A DNA stretch of 64,000 bases. Source: a virus. The translations under genes and the position numbers were made by a program. The stretch covers positions 1 to 64,000 of the IMG/VR virus record IMGVR_UViG_3300042197_004116, one strand, 5' to 3'. The notes below the pieces were generated by a model. That model saw nothing but the letters and a program-made list of their open reading frames with translations. It did not search any database and had not been told where the DNA came from. Shown here piece after piece: positions 1 to 64,000 of the stretch. Position 1 is the stretch's first letter. Each line of letters opens with the position of its first letter.

Positions 1-597
1 TTCTTTCTTATCTTTCTTCTCTTCCGCATCTTCACTAGGAGCGGCAGGAGCTTCTGCATCTTCGCTTTCGCCTTCTGCACCAGCTTCTTCACCGCCAACT
101 TCCTCTTCGCCCTTATCCTCTTCACCGCCAAGAACAGCAGCAAGAACCTCATGTAGCTTTTCAGCAAGATCACGAGGTAGAGAAAAACTTACTTCACCTT
201 CAGAAGCACCAGCTTCTTCACCACCAACATCAATACCAAGATCTACTGCATCCTGTGCATCGGTGCTAGCACCCATTACATCTTCAAAAAGTTTATCAAA
301 ATTTGACTTGCTCATAAAAGTATTTATTTCCTTTTGCTCACTTTTTTCAATATTTTCTTTAAAATTTTGACTAGAAAGTTTTTCCGCACCTTGGAATGTT
401 TCTTCACCTTTTAATTTTTTTGGATCACAAATTTCTTCCTTAAATCCACTTGCTTCTGCAGGACCAGAAGGTTTACTGATAAATTGCTTTTTCTTTTCTT
501 TTGCATCTTTAGCTAGTTCAAATGTATCCTTTGTAGGGAAGCTTACCTTTTCATTATAAAGATTCTCAATATCTTTCATTTGACGTGTTAAATTCAT
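1..597 (-). CDS. Acidic low-complexity protein, probable prohead core/internal head protein (runs off the window edge; missing from the ORF track)
   Basis: Manual translation gives an open frame from ATG 597: MNLTRQMKDIENLYNEK...INTFMSKSNFDKLFEDVMGAS...GGEEAGAEGESEDAEAPAAP. A perfect TATAAATA lies 6 nt upstream. The E/D/A/G-rich composition resembles T4-type core proteins; the function is inferred. Confidence 0.7.
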   Translation of the reverse strand, partial: MNLTRQMKDIENLYNEKVSFPTKDTFELAKDAKEKKKQFISKPSGPAEASGFKEEICDPKKLKGEETFQGAEKLSSQNFKENIEKSEQKEINTFMSKSNFDKLFEDVMGASTDAQDAVDLGIDVGGEEAGASEGEVSFSLPRDLAEKLHEVLAAVLGGEEDKGEEEVGGEEAGAEGESEDAEAPAAPSEDAEEKKDKKE

Positions 598-599
598 AT

Positions 600-614
600 T
601 AAGTATTTATATAA
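600..614. promoter_or_regulatory. Overlapping divergent late-promoter region between the head-protein gene and terL
   Basis: The minus strand has TATAAATA (604-611), the exact T4 late consensus, 6 nt before ATG 597. The plus strand has TAAGTA (600-605) upstream of ATG 615. Only 17 bp separate the two starts. Confidence 0.65.
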
Positions 615-2315
615 ATGAGCGATAATAAAAATAAACAATTTTATTTAGGCAACAAAAATTTACCTAGACCTGACGCTCAATTTGATTATGCATCAAACCC
701 TAAATGGGTAGCCGATATACAAAAATGTAAAAAGAACATATTATATTTTGCTGAGAATTTTTTCTATATTGTTAACCTAGATAGAGGTAAAGAACAAATA
801 CAATTATATAACTATCAAAAGAAAATTTTAAGATCTCTTAGAGATAATAGATTCGTTGTATTATTAGCATCAAGACAGATAGGTAAATCTACACTACTCA
901 CTATATATGCCTTGTGGATTGCTTGCTTTAATGAAGATCAGAACATATTAATAGTAGCAAATAAAGAAAGTACAGCAATCAACATATTCAAAAGAGTTAG
1001 ATTAGCCTACGAACAATTACCAAACTATCTTAAACCTGGTACTGTTGAATATGGAAAGACATCTATGACCCTAGGTAATGGTAGTAGTATAGGAATATCT
1101 ACAACATCTTCTGATGCAGGTAGAGGTAGTTCTGTAAATTGCTTAATTCTTGATGAGTTAGCATTTATTGATAATCATCTTGTTGAACAATTTTGGAGAT
1201 CAGTTTATCCCATTATTTCTTCTTCTAAAAAATCTAAAATTTTTATAGCTAGTACCCCTAACGGAACAGATAATTTGTTTTATGAACTTTATAATGGAGC
1301 TACAGAAGGAAAAAACGACTGGAAAGCAGAAAGGGTTGATTGGTGGGAAGTTCCAGGTAGAGATGAAGACTGGAAAGAAAAAACTATCCGCTCTCTTGGA
1401 AGTACTGAAGCATTTGATCAGGAATTTGGAAATGTATTTTTACAGACAGGTGAAAGTTCTGTTAATGATAAACTTTTTGAAGAAATGAAATCAGAAGTTA
1501 GAGAGCCAGAATATGTTTATGATGATGGAAAATATTTGCTCTGGGATACTTTCAAGCAAGATAGAATTTATGTTGCAGGTGTAGATATAAGCGAAGGAGT
1601 AGGAGCTGCTGCAAGCGTTATACAAATATTTGATATTACAAATTTAAAAAATATAGAACAAGTTGCTACATACCATGATAGAACTATTTCCCCGTATAAT
1701 TTTACTGCTAAACTTTTTGAAATCTTACAACACTGGGGATCACCTCTTGCATGTATAGAGAGAAACAACTGTGGTGCACAGGTTGTTGATCAGCTTAAAA
1801 ACACCTTACATTATGATAATATAGTTTCCTATGGAACAAAATCTGCAGGTAATAAAATAGGTGTACAAGCCCATACAAATACAAAATATAAAGGCGTTAC
1901 AAATATGAGATATTGGATGAATGAGCTTAGAGTTGTAAAAATTAGAGACATCAACACACTAGTTGAATTAAAAAACTTCATAAGGTATGCAAACGGTACA
2001 TGGGGAGCAAGACCTGGTGTTGATAACTGGGATGATAGAGTTATGTCTTTGGTGTGGTCTTTAATTGTACTAGAAAATGAATTAGCAGAAAAATATTTTG
2101 AAGTTCAAGAATTTGATGAAAATAAAAAACCATTAAAAATTAAATCACTAGACTTTGGTATTAAATATTTTATTAATCCAAACAGCATATATAACAATGA
2201 AAAAGATATCACAAACTTTGTTCCATCACCAGTCCTTATACAAGGAAATAATGAAGAACAAAATACAGATATCAATGATCTTCAACAACAAGGATGGAAT
2301 TTTTTAAATGGGTAA
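615..2315 (+). CDS. terL: Terminase large subunit (T4 gp17-like)
   Basis: Q-motif (LYNYQ), Walker A SRQIGKS, Walker B LILDELAF, ASTPNG, nuclease GVDISEG and DDRVMS. Confidence 0.97.
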   Translation: MSDNKNKQFYLGNKNLPRPDAQFDYASNPKWVADIQKCKKNILYFAENFFYIVNLDRGKEQIQLYNYQKKILRSLRDNRFVVLLASRQIGKSTLLTIYALWIACFNEDQNILIVANKESTAINIFKRVRLAYEQLPNYLKPGTVEYGKTSMTLGNGSSIGISTTSSDAGRGSSVNCLILDELAFIDNHLVEQFWRSVYPIISSSKKSKIFIASTPNGTDNLFYELYNGATEGKNDWKAERVDWWEVPGRDEDWKEKTIRSLGSTEAFDQEFGNVFLQTGESSVNDKLFEEMKSEVREPEYVYDDGKYLLWDTFKQDRIYVAGVDISEGVGAAASVIQIFDITNLKNIEQVATYHDRTISPYNFTAKLFEILQHWGSPLACIERNNCGAQVVDQLKNTLHYDNIVSYGTKSAGNKIGVQAHTNTKYKGVTNMRYWMNELRVVKIRDINTLVELKNFIRYANGTWGARPGVDNWDDRVMSLVWSLIVLENELAEKYFEVQEFDENKKPLKIKSLDFGIKYFINPNSIYNNEKDITNFVPSPVLIQGNNEEQNTDINDLQQQGWNFLNG

Positions 2316-2934
2316 TCAAGTACAGTATAATCAATCGCCTTTTAACAAGTTACGCAAAGATAGGTTTTTACTGGTTTTAAATGTGCCAGATGCTTTGAAA
2401 GAAATTAATTCAAAGTTCTTGAGAACTGAAGATCATATTAATTTACCAACTATGCAATTTTCTGTTTTTAGTGTAACAGTTCCTGATGTTAATATTCCTC
2501 AGACTGAAATTATATATGGCGGTCAACCTTTTGTACAATCTAGCTTTGCAAGACCATTATGGGAGCCTGTTACAGTTGGGTTTACAGTAGACAACAGAAT
2601 GAACAATTACTGGGTAATATATAGCTGGTTAAACTTACTAAACGATGCAGAAACTGGTATTTTTGATATTAAAAACTTGACAAACAGACCTGCAGAACTT
2701 AGAAATATTAAACCAAAGATTGAATCTATAGATCTTTATTCAACGGACATCTCTATATTTTTACTAGATGAATATGATAAGAGAGTTGTAGAATTTTTAT
2801 TTAAGAAAGCATTCCCCACGTCACTTGGAGGGATGAACTTAAATTACCGCACCGCAGATGAAATAGAAACATCATTTTCATTTGCTTATTCACAATTTAT
2901 TGTGAAACTGGTTGAAAATGTCAACAATCTTTAA
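2308..2934 (+). CDS. Tail tube terminator/tail completion protein (T4 gp3-like)
   Basis: Tube-fold pattern (SVTVPDVNI, FTVDNRMNNYWVIYSWL, AFPTSLGG, FSFAY) and position next to the sheath gene. Confidence 0.75.
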   Translation: MGNQVQYNQSPFNKLRKDRFLLVLNVPDALKEINSKFLRTEDHINLPTMQFSVFSVTVPDVNIPQTEIIYGGQPFVQSSFARPLWEPVTVGFTVDNRMNNYWVIYSWLNLLNDAETGIFDIKNLTNRPAELRNIKPKIESIDLYSTDISIFLLDEYDKRVVEFLFKKAFPTSLGGMNLNYRTADEIETSFSFAYSQFIVKLVENVNNL

Positions 2935-2965
2935 TTTTTTTTACAAAACTTTGTCTGGAAATAAA

Positions 2966-2971
2966 TAAATA
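2966..2971 (+). promoter_or_regulatory. Late promoter core TAAATA, 6 nt before the sheath ATG
   Basis: Sequence ataaaTAAATActttatATG; matches the recurring motif. Confidence 0.75.
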
Positions 2972-2977
2972 CTTTAT

Positions 2978-5344
2978 ATGGCACAGCGTGTAATTCAAAG
3001 CCCCGGGGTTCAAATAAGTGAAGTAGATTTATCATTAAACCAAGTACCTACAGGTACAACATCTATACTTATTCCTGGATTTGCTTCAAAAGGTCCAATT
3101 GGTGAAACAATTTCTATTGCCAGTCTTTCCGAGTTTGAACAGATTTATGGTCAGCCAACAAATGCTGCCGAAAGATATTTTTATCATACTGTCAAGGCAT
3201 CTTTCTCTAGTCCTTCCGATGTTATAGTATATAGAATGCCATATGGTGAAGGTGCTGGTATAACTTCTACTGATGAATATACTGCTTTAGTATATCCAGT
3301 TGTTGCTTATTATCCCGGTACAAGTGCAATTGATTCCTCAAGCTATACACCAGTATTAAACGGTGATGTAAGAAATACTAACCTAGCAGGAGCAAGCGCA
3401 GTTTACCTCTTTGGATTACCTACACACTTTAAATTGTCTAAGGAAGATTATCTCAATATTCTTCGTGGTACAGCATTTAACTGGAGCCCTTCTGTAAGTT
3501 CTGCTAATACTCCCGGCTTTACAACATCTTTTAAGACTATAAATGATCTTGGAAAAGCTGGTCTAATTATCCTCAATAAGTCACAGTCATCAATCAATAG
3601 CAGGTATGAAGGTTATTATCTTGGTATTATAGACAACACTAATTTAAATCCTGCAACTGTATATGATGATATTAACAAAGTACTTTCTATCAATTCTAAT
3701 GCTGCAACAATCAGTGGTAACCAATATATTCCTCTACCACCTGCAAGATTATCATTCCCTCTATCTGCCACACAAGCAGGTGTAGGTAATAGCGTATCTG
3801 AAGCAATAGAAAATATACCAACATTTGACATTTACAGCAGCCAGTTTGATGATACAGCTGTATTAGGGGTGTTCAAGCTCCGTCAGTCTGTGTTTTCTCC
3901 TGATACAATTTCCCTAGATTACGTTCTAGAAGAAAGCTATGTAGGATCATTTGATTACTACCGCCAGATTAATGATGAGTCTGGTGGCCCTGCTAAGAGC
4001 TTCTTTATGGAGACTCTAGATAATAATTCTCTAGCAGTTACAACCTTAGTCAATCCTTACATCTCTAACAAGGGAGGTAATACATGGCTTGATGATAATG
4101 GTATACCAACTAAGAAAGTACGTTTCTTAGGTTCACAGCTTCTCAACACCATTGCTGGTGACACCCCTGCTACATATACAACTAGGGTAGGTGCTCCAAG
4201 CGCAGTTATTGCTGAATTTAACAGCTCTCTTGGTACACCAACAAATGCTTTAGTAGCACTTGGTGATTATACTTCACAAGATATTGAAACAAAGATTATT
4301 GGCAATGTACCTGCTAAGCTACAAGGCTTATTTGACAAGGTTGAAAATGCTGATATTTATTCTTTCAATATTGCTGTTGAAGCAGGGTTAGGAACAGTTT
4401 ATGTTAATGCCCAGAATCCAGCAACTAGTGGATACTTTGATGATTCCATTGGATATTCTGCAGTCCAAACTGGATTAACTGCACAAAACACCGGTACAAC
4501 ATCGCAAGTACAGACTCTTTATAATGCTGTTGCTTCTGAATTTGTAAATTTTGCAGAAAAGAAACGTAAAGACTTATTGTTTATTGCTGATCCTATTACA
4601 AACATATTTGTAGAAGGCCAGAACATTAAGACCCTAGATGATCCTACCAAAACATTCTCCGGTAACATCTATTGGCCATTAAGAAATCAGTTCTCTGGTA
4701 TTAATTCAAGCTTTGTTTGTACATATGCAAATTGTGTGAAGGTAACAGATATTGCTTCATCTCAAGAAGTATGGGTACCATTCTCTGGTTTTGCTGCAGC
4801 ATTAATGGGTAATACTGATAGTAACTATCAGCCTTGGTTTGCTCCTGCAGGATTTACAAGAGGTATTGTAACAGGTATAACAGATCTAGGGCTGTTCCCC
4901 AAGCAAAATCAAAGAGATCTTCTTTATAAGATTAATTTGAACCCTGTTGTTTTCTTCCCAGGTGAAGGCTTTGTAGTATACGGTCAAAAGACCCTACAGA
5001 GAAAGCCAAGTGCATTTGATAGAATTAATGTACGTAGATTGTTTATTAACCTTGAAACCGCTGTGAAAAATACTGTAAAATACTTTGTGTTTGAACCCAA
5101 CACACTCTTCACTAGAACACAGGTTGTTAATACACTCACACCAATATTTGATAATGCAAAAAATACACAAGGAGTATATGATTACTTGATCATATGTGAC
5201 GAAAGAAATAATACACCTGAAATTATTGATCAAAATACTTTGGTTGTTGACATTTATATCAAACCAACAAGAGCTGCAGAATTTATCCTTGCTAACTTCT
5301 ATGCTACACGTACTGGTGTAAGCTTCCAGGAGATAGTATCATAA
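2978..5344 (+). CDS. gp18: Tail sheath protein (T4 gp18-like)
   Basis: N-terminal SPGVQISEVDLS; C-terminal PWFAPAGFTRG, YGQKTL, FDRINVRRLF, FEPN, DIYIKPTRAAEFI. Confidence 0.97.
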   Translation: MAQRVIQSPGVQISEVDLSLNQVPTGTTSILIPGFASKGPIGETISIASLSEFEQIYGQPTNAAERYFYHTVKASFSSPSDVIVYRMPYGEGAGITSTDEYTALVYPVVAYYPGTSAIDSSSYTPVLNGDVRNTNLAGASAVYLFGLPTHFKLSKEDYLNILRGTAFNWSPSVSSANTPGFTTSFKTINDLGKAGLIILNKSQSSINSRYEGYYLGIIDNTNLNPATVYDDINKVLSINSNAATISGNQYIPLPPARLSFPLSATQAGVGNSVSEAIENIPTFDIYSSQFDDTAVLGVFKLRQSVFSPDTISLDYVLEESYVGSFDYYRQINDESGGPAKSFFMETLDNNSLAVTTLVNPYISNKGGNTWLDDNGIPTKKVRFLGSQLLNTIAGDTPATYTTRVGAPSAVIAEFNSSLGTPTNALVALGDYTSQDIETKIIGNVPAKLQGLFDKVENADIYSFNIAVEAGLGTVYVNAQNPATSGYFDDSIGYSAVQTGLTAQNTGTTSQVQTLYNAVASEFVNFAEKKRKDLLFIADPITNIFVEGQNIKTLDDPTKTFSGNIYWPLRNQFSGINSSFVCTYANCVKVTDIASSQEVWVPFSGFAAALMGNTDSNYQPWFAPAGFTRGIVTGITDLGLFPKQNQRDLLYKINLNPVVFFPGEGFVVYGQKTLQRKPSAFDRINVRRLFINLETAVKNTVKYFVFEPNTLFTRTQVVNTLTPIFDNAKNTQGVYDYLIICDERNNTPEIIDQNTLVVDIYIKPTRAAEFILANFYATRTGVSFQEIVS

Positions 5345-5358
5345 AATATGAAGGGTAA

Positions 5359-5364
5359 TAAATA
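5359..5364 (+). promoter_or_regulatory. Late promoter core TAAATA, 5 nt before the tube ATG
   Basis: TAAATAattttATG. Confidence 0.75.
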
Positions 5365-5369
5365 ATTTT

Positions 5370-5918
5370 ATGGCAGACGTAAATCAACTTATTCAAGACT
5401 TTTATAGAGTAGCTCAAAATCGTGAGTTTGCTCGTGATTATAACTTTAGAGTACTATCTATTAACACTGGTGGTGTTGGTGATATTACTTTTGATCAAGA
5501 TGATTTAGTTTATGTTAAGACAGCTTCTCTACCTGAAAGAGCTATTTCCAATGTAGCAGTCCCTTATATGGGATTGAACTTCAATATACCTGGCAATGCA
5601 ACCTATCCAGGTTCTGAAGCTTATCAGCTAACTTTTTATGCTGATGCACAGTCACAAATTAGACAGAAATTTGAGCAATGGTCACAAGCTATTTTTAACG
5701 ATGCAACTTCTACAGGTAATTACTTCTCACCTAAGCAGACAGCCGTTATAGACCTAGTACAGCTAGATAATCAAATGAACAAGGTTGCACAATATCAATT
5801 GGTTGGTGTTTCTGTTAGAAGTGTTGGCCCATTAAGCTATAATATTTCTGAAGGTACAGGCAATACTATTGAATTTGTTGCTACTGTCTCATTTCACTAC
5901 TGGAGAAAGACAAGCTAA
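5370..5918 (+). CDS. gp19: Tail tube protein (T4 gp19-like)
   Basis: Follows the sheath gene; 182 aa; KTASLP, VPYMG, RQKFEQW, IEFVATVSFHYW fit the gp19 pattern. Confidence 0.88.
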   Translation: MADVNQLIQDFYRVAQNREFARDYNFRVLSINTGGVGDITFDQDDLVYVKTASLPERAISNVAVPYMGLNFNIPGNATYPGSEAYQLTFYADAQSQIRQKFEQWSQAIFNDATSTGNYFSPKQTAVIDLVQLDNQMNKVAQYQLVGVSVRSVGPLSYNISEGTGNTIEFVATVSFHYWRKTS

Positions 5919-5930
5919 TTAAATAATTAG

Positions 5931-6839
5931 GTGAATAATCCGTTCACCTCAGCACTAGAATCACTAGGCAAGAATTTTACCGGGGTATTTAACGGTACTA
6001 ACCCTTCTTTTGCACCTCAAATATTAGAACTTTTTGGTTTTAATATACCAGGGGTACCGTTAATCAGCCCAAGAGACTATTTTCTCTTTCAAATGGAATC
6101 GTGGTTTACTGCGCTTCCCATGTCAACTCAATGGATTATAGTTATAGATAATTACCCTGCAGCACTCCGTACAGATATAATACAAGCATTAGAAAGAATA
6201 GATGGTAGTAAAAAGGGGTATGATATTTCTACAGCTGTAACTATTTTAAAAAGCTTTCCTTTACAAAGAATTATTGGTTGCTTATTTGCAAGTTCTATAT
6301 CTATACCTTCTGAGCAGTATAATGTTGATTCAGTTGCTGTTCCTAACAATAGAGGGTTTTTACCTGGTATTATTGCTAGTAACAGACAAATTGATCCACC
6401 TACATTAACTATAGAATTTAGAGATACAAACACATCTTTTATTGATCACTTGTTAAGACCTTGGGCTATATTAGCATCACACTACGGGTATACTGCAAGA
6501 CCAGGTGACACACCAGGAAAAAGAGATCCTTTAAACATGAAATGTAACATGACTCTTTTACAATACGGAAGAACAATAGAAAGCATTTCTATGATTCCTA
6601 GAAAAGCTTGGACATTTTATAACTGTGTACCCTACAACATTGGTGAAGAAAGTTTTAACTATAGTGATGAAACTGTGAATAATTTTATGACAAGATGGAC
6701 CTATTCTAACTATACAGTTGAAAGTAGCTTATATTTACCTGTTGCCGATATAGTAAACAGAATATCCAATGGAGAAATCCCAAGAGTTACTACCTTCCAA
6801 AACGGTATAGGTAGTATAAATCCATTAGGCTTCTTATAA
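5931..6839 (+). CDS. Baseplate tube-initiator protein (gp54-like, tube fold)
   Basis: Tube-fold paralog features (SISIPSE, IEFRDTN, RPW, FYNCVP, WTYSNY), synteny, and TAAATA-N5-GTG. Confidence 0.6.
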   Translation: MNNPFTSALESLGKNFTGVFNGTNPSFAPQILELFGFNIPGVPLISPRDYFLFQMESWFTALPMSTQWIIVIDNYPAALRTDIIQALERIDGSKKGYDISTAVTILKSFPLQRIIGCLFASSISIPSEQYNVDSVAVPNNRGFLPGIIASNRQIDPPTLTIEFRDTNTSFIDHLLRPWAILASHYGYTARPGDTPGKRDPLNMKCNMTLLQYGRTIESISMIPRKAWTFYNCVPYNIGEESFNYSDETVNNFMTRWTYSNYTVESSLYLPVADIVNRISNGEIPRVTTFQNGIGSINPLGFL

Positions 6840-6848
6840 GTCTTTTAA

Positions 6849-7700
6849 ATGGACTTTTATCTAAATTTTACACTGCCATCTTCTACACTAAAAGCTAAAG
6901 TTAAAGAACTCTCGTTTAAACAGCTAAGATCTCTCAATAAATTTATTTCTAATAAAGATGAAAGTTCAATTTCATATGCATTTGAAACAATACTCAATGA
7001 AAATATACACAATTTTAGTGAATTACCACCTCTAAACAATCTAGAAAAATTTTGTATATTATTTTTAATTAGAATGGCATCTATATCTCCTGAAATAGAG
7101 TTTAAAAAAGATTTAGTACTCAGAAAATTAAATCTTGGCACTCTTTTTAATACTTTAACAAACAAAAAATTTATTTTTTCTAGAGAAATAGTAAAAGAAA
7201 ATATTGAATTAAAATTGTCTCTACCAAAATCTCTTTACTTTAATGAACTTTTTAACAATCTTTATGAATGTTTAGATGAAATTAAAATTAATAATGATAA
7301 AATTATTAAAGTAAACAACCTTACACAAGAAGAAAAATTAATTCTATATGAAAATCTACCAGCACATGTATTAAATGAACTAAAAGATCATAAAAATTTT
7401 ATTGAAAATCAATTTACTGAAATTGAATTCAAGATTGATGAAGAAAATAAAATTGAAATTACCCCTTTTAGCCATTCTTTATTTGAATTATTGAAATTAA
7501 TCTATTCAATTGATCTTAAAACACTTTATGACCTTCATTTCTTAATAGTAACCAAGCTCAATTATTCTCCTGATTATGTAGACAGTAATACTTTACTTGA
7601 AAATGTTATATTAATAAACAATTATAATGATGAAGCTGCCAAGGCCGCAGAGGAATCAAAGAAATCAGCACTGGATGCTAAGAATCCCTTAAATAAATAG
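6849..7700 (+). CDS. Baseplate hub assembly protein (gp26/gp51-like)
   Basis: gp26-like EKFCILFLIRMASIS and a gp51-like C-terminal helix (LHFLIVTKLNYSPDYVDSNTLLE); paralogous to the next ORF. Confidence 0.55.
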   Translation: MDFYLNFTLPSSTLKAKVKELSFKQLRSLNKFISNKDESSISYAFETILNENIHNFSELPPLNNLEKFCILFLIRMASISPEIEFKKDLVLRKLNLGTLFNTLTNKKFIFSREIVKENIELKLSLPKSLYFNELFNNLYECLDEIKINNDKIIKVNNLTQEEKLILYENLPAHVLNELKDHKNFIENQFTEIEFKIDEENKIEITPFSHSLFELLKLIYSIDLKTLYDLHFLIVTKLNYSPDYVDSNTLLENVILINNYNDEAAKAAEESKKSALDAKNPLNK

Positions 7701-7704
7701 CATT

Positions 7705-8448
7705 ATGGACAATAAGTTTAATGATGTAATAAATTCACTTAATGAATTGACTAAGAGTTATGAAATTTTTGTCCCCTCTTTAAATAGGAAGGTAAAATTT
7801 ACTGGTATTTCCGCTAAGCAACAAAAAGAAACAATTCAATGTGTTTTAGATAAAGACCTAACAGGTATTACTTTCTCTATTCTTGGGACTGACATACTTC
7901 TTAACAACCTAACTGACAAATCTGTACAATTATTAATTTCAGATAAGAATTACTTACTTGCATGCTTAAGAGCTTTATCTCTTTCTGACAAATACAAGAC
8001 AGTAAATGAAGAAATTTCTCTCACACCTCTTGTTAGCCACAACATCTCATTCCCTGAAGAGCTTAAAAGTAAGGTAATTACAGATAATGATTTAACCATT
8101 ACAATTGAAACACCAAATTTAGGCAAAGACAGGCTTATTAACAATGAAACCAAGAACAGAGTTTCAGAAGACTTAAATTCAAATGAATCTTCCAGGGAAT
8201 TCTTGGGTGAAGTTTACATGAATGAAGTTGTTAAGTTCATAAAGCTAATAAAGACACCTAAAGTTGAATTAAATTTTGACGAACTTACATTTAAACAGAA
8301 AATTCAAGTTGTAGAGAAGTTTCCTGTCTCAACAGTTTCAAGTATTGTAGAGTTTATTAATAAAGTAAGAGAGTTTGATAAGAGCTTGTTTACAGTTGAC
8401 GGTAAAGAAATAATTATCTCTATTGACCCTACACTTTTTACACTCTAA
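7705..8448 (+). CDS. Baseplate hub assembly chaperone (gp26-like)
   Basis: IFVPSLNRKVKF...KQQK...DKNYLLACLRALS pattern; TAAATA-N5-ATG. Confidence 0.6.
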   Translation: MDNKFNDVINSLNELTKSYEIFVPSLNRKVKFTGISAKQQKETIQCVLDKDLTGITFSILGTDILLNNLTDKSVQLLISDKNYLLACLRALSLSDKYKTVNEEISLTPLVSHNISFPEELKSKVITDNDLTITIETPNLGKDRLINNETKNRVSEDLNSNESSREFLGEVYMNEVVKFIKLIKTPKVELNFDELTFKQKIQVVEKFPVSTVSSIVEFINKVREFDKSLFTVDGKEIIISIDPTLFTL

Positions 8449-8474
8449 TTTTAATTTAAATCTTAAATATTATT

Positions 8475-10487
8475 GTGACCCCCGAGTTAGAACAGATATC
8501 TACAAATATAGCTTCTTTAGATCAAAAAGTTACCTCTGTTCTTGATTATCTTCAAGGAAGAGAACCAAAAGAAAATAAAAATGACCTATATTCTTTCTTT
8601 GATAATAAGGAAGATGAAGAGAGAGCAGAAAGAAATAGATATGTAAGGTTTGAGAGAAAGAAAAGAATTTATCAATCTATCCCTATTAATGTAGACGGAA
8701 TTTCAACAGATGGAAAAAGAGAGTTAGAGAAAATTCTTAAAGGCTTAATGCCAAAAGAAGAGAAAATAAAACTACCAGTACCTAAACCACCTTTTCCTGC
8801 ATTATTAGCAGGTTTAGCTGCATTAGGAATAGTATTATGGGCACTACATAAACTTTTAAATGCAAAATTATCAGATTTATTAAGACAGCTTACAGGTATA
8901 GCAAACTTACTGCCAAAAAACTGGAAAGATATCTTTCCAATACCCGAAACTCCAAAAATACCTACCCCAGGCACTAAGATTGCACCAAAAGGCACAAGAG
9001 CGTCCGCAGAAGCAAAAGCATTAGAAGAAGCAGCAATTGCTGCAAAAAAAGCAAAGATTGCTGTTCTTAGAGACCCTTCATTTATCAAGGGAACACCAGA
9101 ATATCAGAAATTTATAAAAGGAGCATATCTCTCAGACGCTGAAAGATTGGCAGTACAAAAGCAAATTAAAACTTTACCAAAATTTATAATAGACGGTAGT
9201 GTTAAAGATGCTGAAAACTTTTTAAAATATATTTCTGGAGTAGATAGAATGGCAGGTATAAACCCTGAAACTGATAAATTGGTAATAAAAACAAGAGAAA
9301 TGATAAGACTTAAATTGCTTGGGTTATCTCCAGATGAATTAAGAAATATTAATAATGAACTCAAGCCTGTCATAATGAAATCACGTTTAGGGATAATTGA
9401 GGATATGATTTATGCAGTAAAAGAAATTCCTGGTACACTAAGAGGAATGGCTTCAGAAGTTATTAAATCTCCTTTTACACAAGAGGAGTGGAGCAAAACA
9501 TTTGGTGTAATAGAAGATATATTTAAAGACTTAGGTAATTCTGTTGGAGAAAAATTAACAGCTGCTAAGACCTCTATAATGGAGAGTAAACCAGTTCAAG
9601 CCACACTACAAGCAGCAGAAGGTCTCTCTAATAAAGTAAAAGCAGCAGTTGCAAGATTAGGCCCTATTCTGCGTGTATTGGAAAAACCTTTAGCAGCTTA
9701 TATTATTTGGGAGGATTATAGTGAAAATATTAAAAATAAAGGAGAGAATTTGAATGCCCAGCTTGAAGGGTTGCAGGCTGGTATGATAAGATGGCTAACT
9801 TTTGGTGCAGCAGATTTAAAAGACGTTAATGATAAAACTGAGAAAATTAATAAGGCCTGGCAAGAAAGCAAACATACTGAAGCTTACATAAGAGGAGTAA
9901 CTCAGCTTGTAGACTTTGGTCTTTCTATGCCAAATGTTGCTTTGCAAAAATTTTATGAATTAATAGGTAAAAAAGACTATGCAGAGTATTACAAAAATAT
10001 AGCTAAAGATATTGATGTAATGGATTGGTATAATTATGCTGCAGCAAAAACTTATGAAGCATTATACAACATAGTTGATTGGATTACTCTAGGGTATGGA
10101 GTTAAAAAACCCAAGCCTGCTGAACCTGTAAAACAGGACTTTGTATACAGACCTGGTCAACGCCCCGTTTCGTTTAGCCCTAATGATACTATTATTGGTG
10201 TTAAAGATTTAAGAGTATTAACAAGATCTAGCGAACAAACAGTGGAGAAAAATATGAAGATATTTGTAGATGTAATTGAAAAATCTAATAAATCAGTTGT
10301 TTTAGAATTGAAAGAAGAAAGGCTTCTTACGCAAAGATTGACTGAAAATATTAAACAGCTCTCTGATACTATAATTGCTCAAAGTAAAAACAATGTCAAT
10401 ATGGTTAACAACAGCCGTAACCTTACTAATATTTCTATGAATCCCACTACTGCTAAAAGCTACCGTGACAGCGTGATTTACTCATAA
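8475..10487 (+). CDS. Tape-measure/baseplate hub protein (gp29-like)
   Basis: Long helical A/K-rich protein with a hydrophobic segment (ALLAGLAALGIVLWAL) and C-terminal DFVYRPG...NDTIIGVK; lies after the hub chaperones; TAAATA-N5-GTG. Confidence 0.55.
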   Translation: MTPELEQISTNIASLDQKVTSVLDYLQGREPKENKNDLYSFFDNKEDEERAERNRYVRFERKKRIYQSIPINVDGISTDGKRELEKILKGLMPKEEKIKLPVPKPPFPALLAGLAALGIVLWALHKLLNAKLSDLLRQLTGIANLLPKNWKDIFPIPETPKIPTPGTKIAPKGTRASAEAKALEEAAIAAKKAKIAVLRDPSFIKGTPEYQKFIKGAYLSDAERLAVQKQIKTLPKFIIDGSVKDAENFLKYISGVDRMAGINPETDKLVIKTREMIRLKLLGLSPDELRNINNELKPVIMKSRLGIIEDMIYAVKEIPGTLRGMASEVIKSPFTQEEWSKTFGVIEDIFKDLGNSVGEKLTAAKTSIMESKPVQATLQAAEGLSNKVKAAVARLGPILRVLEKPLAAYIIWEDYSENIKNKGENLNAQLEGLQAGMIRWLTFGAADLKDVNDKTEKINKAWQESKHTEAYIRGVTQLVDFGLSMPNVALQKFYELIGKKDYAEYYKNIAKDIDVMDWYNYAAAKTYEALYNIVDWITLGYGVKKPKPAEPVKQDFVYRPGQRPVSFSPNDTIIGVKDLRVLTRSSEQTVEKNMKIFVDVIEKSNKSVVLELKEERLLTQRLTENIKQLSDTIIAQSKNNVNMVNNSRNLTNISMNPTTAKSYRDSVIYS

Positions 10488-10495
10488 GTATTATT

Positions 10496-12061
10496 ATGCC
10501 AAATAGAATATGGGCTTTCAAGTGGGACTATACAACATCTACTTATATTGCAGGCAAAGGCGGTCTTGCTACTAGATCTGATATTGAGAGCGCTACCCCT
10601 TCTCTTGTTCCTCCTACTACAGATGGCTATACCAAGAATCAAAACGTAGTAAAAGCAATTACAGATTATATTCAAACCGTTAATGTTGCAAGAGACTATC
10701 CTTGGACATATTCTAAACCTGGCGAAGGTGCGCGTCAAGAAGTTCCAAAAATATATATGCTTGAAAAAAGATTAAAAACAAATGCATTTATTTCAAGCTT
10801 GGTTTACTCTTTTGCTAACGCTCAGACAGGGGCTCAAGAAATTATAGATACTTTAGAAAAAAACAATATTGGTACAGGTGAAGGTGGGTTTTTATCTGTT
10901 TTAAAAGACCTTCAACAATCAGCAGTAAATGGAGCGTATTACGCTGCAGGTTCAATATCTAATTTTATTAATAATAAGCAAATTAAAGGACCTACTGATG
11001 AAAATACCTTTAGTCAAATAGTTGAAACAGGTAAAAGTACGTTAAATCCTATTTTTAATTTTTTTAGAGATAGAGCAATAGACAATAATCCTATTTTTGA
11101 GGACCCATTGCTAACAGCTTATAAAAACTTATATCCATGTATTAATACTGGGTGGAATTATGTTTTTCCTTACTTTGATGATTATTTTAGTTCATCTCAG
11201 AATATATTTGGTGATGATACCGGAATGAATGTTTTAAATCTTATTAAAACAGGAGCTGAAGCTTTTCAAAGCATAGCAGGGTTAGCTGGAGCTATTACAA
11301 GACCTTTTGGGTTTAGTTTTCAAGAAAAAGCTAAGTTTTACAATTTTCCTTCTGAAGGTGAAGAATTTAAATTTGAATTTCCTTTAATTAATACCGGATC
11401 TACAACATTTGATGAAGTAGTAAAGAATTGGCAATTGATATATCTACTTTTATACCAAAATAAACCTGCTAGAATCAATAGAAATGTAATTGAACCTCCT
11501 GTATTATATGAAGTAAGCATACCTGGTCAAAAATTTTATCCTTTTTGTTATATCAGTAACATTGAAGTAGACTTTAAAGGCTCAAGAAGAGAATTAGAGT
11601 TTAATTTAGATTATACTAATACAGTTCTAAACGATACCTTACCTGTACCTTTAACTGGACCTACTCAACCAGGTACTCCACCAGAATCTTCTATAAAAGA
11701 TATTAAAACTATAACTGAAACAAAAAAATTTCGTACAATAATTCCAGACGCATATGTAATTAGAATAACCCTAAAAGCCCTCACAGCAGAAACAAGAAAT
11801 TTTATGGCTTATACAGTATTGGGACCATCAGCAGGCACCGCTGCTGGTTCTGTTACAGATTTAGACAAATTAACAGAAGCAGTTGCAAAATCATTATTAG
11901 GCAATTCAGCTAATGGTCCTTCTGATGGAACACCTGTTAATTATGGTAATAATCCAGTCCTAGGTAATGGACAAACGTTTTATACAGGCGGTACACCCTT
12001 CTTCGATGAAAGAACTGGGTTACCTACAACTCCTGAGATTTCCGCTCCTGCGCGTAGATAA
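10496..12061 (+). CDS. Baseplate tube-cap-like protein (gp48-like)
   Basis: FKFEFPLINT, PPVLYEVSIPG, CYISNIEVDF resemble gp48-type tube-fold proteins; synteny; TAAGTA-N5-ATG. Confidence 0.5.
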   Translation: MPNRIWAFKWDYTTSTYIAGKGGLATRSDIESATPSLVPPTTDGYTKNQNVVKAITDYIQTVNVARDYPWTYSKPGEGARQEVPKIYMLEKRLKTNAFISSLVYSFANAQTGAQEIIDTLEKNNIGTGEGGFLSVLKDLQQSAVNGAYYAAGSISNFINNKQIKGPTDENTFSQIVETGKSTLNPIFNFFRDRAIDNNPIFEDPLLTAYKNLYPCINTGWNYVFPYFDDYFSSSQNIFGDDTGMNVLNLIKTGAEAFQSIAGLAGAITRPFGFSFQEKAKFYNFPSEGEEFKFEFPLINTGSTTFDEVVKNWQLIYLLLYQNKPARINRNVIEPPVLYEVSIPGQKFYPFCYISNIEVDFKGSRRELEFNLDYTNTVLNDTLPVPLTGPTQPGTPPESSIKDIKTITETKKFRTIIPDAYVIRITLKALTAETRNFMAYTVLGPSAGTAAGSVTDLDKLTEAVAKSLLGNSANGPSDGTPVNYGNNPVLGNGQTFYTGGTPFFDERTGLPTTPEISAPARR

Positions 12062-12081
12062 CCTCTATATTAAATAATAAT

Positions 12082-12450
12082 ATGGATTTAGGTAACTATC
12101 AGAAAAATATACCTGACCTTCAACCTCTTAACAATTTTAGATATGAAAATATTTTTAAAATGTATAAGGAAAACGATAACGACCAGTTTTTTTACAACAT
12201 TACTAGAAAAATTGTATTACCAAAAAATTTAAATCCCGATCAATTTATATATTACCCTATAAGAAAAAGTATGCCTTGGACTATGGTTAGTTTTAATCTC
12301 TACAGCACTATAGAATTATGGTGGTTAGTTTGCTTAGTTAATGATATTAGAAACCCGGTGCTCCAGCCCAAAGCAGGTACTTTTGTAAAAGCACTCAAAG
12401 CTGATTTAGTTAATAATGTTTTAAATAATATTACCTCTCAGCTTATATGA
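12082..12450 (+). CDS. Baseplate wedge protein (gp53-like, LysM-type)
   Basis: WTMVSFNLYSTIELWWLVCLVNDIRNP is the gp53/LysM signature. Confidence 0.8.
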   Translation: MDLGNYQKNIPDLQPLNNFRYENIFKMYKENDNDQFFYNITRKIVLPKNLNPDQFIYYPIRKSMPWTMVSFNLYSTIELWWLVCLVNDIRNPVLQPKAGTFVKALKADLVNNVLNNITSQLI

Positions 12451-14021
12451 GCGAATATCTCCCAGCAACATCTGAATCTAAATTCAGTTCATTTTCATAC
12501 TTAATTAATAATAATTTTTATGATTTTAGAGTTTTTATAGGTTCTTTTGATGGTAGATTAAGACCTATTAGACCTTCAGCTGTTAAAATGCTTAACATTG
12601 AAGATTCTTTAGATAACCCTTTTCATCAAGGTTATATTGTTTTAGATAATAGCCAAGATGTATTAGAAAGTTCTTACGAAGAATCCACAGATCAATCTAG
12701 CCCTGAATATTATATTCCTAACTACCAAGATACTGCTAAAACCAACAGCGCTTATATGTTTAACGGTGACTGTAGAGATGTACTTATAGTGCAAATTATA
12801 CCCAAACTTTCAGTACCTGATGTTACCATAGATGATAAAAATGTATTGAAATATTTCTTATTAAAATTTGATTTTGTAATCTATAATTCTGAAGAAATAG
12901 TAGACAGTAGTCAAGATGGAAAACTTAAAAAGTTATATTTTTGGGAATTAGATTATGAAGTAATGAGAGAAAAAAATTCTTATTTTTCTACTGCAAATTA
13001 TGTAAAAGCTGAAAATGTTTCTGATTTATCTAATGATGAAAGAGGAATACTTACAGGAGCTGCTTTAAGCGCCTGTATAAATGAAGCTCTAGATAAGAAT
13101 GATGGATTTAGTCCTGCATTTGCAAATTTTGAATCTGGATCTACAAAGATATTTTACTCTTCTCCAGGAAACTTTAAGTATATAGATTCTGTAAATTATA
13201 TTTTAGATAGACATGTAAGTTCTTTAGATAGTAATTTTAGTCCTAGTGTATTACAGCATGATAGATACCCTAAAACATATTCTTTAGTTAGCTATTATAA
13301 TATTTTTAAAAATGCAGTTAATTTTGAAAGCAATAAAATGCTAGCAGGATTTAGATATATTGAAACATTTAAAATAGCTGGTTATAACCGTACCTCTCAA
13401 GATAACTTACCCAGGTTTAACGTTCAATTTGTACCTTCTTTTGCACCTTATTTTCAATCAGAAGGAAATTTAGATGTATATAGCTTTGATACAATTGCAG
13501 GGGCTTATTCGCAGTCTAAAATTAATTCTAAACCAGTACATTTTTATGACTATGGTAGTAAAGAGTTTGATATAGATTTTTATAGAAATAGTATAGAAGA
13601 ATTCTCAAAAGCAGCTTTTAATAACTATGTAAAACCTTTTGGGCCACAGGGTATTAAAACATTTCAAACAGGAATATACAGAGATTCAAACAAAAATATT
13701 TCTAATGAATTTTCACCTATAGAATTAGATAAAAATCAGAGACTTGCTTTAGGATTAGGAAAAAATTTATATAATTATGTTTATTTAAATAATTTTGTTA
13801 CCTTTAAAGTTCAAGGCAGTACTCATAGACAGGCAGGAGATTTTATAGGTATTACTAGAGAGACAGATAAACAGCCAACCGTTTTTGATAAAAGGTTTCT
13901 AGGTGTATATCTTATAGTAAGCGTTAAGCATATGTTTCAAGATGCAACGTATACTAATGAATTAGTATGTGTTAAAACCTATTTGCCTCAAGACATGTTT
14001 TTAAATAAAGTAATATTATGA
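12447..14021 (+). CDS. Baseplate hub protein (gp27-like)
   Basis: LNIEDSLDNPFHQGYIVL at the N-terminus; VQGSTHRQAGDFI and GVYLIVSVKHMF at the C-terminus, typical of hub/late-control-D proteins. Confidence 0.7.
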   Translation: MSEYLPATSESKFSSFSYLINNNFYDFRVFIGSFDGRLRPIRPSAVKMLNIEDSLDNPFHQGYIVLDNSQDVLESSYEESTDQSSPEYYIPNYQDTAKTNSAYMFNGDCRDVLIVQIIPKLSVPDVTIDDKNVLKYFLLKFDFVIYNSEEIVDSSQDGKLKKLYFWELDYEVMREKNSYFSTANYVKAENVSDLSNDERGILTGAALSACINEALDKNDGFSPAFANFESGSTKIFYSSPGNFKYIDSVNYILDRHVSSLDSNFSPSVLQHDRYPKTYSLVSYYNIFKNAVNFESNKMLAGFRYIETFKIAGYNRTSQDNLPRFNVQFVPSFAPYFQSEGNLDVYSFDTIAGAYSQSKINSKPVHFYDYGSKEFDIDFYRNSIEEFSKAAFNNYVKPFGPQGIKTFQTGIYRDSNKNISNEFSPIELDKNQRLALGLGKNLYNYVYLNNFVTFKVQGSTHRQAGDFIGITRETDKQPTVFDKRFLGVYLIVSVKHMFQDATYTNELVCVKTYLPQDMFLNKVIL

Positions 14022-15196
14022 ATAATGCTCCTCCAGTAACAGATACAAGTGCGAGAGACGATTACTGGGCTTCATTTGATGCAAGACTAAAATCACAAAC
14101 TGCAAATTTAGCAGCTCCACCTAGTGTTTCAACACCTACTATTTCTAAGAGCAATTCTGTATCTCCTCCTGTTAATAATCCTGTAGGCCCTACAGGTCAA
14201 GCACCCACATTTTCAACGGTTCCAGAATTTTCAGCAAAAAAAACCAATACAATAGTTAATAATGAGTTTTCAGCAAAGAAAAAAGAACAGCTAGTTAAAA
14301 CTTCATTACCCAAATTAGCTGATTTAAATTATACTGAGTCAGTTTCAATGTTAAAGCAAATTTCAAACTATTTAAATTTAATTAATGGTTTAGAAAATGA
14401 AGTTCAAATTAGTTTAGATTATTACTCAGCATTGCAAAAAACTGATGTTGTTACAAGCCTTTCTAATTTTTACAGTAATTTAAATTCATCTAAAATGCCT
14501 GTTTTAAGAAACGAATTTGTAGATTTTTGGGTTAAAAGATTCAACTGTACGGCTGAACCTTTAAAATCTTTTATTACAGGTAATTTAAAAACTGACAGCA
14601 GTTCTTTCTTTACTGAGCTTAGCGACTCTATTGGTATTCTTGTAAATAGCAGAGGTCTTTTAGATGACTCTACAATACCAGTAACAGATATTACTACAGA
14701 TATATATTCTCCACCAAACGTCATACCTGTTCAATTAAAAAATAAAATATCAAGCACTACCCTTAATGTTTCTTATGCTTTAAGCAGATATAATACTGAA
14801 TTAATGAGGCAGAACCTAAAAAGAGTTTATTTTACTTCAAATGATGCAAATCCTTATGCTTACAGTACAGATCCTCATGGTAGCAATTTGGTTTCAGATT
14901 TAAACACTTATATTATTATTAATAATAATCTTCAAACTTATTATGATAAAATAAAATCAAGTTATAATAGAATATTTTCTTATATTGAATATATAAGCAA
15001 TATAAACAACAGTGTAGGATACAATCCTAGAGATATTTCAGGAAGTAATCAACAAATAATTACTGACCTTGTATTTTCTCTAGATGTTGAAAAATTTAAA
15101 ATAAGTGTTGATTTACTTCAAAGAAAGTTTAAAAGCCTTCTTTCTTATAAAACTATTCAAAACACTCTTAGTAATAACACTACAATAAATACTTAA
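14018..15196 (+). CDS. Hypothetical virion-associated protein
   Basis: 392-aa ORF coupled to the hub gene; P/S/T-rich N-terminus; no recognised motif. Confidence 0.55.
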   Translation: MNNAPPVTDTSARDDYWASFDARLKSQTANLAAPPSVSTPTISKSNSVSPPVNNPVGPTGQAPTFSTVPEFSAKKTNTIVNNEFSAKKKEQLVKTSLPKLADLNYTESVSMLKQISNYLNLINGLENEVQISLDYYSALQKTDVVTSLSNFYSNLNSSKMPVLRNEFVDFWVKRFNCTAEPLKSFITGNLKTDSSSFFTELSDSIGILVNSRGLLDDSTIPVTDITTDIYSPPNVIPVQLKNKISSTTLNVSYALSRYNTELMRQNLKRVYFTSNDANPYAYSTDPHGSNLVSDLNTYIIINNNLQTYYDKIKSSYNRIFSYIEYISNINNSVGYNPRDISGSNQQIITDLVFSLDVEKFKISVDLLQRKFKSLLSYKTIQNTLSNNTTINT

Positions 15197-15197
15197 T

Positions 15198-15788
15198 ATG
15201 GCAACACCAGCAGACGAATCACCTAGTTACTTAGCCTACTTAAATGACCAATATAGGCTTGTAAATTTTACAAATGGTAGAGTTGGTGAAATAACAATAC
15301 AAAACCCGGATGGTTTTGAGCCAAAATATTCAAGCATACCATCTGTTAACGACTCTAGATTTAATAATTTAAACGAAATAGTTTTCAAGGGTAACGAAGG
15401 CTTAAACCCATTTAACAATTTTAATCAAAAAAATCTCATAAGTTCATTAGGTTGTGTATTTTTGGGCGGTCAAAATATAGGAAATGTAATAGGCAATTTT
15501 GCTAATGGGTTTGCAAACCAGGCTCAAAATTTATTATCCTCAGCGCTACCTTCATTTCTTCCACCTGTTCTACCTACATTAGGCAGTATTTTTAATATTG
15601 GTATTTTTAACTCTGGTTTAAAAAGACAAGCAATATTACCTAAGTCAGGTGGATTTTTATCTGCTTTTGGTCCATTAGGCGGTATCGCTGGTGTATTAAC
15701 TAATATAGTACAAAGTTATGTAAGCCAGATTACAAGCCCTGTAACATCTTTCTTAAAAGAAATTAATAAGTGTATAAGAAACGATTAA
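15198..15788 (+). CDS. Hypothetical late protein with a Gly-rich amphipathic C-terminal half
   Basis: TAAATA-N6-ATG; segments such as GGFLSAFGPLGGIAGVLTNIV. Confidence 0.55.
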   Translation: MATPADESPSYLAYLNDQYRLVNFTNGRVGEITIQNPDGFEPKYSSIPSVNDSRFNNLNEIVFKGNEGLNPFNNFNQKNLISSLGCVFLGGQNIGNVIGNFANGFANQAQNLLSSALPSFLPPVLPTLGSIFNIGIFNSGLKRQAILPKSGGFLSAFGPLGGIAGVLTNIVQSYVSQITSPVTSFLKEINKCIRND

Positions 15789-16246
15789 TCTTTTATTTGC
15801 TCTGCTTCAGCATCTATAACTTTTGCATTATCTATTAAAGCTTTAAAAATTTGCTCTCTTGTAGCAAGAAGCTTAACATTATTTTCTTCTTGCTGCATTT
15901 CTTTCTTAGCTTCAATATCCATTTTTTTAACCCTGACAACTGTTTCAGACTTTTTATCAACAACAACAATTTTGTTTAAAGTATCAATAGCCGTGCTTGT
16001 TGCAGCAACTAAACTTGCAAATGCATCTACGTCTTTTGCTTCAGGAGAAGATAATATATAATCCTTTACGTTTTTTAACATTTCAATACTTTCATCAACA
16101 AGCTTACCACCCTTTTCAACAACAAATTTTTCTAATTCTTCTTTTTTTAATGGGTTCTGTTCTTTTTCTATTTCTTTTGCTTTAGTCTGAGCATCATTTA
16201 GCTGGCTAAGTAGGTCACCCACCATCTCATTTAACTCTTCACTCAT
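15785..16246 (-). CDS. Probable terminase small subunit (T4 gp16-like); start revised to ATG 16246
   Basis: The helical hairpin LVDESIEMLKNVKDYILSSPEAKDVDAFASLV and the C-terminal NNVKLLATREQIFKAL echo gp16. TAAATA-N5-ATG supports MSEELNEM as the start. Confidence 0.55.
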   Translation of the reverse strand: MSEELNEMVGDLLSQLNDAQTKAKEIEKEQNPLKKEELEKFVVEKGGKLVDESIEMLKNVKDYILSSPEAKDVDAFASLVAATSTAIDTLNKIVVVDKKSETVVRVKKMDIEAKKEMQQEENNVKLLATREQIFKALIDNAKVIDAEAEQIKD

Positions 16247-16264
16247 AAATTTATTTAATATAGA

Positions 16265-16294
16265 TTGATTTTTATCAAACATATAGCATAATAT
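16265..16294 (+). promoter_or_regulatory. Sigma70-like early/middle promoter for the dut-clamp loader pair
   Basis: TTGATT (16265-70), 16 nt spacer, CATAAT (16287-92), ending 6 nt before ATG 16299; no TAAATA here. Confidence 0.45.
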
Positions 16295-16298
16295 TATT

Positions 16299-16763
16299 AT
16301 GAGTAGTAATGACGTATTTGATCCTAATTTAGCTTATTTACCGGTACTTAAATTTGAAAAAACGCATCCTGATGCCAAGCTTCCTACAAAAAATCACTCT
16401 TCTGATACAGGCTATGATGTATATTCAATTGAAAATAAGACTGTACCTGCAAAAAGTAGTGCAGTAGTAGGAGTTGGTTTAAAATTTGCAGACATACCCG
16501 AAGGTTATTGGATTAGAGTTGAAAGCCGTAGCGGTCTAGGGTTTAAGCATGGCATTATGGCACATCCAGGTATTATTGACAACGGATATAGAGGAGATGC
16601 AGGTATTAAGCTGTACAATCTCACTGATTGTGATTATGAAATTAAATCAGGTGATCGAATTGCACAGTTTGTAGTTTATATGAATATTAGCATGGGAGTT
16701 GAGTTTGGTAAGGTTCAAGAAACTCAAAGAGGTGAAAAAGGGTTCGGTTCTTCAGGTAAATGA
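16299..16763 (+). CDS. dut: Trimeric dUTPase
   Basis: Five motifs present: GYDV, SRSGLG, GIIDNGYRG, DRIAQ, RGEKGFGSSG. Confidence 0.97.
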   Translation: MSSNDVFDPNLAYLPVLKFEKTHPDAKLPTKNHSSDTGYDVYSIENKTVPAKSSAVVGVGLKFADIPEGYWIRVESRSGLGFKHGIMAHPGIIDNGYRGDAGIKLYNLTDCDYEIKSGDRIAQFVVYMNISMGVEFGKVQETQRGEKGFGSSGK

Positions 16764-17716
16764 CAATTAATAATTTTAATAGTCTTTGGTGCGAGAAGTA
16801 TAGGCCTAAGAAGCTTGAGGACTATATTGTTTCACCTAACAATTTAGACTTAATTCATTCGTTTGACAAAAACAAACAAATACCAAATTTATTATTTGTT
16901 GGTACACCAGGTATAGGTAAAACAACTCTTGCTAAAATTATAACTAATCATATTTTAAATTGTCAGTATCTTTATATAAATGCTAGTGATGAAAACGGTA
17001 TTGATACTATAAGAACTAAAGTAACTAGTTTTGCACAGACAATGAGCATAGACGGTAATTTAAAGGTTATTATTCTTGATGAATGTGACGGTCTAACCAT
17101 GGACAGCCAAAGAGCATTGAGAAATATAATGGAAGAGTTAGCTAATATAACTAGGTTTATTTTAACTGCTAACTACAAATACAAAATAATACCCGCGCTT
17201 CAAAGTAGGTGTCAGAGTATTGATCTTACTCCTCCTATTGATTTAATTGTTAAGAGATGTGCATTAATTTTAAAGAATGAAAATATTAAAATTGAAAATG
17301 GACAAAAATCAAAATTAGTTGAATTGGTTAAAAAACATTACCCTGATGTGAGGCTATGTATTAATGAGCTCCAGAAATTTTCAGTCTCGGGTGAGCTTAA
17401 AATACTTGAATTTAGTTCAAATAACTTCTTAGGATTACTTTATAAAGAGATAAAAAGCAAAAATATTAATTCACTTCGTAAAACATTAATTGAAAATGAG
17501 CAAATTTTTAATTCTGATTATGTTTCTCTATTAAAAAACCTCTTTAATTATGTAGATGAAAATGAAAAAGATTTAGACTGTAAAAAGAAATCATTAATTA
17601 TTATTGCAGAACACTTATATAGATCTGCTTTTGTAGTAGATCAAGAAATTAACTTTTTTGCTTGTCTAATCTTACTAGCTGATAATCAGCTCTTAGGCAA
17701 ATATTGTGCTGTATAA
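16760..17716 (+). CDS. gp44: Sliding-clamp loader AAA+ subunit (T4 gp44/RFC small subunit)
   Basis: WCEKYRP, GTPGIGKTT, INASDENG, ILDECD, LQSRC. Confidence 0.95.
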   Translation: MTINNFNSLWCEKYRPKKLEDYIVSPNNLDLIHSFDKNKQIPNLLFVGTPGIGKTTLAKIITNHILNCQYLYINASDENGIDTIRTKVTSFAQTMSIDGNLKVIILDECDGLTMDSQRALRNIMEELANITRFILTANYKYKIIPALQSRCQSIDLTPPIDLIVKRCALILKNENIKIENGQKSKLVELVKKHYPDVRLCINELQKFSVSGELKILEFSSNNFLGLLYKEIKSKNINSLRKTLIENEQIFNSDYVSLLKNLFNYVDENEKDLDCKKKSLIIIAEHLYRSAFVVDQEINFFACLILLADNQLLGKYCAV

Positions 17717-18297
17717 CTTGCAGGGTCTTTATGATCTACTGCAGGTGAAGCTGGTATTTTGACATTTACATCTTTTAGCTCTCTATCACCTTTAGATAAT
17801 TTACCACCTACATCAGAATTATAGTTTTGTGAAAAAGGAGCCATTGGGTCTTTTTCTCTACCTTTAAGATAGTCTTTAGATGTTTTTGGGTCTATATTAA
17901 CTTTATTATCATATTTAAACTTGTCAGGGATAGGAGGTAAATTGACACCATCACCTTGATGTACTAGAAGATTAGCAGGTACTACCACAGTTTTGTTTAT
18001 ATCGTATCTACCAGGAGCAATTTCAGGTACTATTTCAATGGAAAAACTAAAACCAAAATCATCAGGATTACCTGCACCCATTACAGCAGGCATATGAGAC
18101 TTAACATTTCTGACTCTTAGATTAACACCTGAATTTATAAGCTCTTCAACCATAGCTTTAACAGATTCAGGTTGGTCTTTAAAGAAATCATTCTTTAATA
18201 CATTATCAACAAATTTAACTCTATCGCTTGTTAGAAACCCGCCTCTCATAAATCTTGATAGAGTGGCTTCATATAGCTTTGTAAATTTCTTTTCCAT
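17686..18297 (-). CDS. Late hypothetical protein, probable head-associated protein
   Basis: TAAATA-N6-ATG; the N-terminal MEKKFTKLYE resembles the leader in the 1-597 gene. Confidence 0.6.
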   Translation of the reverse strand: MEKKFTKLYEATLSRFMRGGFLTSDRVKFVDNVLKNDFFKDQPESVKAMVEELINSGVNLRVRNVKSHMPAVMGAGNPDDFGFSFSIEIVPEIAPGRYDINKTVVVPANLLVHQGDGVNLPPIPDKFKYDNKVNIDPKTSKDYLKGREKDPMAPFSQNYNSDVGGKLSKGDRELKDVNVKIPASPAVDHKDPASYTAQYLPKS

Positions 18298-18344
18298 TTA
18301 AATTATTTATTTTACCGAGCACGTTATTCCTTCTTATTTTTTAA

Positions 18345-18352
18345 TATAAATA
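18345..18352 (+). promoter_or_regulatory. Late promoter TATAAATA, 5 nt before the gp25 ATG; back-to-back with the minus-strand TAAATA at 18304-18309
   Basis: Exact T4 late consensus. Confidence 0.75.
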
Positions 18353-18357
18353 TAAAT

Positions 18358-18837
18358 ATGGCAAACATTAGAATTGATAGTTTAGCCCAGAAACCAGTAA
18401 CAAATACAGGCTTTACCTATTCTGATATTAAGCTAGATTTGACGTTTAATTATCAAAACACTAATGAGCTGTTAAAATCCAAGGTTATTAAGGATTCAGT
18501 AAACAGCTTAGATTATGATGCTATTAAAAATAGTATAGTCAGCTTGTTTACTACTATACCAGGCCAGAAAGTATTGAACCCATTTTTTGGCTTAAATTTA
18601 GCAAGATACTTATTTGAACCTGTAAACGAAGATGTTGCCAATACTATATTACAAGATGTTTCTAGAGGCATAGCAACATATGAACCAAGAATACGTGTAA
18701 GGAATATAAATGTTGGTTTTAGTATAGACAGACAAGAGTATGTTATAAATCTAACCATCTCTGTTCCAAGTATAAACAATACCGCTTTTAATCTTGTAGG
18801 AACATTGAGTAACTCAGGTTTCTTTTTAAATAATTAA
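18358..18837 (+). CDS. gp25: Baseplate wedge subunit (gp25-like)
   Basis: AIKNSIVSLFTTIPGQKVLNPFFG, LFEP, YEPRI. Confidence 0.92.
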   Translation: MANIRIDSLAQKPVTNTGFTYSDIKLDLTFNYQNTNELLKSKVIKDSVNSLDYDAIKNSIVSLFTTIPGQKVLNPFFGLNLARYLFEPVNEDVANTILQDVSRGIATYEPRIRVRNINVGFSIDRQEYVINLTISVPSINNTAFNLVGTLSNSGFFLNN

Positions 18838-18839
18838 AT

Positions 18840-20699
18840 ATGGCCACTTCAAACGAATCATTTCAGTTAAGCGTAGACAATTATGCAGCGTTTGATGCTT
18901 TGTCTCTTAAAAGCCTTATTATAAAAAGATTAAATGAAAGCGACGTTTTTACTGATCAAAATTTTGAAGGTAGTAACATCTCTGCAATTATTGATATTAT
19001 TGCTTATGCATACAACGTACTTTTATTTTATCTCAATCAAACTGCTTCTGAAAGTACATTTAGCTCAGCTACTATATATGAAAATATTAACAAAATAGTA
19101 AAGCTTTTAAATTACTCGCCTGTCGGGTTTCAAACTGCATTGCTTCCTTTTAAGGCTTATGCAAACTTTCAAATCGAACCTGGAACCTACACAGTACCGC
19201 GTTATTCGTTTTTTACAGTAAACGGGGTTAATTACAGCTTTAATAATGATCTTACTTTTACAAAAACTATATCTGGAACTGAATATTTGCAAAATTTTAG
19301 TGAGTCAAATTTATTATACCAAGGTACTTATACTGAGTATCCAAAATATTTTGCAACCGGAGAGCCTTTTGAATTAATTACAATGGTTCTGGTAGATACA
19401 CAAAATCAAAATATTATTTTAGATCACTTTAATATTGACGTTTATGTTAAAGACAACACTGCAGTAAACCCTAGATGGGATAAATGGGAACCGACACAAT
19501 CACTATTCTTAGAAAGACCTAATTCCTTATCTTATGAGATACGTTTAAATGAAGACGGTAGATATGAAATAAAGTTTGGAAACAATGTAAACGGTAAGCA
19601 GTTAAATTCTGGAGATGAAGTTCTTATATATTATCTTGCCTCTGATGGTCAGAGCGGGCAAATTGGTGAAAACACTCTAAATGGTAATACTTGCTTTTTA
19701 TATAGTACTGTTAATTTCTTGCAAGTAAAAACCGACACTACACCAGTAAATCTTGAACTTTTAAATCAGAATCAACTTAATTTATTAAGCTTTGAAAACC
19801 CTGAACCTAGCACAAAATTTATAAATGCTGAATCAGTAGATAATATAAAAAATAATGCTACTAATACTTTTAGAAGTCAATTTAGATTGATTACAACAGA
19901 AGACTTTAGAAATTATATCTTAAAAAATTATAGTAATGTATTAGCTTCTGTACAAGTAGTTAACAACTGGGATTACCTTTCCCAACACATGAAGTACTAT
20001 TTTGATCTAGGAATACAAAAACCTAATTTAGAGAGCAGAGTTTTATTCAACCAGGTAAAATTTGCTGATTCATGTAATTTTAATAATATATACGTGTATG
20101 CAACTCCAAAATTAGAAAAACTAAACTCTCTAAATACTAGATCTAACTATTTAAATTCTGCTCAAAAAGCTATTATAATTAACGATACTAACTCTACAAA
20201 ACTAGCTACAGCTGAAATTGTCTTTAATGACCCTGTTTATATACAATTTGATCTAGGGTTTAGAATTAATCTTGATCCAATTACTCCTGAAATATCTAAT
20301 TTTTGCTTCTTAGAAATTACCAGAGAATTAACCTCTAAGAGAAACCCTGAAGCTATTAGAAAACAAGTTGCAGAAATATTTCAAAATTACTTCTCTACAA
20401 CAAACGACAATTTAGGTAAATTAATTTCTCTTACTGAAATATCTAACCAAATTAATGAAATTGACGGTGTTACAGATATTAAAACTGTTTATATTAACAA
20501 CAATGAAACATACTCTACCCAGGGTATAAGCTTTATTGCTTTTAATCCTGTCTATCCAACCGCAGATATACAATTGATAGCTCAAGACACACAGCTACCA
20601 TTCTTCAAGTTTCCGTACCTAAATAATTTAAGCAATTTCATAGATAGGGTAAGAGTTGTAACACCTTCATTACAGCAGCTAACTGAAAGAGAATTCTAA
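18840..20699 (+). CDS. gp6: Baseplate wedge subunit (gp6-like)
   Basis: [49 protein letters not shown]. Confidence 0.92.
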
Positions 20700-20703
20700 T
20701 GCC

Positions 20704-23700
20704 ATGCCCACCCCTCTCTTTAATTACATTTACATTGATGTAAAAGACTACACAAACAGACCTTCGCTTTCTACTTATACCTTAGATATAACCCCTCTCT
20801 ATTTTTATCCTGATTTATCTACCTCTACAGTACTTTCTGGTGGTGCATACTTAGCAAATAAAAATGTTAAGTGGGATTTTGGAGACGGTACACAATCCTA
20901 TAGCATTACCGCTGAACATAGGTATAAATGGCCAGGTAAGTATAATGTTAATTTAACTGTTTATGATAGTAAAGGAAATTCATATGAAAATATTTTTGTA
21001 CCCAGGATAGATGTGTATAATGTAGTAGAAGATGATATTAATTTTAGAGATTACGGAAAATTTATTTATGATGTTCCTGCAAGTAAAATTATAGACCCTC
21101 TTGTAGTACAAAGAACAAACAGTTTTCAAACATATGAAGCATTATCAGGTGGTAGCTATACAGTATTCTTATACGCTTCTGGTGCACTAGGTAGTTATAT
21201 TGATTTGAACTCTTATTATAGTGACAAATATAGTCATTTAAGAAGTTTGTCAAGATTTTACGAAAAACAAATTATAGGCAACACTGAATCATTTACAATC
21301 GTTGATGCTGTAAGCACAATTGACACCAAAGTATTTGTTAGAATAGAAAATAATAGGCTTCAGCTATGCAAAGAGTCTGATCAAGGCTCTGTATTTGCAG
21401 GCACGACTGGTTATGCAGAAATTTATTATGTTGATGATAGAACTAAAAATTTCACTACAAGAGAAGCGCCAATTTTTGTTTTTGCATCTACTGATAGTTC
21501 AAAGTTTTATGATCAATATGTATACTTAAACAAAATTTATGAAAATGTAGAGCCACCACCTTACAGCTTTCAAACCAATAAAGTTGCAGTACAGCCTATT
21601 ATTAAAATACGACATAACCCTGCAAGTGAGCTATCAATTACAACAACAGGTATTGATGGTGAGGGCACTCTTAGCTCAACTAAATTTGATATTCCTAAAA
21701 TAAGCTGGCAGTTTACAGAAATTCCTTTTGTTATAAAAATGAAGGATAATGAAAATTATACCACCAGAACTTATCCAGAACTGTACTGCGGTAAAATAGA
21801 CAATATTAACCCCTCTATATCTACATTTAATTTAAGCCTAGACTTGGTAGGACCAAGCGGTAGGATAAGTGATGTTTACTTTAACAATGATTTTAGTAAT
21901 AGTATTCCTAGATCAATAGGTTCATTCTATAAAGGATATTTTGTACCTAAAACTTCATCTTTAAATTGTAAGCTAACAGCTGGTATGTTTATTATTGATC
22001 CTGTAAACTTTCCTAAGGATAGTTTGTTAGGGTGGATATGTGAACCAGACTACAAATTTTTAAAACGTATTTTTAGAACCGCTCTTTATGATACTTGTTT
22101 TGGATCAGTAACTTTCAATCTCTCTGGTAAGACAGGAGATTTTAGAACACCTAACAGTCCTAATTCATATTGCGTTTCAGTTGCACCTTCAGGAGCAGGG
22201 TTTGGTAACGACTACCAATCATGGGTAGGTGATGGGTTTGTAGATAGAATTTATAAAATAGATGTCTACGGTGAAGTTTTATCATCATACAACTTATCTG
22301 CATATCCAGTATCAGGTACTACATGGTCAGGACTTGTAGATTTAAGGTCACAGGAAATTTCAAGTGCTGCACCTAATAGTATTTGCTTAGATGGTAATAG
22401 TGATATATGGGTTTCACTATTTGATTCTGTATCAGCAATTAAATTGCAAGGGACAACCGGTATATGTTTAAGATCAGCATATCCTGATGCAATTAATATT
22501 GCTTATATTTTAAGTTCTACCTATACCTTACCTGAGTTGAGTGGATTCTCTGGTGAAAATTCTTTATTACCTGCTTCTATTGATACTGATCAACAGAATA
22601 ATTTGTGGGTAGCCTATACACACCCAGTGAGCAATTTTCTAGTAAAATATGATACCTATGGTACTATTCTAACTGCTGTTCCTTTACCAAGTTTAATTTC
22701 CCCAGTTGAACTTGTTGCAGATAGAGATGAATTTGTCTGGTTAACAGCCTTAAACAATTTAGTTAATCCTGTCAACATAAACGACAGAAATGATTTCTTG
22801 TACAAGTTCAACACATTTGGTAATATAGTTTCAGGATTTCCTCTTTCAGGGTTTAAATTAATTGGAAATATTACTGTTGATGGTAAACAAAACGCTTATG
22901 TAGCTCATTCACAAGAAACAATTACTAGAATTAAAAACGACACCGGTGAAAGAGTAGATTTTATAGCAGGGGCGGGTAACAACGATACAAATTATATTTG
23001 TAGTATAGGTGGTATAGCTAGTGATACTGGGGAATATATTTGGGCTATTAATAATTTTGATAATAGATTATACTTTTTTGATGTTATAAACATGAATGTA
23101 CCAGTATTAACAGCATCAACGTACATAGATCTTCTTTTTCCCTTAGATACAGACCCTACAAATCCTGTTTCAGGATTCTCTGAAAGAATCTTTCAAGCTT
23201 ATGGAGATTGGAATGGATCAAGATGGATTAACAAATACATGGTTCCATATACAGTAACTAGATATGTATCTGGTGAATCAGCATTATTCAATATTTTTGA
23301 AAACACGGGTGTATATAATATACAAAAAATAAATGAAGATTTTGATGCTAATTCTTTCTATAATAATTTAAGATATCAAGAAATATTAATAGATAGAAAA
23401 GCTTTTTTTGACGATTTTCTAGGCAATATAGTAGGCAAGAAGAATGCATTACCAGATTCACTAGGAAAAGTTGTATATGAAAAAATTTCTAATTTTACTA
23501 GTAATGTTGCAGATGTATTTACTTGCAATCTAGATCAGTTATTATCTTTTTGCTATGAATTAGGAGTACAGTTTGAGCAATATAATTACCCATTTCCACC
23601 AAAACTACAAAGGCTTGTTAATATGCTCAGTATCAAACACAAAAAACTATTTGGAGAACTTAACAAGTTTAATTTAGATTTTAATAAAAAATTTACAATT

Positions 23701-26397
23701 AATCCTAAAATAGGTAAAAATTTAGGTACAGAACTATCTATTGTTTCTTCTATTATAACCCCAGGGGTACCAATTATTGCCAAAGAATTGTTCTCAGATA
23801 CTTACAAATTAGTAAATTTCAATAATGTTTCACCTACAGATGTAAATGCTACTTATGGATTAACAGCCACTAAACCTTTAAGTACATTTGAATATAACTG
23901 GAAATGGGGATTAGTAGCACCAAGAAGCATATCAGGAATAGAAATTGCAAATTACTATAAATTTTATACATTTATATCCAATACAAACGAGTTTTTAGAA
24001 ATTTATAATAGTATAATCGATTTTAATAATCCTCAAAATCTTTTAAATTATTATGTCTCTTCTTATTCTGATTGGTCTAATAACAACGGTATAATGCAAA
24101 ATGTTCTTAGTTATTCTCTAACTGATGGCTTAGATTTATTTGTTGACCCTACAACTTTACCTACACCTACCCCGACTCCCATACCTTGTGGAGAAGTAAT
24201 TTCTATTGACGGTCAATCATTTGTCCCTAACTGCTTTAATGGTACATATACAGTTTTAAGCTCTGTTTCTTCTTTCAGATTCTATGTAAGCAGCAGTGAA
24301 TTTGTTGATATATTACATGCTTATGATATAAATAGTTTTCAAAATTGTTATTTGTCTGGATATAATTTTAATAACATGTTACCTTACGGGGACGACTTTA
24401 CATATATTTCAGATAACTTAATATTATCATCTGTTAATTCTTATTACTCACTTTTCTATGCAGGAACAGGTTCTTCTATAATAGAGTATCAAACCCTACA
24501 ATTTGCACCTACACCTACTCCTACGCCTACCCCTACTATTACCCCTACGCCTACTATTTCACCAACACCTACCATAACACCTACTCCTACACAAACTATC
24601 ACACCCACTCCTTCTCCTACACCTACTGCAACTCCTCAACCTACTGCAACACCTCAACCCACACCAACTTCTACACCAACAGTAACCCCAACTATAACAC
24701 CTACTCCAACTATTACACCTACACCCACTATAACTCCTACTCCAACCCCTACCATTACACCTACGCCAACTATTACTCCTACCCCAGGTCCTACCTCTAC
24801 CCCTACAGTGACTCCCACGAGAACACCCACACCTACACCCACACATACTCCAACTAGAACACCTACCCCCACTCCCACACCTTTATTACCTCTTTATTAT
24901 GATTCTGGTGATAACTATTCAACAACATGGACAACTGGTTCAAATGGTGGAGTAGGCTTCCAACCTTGGGTATTATATACAAGCGTTGGTGCAGGACAAG
25001 CAGGCTTCTTTATAGCTAATCCAACTTTAGTAGGTTATACAGGACTAGGTACTAAAGCATGGGGTATAAGTGCTTTCCCTTCTGGCACTCCTGGTAACTT
25101 TGCTGATGCTGAAAGACCGCTATTATTAACACCGCTAGGTACTGGTTGCGCTTTATCCGGTCAAGTTGGTGTATGGTTTGGTAATGGAAGCAAAGGATTA
25201 ACTGTTTATGCTAATAATGCGTTTGGTCCTGAAGATGCAATCCTTAACTTTAATGTAACTGGCAGTACAAGCTACTTTATACAAAATAGTGCTACAGGTT
25301 TTTCTTATTCTCCAAATTCAGTATTTGATTTCTTAGTCTACCAAGGTTCAAACTTTGTAGAATTGTATATAACCAGAGGAGGAACAACATTTAGCAAACG
25401 CGTCTCAGGATCTTCAAACGGTGGAGTAGGTGTTACTGGTATAAAATTCTATTGTAATAATACTGACAGTGATATTCCAGAAAATGCACTTTATATAAAC
25501 AATTTAGCTTATACTACACAACCACTTCCACCAACACCCACACCTACTAGCACTCCAACTATTACACCTACACCTACTAGAACCCCTACACCCACACCAA
25601 CAATATCTCCAACACCCACCAGCACTCCTACAATTACACCCACTCCAACCATTACCCCAACACCGACTATTTCACCAACACCAACTATAACACCTACACC
25701 AACTATAACACCTACACCAACACCATTTGGCGATGTAGCTAGTAATTATACTCTTGCTACTTGGATTAACGGGTCAAATGGCGGAACAGGTTTTGGTACA
25801 TGGAATCTTTTTGGTGAAAGCATATCAGACCCTGAAGCTGGTAAAAATATAACCACCACACCAGTAGTATTTGGTAATATAGGATCTACAGTTTTTGCCA
25901 TGTCAGGCGAAACTACTAGCTATATGAACGGCATTAGAAATCTAGGCTCAGTTTTAAATGTTAATAGCGTATTTTCATGTGAAATGGCTGTAAACTTCCG
26001 TAACGGCAATAAAGGTGTTGATCTACGCAACACACCTGGTGATACTATAGCCAACATTAATATTGGGGGAAATACTTTTACACTCTCTGCTGTTGGTATT
26101 CCATCTAGTATTGATTTAGGGTTAGCACCGTATAATTGGCAATATTATGCAAATTGTGTTATTGGTGTAAGTGCACAAAGAACCAATATTTCTAATACCT
26201 TTGCGTTATCAGTAGTACAATACTCAGGTGGCTCAATTGTCAATACACCATATATAGGTATATTAAATCTACAAAGTAATTTAGCAGGATTTAAATTCTA
26301 CTGTGGTGGTACTGATTTAAACCCAGGGTATGATCAAAGAAACAATGATTTATATTTTAATAGACTCTTTGTTACTTCTAGACCTCAACTATATTAA
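20704..26397 (+). CDS. Large baseplate protein: PKD domain, beta-propeller, gp7-like segment, Pro-Thr stalks and two tandem beta-sandwich domains
   Basis: VKWDFGDG...[15 protein letters not shown] (PKD); repeated D-x-x-x-N/D-x-W-V blades; PT tracts; duplicated NY...W..GSNGG.GF..W domain. Confidence 0.75.
24507..24880 (+). repeat. Pro-Thr coding tract (about 120 aa)
   Basis: [13 protein letters not shown]...; codons are degenerate. Confidence 0.95.
25522..25723 (+). repeat. Pro-Thr coding tract, including an 18-nt perfect tandem at 25681-25716
   Basis: ccaactataacacctaca x2 within the PT run. Confidence 0.9.
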
Positions 26398-26433
26398 AAC
26401 TTTGTAATATATTAATTTAAATTAAATACTTTA

Positions 26434-29400
26434 ATGGCTAATATTACCAGGTTTATAGATGAAAAGCTTCCTAATTCTATAACATCTACAAATACTGATT
26501 TATTAGATAAAAATCACCCTTTTTCTTTTGTTAGATGGATAGAATACAATAAAATCTTATTTACGGACATATCCGATTTATTAACTAGGTATAAAATATA
26601 TGTACAAAACTGGTATAAACAAAAAGAGGAAGTACCTGTAGCTGATTATATAGAAGTTAGAGATCTCTATATCAATCTCTTAAATGAAATTATAATAAAT
26701 TACTCTACTGCTGATGAGAGAAGGTTTTTAAAGAATATAGATACAAGTGATAAAAGAGATTTAGCAGTAGCAGTACCTTTCTTTTCTGAAAAGATTAAAG
26801 ATATTTGCTTATATTATTCCACTTTAAGAGATAAACTACCTAACACAGTTGTTGAGTATAATTTAAAAGGAAGTAATTTTGGACTACAGAGTTTAATTTA
26901 TAATGAAATTTCAAAAGCGTTGGAAGCACAAGATCTAACAGATTTAATTAAATCACTCAACCTGTCAGTTTCTGCTGTTAGAAACAACACTACCATTGAA
27001 ATAGAAGAGTTTTATGATGAAACCAGAAACTATCTAGACCTTGGAACTCTACCTCCCTCGGCTTATGGTGTTGATACCGGAACACGTAAAGAGTTTTACA
27101 ATATTAATACTTACGATATACAGCCTGACCTGTTTATAGATTTTGATAGAGAAATTATAGATGCAATTAAAGCATACCCGTTTTACCTTATAGAATTAGG
27201 AGATAATAATTTTAGTGTAAATGTAACTACTACAAGCAATGATTTACAATTTTTAAAAGACAAAGATTTTCAAAACTTAATTAACAATAATGATAGAAAC
27301 AATCTTTCATTAAACTTACAATCTGAACTTACTCAAAAATATATGGGTACAGATTTTTACTACATCTCTACTGGTAGTACAGGCAATGAATATGTTTCAG
27401 GTCTTTTATTTGAAGCAGATAGTCCTTTTGCAAACTATTTAAATAAAAACACCCCTACTGTAGCTGCCATAGTAAATGAACAAAATACTAAATCTCCTGA
27501 GCAAATAGGATTATTCTTTAAACCAGATAAGATAGGCCTTTTAACATTTGCAAATTTTAGCTTTACGTACTCTCTCAGTACAGAAAATTTATCTAGCAAT
27601 TCTCTTTATATTTTTCCTGATCCTAATTTATATGGTAAGGTATCAGGTGGTACAAGACAAGAGCAACCTTCTCCACTAACTTTTACTTCTGATAATAATG
27701 CAGTAAAATATGATTTAGCTGATGGATATAAATTTGGTGAAGTTGTTTCTGATCCATTATTACCAACATATAGAGGGTATCAAAGCAGAGAACAAACATT
27801 ACTCTATTCTAATCAAGGGGTTTCAAGATATATAGATCCTCAAGACTTTTTTACAGGCATTAAGAAAAACTTATGGGCTAACCCAGATGTTTACCCTCTT
27901 ATTCCAGAAATAGAATTTCCATTAGATAAAAGAATACAAACTCTTTTACCTCTTAATAATAAGACGTTAGTTCAACACAAAAGTGATATTTACGGAAATG
28001 ATTATGGGTTATATAAGATTATTGCCCCTCCAGTAGACACTATTAAATCTGTAGATGCATTAGAGGAAGCTATAAGACTCTCCTACTACAATTGCTTGAT
28101 AGTGGATGGTTATAAGTTTTTTGACCCTGTTTACGGTTATAATTTTGATTTTGTGAATAATGTACCTGGAGAAGGGTATACATATACAGGTGTAATCTTG
28201 AGAACATCTACTGCAGTACCTCCTGGCACAGGCTACTATCTTTTTGGATCTAATCTTTGGACACCCTCACCATTAAGTGCTTCTCTCTACAATAATGGAG
28301 TACCTAGCTTCTTAACTCCTATTCCTACTGTCATAGCCTCTTACGGTATGAGCGTTGAATCATTTTGTAAAGACTATCTTAAATCAAGTTTTGTATGTAA
28401 TATAAGAGATGGATTTACTTTTGTATCTTCTGCATCTAGCTTATTGCCAGATTTTCCCTCAGATAATATTGAATTTAATTCTAATATTCAGGTTTATTAT
28501 GATATTTTAGCTGATGCAGGTTTAAACCCTCAGGGCCCTAGTTATAGAGCTAACAATGCATTTGAAGGTACATTTATCTTTCCACCACCTTTAAGTACTA
28601 CTGTTTATGATTGTAGTTATTTTGTCGTAAGTAGTTTTTCTGAAGTTGATGAGCCTTGTGATGATAGTTTTGTTAATAAGTCAAGTCTATTCTTAAGCAA
28701 TTATTATGATAACAGAATTTTTAACTTTAGTATGACAGAACCTGATTTAACACCCTATCCAAACGTACCTAAAAAGACTATCTACCAAGTACGTAATAGT
28801 GGGTATGGTGATTTTTATTTCAGAAATTCAAATTCTTCTATTGTTGCACCAGTATCCTCTGCGCTTTCTGCTACTTTTATAAAATATAATAACACGGTTA
28901 AGAATGAAATCTTTACCAAGCTAATAAACTTTGATATGTATTATGATACCGTTCTATATGAAACTGAAAACTTTGTAATATTTGACAGATTTAGCTTTAA
29001 TTATGATACTAATACTATTGAACCTTCTCCTTTTAATGACCTGTATGTAGAAAGGGGAGGTAATAAACAGTTTGAAAAACTATCTACAGTTTGGTTTAAT
29101 GAGAAAAATAATGAATTAATTTTTGCTAAAACAACCCTTTACTACTTGAACAGCACCACTAACTTTAAGATTGTATATCCAACAGTATACTCCTTTGATT
29201 TAAGTAAAAGCACATTAAAGAAAATCTACCCAACCAACGCTCTTAGCTTAGAGGAACTAATGTCATTTAGCTTATCTGGAACAAATCTTAATATTGATTT
29301 TACCCATATTGATAAGCCTATTATTACCTATAGTAGTGATACTAATCTTTACACTCTAACCTATGTGGCTAGAGATACTTCTGACTTATTCTATATCTTT

Positions 29401-29586
29401 ATTACTACCTTCAAATATTTAAATGGGGTATTAAGTAACATAAGAAATATTATGTATAAACCGGATATAGATATTATTCATAATAATTTTAGTAACCCAG
29501 AAGGTTTCTTTAACTATAACACCTATAACATAGCTGGTAGTAGTGCAGGAACAGTAGCGGAGGGCGAGTTTATCTTCGCAATTTAA
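26434..29586 (+). CDS. Large baseplate-associated structural protein
   Basis: TAAATA-N5-ATG; YNLKGSNFGL resembles the gp7/P2-gpI motif; beta-rich C-terminus. Confidence 0.6.
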   Translation: MANITRFIDEKLPNSITSTNTDLLDKNHPFSFVRWIEYNKILFTDISDLLTRYKIYVQNWYKQKEEVPVADYIEVRDLYINLLNEIIINYSTADERRFLKNIDTSDKRDLAVAVPFFSEKIKDICLYYSTLRDKLPNTVVEYNLKGSNFGLQSLIYNEISKALEAQDLTDLIKSLNLSVSAVRNNTTIEIEEFYDETRNYLDLGTLPPSAYGVDTGTRKEFYNINTYDIQPDLFIDFDREIIDAIKAYPFYLIELGDNNFSVNVTTTSNDLQFLKDKDFQNLINNNDRNNLSLNLQSELTQKYMGTDFYYISTGSTGNEYVSGLLFEADSPFANYLNKNTPTVAAIVNEQNTKSPEQIGLFFKPDKIGLLTFANFSFTYSLSTENLSSNSLYIFPDPNLYGKVSGGTRQEQPSPLTFTSDNNAVKYDLADGYKFGEVVSDPLLPTYRGYQSREQTLLYSNQGVSRYIDPQDFFTGIKKNLWANPDVYPLIPEIEFPLDKRIQTLLPLNNKTLVQHKSDIYGNDYGLYKIIAPPVDTIKSVDALEEAIRLSYYNCLIVDGYKFFDPVYGYNFDFVNNVPGEGYTYTGVILRTSTAVPPGTGYYLFGSNLWTPSPLSASLYNNGVPSFLTPIPTVIASYGMSVESFCKDYLKSSFVCNIRDGFTFVSSASSLLPDFPSDNIEFNSNIQVYYDILADAGLNPQGPSYRANNAFEGTFIFPPPLSTTVYDCSYFVVSSFSEVDEPCDDSFVNKSSLFLSNYYDNRIFNFSMTEPDLTPYPNVPKKTIYQVRNSGYGDFYFRNSNSSIVAPVSSALSATFIKYNNTVKNEIFTKLINFDMYYDTVLYETENFVIFDRFSFNYDTNTIEPSPFNDLYVERGGNKQFEKLSTVWFNEKNNELIFAKTTLYYLNSTTNFKIVYPTVYSFDLSKSTLKKIYPTNALSLEELMSFSLSGTNLNIDFTHIDKPIITYSSDTNLYTLTYVARDTSDLFYIFITTFKYLNGVLSNIRNIMYKPDIDIIHNNFSNPEGFFNYNTYNIAGSSAGTVAEGEFIFAI

Positions 29587-29588
29587 TT

Positions 29589-32500
29589 ATGGCATTTGTA
29601 TTAGCAGCAACAAACACCTTTTCAACCGGGTTAACCTCAGTATCAGCTTTCTTTTTACCTACAGGTCATGGGACAGGTAACCATATAAATTTTCTCTCAG
29701 GTACAGAATATTTTACAACAGGCAATCAATATACTGTTGGTAACTCATTGTATATAGAAGATACTTCTCCCAAGATTAACGATGTTTTAAATATTTACTA
29801 TGGTCTTTTTTCTCGTGGTAGTGATTCCTTAGCACAGACTATTAATTTTGGTCTTTTCCCTCAACTTTCAGGCATAGGAGCAGAAGGTGTACAAAATGTA
29901 CAGATAGTAGATTTGAGAAGCAATCCCCGATTTAGAAATTACACTGGATGGGGTGGCGGGGGACTTAAAACCTTATTAATCGACAACCTGCAAAACATAC
30001 AAGGTATTGATACAAGACAAAGTCAAGTAAGAGAAATTAATTTATCAGGAACAGTTGCAGGCAGTATTAATGTAAGTGATTCACAATTATCTGCTTTTTC
30101 TATGTCAGGGTTTATTACAAATATGTATGCTGGTATGAATTTGTGGAATGCCAGGTATGTTGATTTTAAAGACTGTTCAGTTTCCTTTTTAACAGGAGTA
30201 AACGTTTTAAGTTTTAATAGATGGAACAATTTTTCAGGTATTACTAATAGACGGTTAACATCTGTTAACCTAACAGGCCCTCTAAGCTCAATTACAAGAT
30301 TAAGTGTAGCTCAAAACCAACTTACATCTGTTGAAATACCTTTTCTACCAACTCTTAAAGACTTATATCTAGGAGATGTTGGCTTAAGAATAGAAGGATG
30401 CCCACCAACAGCTCAAAACACTCTACCAGCTAATAAAATTATTTTTAATTCACTTACAGGGGTAGAAACTCTTGAATTAGCAGGTATTGGACCTATGAGC
30501 GGTATAAACTGTATCACTGGTATTAGCCAGCTTTCAAGTTTAAAAACTCTAGACATCAGTCGTAATTATGAAACAATTGGTGGGGTAAGTTTTAGGGATT
30601 TAGATTTATTTGAAATACCAAGTAGACAACTTTATTACTTGATAGCTACTGACAACTATAACTTAACTGCAATTAATTTTGGTTCACATACCTTTGATAT
30701 TACTAATTCATATATATCGCTTAACAATAATTTCAATCTCCCGTCCCTAAATTTATCACCTCTTACAGGTGTACATTCAATAGATATAACAGGATGTTCG
30801 CTTTTAAACGAAAGTAACATAACATGGCCTTCACCTATCAATAAGGTTACTTCTCTTTATTGCACTAACACAGATATAAGAAATTTAGATACAACACTCA
30901 TACCTTTAAATTTAATAATTTTCTCTTATACAGGCTCCGGTTTACTTTCATCTCTCAATCTTGATCAATGCTCAAGAATGCTTTTCTTTACTCTAATAAA
31001 TTCAGGTGTAGAAACACTAAGTCTCTCTAGCTTATCAGCAGCCCAAGATTTTACATTAGACAATAATGATAAACTATTAAACTTAGATTTTTTAAAAAAT
31101 ATAGGTCTTACTAAACTTAGACTTACAAACCATAACGCCCTCTCCGCTCTAACTAATACCAGTTCATTAACATCTTTACAAGAATTAATTATCACAGGCA
31201 ATGGAAAGATAGGCACTATTGATTTAAAGGGATTAAGTGCTCTAAAAACACTAACAATTACTACAAATACACTTCTCTCTTCACTAGATACTGATTTTAG
31301 ATTTCCTAACCTAACTGGCATTAACTGGCAAGCAGATAATCCTAGCCTTTCAACAATTGAAATTAAAAACTCTCCACTTTTTAGAGAAGTAGATATAAGA
31401 ACAAATGCCCACTATTTAAATTTTGATAACAACCCTCAATTACGCAATTTATATATAAATCAAACTTCTCTTTCAAGGTTAAGCTCTTTCAATATAATTA
31501 ATGCACCTTCTTTACTTGGTATAAGAATTAATCCTGGTATTACACTTGCTTTTAATACTGAAACATTTGACTCGCTTTCATTGACAAGCACAAACCTAGT
31601 AAGAAGTGTACGTACCAACTCTACTGCTCTTACTAGCTTAAAATTTTTAAACGAAACACCAGCCATACAAGAACTTTCTGTAACTAATGATTCTTTTATA
31701 AACAGAAATATAGTAAGTAATATTTCAGAAACTACTAAACCCGCATTAACAAGTATATTATTTTCTACAGCACCAAACATAGCTAATATTGATAATATTA
31801 ATTTTGCTAACCTAACTAATTTAAAATCAGTAACATTTTCAAACTGTGGCTTATCCTCAATAAATCATATTTTACAAAATTTACAGAATAAGGATCAAAT
31901 CACTGAATTAGTTTTTAGCAGTAATAATATAGGTCAAAACCAAGGCTTAAATCTCTCAGTTAATGGCTATCTTTTATCTTCTTATAGTAGATTACAAACA
32001 TTAAATTTTCAAAGCAATAGAGGCAGTTATGTTGATTGGGATTCAGTAATTTATGGGTTATGTGCTAATTCTGACTTTGGAAGATTTGGAAGCTGTACAA
32101 TTAATACTGCAGGTGGAACTCAAAGAAATACAACTCGATCAAGAGCAACTAATGCAGAATATTTTACTCTAACCGGTAGATTTGCACAATACGGCAATGG
32201 ATTAAATGCAGGTTCAGGTAATATTACCCCTTCTGTAAGAGCTAGACCTACATTAAACAGCTCTTCACCCCTTTCAATACAATACACACAAACAGGGGCA
32301 GTAATACCAGATGCAAGGTATTTAAATAAGCCAGTAACAACCTACACTAGAGTCGTAAGTGGACCCGGTGTACTTGTTTCTCCAACAATAGTACAAGCAA
32401 CTTCTTCTAACGGTACTATTACAGTACTTTTAAGTACTATTAATGATAATATTGACCTAACACAAAATAATGGATTTTTTACAGGCTATTATGCTTCTGT

Positions 32501-33773
32501 TTCATCTTACGTTCACATACCTCTCACCAAATTAGATATATCTAACAGTATTTCCTTTACCGGTCTTAACAGAGTATACTCCGGCGGAGTAGTACCTGCA
32601 TCTTCTTTTGCTGTCGGTTATCCTTCACTCACGATAAACAACTATTATTTTTATGAAAATGATCTTACAACACCTGTTTCACCAATCAACGCAGGCTTTT
32701 ATACAGTAAGCGCAGTAATAGTGGATGATTTATATGAAGGTTCAGCTACCGCCCAACTTTCAGTATTAGACCCTACTAATTATTATACCTACCCTGCTTC
32801 TGCTACCAGCAGTACAATTTATTTTAATAAGTTCTGTGATACTAATAATGATATTGTGGTTTCTTTTGACTATGCATGCTTTGGTCAAGAATTAACTGGC
32901 ACAGAAGGCTTCTGTGTTATGTTTGGAGATAATACACAATTCTTTACCCCCATCTCTGGTGGAGGAGCAGGAAGAGCGTTAGGCTATACTTACCTTAACT
33001 TACTATCAGTAGATAATGGTTTCTTTTCTTTTATAAGCAACCCTGAGAGATATAAAGGGGTATTAGGAATAGGGTTTGATTTAGCAGGTAATTATGGTGT
33101 TTCAGGACTAGGAATAGAAGGATTTTCAGACCGCAAAGAAAATAGTATTTGTATAAGAAGCCAGTATTTAAGTAGCTTTAAACCATACTACCGTTCTGAA
33201 AATCTTTCAGTTTCAGGGTTTAAATTATACCAATATAATCCAGATCCTATTATCTACCCTGTTGAATATAAATCAGTAAGAGTAAGAGCTACAAATTTTG
33301 GTAAACAAATTATTGTTGACTTAAAGAAAAAAGAAGAAACTGAATATACCAATTATGTTAATGCTACTCTACCAGCTAATTTACCAGAAATTGTAAATGT
33401 AGGTTTAAACTTTAGTTCAGGTTCTAATAATCCTACATTCCGTATTAAAAACTTTAATTTAAATTGCTTCCAAAGAGCAGTTACCGCCACTCCTTTTGAC
33501 TTGTTTAATTGTTATTACCTTGGACCAGGTGTAGTAGGTGGTGGAGGTATTACCTTTACCACAGAATACAGTTATTATTTCTTCCACAGCTGTAGTGTGG
33601 TAACCGGATTACCTGCTTCTATGGATTTGTATGTTGATAACGTGTTTATTGGAAATGTACTATATGATTCTTCTTTTATTGGAGCTAAATTTGCCTTATT
33701 AAACAAAGATGCCACTGTATATGAAACTATATACGGTAACTTCTTAAGTGGAGCTAATTATCTGTATGGTTAA
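29589..33773 (+). CDS. Leucine-rich-repeat protein with an MBG/Ig-like segment and a C-terminal L-type lectin-like domain (putative receptor-binding or decoration protein)
   Basis: Many LxxLxLxxN repeats; [13 protein letters not shown] (MBG-like); GTEGFCVMF...[10 protein letters not shown]...LGIGFD (legume-lectin-like). Confidence 0.75.
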
Positions 33774-36700
33774 TTTAACTATTGGTACAGCTAATACAAA
33801 TACCTTTAATATTAATTTAAAGGATTTTTATGATGCTCAGACAGGAATTGATCCTCTAGATAGTAACGTTACATTTACTGTTGCAGGTAATATTGGAAGT
33901 AATTCTACTTCAAATTATGCTATTGATACAGGTATATGGCCTGTAGGATGGAATTTAACGCTTATAATCCCTCAAACTCAAGAAAATACTACATTGCCAG
34001 TTAGTGGTGTTGTAGCTGGTAAAGGAGGAAGCGGTGGTTACAATGGACCATCTTCTTCTAGGGAGGGTAAAAACGGTGGATCTGCTATTAGACTTTTACA
34101 TGATTTAACTCTTTATAATTATGGAACGTTAGGTGGTGGTGGAGGGGGCGGAGCAGCTGTATTTCTTGAGCCACAGGGTGGAGCATGTGGCATAAGTCCA
34201 ATATCTTGGAGTGTGGGTGGTGCTGGCGGTGCAGGTATTAGTGAAGGCCCAGGAATAGCATACAATGCTTTCTATTCAGCTGTTGGTTATACAAATTATA
34301 CTGGTAATAGCAGCACCTATCTATCTGGTGGTTCTTTATCAGCAAGTCCTTTAATAACTGGATGCGGTGCTGACTTACCACCTGGTTATAGTAATAATGG
34401 TTATGGTGGAAATTTAGGAGAAAATGGAGGTGGTGCAACATCACAGAATGCTGGTGGAGCTTTTGGAAGTTACCCAGGAGGAATAAAAGGGTCTGCAGTC
34501 TATATGTCAGGCCAAACCTTATATCTTTATAATTACGGTTCAATCTATGGTGGTTATGATTTTACAGCTGGTGGTACAGTTGTACAGTTGTTTCCTATAC
34601 CAACAGTTACACCTACTCCTACACCTACTCCTACACCTACTCCTACTCCTATTTCACTAGGACTAGCAGGTACAGGGATAAATTATTTTGGTGGCGGGCA
34701 AGTAAATGATGTAAGCTTATTTTTACCTGTTACAGGTTTATGGAATAAAATTAGCATAGGCGGTTATCACACATATGCACTTTCTGGTAATACGTGGTAT
34801 GTTGCAGGTAGCAATATTTACGGTGAAACAGGTCAAGGTATAACCAACTCAACAATACTAACATCTCTTACACCCTGTCTAACAGGAGGCTGGGATAATA
34901 TTTTTAGTGGACTAGGTAACCATGTTTTCGCATTGTCTTCAAATAAATTCTATGGTTGCGGCTATAATGCTTTCTATCAGTTAGGTTTAGGTAATAATGT
35001 TAATATAAATACTTTTACCCTAATTACTGGTAATTGGAGCAAATTTGCACCTGGTCATACCTCTACGTTTGCACTATCAGCAGATTCTTTAATTCCAAAT
35101 ACCTGGTTTTCTGCTGGATTAAATAATTATGGTCAGTTAGGTACAGGTGACAATTTAAGTACAACTTCTTTCAGAAAACTAACAGGTTCTTGGGATGATA
35201 TTGCACCGGGGCGCGACCACACATTAGCACTATCAGGAAACAAGTTGTTTGCAACCGGTGATAATACATCTGGTCAATGTGGTCAAGGGTCAACCGTACC
35301 ATTTCAATTTTATTCTTTTAAACAAATACCCGGAAACTGGGAAAAAATAAAAGCCGGTACACAAACAACTTTTGCATTATCTGCAGGCACAAACAGATGG
35401 TATGCTTGTGGTAATAACTCTCTCGGTGGACTGGGTTTAGATACCTTGCCATCAATTTTTTCTCTTTTAACACCGCTAACAGCAAATTGGGATAATATTA
35501 TACCACTGAATACTAATTCAACATTTGCATTTTCTGGTAACAAACTATTTGCAACAGGGCATAATTTTGCTGGTCAATTAGGACTTGGTAATACTATTAG
35601 TAATACAACCTCTTTTTTACAGGTTACAGGAAGTTGGGATACTGTTGGTGGGGGAAATGGTTTTGCAGCAGCTTTATTTTTAGACCCTACCCCCACCCCT
35701 ACACCTACTCCTACACCCACTCCAACTATAACACTTACTCCCACACCCACCATTACTCAAACCCCCTTTCCTACTCAAACCCCCTTTCCTACTCAAACAC
35801 CTAATCCTACAGTAACTCCTACCCCTACACCCACAATTAGCCCTACTCCTACTATTACCCCTACCCCTGCTCCTACTTCTACTATAACCCCTACACCCAC
35901 CCCTACTATTGCACCTACTGCTACACCTGTCCCTCCATTATCTGAAGTTCAAATAACCAAAAGACTTCAATTCTTTGAAAACACCGGAATAGATTCTTTG
36001 AATTTAACTACTGCTTCTTTTAAAAATAAAATAAAAGTAATTTATGGTAATAGTGCTTCTGGTGATAATTTCTTGTTTTTTGACCCTACTCAAGAAATTT
36101 CAAGCAATTTAGCAGCCTTGGTACCTGGAGAAACATACTTGTTTATTTCTAAAGAAGTACCGTACAGCTTTAATATAAATCTTTTTCCTCCTACTCCCAC
36201 TCCCACTCCTACAATTTCCCCTACCCCTACCATTTCTCCTACGCCTACACCTACACCCTCACCTACTATAACACCTACGCCCACTATTACGCCGTCTCCT
36301 ACACCTTCACCCACTATTACTCCCACCCCTACTCCTACTGTCACACCTACACCCACTGAAACTCCCACCCCCACGCCTACTATAACACCTACTCCTTCTC
36401 CTACGCCTACTATAACACCTACTCCTTCTCCTACACCAACCATTACACCCACACCAACGGCAACACCGTCACCGACACCCACTATTACACCAACACCTAC
36501 AGTAACACCCACACCAACTGCTACTGCTAACCCTATTAATATTGGCCCTGCAACAAATATAAATTTAAAATCTACATATGATTCTACATTCGGTGTTCCT
36601 TCTGGACCAGTTAATGCAACGTTTGTTGCTGTAGGTAATATTGGAAGTTCATCAACAGGTACAGCAGCTTTAGATACAGGAAGCTGGCCTGCTGGATCAA

Positions 36701-37146
36701 ACGTCACTTTAATTGTCAATGCTGGTGTGGGTGTTGCTGGTTGCGGTGGATCACCTATTTCTTCAAGCTGTGGTGGTAATAGTGACAGGAGTCAAGGCGG
36801 TGGAGCCGGAGGAAATGCTATTAATTTGAGTTATCCTTTAAGTATTACTAATAACGGTATAATTGGTGGTGGAGGTTTCGGCGGTACATCATTTTGTTGG
36901 TGGGTAATGGGGTGTGTACCTCCTGGTAATACTTATGTTAATGGAAGTGGCAGTACAGGAGCAGGCATTAATGGTTTCTGGAATGGTTCTGGCGGTGGCC
37001 CTTCAGCACCTTCATATACTTTTGGATGCCATAATAAGACTGCTGGAGCCGGCGGAGCTCTTGGAACAAGTGGTGCAGCTATTAAAACAAACGGTAATAG
37101 TTATAGTGTAACAGGCAATTCTTTATTTGGTAGTGTAATACCTTAA
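33766..37146 (+). CDS. Multi-headed adhesin: gp38-like Gly-rich domain, RCC1/BLIP-II propeller, shared adaptor domain and a second gp38-like domain, joined by Pro-Thr stalks; start revised to ATG 33766
   Basis: [12 protein letters not shown] and [12 protein letters not shown] motifs; G.N..GQLG.G RCC1 repeats; TAATTA-N5-ATG at 33766 overlapping the upstream stop. Confidence 0.8.
35685..35930 (+). repeat. Pro-Thr coding tract
   Basis: Includes tandem TQTPFP units. Confidence 0.9.
36187..36525 (+). repeat. Pro-Thr coding tract with a 30-nt perfect tandem at 36373-36432
   Basis: acgcctactataacacctactccttctcct x2. Confidence 0.92.
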
Positions 37147-37156
37147 ATACTAAAAA

Positions 37157-38401
37157 ATGATAACAATTACTAAATTACAGCAGATAGTTAAGTATGATGC
37201 ACCATACCCTACTAACCTAATTACTTGGCCGCAAAGAAATCTGGTCAGTAAAATTCTTTCTGTAGATGAATCTGGAGAATTTTATAGAGAATTTATACCT
37301 GATGCAAACCCTTCATTACAAGAAGGCAATTCACTATCCGCTTTAGAGCCATATGAAACATACATTTTTTATTCTAATACAATTCCTTATACTATTTTCG
37401 TTCAAACCCCTACCCCTACACCTACCCCCTCTCCTACACCTACAGTTACATCTACACCCACTATTACCCCTACACCTACAGTAACACCTACACCTGAACC
37501 TACTTTAACGCCCACACCCACACCTACAGTAACACCTTCTCCAACACCTACATTTACACCTACTGTTACCCCTACCCCTACTATTACCCCATCTCCTACA
37601 CCGACCCTTGAACCTGAAGGGGTACCTGTAATATGGTTAAAATCTGATACTGATGTTACCACTAGTAATTCGAATGTATTATCTTGGAAAAACCAAACCA
37701 ACGTAGGTGATATTTTACCTTTTTATAACGCAAGACCAGCATTGTCTTTAAACAGTCTTTTGAAGTTTCCTGCTATAAGATTTAAAAGAACAGGCAATTC
37801 CGGTCAAGGTATAGTGTATGATGGTGCTATTAATTTATTAAATTCCACTATGTTCGTTGTTTGTAAACAAAATTTTGACTATACCAGCACTAATTCTCAA
37901 GATGGATTAAATGGTAGAATTATTTCTATGGTACCTTTTGGTGGTGTAGAAGCTTCAAATGGAGGGTTGGCTCTTTACTATGAAAATGGATCTAATAACA
38001 CTCTTTCAAACTTAGTAATTCAATCTAATAATATTAAAGCAACCTATAACATGACTCAAAAGAACAAATATTCTTGGGCTATCATAGCTTACAGGATTAA
38101 TACTCAAGGTAAAATAGATTTATACTATAATAAAACGCTTGTAGCTTCTACTACTAACCCAAATATGCAACCACAGAATAGCCAGGGCCAAATATACATT
38201 GGAAACAATAGCAACTTATTTAATAACACAAGCTTGCTTGGAGATATTACGGAAATTATAGCTTATAATTCTTATATTCCTGATTATCAGTTTGAATCAG
38301 TAACTAATACACTATCTTCTAAGTATTTTCCTATACCTTTAATAAAGACTCAATCTGGTAATTACATTACTACAAACGCAGAAGATAATATAGAAATTTA
38401 A
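37157..38401 (+). CDS. Adaptor domain, Pro-Thr stalk and LamG/concanavalin-like domain protein
   Basis: VIWLKSD...VLSWKNQ...IYIGN...[10 protein letters not shown]; PT tract about 37405-37610; TAAATA-N7-ATG. Confidence 0.75.
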
Positions 38402-38412
38402 TAAATATTTTA

Positions 38413-40068
38413 ATGGCTGATGTAAATATTCAGGAATTACCGTTAAAAAGCAATCCTGCAGGTACAGATAACTTACCTATCACTGATGGTTCTACTACAT
38501 TCAGAACACCTATTGCAAATTTAATTAACAACAATCAAATAAATGCTGATTGGAATTCAACTTCTGGTAAATCTCAAATTTTAAACAAGCCAACACTAGT
38601 TGAAGCATCTGATATAAATTCAATTCAAGCTGCTGTTTTTCCTCCTGCTGGATTAGGATTAGATACAACAAAAACTGGATTACCTATTGACTCAGGTTCT
38701 TATGATGCATCAACTTTAATTTCAAAGGACAGACAATGTGTTTTAGTTACAGGTGATGGCAGAAGCTCAGGATTAGGAACTTCTTATTTTGGATATCATA
38801 ACTACAGCAAAGTAATTCCACAAGGAAACTATCAACCATATAAACAATATTTGTTTGATTATTTGTTTAGAGGTTATCAATACTGGGCTGGTATTACCAA
38901 CGAAAAAAGAGTTTTTGTAGCTGGTTACTGGCCTTATGGAAATGGTGTTGATGCCACGGTACCTAATAACTATGCAACTTACAGTACATACTATTCTATA
39001 GGCGCTTCAAATTTAGTTACTTTCGGAGGCGCAGCTCCAGGAACACAAATTGCATCACTGTTTGTCCCTGCTTATAATGGTCAAGGTAATTATGCTGCAG
39101 CTTTCATAAAGGGAACTGATAACCGACTTTATGGGTTTGGTTATGATGGTAACGGATGGATGGCCAATAATGGTAATAATAGACCAAGACTAGGCTATCT
39201 TGGTCTTGCAGGGGTAAATTATGTTCATGGTAGGGGATTAACTTTATTAGCATTGTTAACAGATGGTACTATTAGAGGAATAGGCTATGGAGCTAGAGGA
39301 GAGATGGGAGATGGTACCCCTGGAACCAATAATAATACATGGGTTGTTGTATTAAAACAATCTGACAGTTCAATACTAAACAACGTAAAACAAATTCAAG
39401 TTGAAGGAGCATGGCAAGCACAATCTTGTTATGCAGTTACAAATAATGGAGAATTATACTCATGGGGGTACAATGGTTATGGTCAATTAGGTGACAATAC
39501 AGTAACCAATAGAGCAAAAGCAGTTTTAGTAGTTTCATCTGGAGTGAGTGAAGTAGTTACTGGTGGTAAAAACTACCATTCAGCTTTTTATATTACAAAC
39601 GATAGAAGGTATCTTTATGCATGTGGTTATAATGGTTATGGTCAATTAGGAAATGGAAATACTACTGCATTAAAAACATTTACCCAAGTTTTAGATGCAA
39701 ATTCAGTAGGATCAACTATAAAGAAAGTTATTTGTATAGGTGACGGTTCTTATAGTACCACATTTGTTTTGTTTGAAAATGGTAGAATTTATGCAGCAGG
39801 CTATATGACAGGTACTGCTGTAAACGTTATAAGTAATGATTCTAAGCTAGGTGCAGGTGTGGGCTGGAGAGAGTCAACCCCAGCTTTTGATTTTAATACA
39901 GAAACAGTAATAGATATAGGCTGGACAGGATATTCTAATCAAAATACAGTTTATGCATTATCTAATAAAGGAAATATGTGTGTAATGGGATATAATCATA
40001 ATTGGAAATTAGGAATTGCATCTGCTAATCAAAATGCATGGGTACCCTACTGGATACAAGTAAGATAA
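38413..40068 (+). CDS. Tail-fibre-type protein with an RCC1/BLIP-II beta-propeller
   Basis: Fibre-like N-terminus (NIQELP...GTDNLPI); repeats LYSWGYNGYGQLGD and LYACGYNGYGQLGNG. Confidence 0.8.
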   Translation: MADVNIQELPLKSNPAGTDNLPITDGSTTFRTPIANLINNNQINADWNSTSGKSQILNKPTLVEASDINSIQAAVFPPAGLGLDTTKTGLPIDSGSYDASTLISKDRQCVLVTGDGRSSGLGTSYFGYHNYSKVIPQGNYQPYKQYLFDYLFRGYQYWAGITNEKRVFVAGYWPYGNGVDATVPNNYATYSTYYSIGASNLVTFGGAAPGTQIASLFVPAYNGQGNYAAAFIKGTDNRLYGFGYDGNGWMANNGNNRPRLGYLGLAGVNYVHGRGLTLLALLTDGTIRGIGYGARGEMGDGTPGTNNNTWVVVLKQSDSSILNNVKQIQVEGAWQAQSCYAVTNNGELYSWGYNGYGQLGDNTVTNRAKAVLVVSSGVSEVVTGGKNYHSAFYITNDRRYLYACGYNGYGQLGNGNTTALKTFTQVLDANSVGSTIKKVICIGDGSYSTTFVLFENGRIYAAGYMTGTAVNVISNDSKLGAGVGWRESTPAFDFNTETVIDIGWTGYSNQNTVYALSNKGNMCVMGYNHNWKLGIASANQNAWVPYWIQVR

Positions 40069-40113
40069 GTAAAATAACCTGTTAAAATATACTTTTTTCT
40101 TTAAATAATTAAG

Positions 40114-43100
40114 ATGCAAATTTTTAATTTGACAGAAACCAACTGTACACCGCTTTCTACACATTACAACTTAGATAGTACAGTTTCCTTTAAAAAACAT
40201 ACTCTTTTTACTGAAAACAACATATTTTTTAATTTAGAAAATGTTTTTAAAGATCCAAACGATTTTACCACAAACAATTACTCTAATCTCTACTTAACTA
40301 GTAAGAAATTTATTAATGATATTATTCAAATTAATTCTTTAAACTACATAGATGATACAGGGTTTTCTACCTCCCTTGCAGCAAATTCACTATTTGCAAT
40401 TAACGAAAATTCAAAATATTGGGTATGTGAAGAACCTGAATATTACACAAACATTGCACAAGTAGCTGTTTCAGGTTTGCAAGCAGATTTTGATAACAGA
40501 TACTATTTTGAATTAGTTTTTATTGATAATTTTACTTGTAAAATTTACCATGAAAACGATGGAGTGAAGAGAGTCTTAACCCTAGATACTACTGCTAATT
40601 TGAGTTTCTGTAAAGAAGATACTGATTTAGACTATTTAGGAGAATATAGCCCTCAAATATTTCTTTACATATATGATAGAGCACAGGATTTAATTCTTTT
40701 CTTTAAAAATGTAAACGATATTATCTATTATGTAACATTTAATAGTGTAACCAGTGACTTAATACTTTCAGAAGTACTTTCAGGAACTTCTCTTGATTTT
40801 ACTAACAGAACTGTTTTCAGATGTGAACCAAGAAATGATTCTACTAATTTAACTTATCTTGATGATCCTTATTTAGCCTACCAAAAAATACCTAACAGTT
40901 TAGAGGTAGATGAGAGTTTGAGCTTTGAAAACACACAAGCTAATTTTTTGCTTAATACTGAATACCAAAATATTACTAGTGGTGATAAATTAGATGTAAA
41001 TGTTTTATCTTTAAAAAATACCAATACAGCTGAAAATTATCAATCAAGAGGCAATCCTATTTATTATGATAGCAATGTTGTTAACCGTGATTATAAAAAA
41101 CTATTCACTGGTTCAAACCAAGAGTTAGGAAATGATAATATTACAGTAGGATATGAAACCTATACGTCAAATGTAATCTTTAAAAAAGATAAGGTAACAT
41201 ATTTTCATGTTCCTCAAAACATTTACCCCTTACACCAACTTAACATTAATGACTCTAAACTAGCAGAGTCAGGTGCCATTGCTGGTGACCATCCTATGAA
41301 ATCTGATAAAATTTTTAAGAAAAAAGCTGACTATAAATATACAAGTTATTTTGGTAATACTAAGTTGGAAAACATAGGTACATTTCTATGTTCTTGGCTT
41401 TCAGGAAATCAAGATATTAATACAAGACCTATATGGATGGACAGATATTACTTTCCTTCCAAGGTTTCTTTTTTAGGTGCATTATCATCAAATGATTTTA
41501 ATGCTATTGAATACAGGTCTTTTTATGATTGTATTGCAGGTGATTTAACTCCAGATATTCATGTTTACGATAAAAGATCGGATTCTATATTTGAACCTGG
41601 AACTTATTATGCTTACCATCATTTAGGAGAAAAATATAGTTCAGATTTTATCAATTATTTAAAAGATAATCTAATTCAAAAAGTATTTTATACTTATAAA
41701 ACAACACCACCAAATAGTTTTAATATTTCTCAAGACTTTAATAATCCTGAATACATCTTTAATGGTAATAATTACACATTATCTGAAAATTTATCATCTA
41801 TAGATGATAGCAATCAATTTACCTTAATAGCTGATATATATAATGAAGATTGGCAAAGCCCCTTTGGGTATCAAATTTTAGGTAATTATGTTAATGATGG
41901 CTTTGGGGTTTTTAATTGTAATGAAATTACTCCAGAATTGGGTTTTATATATAGTAATGACTCTATTGGTACCAATATTAATTTTGATATTATAAGAAAA
42001 TTTGAAAACATTTCATTTTCTCCTTCTAACAGTGGTGTTGTAATAAAAACTGAAGGTTTTAGTGATTTTTTTGTTCTAGATCAAACACCTACTGATGCTA
42101 CCTTTGCTAGATATGATATAAGATCTTCAATCATATACTTTATAACAGATAGCCGGCTTAAAAATTTTTATGACTATGATTATGATTCTGAAAATGTATA
42201 TGTTCTAGGCAGAGACAGTGCTACCTCAGACGGTAGATTGTTTAAAATATCCATGGTAGATGGTAAAATAGATGAAATATTTGACACAACTACAGCTTAT
42301 AATTTATATTTCTTACAATTTCCATTAGACTCTATTAAAGATGCAAGAACCATTAACTTTAAACCAAAAAACACTTCTTTTTATTTTACATCAGGTACAA
42401 AAGCTGAAAGAGATGATGACATTATATATTTTCAGACATTTAACAACTCAACAAACGCATTTGAAATTAATAAGTGGAACACCAAGTTTAATTCAACAAG
42501 CGCTGATAGTTATTTTGTCTTAATAAGCGCTTACAATTCAATCGAAGATTATGACATTGACTTAGATGAAAATGTTCATCTTTTATATGATAAAAATAGA
42601 TATGCAGTCTTTGATAAAAATAATCAGTTAATACACAAAACTATTTTACCGCACCTTTCATCAGTTGCTAGAAGTACCATTGTTGATTTTGCATTCTTCT
42701 TAAGCGATGACAACAGCGGTCTTAAGAAATATACACTAATATGTGCTTCTTCTGCAAATGGTAATAATATAGTATATAAAATAGATGATCAAAACAATAT
42801 TATTCAAACATTTACCCCGCCATACAAAGGGTTTGTAAGAAATTCTATTACCAATTCATCTTTCTTAAGAAACTATAAATCAGATTTATTTCTAGGTGAA
42901 TACTTTAATATAAAGTTAAAGTTAAAGAATTTTATAAATTTAAATGAAACTATAAGTTATAACTGGTTTTACAGTCTATCTTCACTAACCCCTGGATACC
43001 ATAATTTTGTCTTTAGATTTGACAGTGATTATGGTACATTTCATATGCTTGTAGATGGAAAAATAGAAATAGAGGAATATTTTACACCTGACAAGTATAT

Positions 43101-43521
43101 ATTTTCAAACTTATTTACTAGACCATTCTTTTTTGGTACAGGTCCTTATTTTAATACTGTTCCTATTTTTGATTACCTAAAACTAGATACATTAAATGCA
43201 AAAGATATTAAAATGAAGAATGTATATATCTATAATAAAGCTCTTAATTATTTCGATATAATGTTTCACAACAAAGCAAATTCACAAATAAGCGACATAG
43301 TTTTTGATTTACCCAGTGGTAGAAGAAATTATTTAGAAGAAATTGAAAGGTATTTTAAATATAAAACACCTGGCCACAAATCTCCTCAGCTTAATGTTGT
43401 TTTAAAGAACACAGGTATTAATGATAATGTTTTAAGAAAAGAAATTGAATCAAGAATCTATTCACTTTTAGATAAATCTCTTCCTGCTTATACAAAAGTT
43501 AATACGGTAAAATGGAGTTAA
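40114..43521 (+). CDS. Large structural protein with propeller-like and LamG-like regions
   Basis: TAAATA-N6-ATG; C-terminal GYHNFVFRFD...MLVDG...IYNKAL is LamG-like. Confidence 0.6.
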   Translation: MQIFNLTETNCTPLSTHYNLDSTVSFKKHTLFTENNIFFNLENVFKDPNDFTTNNYSNLYLTSKKFINDIIQINSLNYIDDTGFSTSLAANSLFAINENSKYWVCEEPEYYTNIAQVAVSGLQADFDNRYYFELVFIDNFTCKIYHENDGVKRVLTLDTTANLSFCKEDTDLDYLGEYSPQIFLYIYDRAQDLILFFKNVNDIIYYVTFNSVTSDLILSEVLSGTSLDFTNRTVFRCEPRNDSTNLTYLDDPYLAYQKIPNSLEVDESLSFENTQANFLLNTEYQNITSGDKLDVNVLSLKNTNTAENYQSRGNPIYYDSNVVNRDYKKLFTGSNQELGNDNITVGYETYTSNVIFKKDKVTYFHVPQNIYPLHQLNINDSKLAESGAIAGDHPMKSDKIFKKKADYKYTSYFGNTKLENIGTFLCSWLSGNQDINTRPIWMDRYYFPSKVSFLGALSSNDFNAIEYRSFYDCIAGDLTPDIHVYDKRSDSIFEPGTYYAYHHLGEKYSSDFINYLKDNLIQKVFYTYKTTPPNSFNISQDFNNPEYIFNGNNYTLSENLSSIDDSNQFTLIADIYNEDWQSPFGYQILGNYVNDGFGVFNCNEITPELGFIYSNDSIGTNINFDIIRKFENISFSPSNSGVVIKTEGFSDFFVLDQTPTDATFARYDIRSSIIYFITDSRLKNFYDYDYDSENVYVLGRDSATSDGRLFKISMVDGKIDEIFDTTTAYNLYFLQFPLDSIKDARTINFKPKNTSFYFTSGTKAERDDDIIYFQTFNNSTNAFEINKWNTKFNSTSADSYFVLISAYNSIEDYDIDLDENVHLLYDKNRYAVFDKNNQLIHKTILPHLSSVARSTIVDFAFFLSDDNSGLKKYTLICASSANGNNIVYKIDDQNNIIQTFTPPYKGFVRNSITNSSFLRNYKSDLFLGEYFNIKLKLKNFINLNETISYNWFYSLSSLTPGYHNFVFRFDSDYGTFHMLVDGKIEIEEYFTPDKYIFSNLFTRPFFFGTGPYFNTVPIFDYLKLDTLNAKDIKMKNVYIYNKALNYFDIMFHNKANSQISDIVFDLPSGRRNYLEEIERYFKYKTPGHKSPQLNVVLKNTGINDNVLRKEIESRIYSLLDKSLPAYTKVNTVKWS

Positions 43522-43522
43522 A

Positions 43523-45025
43523 ATGAATATTGAACAAGAAATAATTAATAGTGGGTTTATTTATGATAGAACACCAGACCAGCCTTTAGTTTTACCATTT
43601 AGCCCCGAAGAACTACTAATACAAGCCAATGATAATGTAACTGCAGATGTAATAAACCTAAAACTTAAAAATATTCATGACAATTTCTTGTATCTATATA
43701 CAAGATGCAAAATTACGTCTAATTTAATTCCACTCAGCACCACTGGTATATTAGGACTAAGCTCTTCTACTAATCAAAATTTTTCATGGACTAAGGGCCT
43801 TACATCTAATAATTTCTTTAATTTTAGCATTACTTCCCCTCTTACTAGCTTGCAAATATGTTTTAATAATGCAAAAGTAATTTTTACCATAGCTAATAAT
43901 GAATTGCCTCAGTATATTATGTTTCTATCTAACGGTAATTATTTAGCAGCTATTTATTCAAAAAATGAAGAGGAGGGACTTACAATTTCACCGGTAGTGT
44001 TTTCTGCATTTAATCCTAATTTTGTAAATTCTGATGTATTTTATGATATTGTTTCTATTACCAACGGCCCTAGAAATACATTTTTAATACTAGATAAAGG
44101 CAGCAATAAATTATATCAATACATTTCTAAAGGTATTACTGAAAATAATAATATCTACAATAACAACCCATACTTACTTTTACAATTAGACTCTTACATT
44201 GGAGAGTTTGGCGTCTCTACAGATAAATTAGGTTTTAATTCGCCCACTGATGTAATTACTTACAACAATAATGTTTATGTATTAGATACAGGTAATAAAA
44301 GTGTTAAAAAATATGATGAATATTTAAATTGGCAATATACTTATATTTTAGAAAAAGATTTTCTCTTTGAGAAGCCTCTTAAATTAAAAGTTGATAATGA
44401 AGGTAATTTCTTTTGCTTATTATCAGGCAACAAATATTTTATATACGATAATAATTTTCAAACTAAACAAGAAATTGAAATAGACTTCTTTAATAACTCT
44501 GAACAAGCAATTGATTTCTTCTTTTCACCAACTGATACAAATGTATTTTATATAATTACAAATCAAAATGTATATAAAAGTTTGAGAAGCAATTTAGATT
44601 ATCCAGTAGGAAGATATCTAATGTATTATATGAATTACGCTGACCCTCAGCTTATAAAAGGTTTTTGTGCGCATAAAAATGGTAAAAACGATAAAACTTT
44701 TATATTATCTGTAAATTCTACAAACAGTGCAACTATAGTAGGAGCATTTGCAGACAATATTAATCTTTATGACAGTCTCATACAGCCTAGTTTTGATATC
44801 TATAGTTTTGATGAAATAAAACTCAATCCAGATGAATATGTTCAAAGCTGGGTTTTAAACAAGTCTATAAATAAAATTATTGCAAATCATATAAGATTAA
44901 TGGATCAATTAATAGGTAAATTTACATTTAAGTATGATTATAGAGGAAATGCAGTTTTTAATTTTACAAAATATTTAACACAAGAAGAAAAAACCAATAT
45001 ACGTAATATTGGAGGTATTATATGA
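43523..45025 (+). CDS. Structural protein with an NHL-type beta-propeller flanked by repeated helical motifs
   Basis: FNSPTDV...[15 protein letters not shown] (NHL); two N[DE]xV...[IL]N helices. Confidence 0.65.
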
Positions 45026-46368
45026 CGTTTGATTTTAAAAATTTATTAGGCTCTAATGAAATAGTCACTGATGTTTCTCTAAATAGAGTGTTTAAGAGAT
45101 TAGGAGCATTACAGTCCAGGTTAAATTCTATTTCTCAAGCCTCTTTTGGTGATTTATCTTCATTAGATACTGTATTATTAAATTCTTTAGGAGCTACCCC
45201 TACTCCAACTCCTACACCTACCCCCACGCCCACGCCCACACCTACAGTTACTGCTACTCCTACAGTAACACCTACAATTGTGCCTGGTGATACACCTACC
45301 CCCACACCCACACCTACAAGATCACCCACCCCTACACCTACAAGGTCTCCTACTCCAACCCCAACACCTACAAGAACAAACACTCCCACACCCACACCTA
45401 CCGCAACACCAGCATTTGAAACCCTTTCAATTAATATTGGCTCAGTAGATGACATGACTCAAGCAGTAAATCTTATAGACAGAGTTAGAGCAGCTACTGG
45501 AAGATCTTCTTTCTCAATACCATTAGATGTTACATTTAATGCTGTTGGGCCAATTATTGGGTATAGAAATCAAGTAAATGTGGGTGGTAGTTTACCCGCT
45601 ATAAGAACAGGTACAGGATGGCCTGCCGGTTCCAAGATAACACTGTACAACCCTCCTTTTGAAGCATCCACTGCAAACCCCTATAATACCATTGGTTTTG
45701 TGACGCCGGTAAAACGTGGAGCAATTGTTGGTTGGGGTCAAGACGGAGCATCAGCTCTATGGTTTTGTGGAACATGCTGGGGTGGCTCTACATGTACAAA
45801 TTGGGCTCAATGGTATTCACCTAACTCTGCAGGAGCTTCAAGAGCTGGAGATGCTATATGGCTAGAAGATAGTAATATTGCTCAATTTAACGTTGATAAC
45901 TATGGTGTAATAGGAGGTGGTGGTGGTAGTTCACCAGACTGTGGTTACGGAGGTCAACCTGGCGGCGGAGGCGGTGATAATACTCGAGGCGGCAATAAAA
46001 CACAACTCTTTTACACCAGTGTAGGAAGAGGTGCTTATGGACCAACTAATGTTTACGGTGTACCATGGGGAGGAACAAAATGCGACGGTGTAGGATGGAT
46101 AACAATGCAAGGCGGTGGATTAACAGGTGGAGCTGGCAAGATCCATCCACCTGCAGGAGTTGGCCAGTGCACTTGCCGTTCTAGCGGCGGTATAGGTAAT
46201 AATGCAGTTGGTAGATCTAACGCAGGTTACGCTATTAAGAAAAACAATACAGCTACTGTAATTAACTGGCCTACTACTAGCGGGAGAGTGGGTCCTGCAG
46301 GCGGTGGCACTGGAAATGGTGATCCCCGTGATGCTGGATACCCTAAAAACGGTATTATTGCACAATAA
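45022..46368 (+). CDS. Adhesin: helical anchor, Pro-Thr stalk and gp38-like Gly-rich domain with Cys/Trp-rich loops
   Basis: PT tract about 45195-45410; [11 protein letters not shown]; [11 protein letters not shown]; [12 protein letters not shown]. Confidence 0.75.
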
Positions 46369-46395
46369 CCACTATTAATAAATAAATAAATATAT

Positions 46396-47022
46396 ATGGC
46401 TAGTATTTCTGTAGTTAAATTAAAGATTAGAAGAGGTACTAATTCTGAGAGACTTCAAATTGTTTTAGACAATGGAGAATTAGGCTATACAACAGATTTT
46501 AATAGTAAAAGAGTGTTTATTGGTGATGGCGTAACCTATGGTGGTATACCTGTCGGTTCTAAGTTTTTTGTAGCAGATATATCAAGTTATTTTAATTATA
46601 GCAAATCTCAGGTCGGAGATATAATATATGACCCTGTAACTTCTGTTTTATATTCAGTTTCTAGTATAGACACATCAACACCTGAACCTTACCCTTTTGA
46701 ATTTGCTCAGATAGCAAGAGTAACTAAGGTCGATAATTCAACAGTACAGTTTAACGGTGCAGGGCAATTACAGGTAATTAACAATAGCATAGGCGCTTCT
46801 AAAATTGCTTCATCTAGCTTCAATCAATCTATTTCAGGTGGCAATGGCCAGTCGATTGGTGTAAACTATGATAATAATAAAATTACTATTTCTGCTGGCA
46901 AACTTACTGTAAATGAAGCTTCGTTAAATCTTTCTCTCTTAGACGGCAGTACACTACCCTCAGTACTTCCTGGTACCCCAGGTAAATTATATAATGCAGG
47001 AGGTTTTGTTAAGGTAACTTAA
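46396..47022 (+). CDS. Tail-fibre subunit with an Mtd-N/hyaluronidase-N-type domain
   Basis: KIRRGT...GELGYTTD...RVFIGDG. Confidence 0.75.
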   Translation: MASISVVKLKIRRGTNSERLQIVLDNGELGYTTDFNSKRVFIGDGVTYGGIPVGSKFFVADISSYFNYSKSQVGDIIYDPVTSVLYSVSSIDTSTPEPYPFEFAQIARVTKVDNSTVQFNGAGQLQVINNSIGASKIASSSFNQSISGGNGQSIGVNYDNNKITISAGKLTVNEASLNLSLLDGSTLPSVLPGTPGKLYNAGGFVKVT

Positions 47023-47024
47023 TT

Positions 47025-48767
47025 ATGGCACTAGAAATTACATCTGATTCAGTAGTTAAAATTTTAGTTCGAAGAGGACTAGAGGCTGAGAGAAAGAATG
47101 TTTTGTTATCTGAAGGTGAGTTAGGGTATTCTATTGATACAAGTAGGTTGTTTATTGGAGATGGATTTACAACAGGCGGTAATCCAATAGGAATTAAAAA
47201 TTTTGGCATAGTTGCTAATAAAAATGATGTTGCTCCTATAATGCTTCCTGGTGATTTAGTAAAAGAAAATAATATTTTATATTTCTTAAGGCCTGATAGT
47301 ATTTTCGAACCAACTGCTCCTGAACTTTTTTTTGATCCTATTAGTATTATACCGACCCTGGAGTTTTTACCTTCTAATAATTCTTTAAGATTTAGCCTTT
47401 CAGGGCTTGGAGATGGTTTTGTTCTGCCTTATTCAACTGACCCCAGCACTTACATTAATAGAACAATTCAAAGAGAATATGGTAAGATTAATTTTGATGC
47501 AAGATACATCTCTTTATGTGCAGCTAATAACAGCTGGTACTTAGGAAATATTTTTAACAAACAAGTTAAAAACAATTTAGATGCAACTCTTAACGTAGAT
47601 ACCAATATTTTTATTAATGAAATTAATTCTTCTCCTTATCAAATTCAAATTTATGCCAAGGATCCCTCTGGAACAGCCAATTCATTAATTGAAGCAGTCA
47701 GCGGAAGTATGATTATAAGAGGTAAAACCGGTGTAGGGTTATCACAGAATTTACCATCTTCAACAATTTCACAAATTTCAATAGCAAACAACGGAGGTAT
47801 TACTCTAGCTTCAAATAGAACAGGACAAGGCTATGGTTCTCCAGGTAATCTTGTTAATGGTGTGACGAGATTTCTTTCCTCTGTATATATGGATCAAGAT
47901 TTGTGGGTAGCAGGAACACTTTCTGCTGCAACATTAGTAGCTATTAATACAACCTCTACAACTACTTCTGCCTTGAGTGTATTTACATTTGATTCAATTA
48001 CTGATACCGCTTATATAGGTAATGGTAACCCTCTTAACTCTCAAAATATTTTAAGAGTAACAGGTGATTCAGGACCAGGTTTAAGAGATTACTTAATAGT
48101 AAAAGATGATTCAAAGGGCCTTGGAGGGTGTAATGTTCTTATTAACCAAGGAGGTAATCAAAACGGCAATTATACACTAAGCCTTTCAGGAAGCTTGGGT
48201 GTTACTTCTACTGGAGCTGATGGAGCTGCATCTGATAGAGTTGATATTAGTACAGGTACACTAAAAACTAATGTTACTACTGGTAATCATTCTTACAGTA
48301 CTTTAACTCTCACTGCTCCTACCATGACTCAGACTAATGCTACTTCACTTCAAATTACTACACCTAATTTGCTAGTTCAAGGCGGTGCTTCAAATACAAT
48401 TATAAGATCAAATGCAGGTGGAGTTTCAGATTATGTAGATGTTCAAGGTAATTTGAGAGTTACAAGAGATATTACTGCTTACTACACATCAGATTTAAGA
48501 TTCAAAGAAAATACTGAAACTATTTTAAATCCTCTTGATAAAATCTCTATTCTTAATGGTGTTCACTTTGACTGGAAAAAGATATCAGGTAAGGAAGGAT
48601 CGAGCTATGGAATAATTGCACAAGATGTTGAAAAAATATTACCTGAAGCAGTTATAACTAGAGATGATGGCTACAAAGCTGTAAATTACAATATGTTAAT
48701 ACCTCTTTTAATAGAAAGTATTAAAGAATTAAAAACTCAAGTAGAAACACTTAAAAAACAAATATAA
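47025..48767 (+). CDS. Tail fibre with an Mtd-N-type domain and a C-terminal peptidase S74 intramolecular chaperone
   Basis: VRRG...GELGYSIDTSRLFIGDG; SDLRFKEN...LNGVHFDW...GIIAQDVE...VNYNMLIPLLIESIKEL. Confidence 0.9.
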   Translation: MALEITSDSVVKILVRRGLEAERKNVLLSEGELGYSIDTSRLFIGDGFTTGGNPIGIKNFGIVANKNDVAPIMLPGDLVKENNILYFLRPDSIFEPTAPELFFDPISIIPTLEFLPSNNSLRFSLSGLGDGFVLPYSTDPSTYINRTIQREYGKINFDARYISLCAANNSWYLGNIFNKQVKNNLDATLNVDTNIFINEINSSPYQIQIYAKDPSGTANSLIEAVSGSMIIRGKTGVGLSQNLPSSTISQISIANNGGITLASNRTGQGYGSPGNLVNGVTRFLSSVYMDQDLWVAGTLSAATLVAINTTSTTTSALSVFTFDSITDTAYIGNGNPLNSQNILRVTGDSGPGLRDYLIVKDDSKGLGGCNVLINQGGNQNGNYTLSLSGSLGVTSTGADGAASDRVDISTGTLKTNVTTGNHSYSTLTLTAPTMTQTNATSLQITTPNLLVQGGASNTIIRSNAGGVSDYVDVQGNLRVTRDITAYYTSDLRFKENTETILNPLDKISILNGVHFDWKKISGKEGSSYGIIAQDVEKILPEAVITRDDGYKAVNYNMLIPLLIESIKELKTQVETLKKQI

Positions 48768-48776
48768 ATACATTAT

Positions 48777-49346
48777 ATGGCAAGATTACCTAGTTCAGGA
48801 TCATTAAGTGTTTCACAAATAAACACTCTTAAAGCTTTAGGTACTGTGCAAACATCTCTTGATGATAGGGAAGCACAATATATGGGTGATTCTGGCCGAA
48901 CAGGAAATGCTAATGTCAACACATCGCAAGTATGTATGCCTAATGAAATCGTCAATGAAACAACCGGTGCATTAGCTAAAAATACGCTTGGCTGGACTTA
49001 TACAGGCCCTTCTGTTGCATGGAGACCAGTAAGAGTTAGTGAATTTTATCATGCTTATAACAGTTTACCTTCTCAGACAGTAACAAAACTTACAGCTTTT
49101 GTAAGTGCAACACAAGGTCAGATAAGAGTAGATTGCTCTGGAAGTGATGCAGGTGGTCCTTACTATATATACTACAGTGCTACAGGCATTCCAGGAGCAT
49201 GGTATACTGCTTCAGACATAGGCGGTGGCGTTTGGAGATATACCTTTACAGTCAATTCTGCAAACAATCCTCATGTATTCAGGGTAAGAGATTCTGAAAA
49301 TTGCGGTTCAAGCTTAGAAATCTCACAGTCCGTTAATTACCCTTAA
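48777..49346 (+). CDS. Small fibre-tip/associated protein
   Basis: TATAAATA-N6-ATG; MARLPSSGSLSVSQIN is typical of ORFs following S74 fibres. Confidence 0.6.
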   Translation: MARLPSSGSLSVSQINTLKALGTVQTSLDDREAQYMGDSGRTGNANVNTSQVCMPNEIVNETTGALAKNTLGWTYTGPSVAWRPVRVSEFYHAYNSLPSQTVTKLTAFVSATQGQIRVDCSGSDAGGPYYIYYSATGIPGAWYTASDIGGGVWRYTFTVNSANNPHVFRVRDSENCGSSLEISQSVNYP

Positions 49347-49382
49347 CTGGAAATTTAGGTTTCAAATAATAAATTATATTTA

Positions 49383-50702
49383 ATGATTGGTATTAAGAAA
49401 ACCGATAAAGAAATACAAGAATCTATTTTAGATAGAGCTATAGTATACTTAAAATACAGAGAAACTGATAGTTTTCTTTACTGTTCATTCTTTACTAGAA
49501 ACTTAGAAGTAATTAAGAAAGTATTTCCTGACCTTAATATATCATTTTCACAATATAAAAACGACAAAATAGATGCTGTTGATTTGAGAACTGGAGATCT
49601 AAGAACTTTAGAGACCAAAGAACTCTCTTTTGGTTATTTTCCAGAATTTCCTTTTGAACTATCCCCTGTATTTCTTTTCAATCCAAAATATACTGATAAA
49701 TTGTCTGCAAAAGATGTTATGTCTTTTCAAAAAAATACTATTACTCAATTAAAGAAATATAAAAATATAGCTTTAAAAATTAAAGATAGTAAAGAAAGAG
49801 AAGATTTAAATAAAATTATCTCACCTAAAGCATCTTTTCTTAAAACCATCTTACCAGGTTGTAGACTACTTGATGTAGCTCCATTAGATGCTTTTAAACA
49901 AGATAAAGTTTTAGTAAAGAAAGCATTTAAAAAATACCATGATGAACTTTTAAAGCATTATGATTATGTTATAGATGAAATTAATGCAGAAAAAAATGTC
50001 CTGTACAAAAAAATTAAAAGAGGGTGTAAATTTAGTAAAGATTCTCTTAATGAGGTGTTAGAGTTAGAGAAAAAAATTAATAAGGAGCGTATAAGCAGTG
50101 GTAAGTTAAAATTTACCTGTATATACGAAATGCTTAGTTACTGGCCTGAATCCTTAATTCCTGCTCCAGACTATATTATTACTGACCCTAGTGAAGAATG
50201 TAAAAAAATAATTGCTACAGTAAAATTAAGTGTACCTAGAGATGTATTAGTAGACTACTATAAAAATTTATGCACTGTCATTAGTGATTGGAGTACATAT
50301 GCTTTTACTTCTGAAAATAACCCGGAAGTATTTAAAAAAATTGTTGGTATAAAAGAAGAGGATGAATTCATACACTTTATAAGCATACCTACTTATAATA
50401 TATTACCTACAAGCTGTGATTTAAAGATTTTTCCAGGTAAGACTATTAAAACAAACGCTAATTTCATTCACTGCTATACATTTAAAAAAGACGAAGAGAA
50501 GGGCGATTATTATCTATTTTCTGATAATAATACTTCTATGACTAACCCAGATGCTATTAGATTAAAGAAAATAGATGATACCCATATTGAACTTATATTC
50601 AATCTTGATAATCAAGATACATTTAAAAGTAAGGGAACTAAACTTGAACCAATTACTAATACGCTTGAAATTTTAGATAATTTTATAAAAATAGCTGATT
50701 AA
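49383..50702 (+). CDS. Hypothetical protein (possible fibre-assembly or accessory factor)
   Basis: 439-aa intact ORF directly after the fibre genes; no diagnostic motif. Confidence 0.5.
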   Translation: MIGIKKTDKEIQESILDRAIVYLKYRETDSFLYCSFFTRNLEVIKKVFPDLNISFSQYKNDKIDAVDLRTGDLRTLETKELSFGYFPEFPFELSPVFLFNPKYTDKLSAKDVMSFQKNTITQLKKYKNIALKIKDSKEREDLNKIISPKASFLKTILPGCRLLDVAPLDAFKQDKVLVKKAFKKYHDELLKHYDYVIDEINAEKNVLYKKIKRGCKFSKDSLNEVLELEKKINKERISSGKLKFTCIYEMLSYWPESLIPAPDYIITDPSEECKKIIATVKLSVPRDVLVDYYKNLCTVISDWSTYAFTSENNPEVFKKIVGIKEEDEFIHFISIPTYNILPTSCDLKIFPGKTIKTNANFIHCYTFKKDEEKGDYYLFSDNNTSMTNPDAIRLKKIDDTHIELIFNLDNQDTFKSKGTKLEPITNTLEILDNFIKIAD

Positions 50703-51639
50703 ATCTTTTAACTATATCAGAAAAATTGTTTTCTTCTTTTCTAGTTTCACAATTTCTAAGAACACCAATAAAATAATCCCTATCTGTATAAATCCTGTAT
50801 AAAGACATTATAAACTCTTCTATATTATTTGCAGGCAGATAATCAAATTCACTCTTTTTATTAAGTATTAAGTTTTTGTCTTCGTTTAAGATTATTGGAA
50901 CACCAGATTTAAATGAAGAGAACAATCTGTTACAATGCTTAAAACCGGCTTGAGGTTGATCATAATTTCTAGAAAAAAAGAAGACATCTTCTTTACCTTG
51001 ATTGTGATTATATTTACTTTCTATGCTAAATTTAGATTCATCTATATGTTTTAAAAAAAGCTTTTTATTAATTATTTTTTTTGCAATATTAAATTTTTCA
51101 TTTGTAGTTGCTTTACAAAAGCTTAATAGCCACGGTGCTATATTTAACTCTAATGCGTTACAAAAAAACCTTCTAGGAGGAAAAACAGGATTACATTTCT
51201 TAAGACTTAAAGGCAAAGGCTCAGGAAAATAATTTATCTTTAAATTATACGTATAAAATCCGCCCAACCATGGAGTTGACTCCATAATTTCACCAGGCAA
51301 AGGCTTCTTTGCAATATCAAAACAAACAGACTTATCTGCAGATAAATACATATCACAATTAAAAATAGGTGGCTTATCACTTAAAATTTGTACTTTTTTA
51401 TAACTACCTAAGAAGTCTATTTTGTGTCTATTGTCAAAATGAAAAATTACTGTATCACTATCCTCTATATTAACAGGGAGTTTGGAAACTAGGCTTATAT
51501 TTTGTATGCCATTATTTTTAAGTATCCAATAAAGGTAAGACGAATGTACATCTTTTCCCTTAAAAGTTGACATGTCGTTATACAAGTCTGGAGAAAGAGC
51601 ATAGTTTTTTAAAGGCTGATTAGTTAAAAAATAAATCAT
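50683..51639 (-). CDS. Putative GT-B-fold glycosyltransferase; start revised to ATG 51639
   Basis: C-terminal FKHCNRLFSSFKSGVPIILNE resembles the GT4-type nucleotide-binding segment; ATGA overlap with the upstream stop. Confidence 0.45.
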   Translation of the reverse strand: MIYFLTNQPLKNYALSPDLYNDMSTFKGKDVHSSYLYWILKNNGIQNISLVSKLPVNIEDSDTVIFHFDNRHKIDFLGSYKKVQILSDKPPIFNCDMYLSADKSVCFDIAKKPLPGEIMESTPWLGGFYTYNLKINYFPEPLPLSLKKCNPVFPPRRFFCNALELNIAPWLLSFCKATTNEKFNIAKKIINKKLFLKHIDESKFSIESKYNHNQGKEDVFFFSRNYDQPQAGFKHCNRLFSSFKSGVPIILNEDKNLILNKKSEFDYLPANNIEEFIMSLYRIYTDRDYFIGVLRNCETRKEENNFSDIVKRFNQLFL

Positions 51640-52451
51640 TTTTGAAGTAAAAATTCTGACCAAACAACAGGAAGCTCAAAATTCTCTTGACCTGAGTGAG
51701 ACTTCCCATAATCAGTCATTATGTTGCTATCCTTATAATAGTTCTCACATCTTTCAAAATCAACATTTTGTCTTATTTTTTTATAGAAATGTTTTCTGTA
51801 ATTTATAAGGTTAGTTTTAGAATAAACTAAATTAAATTTTTTTCTAAATTTATTTTTTAATAGAGCATACGTTATAGGTGCAAAATAAAATAAACTATAC
51901 CACTTTAAATAGTTATCATTAATTTGTTTCTTATATTTTGATTCACAATTTAAATTTAAATCAAGTATGTAACATAAACCTCCAGGTTTTAAGATACGAT
52001 ATATTTCTTTTATTGTTTTTTCTTTATGAATAGAATGAGAAAAAGATTCAATAAAATATATTATATCAAAAAAGTTATTTTTGAAGTTCGTTTTATTGAA
52101 GTTTTGTAGAGTAATTTTTGCTCTATTAGAAACATTATATTTTTTTATATTTTTATCTGCTATATTTTTTTGAACATTGCTTAAAGTTACACCATGTATA
52201 AACAAATCTTTGTTCTTTTTTAGGAAAGCAAGAGATAGACTGAAATCACCACAACCAGCATCTAATATAGTAACAGCATCTTTGACAAAGATCTTTTTAT
52301 ACAGAATATCATCATGCTGTTTTAAAAAAGGTGAAAATCTAAATGACTCTACTCTTCTATAAGTGTCTATCCACGAAGAGGTAGATGTGTTATAATAATC
52401 TCTTATTTTCTCGTAATGTAATTTTTTTTCTTTAATTAATGATGTACCCAT
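51636..52451 (-). CDS. Class I SAM-dependent methyltransferase (sterol/tocopherol-MT-like)
   Basis: ILDAGCG, GVTLSNVQ, FDIIYFIESFSH, EIYRILKPGG. Confidence 0.9.
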   Translation of the reverse strand: MGTSLIKEKKLHYEKIRDYYNTSTSSWIDTYRRVESFRFSPFLKQHDDILYKKIFVKDAVTILDAGCGDFSLSLAFLKKNKDLFIHGVTLSNVQKNIADKNIKKYNVSNRAKITLQNFNKTNFKNNFFDIIYFIESFSHSIHKEKTIKEIYRILKPGGLCYILDLNLNCESKYKKQINDNYLKWYSLFYFAPITYALLKNKFRKKFNLVYSKTNLINYRKHFYKKIRQNVDFERCENYYKDSNIMTDYGKSHSGQENFELPVVWSEFLLQK

Positions 52452-52881
52452 ATCTATTATGAGGAGGTTCAGGTGAATCTTTTTTTACAAAAACAATATG
52501 TACAGGGTCATCATCTGTAATTTCATCTAAAGAGCTGCCTTCGTAAGAATTAAAATTAGAACTATTAATTAAATGAGTTGTTTCTGAATAAACTTTTTTT
52601 ACAATATTAGCCATATAAAACCCGCTTGTACCTGTGGGTGTTAATTCTAACGCTGTTGCACAATTATCAATTATTGAAACCAGGCGATTTTCAACTACAA
52701 ACGCTCTTAATGCTTTTTTTTGCTGCGGGGTAAAATTTAAAACTGTATTAGTGCCTATATATTCTTTTCCGTCATATCTTAAAGATAGCTTATTTCTAAT
52801 AGGCTCGTCATTCAATAAAAAATGTTTATGACTTACATACAAGTCGTTCTTTTCTAGAAAATCATCAGTAAATAAAAGCAT
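52432..52881 (-). CDS. Hypothetical late protein
   Basis: TAAGTA-N5-ATG; first gene of the leftward MT-GT unit. Confidence 0.55.
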   Translation of the reverse strand: MLLFTDDFLEKNDLYVSHKHFLLNDEPIRNKLSLRYDGKEYIGTNTVLNFTPQQKKALRAFVVENRLVSIIDNCATALELTPTGTSGFYMANIVKKVYSETTHLINSSNFNSYEGSSLDEITDDDPVHIVFVKKDSPEPPHNRYGYIIN

Positions 52882-52928
52882 ATATATACTTACATATAGA
52901 TTTTTAAATTCAATTTATTAAATTTTTA

Positions 52929-53612
52929 GTGTCAAGTATTTTAAGTGCTTTTTTAAAATCTGAACCCGATTTAGACTGGTTTATTTTTCAGAGTTGTCTG
53001 CCTTGGATTAGGCTTAATATCAAAATACCATTTGATAAAATGTACGAAGAAGCTAAGGCATTACTTTCTAACTTCATAGAATATCGGGAAACCAATAGTA
53101 AAGGGTGGAAATCAATCTGCATTCACGGTATATCTAGCTCTCATATATACGATTTTACATACTATGATGAGTATAAAGACATAGATCAAAATGCTGTACC
53201 ATATCGATGGACTGAGATTTCTAAAAAATGTCCAGTAACAACTAAGTTTTTAAAAAATAATTTTTTTAACGCCAAGTTTTTTAGAGTTAGATATATGGCA
53301 TTAGAACCAGGCGGGTATATTTTGCCGCATACAGATATGCCTAAGAAAATACTTGCCCCTATAAATATATCACTAAACAATCCAGATAATTGTGTTTTTA
53401 AAATGAAAAATTACGGCATAGTACCTTTTAAGGCAGGCGACGCATTTATACTTGACACTAGTAATGAACATGTAGTTTTTAATGATAGTAATGAAACAAG
53501 AATTCATATGATTGTTCATATTAACTATCCTATTTTAACTAAAATTAATCAAAAAAAATGGGCAAAATTATTATTCAATTCATGGAGAATTACGAATCAG
53601 CATAAAAGCTAA
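52929..53612 (+). CDS. Fe(II)/2OG oxygenase, Asp/Asn beta-hydroxylase family
   Basis: RVRYMALEPGGYILPHTD (HxD), DTSNEHVVFN, TRIHMIV. Confidence 0.88.
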   Translation: MSSILSAFLKSEPDLDWFIFQSCLPWIRLNIKIPFDKMYEEAKALLSNFIEYRETNSKGWKSICIHGISSSHIYDFTYYDEYKDIDQNAVPYRWTEISKKCPVTTKFLKNNFFNAKFFRVRYMALEPGGYILPHTDMPKKILAPINISLNNPDNCVFKMKNYGIVPFKAGDAFILDTSNEHVVFNDSNETRIHMIVHINYPILTKINQKKWAKLLFNSWRITNQHKS

Positions 53613-54144
53613 TACTAAAACTTATTTTATCTTTACTTGAAAAATTATAAACAGAATGCATTTTATTTAGAGGAAAAATTACATAATCACCTTTATTTTT
53701 AATTTCTTTATATTCATTATTTGATTCATAAAGACAGGCTCTATCCAGATCAAACAATAATAAATGAAAAATAACAAAACCATTCTTTTTGTGTAAATGT
53801 CTAGGAAAGTGACAATGCTTGTTGAGTTTACAAAACTGCGCAGAATTTATAGAAATATTTTTATTTTTAATTTCGTTTATAAGTGAAATAGTATTTTTAA
53901 AGTATTTAATTGAGTTATTTTCTACCTCTTTATTTACACCGCAGTAAATAGGCATAGATTTCCATTCTATCTTGCTTGAGCCTTTTGAACTAAAAACTGC
54001 TTCACGGTTTTTATTTTCTACATAAAAATATTTTTCTAACATTTTAAAATTATCTACATCTGTATATTCACTTATAATACTATCAATATTATTTTTAAAT
54101 AAGTTTAAAAATTTAAAATAATTTATCTCATAAAAATTTTTCAT
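53590..54144 (-). CDS. Asp/Asn-hydroxylase-like cupin with an HxH motif
   Basis: WKSMPIY, FPRHLH, IFHLLL, VIFPLNKMHSVYN. Confidence 0.7.
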   Translation of the reverse strand: MKNFYEINYFKFLNLFKNNIDSIISEYTDVDNFKMLEKYFYVENKNREAVFSSKGSSKIEWKSMPIYCGVNKEVENNSIKYFKNTISLINEIKNKNISINSAQFCKLNKHCHFPRHLHKKNGFVIFHLLLFDLDRACLYESNNEYKEIKNKGDYVIFPLNKMHSVYNFSSKDKISFSISFYADS

Positions 54145-54749
54145 ACATTTACTTCTACTCCAAAAGTAATTCTATCAGTAATAGATTTATTTTCAGCATA
54201 ATGGTATAAAAACGGATTAAAGATAACATAGTCTTTTACGTCTTTCATACCTTTTTTTTCGTAGTAGGAACAATAATCTTCAAAAGTATTGGGATCACCA
54301 TTATTACTTTCATCTAAGTATGTAAATGCCTTGCCATCAAACAAAGTAAACATATTAATATGTATAATAGCAGTTTTTGTACTATGTTTATGATAAGGAA
54401 TACTCTGATTTGATTTTAAACAAAAAAACCCAGAAAAATTTAAATTTTTTATTTTTTTTAATATATTATTAGTTTTAACAAACTCATTCTTAAAACAAAA
54501 TTTATCTTTGTACAAAGGTATTACAATCCAATTATTAGCATTTCCACCTTTCTTATAATAATCTTCATTATTTTTTTGCTGCTTAATCCACTCTACTGTT
54601 TTTTTGTGAGGTCTTATAAAATTATTATTCTTAGTAATAAAAGAATTGTTTTGTATAAAATTATTATATTCACATATTATTGTATCAAAACTATCTAAGA
54701 GAATTTTAAACTGAGGAAAGTCATCTAGTGCTTTAAACAAACGATTCAT
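54141..54749 (-). CDS. Asp/Asn-hydroxylase-like cupin with an HxH motif (paralog of the adjacent gene)
   Basis: WIVIPLY, IPYHKH, IIHINM, VIFNPFLYHYAEN, DRIT. Confidence 0.72.
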   Translation of the reverse strand: MNRLFKALDDFPQFKILLDSFDTIICEYNNFIQNNSFITKNNNFIRPHKKTVEWIKQQKNNEDYYKKGGNANNWIVIPLYKDKFCFKNEFVKTNNILKKIKNLNFSGFFCLKSNQSIPYHKHSTKTAIIHINMFTLFDGKAFTYLDESNNGDPNTFEDYCSYYEKKGMKDVKDYVIFNPFLYHYAENKSITDRITFGVEVNV

Positions 54750-55152
54750 TTTTGCTTGCCTCCTTTAGGCTTTTTTTCCAAAAAATTATAGCTTGTTTTA
54801 AGTTTTTTATTGTATTAATTCTAATAACACGTAATTTAACAAATTCTCCTTTTTTATATGCAGATTTTTCATCATCATGTTCTTTTGTAATAGTTGCGAC
54901 AGTATTAAACTCATTTTTTGTAATATCTTTAATTAAAGTTTTTGATTTAAAAACATCCTTGTCTTTGCATCTGCAGATTGTACTAACATAAATATATTTT
55001 TTATTTCTTTCCCACACATAATCAAAAACCTCCTTCTTTAAGCTTAGTTTATATGCTTTATTTTTAGTAAGAAATACAAAAAACAACTTATTACGTAAAT
55101 GCTCTCTACGTATTTTTTTTGATGTATTTTTAATATAAATCTTTAAAAACAT
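54733..55152 (-). CDS. Hypothetical basic protein; probable start ATG 55152
   Basis: Fills the gap in the leftward unit; no recognised motif. Confidence 0.4.
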   Translation of the reverse strand: MFLKIYIKNTSKKIRREHLRNKLFFVFLTKNKAYKLSLKKEVFDYVWERNKKYIYVSTICRCKDKDVFKSKTLIKDITKNEFNTVATITKEHDDEKSAYKKGEFVKLRVIRINTIKNLKQAIIFWKKSLKEASKNESFV

Positions 55153-55897
55153 AATTACTTTGCTTAGCAAAAGGTTTGCCTTTAAACAAAAAATCATCTC
55201 CTGTATAATACAATATATTTTTCTTATTCATTTTATAAATACTCAATTCATTTTTATTCGTTCTTTTATAAAGAAGAAAAGGGGCTTCTTTTTCAATCAA
55301 AGCAACCCCTACAGCATATCTTTCTTTATTTGATGTTTCTGCTGTATCTGAACCATGAATCATCCTACTATGATACATAACTGCATCGCCTTTTTCTAAA
55401 TCATTTAGGTAAACTTTATTATCAAATTTCTCCTCAAATTTAAAAGGAAAAGGAATATTAACACCTCTTATATAATTTTTATATTTTAAATACGAACTTT
55501 CAACAACATAAAGCGAGTTATGATTTTTTTCTATTGTATGAAGAGGGAACCATAATGTATATGTATTATATCTCAATTCATCAGTAAAAGCAGGGTCTTG
55601 GTGCTGTATACTCATACTATTAGGACCTGGTATTTTTTTTATATAACTTATCAAAACTACTTTATAATTAGGTAACTTATCTTCAATATGCTTTCTTAAA
55701 ATACTATCAAGCTCTTTATAAATTGTTTTTTTCCATTCTATATTTCTCACATATGTAGAGCTCAAAAAATTTGAATTTTTAAAAAAAGGAGAGTCATTAA
55801 AGAGCTCTCTTTTAAGAGTTCTATCTACAAGCGATTTTACTGATGTAATTTGATCAATATTAAAAAAATTTCTTAGTACTGTATAGCCTTTATCCAC
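55130..55897 (-). CDS. PhyH-family Fe(II)/2OG dioxygenase
   Basis: GYTVLRNFF, QHQD, TLWFPL, LYVVESS, GDAVMYHSRMIHGS; TAAATA-N6-GTG. Confidence 0.88.
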   Translation of the reverse strand: MDKGYTVLRNFFNIDQITSVKSLVDRTLKRELFNDSPFFKNSNFLSSTYVRNIEWKKTIYKELDSILRKHIEDKLPNYKVVLISYIKKIPGPNSMSIQHQDPAFTDELRYNTYTLWFPLHTIEKNHNSLYVVESSYLKYKNYIRGVNIPFPFKFEEKFDNKVYLNDLEKGDAVMYHSRMIHGSDTAETSNKERYAVGVALIEKEAPFLLYKRTNKNELSIYKMNKKNILYYTGDDFLFKGKPFAKQSNYVFKDLY

Positions 55898-55903
55898 ATT
55901 AAA

Positions 55904-55953
55904 TATTTAGAATATTTTACTTATTTGCAACTATACAGAAAAACTATTAAATA
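55904..55953. promoter_or_regulatory. Back-to-back late promoters driving the PhyH unit (minus strand) and the methyltransferase (plus strand)
   Basis: Minus-strand TAAATA at 55904-09 (6 nt to GTG) and plus-strand TAAATA at 55948-53 (5 nt to ATG). Confidence 0.7.
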
Positions 55954-55958
55954 AGAAT

Positions 55959-56741
55959 ATGTTTCTGGAAAAACATTTTTATACTCTTAATAATTTTTAT
56001 AGAAAATTTACTTTTTGGTATTATAAACAAAATAAGTCTACCAACTTCAGAATAGAAAGTTTCATGCCTTTTAGAACATACAGTAAAATTAATAAATTTA
56101 TAATACAAGCTTCTAAACTTACCAACAATGAAAACTATACTTTTGCAGATTTTGGTTGCGGTTTAGGCATGCCAACAAAAGAAATTTCAAAAAAATTCAG
56201 TAAAAATAAATTTATTTTTGTTAATATTAATAAAGAGCAAATCAACTTTATTAAAAAAACTAAAAATACCTATCTTTTAAATGAAGACTATCATAATACT
56301 TCTATAAGTTCTAATAGTGTAGATACAATACTGTTTTACGAATCGTTTTGCCATTCATACGATAAAAAATTAGCATTAAATGAATGTTATAGAGTTTTAA
56401 AAAGGAATGGTAGGCTCATAATTATAGATTATCTTCATCACGATTCTGCAACTAAAGAACAAATAAACTCATACGTAAAAACAATGTCTATGTACCTAAT
56501 TACTAAAAAACAAATGGAAACTTTAATAAATAAAAAGAAATTTAAAAAAATTATTTTTGATACAAATATTAATAATTATTTTAAATTAAAAAATAGTAAA
56601 TATGACGACAACTATATATACTACAAAAATAAAAAAAACAATTCTTTGGTTCTTTCGGATTTTGGTGAAATGATTAAAGACGTTGCACTGACTCAAGCCT
56701 TTATAGCTTTACCGTCAATTATAGTATTGGAAAAAATTTGA
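55959..56741 (+). CDS. Class I SAM-dependent methyltransferase (paralog of 51636-52451)
   Basis: ADFGCGLG, FYESFCH, ECYRVLKRNG; shares R[IV]ESF with its paralog. Confidence 0.88.
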   Translation: MFLEKHFYTLNNFYRKFTFWYYKQNKSTNFRIESFMPFRTYSKINKFIIQASKLTNNENYTFADFGCGLGMPTKEISKKFSKNKFIFVNINKEQINFIKKTKNTYLLNEDYHNTSISSNSVDTILFYESFCHSYDKKLALNECYRVLKRNGRLIIIDYLHHDSATKEQINSYVKTMSMYLITKKQMETLINKKKFKKIIFDTNINNYFKLKNSKYDDNYIYYKNKKNNSLVLSDFGEMIKDVALTQAFIALPSIIVLEKI

Positions 56742-57385
56742 TCTATTTCATTTTTGGTAAGCTTCCATGTTTTTGTATTTGAATAATAATAGCTAGTGGT
56801 TTTGAGATTTTTATCTTTTCCAAAGGAAATTAAATTAAAATTTTTAAATTTAAAAGGAGATAAATTTTTTAAATAATTAAAACATGTAATAACAGCTATC
56901 TTTTCATAGCTTACAGTTCTATTGTTTCTTATTCCTCTACCTCTGCATATCTCAATTCCCGATACTGGCAAATGTATGTTGTATTCCTTTTTTAGTTTCT
57001 TTATATAGTTTTTATTCTTTGTGTACTTATATGTTCTTTTGTTATCTTCTTCAAACGCAATTAACTTGTAATCTTCATAGCTCAAACCCTTCTTTATGTT
57101 TTTTACATTATAGTAGTATGCCAAAAAACATTTTTTGTTTATTATTTTTATAGCAATACCGGGTAGCCTCGTACCTATATCAGTCTTTTTTTTAAAAAAA
57201 GGTATATAATTAATATTCTTGTTAAGAAATTTTTTTACTATACTTAAAAAAATATCTTCTTTAAAAGTGAAATAGAGTTTTAAAGATGTTATTTTATTAT
57301 CACAAATATTTAAACCAAAAAAACTATGACATGAAAGAGGATTTATTGTATAAGCTATTTTTTTAGCCTTTTTTATAGACATCAT
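56693..57385 (-). CDS. Hypothetical protein, possible ABBA/PT-barrel prenyltransferase-like fold
   Basis: Five predicted beta-hairpins such as FFGLNICDNKITSLKLYF; paralog of 58467-59279; fold assigned by pattern only. Confidence 0.4.
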   Translation of the reverse strand: MMSIKKAKKIAYTINPLSCHSFFGLNICDNKITSLKLYFTFKEDIFLSIVKKFLNKNINYIPFFKKKTDIGTRLPGIAIKIINKKCFLAYYYNVKNIKKGLSYEDYKLIAFEEDNKRTYKYTKNKNYIKKLKKEYNIHLPVSGIEICRGRGIRNNRTVSYEKIAVITCFNYLKNLSPFKFKNFNLISFGKDKNLKTTSYYYSNTKTWKLTKNEIDQIFSNTIIDGKAIKA

Positions 57386-58458
57386 AATATTTCTTTACCA
57401 CTCATTTTGTTCTTATAAAAAATAATTTCATTTATTAATTCTCTATATTTTTTAATATTAGTTTTCTGAGTTTCTGTTGGATTTAAAAGTAGAAACTTTT
57501 TTATTGACATTGCAGTGTAAATTTCATCTATTTCTTCTTTTTTAAGAGCACTTAAAGCCATACTTTCAGGAAACATTAGTTTATGAAAATAAACATTTGC
57601 GTTAATACTGTTAGCAAGGGTTATAATTTTATGAAGGTCTCGAATATTGCTTCCCATCACAACTGTGCTTATTGTTAGTCTTTTTTTCTTAGCTTGTAGA
57701 ATATCGCTTATCTTTTTAAGATTCTCGCAAACCCTATCAAAATTAGCATTAACTCTTATTTTTTCAAATAATTCTTTTGTACCTGCATCAATACTAACAC
57801 CTACATCTATATCTAATTCTTTTAAATAACTTTCAATTCTACTATTATATACCGTACCATTTGTTTGCAGATAAAAATTAATTTTTAATTTATTTTCTTT
57901 ACAATAGTCTAAAATCTTAAAATATCCTTTTATTAAAAACGGCTCTCCACCATAAAAATCTACTCTTTTAACATAAGGTAGTATGCTAAACAATTCTTCA
58001 TAAAACTTATCATCGTAGGGTGAAATATATTTAGGAAGCTTTTCTCTATTTTTTCTAATTGATGAAGAATGTTTACCATTACACATTACACATTCCAGAT
58101 TACAAATATTATCAAGCTCTAAATCCAACCTAATAGGATATTTTAGGGTTTTTGTAGTTCCTTTATAATCATAAAAAGGAATTTTAAGAGTTTCAAAATT
58201 ACCACACTTTAAATTATGGCTACAATGGCCGCAACCAACATTAAACTTCATTTGCCTCATTTCCTCTCTCATTTTCTTTAATGGCTCACCATTCCATATT
58301 TCCATTATAGTCTGCTCAGGGTATGACCCTAATTTATAAAATCTATTAGCACAACACACAAAAAACTCTCCTTTTTGACCCATATAAAGGCTATTAAATG
58401 GAGCGCTACAAAGCATACCCTTCTTTTGTCTGTTTTTAAGGAAATCTACTTCCGTCAC
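57382..58458 (-). CDS. Radical SAM enzyme with an N-terminal SPASM/twitch domain
   Basis: CSAPF...VCC...IWNG...CGHC followed by CNLECVMC (CxxxCxxC), FYGGEPFL, QTNG, VSIDA. Confidence 0.92.
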   Translation of the reverse strand: MTEVDFLKNRQKKGMLCSAPFNSLYMGQKGEFFVCCANRFYKLGSYPEQTIMEIWNGEPLKKMREEMRQMKFNVGCGHCSHNLKCGNFETLKIPFYDYKGTTKTLKYPIRLDLELDNICNLECVMCNGKHSSSIRKNREKLPKYISPYDDKFYEELFSILPYVKRVDFYGGEPFLIKGYFKILDYCKENKLKINFYLQTNGTVYNSRIESYLKELDIDVGVSIDAGTKELFEKIRVNANFDRVCENLKKISDILQAKKKRLTISTVVMGSNIRDLHKIITLANSINANVYFHKLMFPESMALSALKKEEIDEIYTAMSIKKFLLLNPTETQKTNIKKYRELINEIIFYKNKMSGKEIL

Positions 58459-58466
58459 AGATGTAT

Positions 58467-59279
58467 TTACTTTAATAAAGAGTATGAATCTACAACACCC
58501 TTTTTTAGAAGGCTATTAACATTAGAAGGATAGAAATAAAGAGACACTATATTGTCACTGGTATATAATCCCATATTTCTTACATAAAATCCTTTTTTGG
58601 TAAAAAAGCTAATCTTCTCTATTAAACTAAATTTTTTTAAATACTTTATTATTTTTTTCTTGTCTGTTCCTATGAAAATAACTTTCAATGGAATGCCATC
58701 TACTTCTGTATATTCAATTTTTTCAGACTTCAAAGGTATATCAGTTTCAAACACCTTACTAAAATATTTTTTCGCTGGTTCTGATGTTAAAAATCTATAA
58801 CATTTATGCTTTGTTTTATTTTTAGTGGATTCATAACAAACCCCTATTTGATCAGATTTACTTAAGAACTCATCTTGTATATTTTTAACCATGTGTTTAC
58901 GAATAAAAATGCTCTTATAATATCGTCTTGTAGCAATAAAATGAAACTGATAAGTAAATTTTTTTCTTTCCAAATCATACTTTAACGCAAAGGTAACACC
59001 TCTTTTGCACTCATTTTTTTCAAAATTTATAAGCTTGTAATTTTTCATCAGAAGATGGGGAGATGGGAAAAACTTTTTAATTTCTTCTCTTGTCAGCTTT
59101 CTAACCGTATTAAAGTAGAACTTAATAGTTTTTATAATTCCGTTTTTCCTTATATTAATAGAAAAAATATTACCTAAAGGATACTGGCTACCGCAATTTA
59201 GAGCCTTATAATTTTTGTAATATTCAGCAAATTCTTTACTTTTTATAAAAGTTGAAAAGCAGTTTTCTAGAGGTATCAT
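58467..59279 (-). CDS. Hypothetical protein, possible ABBA/PT-barrel prenyltransferase-like fold
   Basis: Five predicted beta-hairpins separated by helices, from IFSINIRKNGIIKTIKFYF to NMGLYTSDNIVSLYFY. Confidence 0.4.
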   Translation of the reverse strand: MIPLENCFSTFIKSKEFAEYYKNYKALNCGSQYPLGNIFSINIRKNGIIKTIKFYFNTVRKLTREEIKKFFPSPHLLMKNYKLINFEKNECKRGVTFALKYDLERKKFTYQFHFIATRRYYKSIFIRKHMVKNIQDEFLSKSDQIGVCYESTKNKTKHKCYRFLTSEPAKKYFSKVFETDIPLKSEKIEYTEVDGIPLKVIFIGTDKKKIIKYLKKFSLIEKISFFTKKGFYVRNMGLYTSDNIVSLYFYPSNVNSLLKKGVVDSYSLLK

Positions 59280-59287
59280 ATTGATAG

Positions 59288-60085
59288 ATGAATAATTGTA
59301 TAGCTTATATTGTAAATAGCAAATACTTGCCTTTATTTAAATTAAGTATCTTTTCATTAATAAGATCTAACCCTAGACTTAATATAGACATTAACTTATT
59401 TATATCTGATAACATAAAAAGTGAGATAAAAAGCTTTCTTAAAAAACTTAAAATTAAAGCTAAGATTCACCAAATAAACAATAAAAAATATGAAAAGTAT
59501 TCTTTTATTTCCAGAAGAAATTGGGATCTGTCACCTGCAACGAGATTAGAATTGTTTACTTTATACAAATATTCAAAAGTACTTTATCTAGATTGTGATA
59601 CATTAGTTTTAAAAGACATAAAAGAGTTGTTTGAATTAAAAGACAAAAACATTTATGCATGTAGGCTTCATCCTATCACTAACAGCTCTTATTTTGGCTC
59701 TCAGTTCAACGGGTTTAACGCAGGGGTAATATTATTTACTAAACCGTTTTTGTCAAAAAAATATAGTTCTAAAGTAAGCAAACTTCTAGCCAATTCAAAA
59801 TTTAGCGGTAACCAAGAAGCATTAAATCTTGTATTCAATGATAATACAGTTCTAATAGACCAAAAATACAACCTCACACTAGACTTAGCCACTTTAAGCA
59901 ACTTAAAGGAAGCTGTTATTATTCATTATATTGGTGAAAAGTATTTTACAATTGATAGCAATATAATACAAATACAAAATTTTAGTGACTATATAAAGAA
60001 AACAACTCACCCTTTAGTATTGACCAAGTTTAAAACAATAGTTAATGACATTAGCTTAGAGCTTAATAAATTTTTAAATGTGTAG
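59288..60085 (+). CDS. Glycosyltransferase family 8
   Basis: KVLYLDCDTLV (DxD), FNAGVIL, NQEALNLVF, IIHYIG. Confidence 0.9.
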   Translation: MNNCIAYIVNSKYLPLFKLSIFSLIRSNPRLNIDINLFISDNIKSEIKSFLKKLKIKAKIHQINNKKYEKYSFISRRNWDLSPATRLELFTLYKYSKVLYLDCDTLVLKDIKELFELKDKNIYACRLHPITNSSYFGSQFNGFNAGVILFTKPFLSKKYSSKVSKLLANSKFSGNQEALNLVFNDNTVLIDQKYNLTLDLATLSNLKEAVIIHYIGEKYFTIDSNIIQIQNFSDYIKKTTHPLVLTKFKTIVNDISLELNKFLNV

Positions 60086-61364
60086 TTTTTATTTTACCAA
60101 TAAATCATGTAGTAAAAAACTCCTCAAGAGTCAAAACTATTTTAGCTCTAAAAGAGGGCCAGATAATACAACTATTATAACTGACAATAATTTATCCATT
60201 GTTCATAATTTACTATCTATAACAGGAAGTCCCACAAAGCAACCATTAATAGAAAATAATTTGTATGTTATGTTTAACGGTGAGATTTACAATTATAATA
60301 AAGGCAGATTTAAATCTGATATCTATTTTATTTTACACCTTTATAAAAAGTATGGTGAACAGTTTGTTGATTATTTAGATGGTGAATATGCAATAGTAAT
60401 CTACGATAAAAATAAAAACTCTGTAATTTTCTGTACGGATATTTTTATGACTAAGCCGTTATTTTATTCTATTGAAAATGGAATTATTTCAATCAGTTCT
60501 TACAAAAGCTCCTTTGACAATGTAAATGAAATAATTCAAGCTCTACCCAGTACTTTATATAAATTTAATATTACTACTAAATCTCTAAAAGAAAAAACAT
60601 ATTTTAAATTTAATACTAAACAATTCAAGAATAACTACAGTGATTTTGAATCAGCATTAAAAAAATCTATTTTAAAAAGAACTAAAACTAATAAAAAACT
60701 ATTTATAGGATTAAGCAGTGGTTATGATAGCGGAGTACTAGCATGTATTTTAAATAAGCTTAAAATAAATTACAATGCATATACTATTTTAAGCAAAGAA
60801 AACATTGAAATTTTACACCAAAGAGAAAAATTAGTCAACAACTATACGCTTATAAAGCCTGATTTTAAGAAGCTAACATACGCTAAATTAAAAATTATAC
60901 AAAACTGTGAGCCAAGTAAAAACGCGTCTTTTGATTATGCTTCTGACCACGCTTCATCAGGTTTATATTTGATAGCAGAGAAAGGATTAAAAAATAATTG
61001 TAAAGTGTTTCTATCTGGTACTGGAGCAGATGAAATTTTTAGTGACTATGGATTTAATGGAACAAAAATATTTTCAAACAGTAACTTTGGCGGGCTTTTT
61101 CCTAAAGATCTATCAACAATTTTTCCCTGGAAGAATTTTTATAACGGTTGTTTAAGAAACTATATAGATAAAGAAGAATATGTCTTGGGTGGTTTAGGTA
61201 TAGAAGCAAGATACCCGTTTCTCGATAAAGATGTAGTTCAAGAATTTCTAAATCTCTCTCCTAAATTAAAAAACAACAATTACAAAGCCCCTCTTTACCA
61301 CATTCTTAAAAAATATAATTTTCCCTTTGAAGAAAATATTAAACGCGGATTTAGCTTTATTTGA
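60078..61364 (+). CDS. asnB: Asparagine synthetase-like glutamine amidotransferase
   Basis: N-terminal nucleophile Cys2, RGPD, FNGEIYN, LSSGYDSG, LSGTGADE, RYPFLD. Confidence 0.9.
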   Translation: MCSFYFTNKSCSKKLLKSQNYFSSKRGPDNTTIITDNNLSIVHNLLSITGSPTKQPLIENNLYVMFNGEIYNYNKGRFKSDIYFILHLYKKYGEQFVDYLDGEYAIVIYDKNKNSVIFCTDIFMTKPLFYSIENGIISISSYKSSFDNVNEIIQALPSTLYKFNITTKSLKEKTYFKFNTKQFKNNYSDFESALKKSILKRTKTNKKLFIGLSSGYDSGVLACILNKLKINYNAYTILSKENIEILHQREKLVNNYTLIKPDFKKLTYAKLKIIQNCEPSKNASFDYASDHASSGLYLIAEKGLKNNCKVFLSGTGADEIFSDYGFNGTKIFSNSNFGGLFPKDLSTIFPWKNFYNGCLRNYIDKEEYVLGGLGIEARYPFLDKDVVQEFLNLSPKLKNNNYKAPLYHILKKYNFPFEENIKRGFSFI

Positions 61365-61551
61365 ACCCGTGCCTTATTCTATCTATAAAATAAGCCTTTA
61401 ACTCACTTACATTACAAGACTTACAGCTGTTCATTTTTTGTAAAAAATTCAGTTTTTCTAAGTATTCATTTCTCAAACTGCTACAATTTTTTATTTCCTC
61501 TGGACAAGGAGAGCTTAAATCAAAGAAAATTTCCAATAGATTAGAAGTCAT
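61357..61551 (-). CDS. 4-Cys mini-protein (PCP-x4-C...CxxC)
   Basis: Clear paralog of 63344-63523; coupled to the upstream PhyH gene. Confidence 0.7.
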   Translation of the reverse strand: MTSNLLEIFFDLSSPCPEEIKNCSSLRNEYLEKLNFLQKMNSCKSCNVSELKAYFIDRIRHGFK

Positions 61552-62374
61552 GCTTTAATAGAGCTAAATACTTGTTATACCCTCTTAATAGTTTTTCAGA
61601 AACAATGCTCGATTCACCATTAAATTTATGCTTAACCTCAGGATTATAATTTAAAATAACTTCTGTATCTACATTGTATTTTTTAACCTTATCGTCCTCC
61701 TTAACATATATTACAAAATTTTTATTTTTAGGAATTATGCCCAGTCCTATTGATATACGTGTATTGTGTGTCTCAGGAGTTGAATAAGAGCCATGTATTA
61801 CTCTTGGGTTCATTACCAAGACATCACCTGCTTTTAGGGGACAAACAAACTTAGCATTTTTAAGCAGTTTGTCTTTAAAATTATTAAGCCCAAGAGTAAC
61901 CCCTACTCCTCTTATGAAATTTTTAAAAATTTTATGGGTCCCTGGTATAATATATAAAGGTCCAGATTTCTCATCAATATCATCCAATGCAAACCACACA
62001 GTATAAGATGAAACTGAAGAAGTTTCCTCTATTAATGATATGTCTTGATGGACCTTACATTCATTCTCTCCACCAGGGTACTTTATAATATAGTTGCCAA
62101 TTACAATTTTATAATTTTTAAAAACTTTATCTATTTTTGGTTGAAGCAAACCATATAAAAAACTATAAACCGATTTTTTATACTCAATATTTTTACTCAT
62201 CGCAGTATTAACGTGGTTTATGTTTTTGTCTCTATATATGTTAAATCCAGCAGTATCATTAAAATCATTATAAAACTGTTTTAGTGAAGATAAATCATCT
62301 TTACTCAACAGTTGATTTAAAACAACATAGCCTTTATCTTTTAAATGCTTATTAAGATTAATATCCTTGATCAT
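61541..62374 (-). CDS. PhyH-family Fe(II)/2OG dioxygenase (paralog of 55130-55897)
   Basis: GYVVL, VHQD, TVWFALDD, PGTH, GDVLVMNPRVIHGS; shares KN[YF]IRGV with its paralog. Confidence 0.9.
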   Translation of the reverse strand: MIKDINLNKHLKDKGYVVLNQLLSKDDLSSLKQFYNDFNDTAGFNIYRDKNINHVNTAMSKNIEYKKSVYSFLYGLLQPKIDKVFKNYKIVIGNYIIKYPGGENECKVHQDISLIEETSSVSSYTVWFALDDIDEKSGPLYIIPGTHKIFKNFIRGVGVTLGLNNFKDKLLKNAKFVCPLKAGDVLVMNPRVIHGSYSTPETHNTRISIGLGIIPKNKNFVIYVKEDDKVKKYNVDTEVILNYNPEVKHKFNGESSIVSEKLLRGYNKYLALLKHDF

Positions 62375-63119
62375 ATTGAGTCTTATTTTAATTAATTATA
62401 ACTTGACCGCCATTTCTCAAACTAGTTTTTTTCCTAAAAAAGACATTTTAAAATTTGTAAAATACTACAAATATGTAATTTTGTTTAATTCAGAAAGAAT
62501 ATTTTTGAAAGATAAAATATCTTTTGACCATTTTATAGGGCCTTGTTCAGGCTTTAAACCGTTCTTGGTTTCAGAACTTTATAATACTAACCCTAAATGT
62601 AAAATAACTTTTTTTGATTTTAATCAGTCACAAATTTATTTTTATAAAGCTTTGCTTAAGTGGAATGGGAAGAACTTTCAAAAATTTGTAGATGGTTTTT
62701 TTACAAAAAACAAAGAAATACTAAACAAGGTTATTGTAAACAATTTACCTCGTGAATATTTAGACAGAAAAATGAAAGAGATATTATCTAATTTTAAAGA
62801 TGAAAAATCCTTTATTGAGTCATGGAATAAATTTAGAAAAAAAGATATTAATTTTGTTTTTATAAACGCTATTACTGATTATAAGAACATTATACCCCTT
62901 ATAGATAAAAACTCAGTTTCTTATCTTTGGTTAAGCAATATATACAATTTTGAAATATCTAACCACCGTTATGGTAAAGAAAAGTGCCTATCTGCACTTA
63001 AAAAATTATTAACAAGGCTTGTAAATAAAAATATATATATAGATTTAGAAACTGAAAACAAAAGCGGGGTTTTTAGTCCAAAATGTGCTCTAAAGCAAAT
63101 TTTTAATCTTGATAAATAA
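62367..63119 (+). CDS. Hypothetical protein (start uncertain, possibly TTG 62403)
   Basis: Intact ORF; GPCSG...ITFFDFN...YLWLSNI could be a degenerate Rossmann/SAM-binding fold. Confidence 0.45.
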   Translation: MIILSLILINYNLTAISQTSFFPKKDILKFVKYYKYVILFNSERIFLKDKISFDHFIGPCSGFKPFLVSELYNTNPKCKITFFDFNQSQIYFYKALLKWNGKNFQKFVDGFFTKNKEILNKVIVNNLPREYLDRKMKEILSNFKDEKSFIESWNKFRKKDINFVFINAITDYKNIIPLIDKNSVSYLWLSNIYNFEISNHRYGKEKCLSALKKLLTRLVNKNIYIDLETENKSGVFSPKCALKQIFNLDK

Positions 63120-63142
63120 AAACAATAGGTTAATATATTTTT

Positions 63143-63343
63143 GTGTATATAGAAAAGTTTACAGCTCATGTTAGAGATTTGACTTCTAAAAAGTCTTTTA
63201 AGATTGTTTTAGATGAAAATGACCCTCAAGAGGCACATAAAAAGATCTATAACAAACTTAACAATTATCAAGAAATTGTTAAACTCACTAATCATGATAA
63301 TGAAGTTGTTTATAATATTGACTCCGGTTTTATAAATAATTAA
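63143..63343 (+). CDS. Small hypothetical protein
   Basis: 66-aa ORF with GTG start; TTGATA...TAATAT sigma70-like elements upstream. Confidence 0.5.
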   Translation: MYIEKFTAHVRDLTSKKSFKIVLDENDPQEAHKKIYNKLNNYQEIVKLTNHDNEVVYNIDSGFINN

Positions 63344-63523
63344 ATGATATCTGAATTTTTTGAATTAGAAAAACCTTGCCCAAACGAGATTAAAGACTGT
63401 GAACAGTGGAGAGAACAATACAAAAAGGATTTGGCAGAATTAAATCCAAGAGTTTGTAAACCATGTGCTTTAAACAGCTTAAAAGCAAAATATATAAATA
63501 TTTTTGCCTCTCAAGGTAAATGA
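63344..63523 (+). CDS. 4-Cys mini-protein, 59 aa (missing from the ORF track)
   Basis: Manual translation MISEFFELEKPCPNEIKDCEQWREQYKKDLAELNPRVCKPCALNSLKAKYINIFASQGK; TATAAATA (63331-38)-N5-ATG; ATGA overlap with the next gene. Confidence 0.8.
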   Translation: MISEFFELEKPCPNEIKDCEQWREQYKKDLAELNPRVCKPCALNSLKAKYINIFASQGK

Positions 63524-63837
63524 TAGATTTATTTTACTCTTATATAACTGCCCAGGCCTTTATATTATTCTGGTTTTATTCACCCCTTAAAACTTCCTTA
63601 TATAAACTATTAACAGGTAAATTTAGTCTTAACAATGAAGATTTTGATACATACCTACTTTGCAAAAGTACTCTTTTTAAAGTTTTTACTTGTACGTTTT
63701 GTTTAGGTTTTTGGACAAGTCTAATTACCAGTTTATATTTTAATTCAGGTTTTGAACCTATTATAGTAAGCTGGGCCTTTTCTATTACTTTCTTATATTT
63801 GTTTGAAAATTTTTTAAATTTCATAAAAAGGAGTTGA
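63520..63837 (+). CDS. Small membrane protein with CxxC (DUF1360-like)
   Basis: About three hydrophobic segments; FTCTFCLGFW motif. Confidence 0.65.
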   Translation: MIDLFYSYITAQAFILFWFYSPLKTSLYKLLTGKFSLNNEDFDTYLLCKSTLFKVFTCTFCLGFWTSLITSLYFNSGFEPIIVSWAFSITFLYLFENFLNFIKRS

Positions 63838-63869
63838 TTAAGTAAAAATTAAATTTAATATATATTTAT

Positions 63870-64000
63870 ATGGATAACCCCGCAGAAGAATTCAATACAG
63901 ATATAACAGTTGGTGATTTGAAGGTGCTGGCTAGTATTATTGAGCTAGCATCTTCGAAAGGTCTTTTTAAGCCAGCAGATCTAACTAACGTTGGTCAGGT
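63870..64000 (+). CDS. Partial small phage protein (runs off the window)
   Basis: MDNPAEEFNTDITVGDLKVLASIIELASSKGLFKPADLTNVGQ...; TTGATT upstream. Confidence 0.6.
   Translation, partial: MDNPAEEFNTDITVGDLKVLASIIELASSKGLFKPADLTNVGQ

Follow-up and report, generated by a model that had tools for sequence, protein, structure and literature searches.

An uncultured freshwater T4-like phage carries an optional block of about 14 kb behind its tail-fibre genes that encodes tailoring enzymes and is real and conserved. The window, the whole DNA stretch of 64,000 nucleotides that was analysed, contains this island, flanked on one side by the distal tail-fibre genes and on the other by a block of conserved backbone genes (Table 1). 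The island encodes approx. 17 predicted tailoring enzymes, all of them soluble, and seven of its proteins have no assigned function. None of the island enzymes showed a clear transmembrane segment, and Pfam searches of the island revealed no carrier-lipid, flippase or export genes. An earlier note on this DNA had described the enzyme families largely as they were found here, except for a "probable GT-B" and the second of two PT-barrel-like proteins. Phage islands of such kind have already been published (Zaragoza-Solas 2020; Iyer 2021), and with modest confidence the present one can be considered an accessory, hypervariable "host recognition cluster".

Table 1. Features of the island and its flanks, with positions in the window.
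Feature	Position	Strand	Basis or remark
Distal tail-fibre gene (context)	47025..48767	+	PHROG tail-fibre families, best E 2.5e-34
189-aa protein, no assigned function	48777..49346	+	accompanies island
439-aa protein, first island gene	49383..50702	+	downstream of 189-aa ORF in relatives too
326-aa protein, formerly "probable GT-B"	50683..51663	-	sole match: one PHROG without assigned function
Class-I SAM methyltransferase 1, UbiE/CMAS-like	51636..52451	-	Pfam Methyltransf_11, 4.6e-14
149-aa protein, head of three-gene minus-strand unit	52432..52881	-	no family matches
TAAGTA late-type motif	52887..52892	-	11 nt before ATG at 52881
Cupin 1, Asp/Asn beta-hydroxylase family	52929..53612	+	PF05118, 6.2e-16
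Cupin 2	53590..54144	-	PF05118, 8.9e-9
Cupin 3	54141..54749	-	PF05118, 4.6e-3, below cut-off; cupin 2 paralog
154-aa basic protein	54733..55197	-	no family match; tblastn 30-39% identity in L005, L090
PhyH dioxygenase b	55130..55897	-	PF05721, 4.2e-7
TAAATA late-type motif	55904..55909	-	12 nt before GTG at 55897
TAAATA late-type motif	55948..55953	+	11 nt before ATG at 55959
Class-I SAM methyltransferase 2	55959..56741	+	Pfam Methyltransf_11, 6.3e-15
230-aa ABBA (PT-barrel) fold protein	56693..57385	-	AF2 model and structure search
Radical SAM enzyme, N-terminal twitch (N_Twi_rSAM)	57382..58458	-	NCBIfam NF033640, 183.7 bits (cut-off 170)
TAAATA late-type motif	58464..58469	-	11 nt before GTG at 58458
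270-aa protein, possible distant paralog of ABBA protein	58467..59279	-	hhalign
GT8 glycosyltransferase	59288..60085	+	PF01501, 1.2e-24
Glutamine-dependent AsnB-type amidotransferase	60078..61364	+	GATase_7 2.9e-17, Asn_synthase 2.4e-15
PhyH dioxygenase a	61541..62374	-	PF05721, 7.3e-19
250-aa protein, last island gene	62367..63119	+	orthologs in L005, L090
Backbone block: 66-aa ORF, 59-aa Cys4 ORF, 105-aa membrane ORF	63143..63837	+	kept in enzyme-less relatives

The island had been described as starting directly after the last fibre gene and running to 63837. It is indeed adjacent to the fibre, with the 189-aa ORF intervening, and comprises positions 49383 to 63119 with this ORF at its head; the remainder is backbone and also present in enzyme-less relatives. 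TATAAATA sits 14 nt before the ATG of the 189-aa ORF. The ORF was found in five of five island-bearing relatives (L005, L090, L093, L094 and L105) and no copy was detected in L102, L106 and L119, relatives that lack the island; family-profile searches gave no match. Orthologs of the 439-aa protein occur in L005 and L090 (33% identity), with an N-terminal match in L105 (E 2.6e-6). Its sole family match was weak (Maf_flag10_N, E 0.039) and its AF2 model was unusable (pLDDT 43). Both proteins accompany the island beside the fibre in five relatives. The C-terminal ∼100 aa of the distal fibre are the only fibre part common to all island-bearing relatives (tblastn on L005, L090 and L093). In L102, the backbone block lies directly 3' of the fibre gene. 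Its Cys4 ORF has a TATAAATA-type motif at 63333-63338 and belongs to a family present on 42 viral contigs, on 27 of them together with the membrane ORF, on 4 with N_Twi_rSAM and on 7 with GT8. No standalone precursor peptide is evident, in agreement with the earlier note; the sole candidate is the Cys4 ORF, which belongs to the backbone and is mostly found without the enzymes.

The phages L005 and L090 have diverged from each other to the point of sharing no nucleotide similarity. Both contain orthologs of nearly every island gene with 26-71% amino-acid identity, in shuffled order and in the same slot. Since the gene set is kept in this slot despite the shuffling, the island is one selected module and putatively one pathway. 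Other relatives fill the slot differently, with up to five glycosyltransferases. L093 has two GT8 genes, GT2, GT31, GT32 and two N_Twi_rSAM genes, while L100, L103/G004 and L131 contain other mixtures of GT8, AsnB, epimerase and radical-SAM genes.

Pfam searches recovered the two SAM methyltransferases, the two PhyH dioxygenases (PF05721), the GT8 and the AsnB-like amidotransferase that had been recognised before. The methyltransferases are paralogs (E 1e-8), and the first one matched an NCBIfam UbiE-type family with 4e-11, below the cut-off. Two of the three Asp/Asn-hydroxylase-like cupins were identified by PF05118 and the third one through its relationship to cupin 2, its paralog (31% identity, E 2.5e-5, BLASTP). 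Cupin 1 conserves H134-x-D136 and later His residues in the alignment with its 68% identical ortholog. The PhyH dioxygenases are paralogs as well (E 2e-34); PhyH b is an extra copy, L005 and L090 having a single PhyH each, and PhyH a weakly matched TIGR04324, "sporadic carbohydrate cluster 2OG-Fe(II) oxygenase". GT8 contains a DxD motif within LYLDCDTLV and showed a weak match to LPS 3-alpha-galactosyltransferase. The GT8 family is best known from LPS cores. The AsnB-type protein possesses the Cys2 nucleophile and the SSGYDS PP-loop. Its closest homologue in a cultured phage, Synechococcus phage S-SCSM1 (44% identity over the full length), is located inside a GDP-fucose/glycosyltransferase cluster among metabolic genes and away from the fibres. 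For the assumed GT-B, no supporting match was obtained in Pfam, NCBIfam, PHROGs or PDB sequences; the protein recurs in L005 and L090 with 40% identity. No ortholog of the 149-aa protein was found by tblastn in L005 or L090. Translation of the 250-aa protein probably starts further 3' than the listed TTG, since its orthologs align from residue 28; a homologue adjoins a cupin in L086.

The SPASM/twitch radical SAM enzyme was confirmed, with its SPASM/twitch domain in N-terminal position. The cysteines of the cluster (C119/C123/C126) and of the twitch (C17/C35/C76/C79) were invariant in an alignment of 19 sequences. One of the two supposed PT-barrel paralogs, the 230-aa protein, is supported by its modelled fold (AF2 pLDDT 80.6, pTM 0.80) as an ABBA prenyltransferase barrel. 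Its top Foldseek matches were all aromatic prenyltransferases. The VIA Z to KgpF was 12.7 with 187 aa aligned, and 123 prenyltransferase chains had a VIA Z of at least 8. The family is very small and phage-restricted with three representatives among 1.8 billion. The 270-aa protein is possibly its distant paralog, as judged from a colinear hhalign alignment (186 columns, probability 4%, pairwise E 0.0096), and has orthologs in L005, L090 and L093. Five island enzyme families also cluster around N_Twi_rSAM in Bacteroidota. In 45 full-flank loci, a UbiA prenyltransferase was found in 23 and AsnB in 17, and 9-11 contained a methyltransferase or PhyH. The gene order of one operon is PhyH-MTase-UbiA-AsnB-x-rSAM. 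GDSL/SGNH, epimerase and capsule-type glycosyltransferase genes are further bacterial neighbours. The UbiA of these Bacteroidota loci is a membrane protein, and the phage island has a soluble ABBA-fold protein in its place.

A start-proximal signal, TAA[AG]TA beginning 11-13 nt before the start codon, was present at 22 of 51 genes, namely at 17 (mostly structural) of the 31 genes upstream and at 5 of the 20 genes within 49383-63837. Approx. 1% of all ATGs bear it as background. The starts at 52881, 55897, 55959 and 63344 carry the signal of the structural genes and dut and gp44 do not, exactly as the earlier note had stated; the start at 58458 was added. The five sites are four unit heads and one internal site. 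About half of the island genes stand behind this late-type signal, and it is from the motif that late expression of the island is predicted; a search of RNA runs for the sequence gave no match. At the orthologous unit heads of L005 and L090 the motif is mostly missing.

We tentatively propose that the island enzymes build and modify a decoration that contains sugar and has a probable prenyl or isoprenoid link. GT8 would transfer a sugar, AsnB would amidate a carboxylate with glutamine, and up to five Fe-dependent hydroxylations and two or three methylations would be carried out. The N-terminal-twitch radical SAM enzyme would act with one or two PT-barrel proteins. The glycosyltransferase-filled slots of relatives, the AsnB cluster of S-SCSM1 and the carbohydrate-cluster match of PhyH point to a sugar-based product, which may be a glycoconjugate. 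The ABBA fold of 56693-57385 and UbiA beside the Bacteroidota N_Twi_rSAM suggest the isoprenoid link. A RiPP-like product, as formerly assumed, is weaker than the sugar or isoprenoid reading given these slots, the AsnB in a GDP-sugar cluster, N_Twi_rSAM with UbiA and the backbone nature of Cys4.

The acceptor could, with the same reserve and ahead of the alternatives below, be a phage-made protein of the fibre tip or virion region with an optional, strain-variable decoration. A virion protein stays a reasonable acceptor because the module is tied to the fibres, half of it is behind a late-type signal and its enzymes are soluble. The 189-aa and 439-aa proteins that accompany the island beside the fibre also speak for it, and glycosylation of phage virions has been described before (Freeman 2023, as cited in PMC12619734). 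Of the earlier interpretation, one coherent selected module with a physical link to the fibre genes is retained; the substrates it named, such as Pro-Thr stalks, are unsupported. The co-occurrence of islands and PT-stalk fibres, which the earlier note had suggested as a check, broke down either way. G001 carries the complete island, yet no Pro-Thr tract and no homologues of the window's large fibre proteins in 121 kb. The close relative G002 possesses a homologue of the Pro-Thr-stalk fibre and the distal fibre, and its 54 kb contain neither the island nor any GT8 or N_Twi_rSAM gene. Judged by gene content, the island is accessory and homologous fibres work without it. The LPS association of GT8, the motif loss in L005 and L090 and the position of the S-SCSM1 AsnB away from fibres were counted against a virion acceptor.

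Remodelling of the host envelope, by which LPS, capsule or a glycolipid of the infected cell would be altered and adsorption of competing phages blocked, is somewhat unlikely, although several enzymes fit it. GT8 belongs to an LPS-core family, the AsnB relative lies in a cell-wall-type cluster, bacterial N_Twi_rSAM neighbourhoods contain membrane UbiA, GDSL/SGNH, AsnB, epimerase and capsule-type glycosyltransferases, and the slot is hypervariable like O-antigen loci. However, the island lacks any membrane protein, flippase, ligase or carrier-lipid transferase, and its prenyltransferase-like protein is soluble in contrast to bacterial UbiA. It is fixed beside the fibre genes, and the timing expected from its late-type signals suits superinfection exclusion poorly. 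In the literature, host-envelope remodelling is also the role given to host recognition clusters and cyanophage "LPS" clusters (PMC7029224; PMC7824862; PMC12801897), namely host O-chain modification (PMC7029224), with capsule decoration or a secondary metabolite as alternatives (PMC7824862).

A free metabolite or RiPP that is prenylated, hydroxylated, methylated, amidated and possibly glycosylated, and released or kept intracellular, is unlikely. ABBA fold, SPASM/twitch-class radical SAM enzyme, dioxygenases and methyltransferases, the latter closest to UbiE/UbiG/CMAS types, are a typical natural-product set, and the parallel Bacteroidota operon contains no glycosyltransferase. A secondary metabolite was also proposed for a cyanophage cupin/2OG oxygenase/methyltransferase cluster (Iyer 2021). 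But no precursor peptide is evident, Cys4 being conserved in full length and enzyme-less in most of its contigs, and the island contains no protease, transporter or scaffold-forming enzyme (NRPS, PKS, terpene synthase). Its AsnB retains the glutaminase Cys2, unlike lasso cyclases, and relatives exchange enzymes for glycosyltransferases.

Hypermodification of DNA, with glycosyltransferase and tailoring enzymes decorating hydroxymethylated phage bases, is very improbable. Phage glycosyltransferases that put diverse glycans on DNA have been described (Pyle 2024, as cited in PMC12619734), and dCMP deaminase and dUTPase genes are present on the contig, but neither 75 kb of this phage nor 121 kb of G001, both incomplete records, contain a gene of the thymidylate-synthase/hydroxymethylase family. 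Base-kinase or DNA-glycosylase-like genes are absent, and with its late-type signal and its place beside the fibres the island is just the reverse of the DNA glucosyltransferases of T4, which are early. It is just as improbable that unrelated auxiliary genes have piled up by chance in a gap that tolerates recombination: the slot is hypervariable and sometimes empty, 2OG and PhyH genes are scattered across aquatic T4-like phages and Asp/Asn beta-hydroxylase is listed as pelagimyophage core (PMC7029224), but nearly the same 17 genes stand together in three phages despite reshuffling, and five of the enzyme families recur around N_Twi_rSAM in Bacteroidota.

Orthologues of nearly every gene of the island, the block of about 17 soluble tailoring enzymes behind the fibre genes, were found in the same slot and in shuffled order on three contigs of two diverged phages (IMG/VR 3300016471_000949 and 3300016472_000940, which represent one phage, and Ga0164294_10000038), with amino-acid identities of 26–71%. 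The slot order was fibre C-terminus, 189-aa ORF, 439-aa ORF, enzymes and then a PD-(D/E)XK gene. Between L090 and L005, the diverged relatives with a near-full island, there was zero nucleotide similarity. As 17 genes stay together despite such divergence and rearrangement, the island would be one selected module, and its conservation argues for a single pathway. In five out of five island-bearing relatives, the island was accompanied by the 189-aa and 439-aa proteins.

Judged by gene content across these relatives, the island is accessory and its slot hypervariable. The relative with the closest backbone (L102/G002; PD-(D/E)XK protein 75% identical) has an empty slot; a 66-aa ORF, the 59-aa Cys4 ORF and a membrane ORF come directly after its fibre gene, and neither GT8 nor N_Twi_rSAM, the radical SAM family with an N-terminal twitch, was found in its 54 kb. 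The slot of L093 contains two GT8 genes, GT2, GT31, GT32, two N_Twi_rSAM genes and one gene resembling that of the 270-aa island protein, while G004 has five to eight N_Twi_rSAM paralogues with GT8 and AsnB. Other relatives carry AsnB, two GT8 genes and an epimerase (L100) or two GT8 genes (L131).

Most of the enzyme families which the earlier note had read from the sequence were recovered in profile searches. The GT8 protein matched PF01501 with 87.8 bits (gathering threshold 24.3), its DxD motif being D-C-D in LYLDCDTLV. The AsnB-like amidotransferase has an N-terminal MCSF with the Cys2 nucleophile and a PP-loop (G211-L-S-S-G-Y-D-S-G) that is invariant with its orthologue. It scored 157 bits against the equivalog TIGR01536, below the cut-off of 267, and by its sequence it is an AsnB-family amidotransferase and not the asparagine synthase equivalog. 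Pfam and NCBIfam also identified both SAM methyltransferases, which are class-I enzymes and mutually paralogous, as well as the paralogous pair of PhyH dioxygenases, one of which (PhyH a) weakly matched a carbohydrate-cluster oxygenase model. Two of the three proposed cupins passed the gathering score of PF05118 (59.1 and 35.8 bits); the third, a paralogue of the second, remained under the threshold (17.3 vs 22.6 bits). The "probable GT-B" assignment was not upheld, as the 326-aa protein matched nothing in Pfam (E 5 included), NCBIfam or PDB sequences. With 58467, 50683 and 62367, and with the A6/A7 profiles, searches of PDB sequences brought no meaningful match, and PHROGs had no family for nine out of ten island and backbone proteins queried, the exception being the radical SAM enzyme. 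For the 439-aa protein, the AF2 model was unusable (pLDDT 43) and a Maf-like lead had an E value of 0.039. Word-indexed homologue searches with this protein and the 270-aa protein returned near-identical copies only.

Coordinates of the features discussed, in the window and on related sequences
Feature	Sequence	Coordinates	Remark
189-aa ORF	window	48777-49346	heads the island
439-aa ORF	window	49383 (start)	
326-aa protein	window	50683-51663	former GT-B candidate
Cupin, 59.1 bits	window	52929 (start)	
Cupin, 35.8 bits	window	53590 (start)	
Cupin, 17.3 bits	window	54141 (start)	
ABBA protein	window	56693-57385	
N_Twi_rSAM enzyme	window	57382-58458	
270-aa protein	window	58467-59279	
AsnB-like amidotransferase	window	60078 (start)	
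Cys4 ORF (59 aa)	window; L100-L141	63344-63523 (window)	invariant C12, C19, C38, C41; TATAAATA-type motif; duplicated in L090
Pro-Thr fibre-module proteins	window	20704-26397, 33748-37146, 37157-38401, 45022-46368	tracts up to ~140 aa
Units with TAA[AG]TA, as claimed earlier	window	52881, 55897, 55959, 63344	
Additional unit with TAA[AG]TA	window	58458	
Divergent pairs	window	59279/59288, 16282/16299, 62367-62374	starts 8-16 nt apart or overlapping
Divergent pair	L090	14272/14287	same spacing range
Upstream regions bearing on translation start	window	54141, 45022, 47025, 16760	
GalE-like NAD epimerase	L003 (same contig, past the window)	2250-3083 (contig 64249-65082)	
YadA-head ORF	L003	11124-13463	minus strand, contig end
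Bacteroidota N_Twi_rSAM cluster	L041	2044-10522	
N-twitch-type radical SAM region	L088 (Vibrio phage K566)	169043-187876	

Two PT-barrel-like paralogues had been proposed. For the first, the ABBA protein, the assignment held at fold level; for the second, the 270-aa protein, paralogy is only suggested, by a BLASTP E value of 0.056 and a weak hhalign match (186 colinear columns, probability 4%, E 0.0096), and a language-model atlas returned nothing. The AF2 model of the ABBA protein, built on a four-sequence alignment, reached pLDDT 80.6 and pTM 0.80. It has five beta-hairpins and flanking helices and forms a ten-strand antiparallel barrel of alpha-beta-beta-alpha repeats. Every top Foldseek match was an aromatic prenyltransferase. 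A second structural aligner found 123 chains at Z ≥ 8, all of them prenyltransferases, and aligned 185–196 of 230 residues with the barrels of KgpF, LimF, PagF and a DMATS-type enzyme (PDB 8ye0, 7vmy, 5tu6, 6zs0) at Z 11–12.7, the value for KgpF being 12.7. The residues conserved in the family (K36, Y38, K80, Y119, Y121, K123, R153, K162, K190 and Y200) would be compatible with prenyl-diphosphate binding and transfer, and conserved K/R/Y residues lie on strands of the predicted model, as in ABBA peptide/indole prenyltransferases. However, the protein is ~60–120 aa shorter than known ABBA prenyltransferases and only 5–13% identical to them. It had no match in Pfam at E ≤ 5, so that it lies outside PTase_Orf2, the DMATS-type family and DUF5838, and none among PDB sequences; the sole sequence-level pointer to prenyltransferases was a language-model lead (score 0.86–0.89). 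The family has three representatives among 1.8 billion proteins, and in BFVD no more than three or four ABBA-like viral models were found, all of them weak. A literature search for DUF5838 found nothing.

The SPASM/twitch radical SAM enzyme was confirmed with 183.7 bits and E 6e-54 against NF033640 (curated cut-off 170). Its architecture is unusual in that the Pfam SPASM match (residues 17–79) lies N-terminal to Radical_SAM (117–281). Seven cluster cysteines (C17, C35, C76, C79, C119, C123 and C126) were invariant in an alignment of 19 sequences. The family has more than 1000 homologues, and the bacterial ones are nearly all from Bacteroidota. Neighbours in 45 Bacteroidota loci with full flanks were a 393-aa protein (26/45), UbiA (23/45), AsnB (17/45), GDSL (15/45), a methyltransferase (11/45) and PhyH (9/45). 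A Chitinophagaceae operon (L041, from a MAG) has the order PhyH, methyltransferase, UbiA, AsnB, unknown, radical SAM. With the ABBA protein in the place of UbiA, the island would therefore hold five activities of the operon, all of them predicted: PhyH, a UbiE/CMAS-like methyltransferase, a prenyltransferase, AsnB and N_Twi_rSAM. The two differ in the prenyltransferase, which is of the membrane UbiA type in Bacteroidota and a soluble ABBA-fold protein in the island, and in the radical SAM proteins, whose C-terminus is 90–170 aa longer in Bacteroidota. Moreover, GDSL proteins and the 393-aa protein are common in the bacterial clusters and absent from the island, while cupins and GT8 are not typical neighbours there, unlike in the island. 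Known twitch-class enzymes include some that use sugars, such as BtrN, and others that use peptides, and therefore the class leaves the substrate undecided.

Taken by itself, the Bacteroidota cluster (L041 and 44 further loci, L006–L083) is widespread and apparently uncharacterised. N_Twi_rSAM often occurs as tandem paralogues in it, and its companions are UbiA, the 393-aa protein, AsnB, GDSL/SGNH, a UbiE/CMAS-like methyltransferase and PhyH; L028 has about seven PhyH paralogues in a row. A literature search for a UbiA/radical SAM/AsnB cluster found nothing. N-twitch-type radical SAM genes were also seen in KVP40-like Vibrio phages, among them K566, and in some Campylobacter phages. These genes (26% identity) lie among hypothetical genes near ribonucleotide reductase, far from fibres, and the KVP40-like Vibrio phages had, radical SAM aside, no island gene and no fibre linkage.

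Concerning possible substrates, the earlier note had seen no precursor peptide, and this was borne out: no precursor gene of the RiPP kind co-occurs with the island, the sole candidate being the Cys4 ORF at its right edge. This ORF was rejected as precursor or acceptor, as its family is conserved over the whole length and the 42 viral contigs with it contain N_Twi_rSAM in four cases and GT8 in seven. Its usual companions are the PD-(D/E)XK gene and a 105-aa membrane ORF, which mostly comes next, and it is seldom accompanied by enzymes. The protein resembles a small, zinc-binding late product of the backbone. The Pro-Thr stalks that had been suggested as substrates are real, being present in four fibre-module proteins, and similar tracts were found in L093, L094 and L102. 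Their proposed role did not hold. In the 121 kb of G001, a relative with a full island, there was no Pro-Thr tract and no homologue of the window's large fibre proteins, while G002 has a Pro-Thr-stalk homologue of ORF 45022 and no island. Because the two dissociate in both directions, the island, going by these genomes, cannot be a dedicated maturation system for the stalks.

The start-proximal signal TAA[AG]TA described earlier was sharply peaked 11–13 nt before the start and preceded 22 out of 51 genes, compared to ~1% of all ATGs. It was found at all four unit starts named before and at one more, and dut and gp44 indeed lack it. It precedes 17 of 31 upstream genes and, beyond the window, the M15 peptidase gene. 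We take it to resemble the T4-type late promoter core. In this phage, some half of the island genes may plausibly be late, which is put no higher because the site at 63344 belongs to the backbone and not to the island, most orthologous unit heads in L005 and L090 lack the motif, and no RNA run with the sequence was listed.

In several divergent gene pairs, the promoters must lie within neighbouring coding sequence. Several such spacers in relatives, and the one at dut, read ATAATAT or TATAAT. Operon-internal genes have GGAGG-type ribosome-binding sites, for which genes with TAA[AG]TA leave no room. This suggests that a single phage has two translation-start modes and that its host makes use of Shine-Dalgarno sites.

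Enzyme islands of this general kind are already known (PMC7029224, PMC7824862), and fibre-linked ones are common among T4-like phages of aquatic habitats. Zaragoza-Solas et al. 2020 (PMC7029224) defined the host recognition cluster (HRC) in pelagimyophages and cyanomyophages. In these aquatic T4-like phages, fibre genes, radical SAM cassettes and "LPS" genes rich in GT8 are mixed in a hypervariable island of the structural region, which under-recruits metagenome reads; an Asp/Asn beta-hydroxylase is core to pelagimyophages. The island is likewise a hypervariable fibre-adjacent block with GT8 and radical SAM genes that differs between close relatives, a likeness judged on what fills the slot (nothing in L102, the 17 genes in the window, L005 and L090, and the L093 and G004 variants). 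The HRC is defined by a position between VrlC and gp14; the island was placed by its adjacency to fibre genes. The HRC paper works at annotation level and reads the genes as host O-chain modification. It mentions neither AsnB nor a PT-barrel protein and assigns no radical SAM enzyme to the N-twitch type, all of which are in the island. Its freshwater group lacks LPS and radical SAM genes, while the window belongs to a freshwater/lake phage with radical SAM.

Iyer et al. 2021 (PMC7824862, section 3.4.10) described cyanophage LPS/capsule clusters and a second "sugar- and amino-acid-modification" cluster. These multi-gene clusters similarly combine epimerases, glycosyltransferases, 2OG oxygenases, cupin-fold hydroxylases and methyltransferases, but also have carbamoyltransferases, a halogenase, sugar kinases and nucleotidyltransferases, and no fibre linkage is described; in their place, the island contains AsnB, a radical SAM enzyme and a PT-barrel protein. 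Among cultured phages, the nearest AsnB (44% identity over the full length) is that of Synechococcus phage S-SCSM1 (MK867354), adjoining glycosyltransferases and methyltransferases. AsnB alone is common to both at sequence level. In S-SCSM1, the cluster also comprises genes for GDP-sugar synthesis and some nine glycosyltransferases, and it is surrounded by genes for photosynthesis and metabolism. In mycobacteriophages, phage glycosyltransferases near structural genes decorate virion proteins (Freeman et al. 2023, as cited in PMC12619734 and PMC12801897). As outlined in these citing papers, that system has one or two glycosyltransferases, which modify the C-termini of capsid and tail-tube proteins, and nothing like the oxygenase, radical SAM and PT-barrel set of the island. 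Apparently new here are the fold-level PT-barrel assignment, based on a predicted structure, the probable link of a radical SAM family to prenyltransferases of two unrelated folds, the conserved 17-gene set and its two-way dissociation from Pro-Thr stalks in the genomes compared.

The GT-rich slot variants, the context of the S-SCSM1 AsnB, the weak carbohydrate-cluster match of PhyH a and GT8 itself point to a sugar-containing product. The association of N_Twi_rSAM with UbiA in Bacteroidota and the ABBA-fold protein of the phage point to an isoprenoid element in it. As acceptor, a virion protein is ranked first, as a tentative choice. It would agree with the late-type signal, a constant position next to the fibre genes, the presence of the 189-aa and 439-aa proteins as companions, and soluble enzymes with no carrier-lipid or export genes; the mycobacteriophage virion glycans, as cited in those papers, may serve as a precedent by analogy. 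Delivery to the host envelope, second in rank, is rather doubtful. GT8 has an LPS flavour, the bacterial contexts are of an envelope type and published readings (PMC7824862, PMC12801897, PMC7029224) go in this direction, but a Pfam search for a Gtr-type or Wzx/Wzy module gave no membrane flippase, bactoprenol transferase or polymerase, and no clear transmembrane segment was found in the island enzymes. A free metabolite comes third and is unlikely; it would match the bacterial operon without a glycosyltransferase and an enzyme set that looks like one for natural products. DNA modification, the last of the four, is highly improbable, with no positive evidence for it and a thymidylate-synthase-family search for an hmC route that was negative in two incomplete records.

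With the virion as acceptor, the observations could be joined into one reading, although we think it improbable in this full form: a strain-variable decoration, prenylated or of isoprenoid origin and afterwards hydroxylated, methylated, amidated and glycosylated, would be attached in the cytoplasm to the 189-aa or another fibre-tip protein, as a phage equivalent of an O-antigen locus on the virion, and the N-twitch radical SAM and PT-barrel pair would carry out undescribed chemistry that also occurs in the Bacteroidota N_Twi_rSAM-UbiA-AsnB clusters. If such islands decorate virions, the stability of particles in nature, their host range and their evasion of immunity or defence would rest on hidden, fast-changing chemistry; if they remodel the host surface, they would be serotype conversion in lytic-phage form. 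The conserved 17-gene set is small enough for expression, the soluble PT-barrel protein is paired with an uncharacterised radical SAM family, and the parallel Bacteroidota operon could allow the same chemistry to be studied in culture.

The phage is, by sequence comparison, far from any cultured phage. Genes for a T4-type terminase, sheath, clamp loader, baseplate wedge and tail fibres are present in the window, which covers the first 64 kb of an IMG/VR record of 75,463 bp, and the C-terminal part of the sheath is 33–39% identical to cyanophage and pelagiphage sheaths. Compared as nucleotides with 50,697 phage records, the island and the fibre region had no match, and tblastn with cupin 1 and the ABBA protein matched nothing in cultured phages. 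The DNA runs holding the sequence are freshwater and lake metagenomes, and the G+C content of the island is ~27–30%. Just past the window, a GalE-like NAD epimerase gene lies within a backbone block of small ORFs; it has weak matches in L100 and L102, and none was detected in L005, L090 and L093. At the contig end, a 2OG-Fe_Oxy_2 gene adjoins a large ORF that has a YadA-head repeat and weakly matches GDSL, and the two may be additional genes of the fibre-like and tailoring kinds beyond the island.
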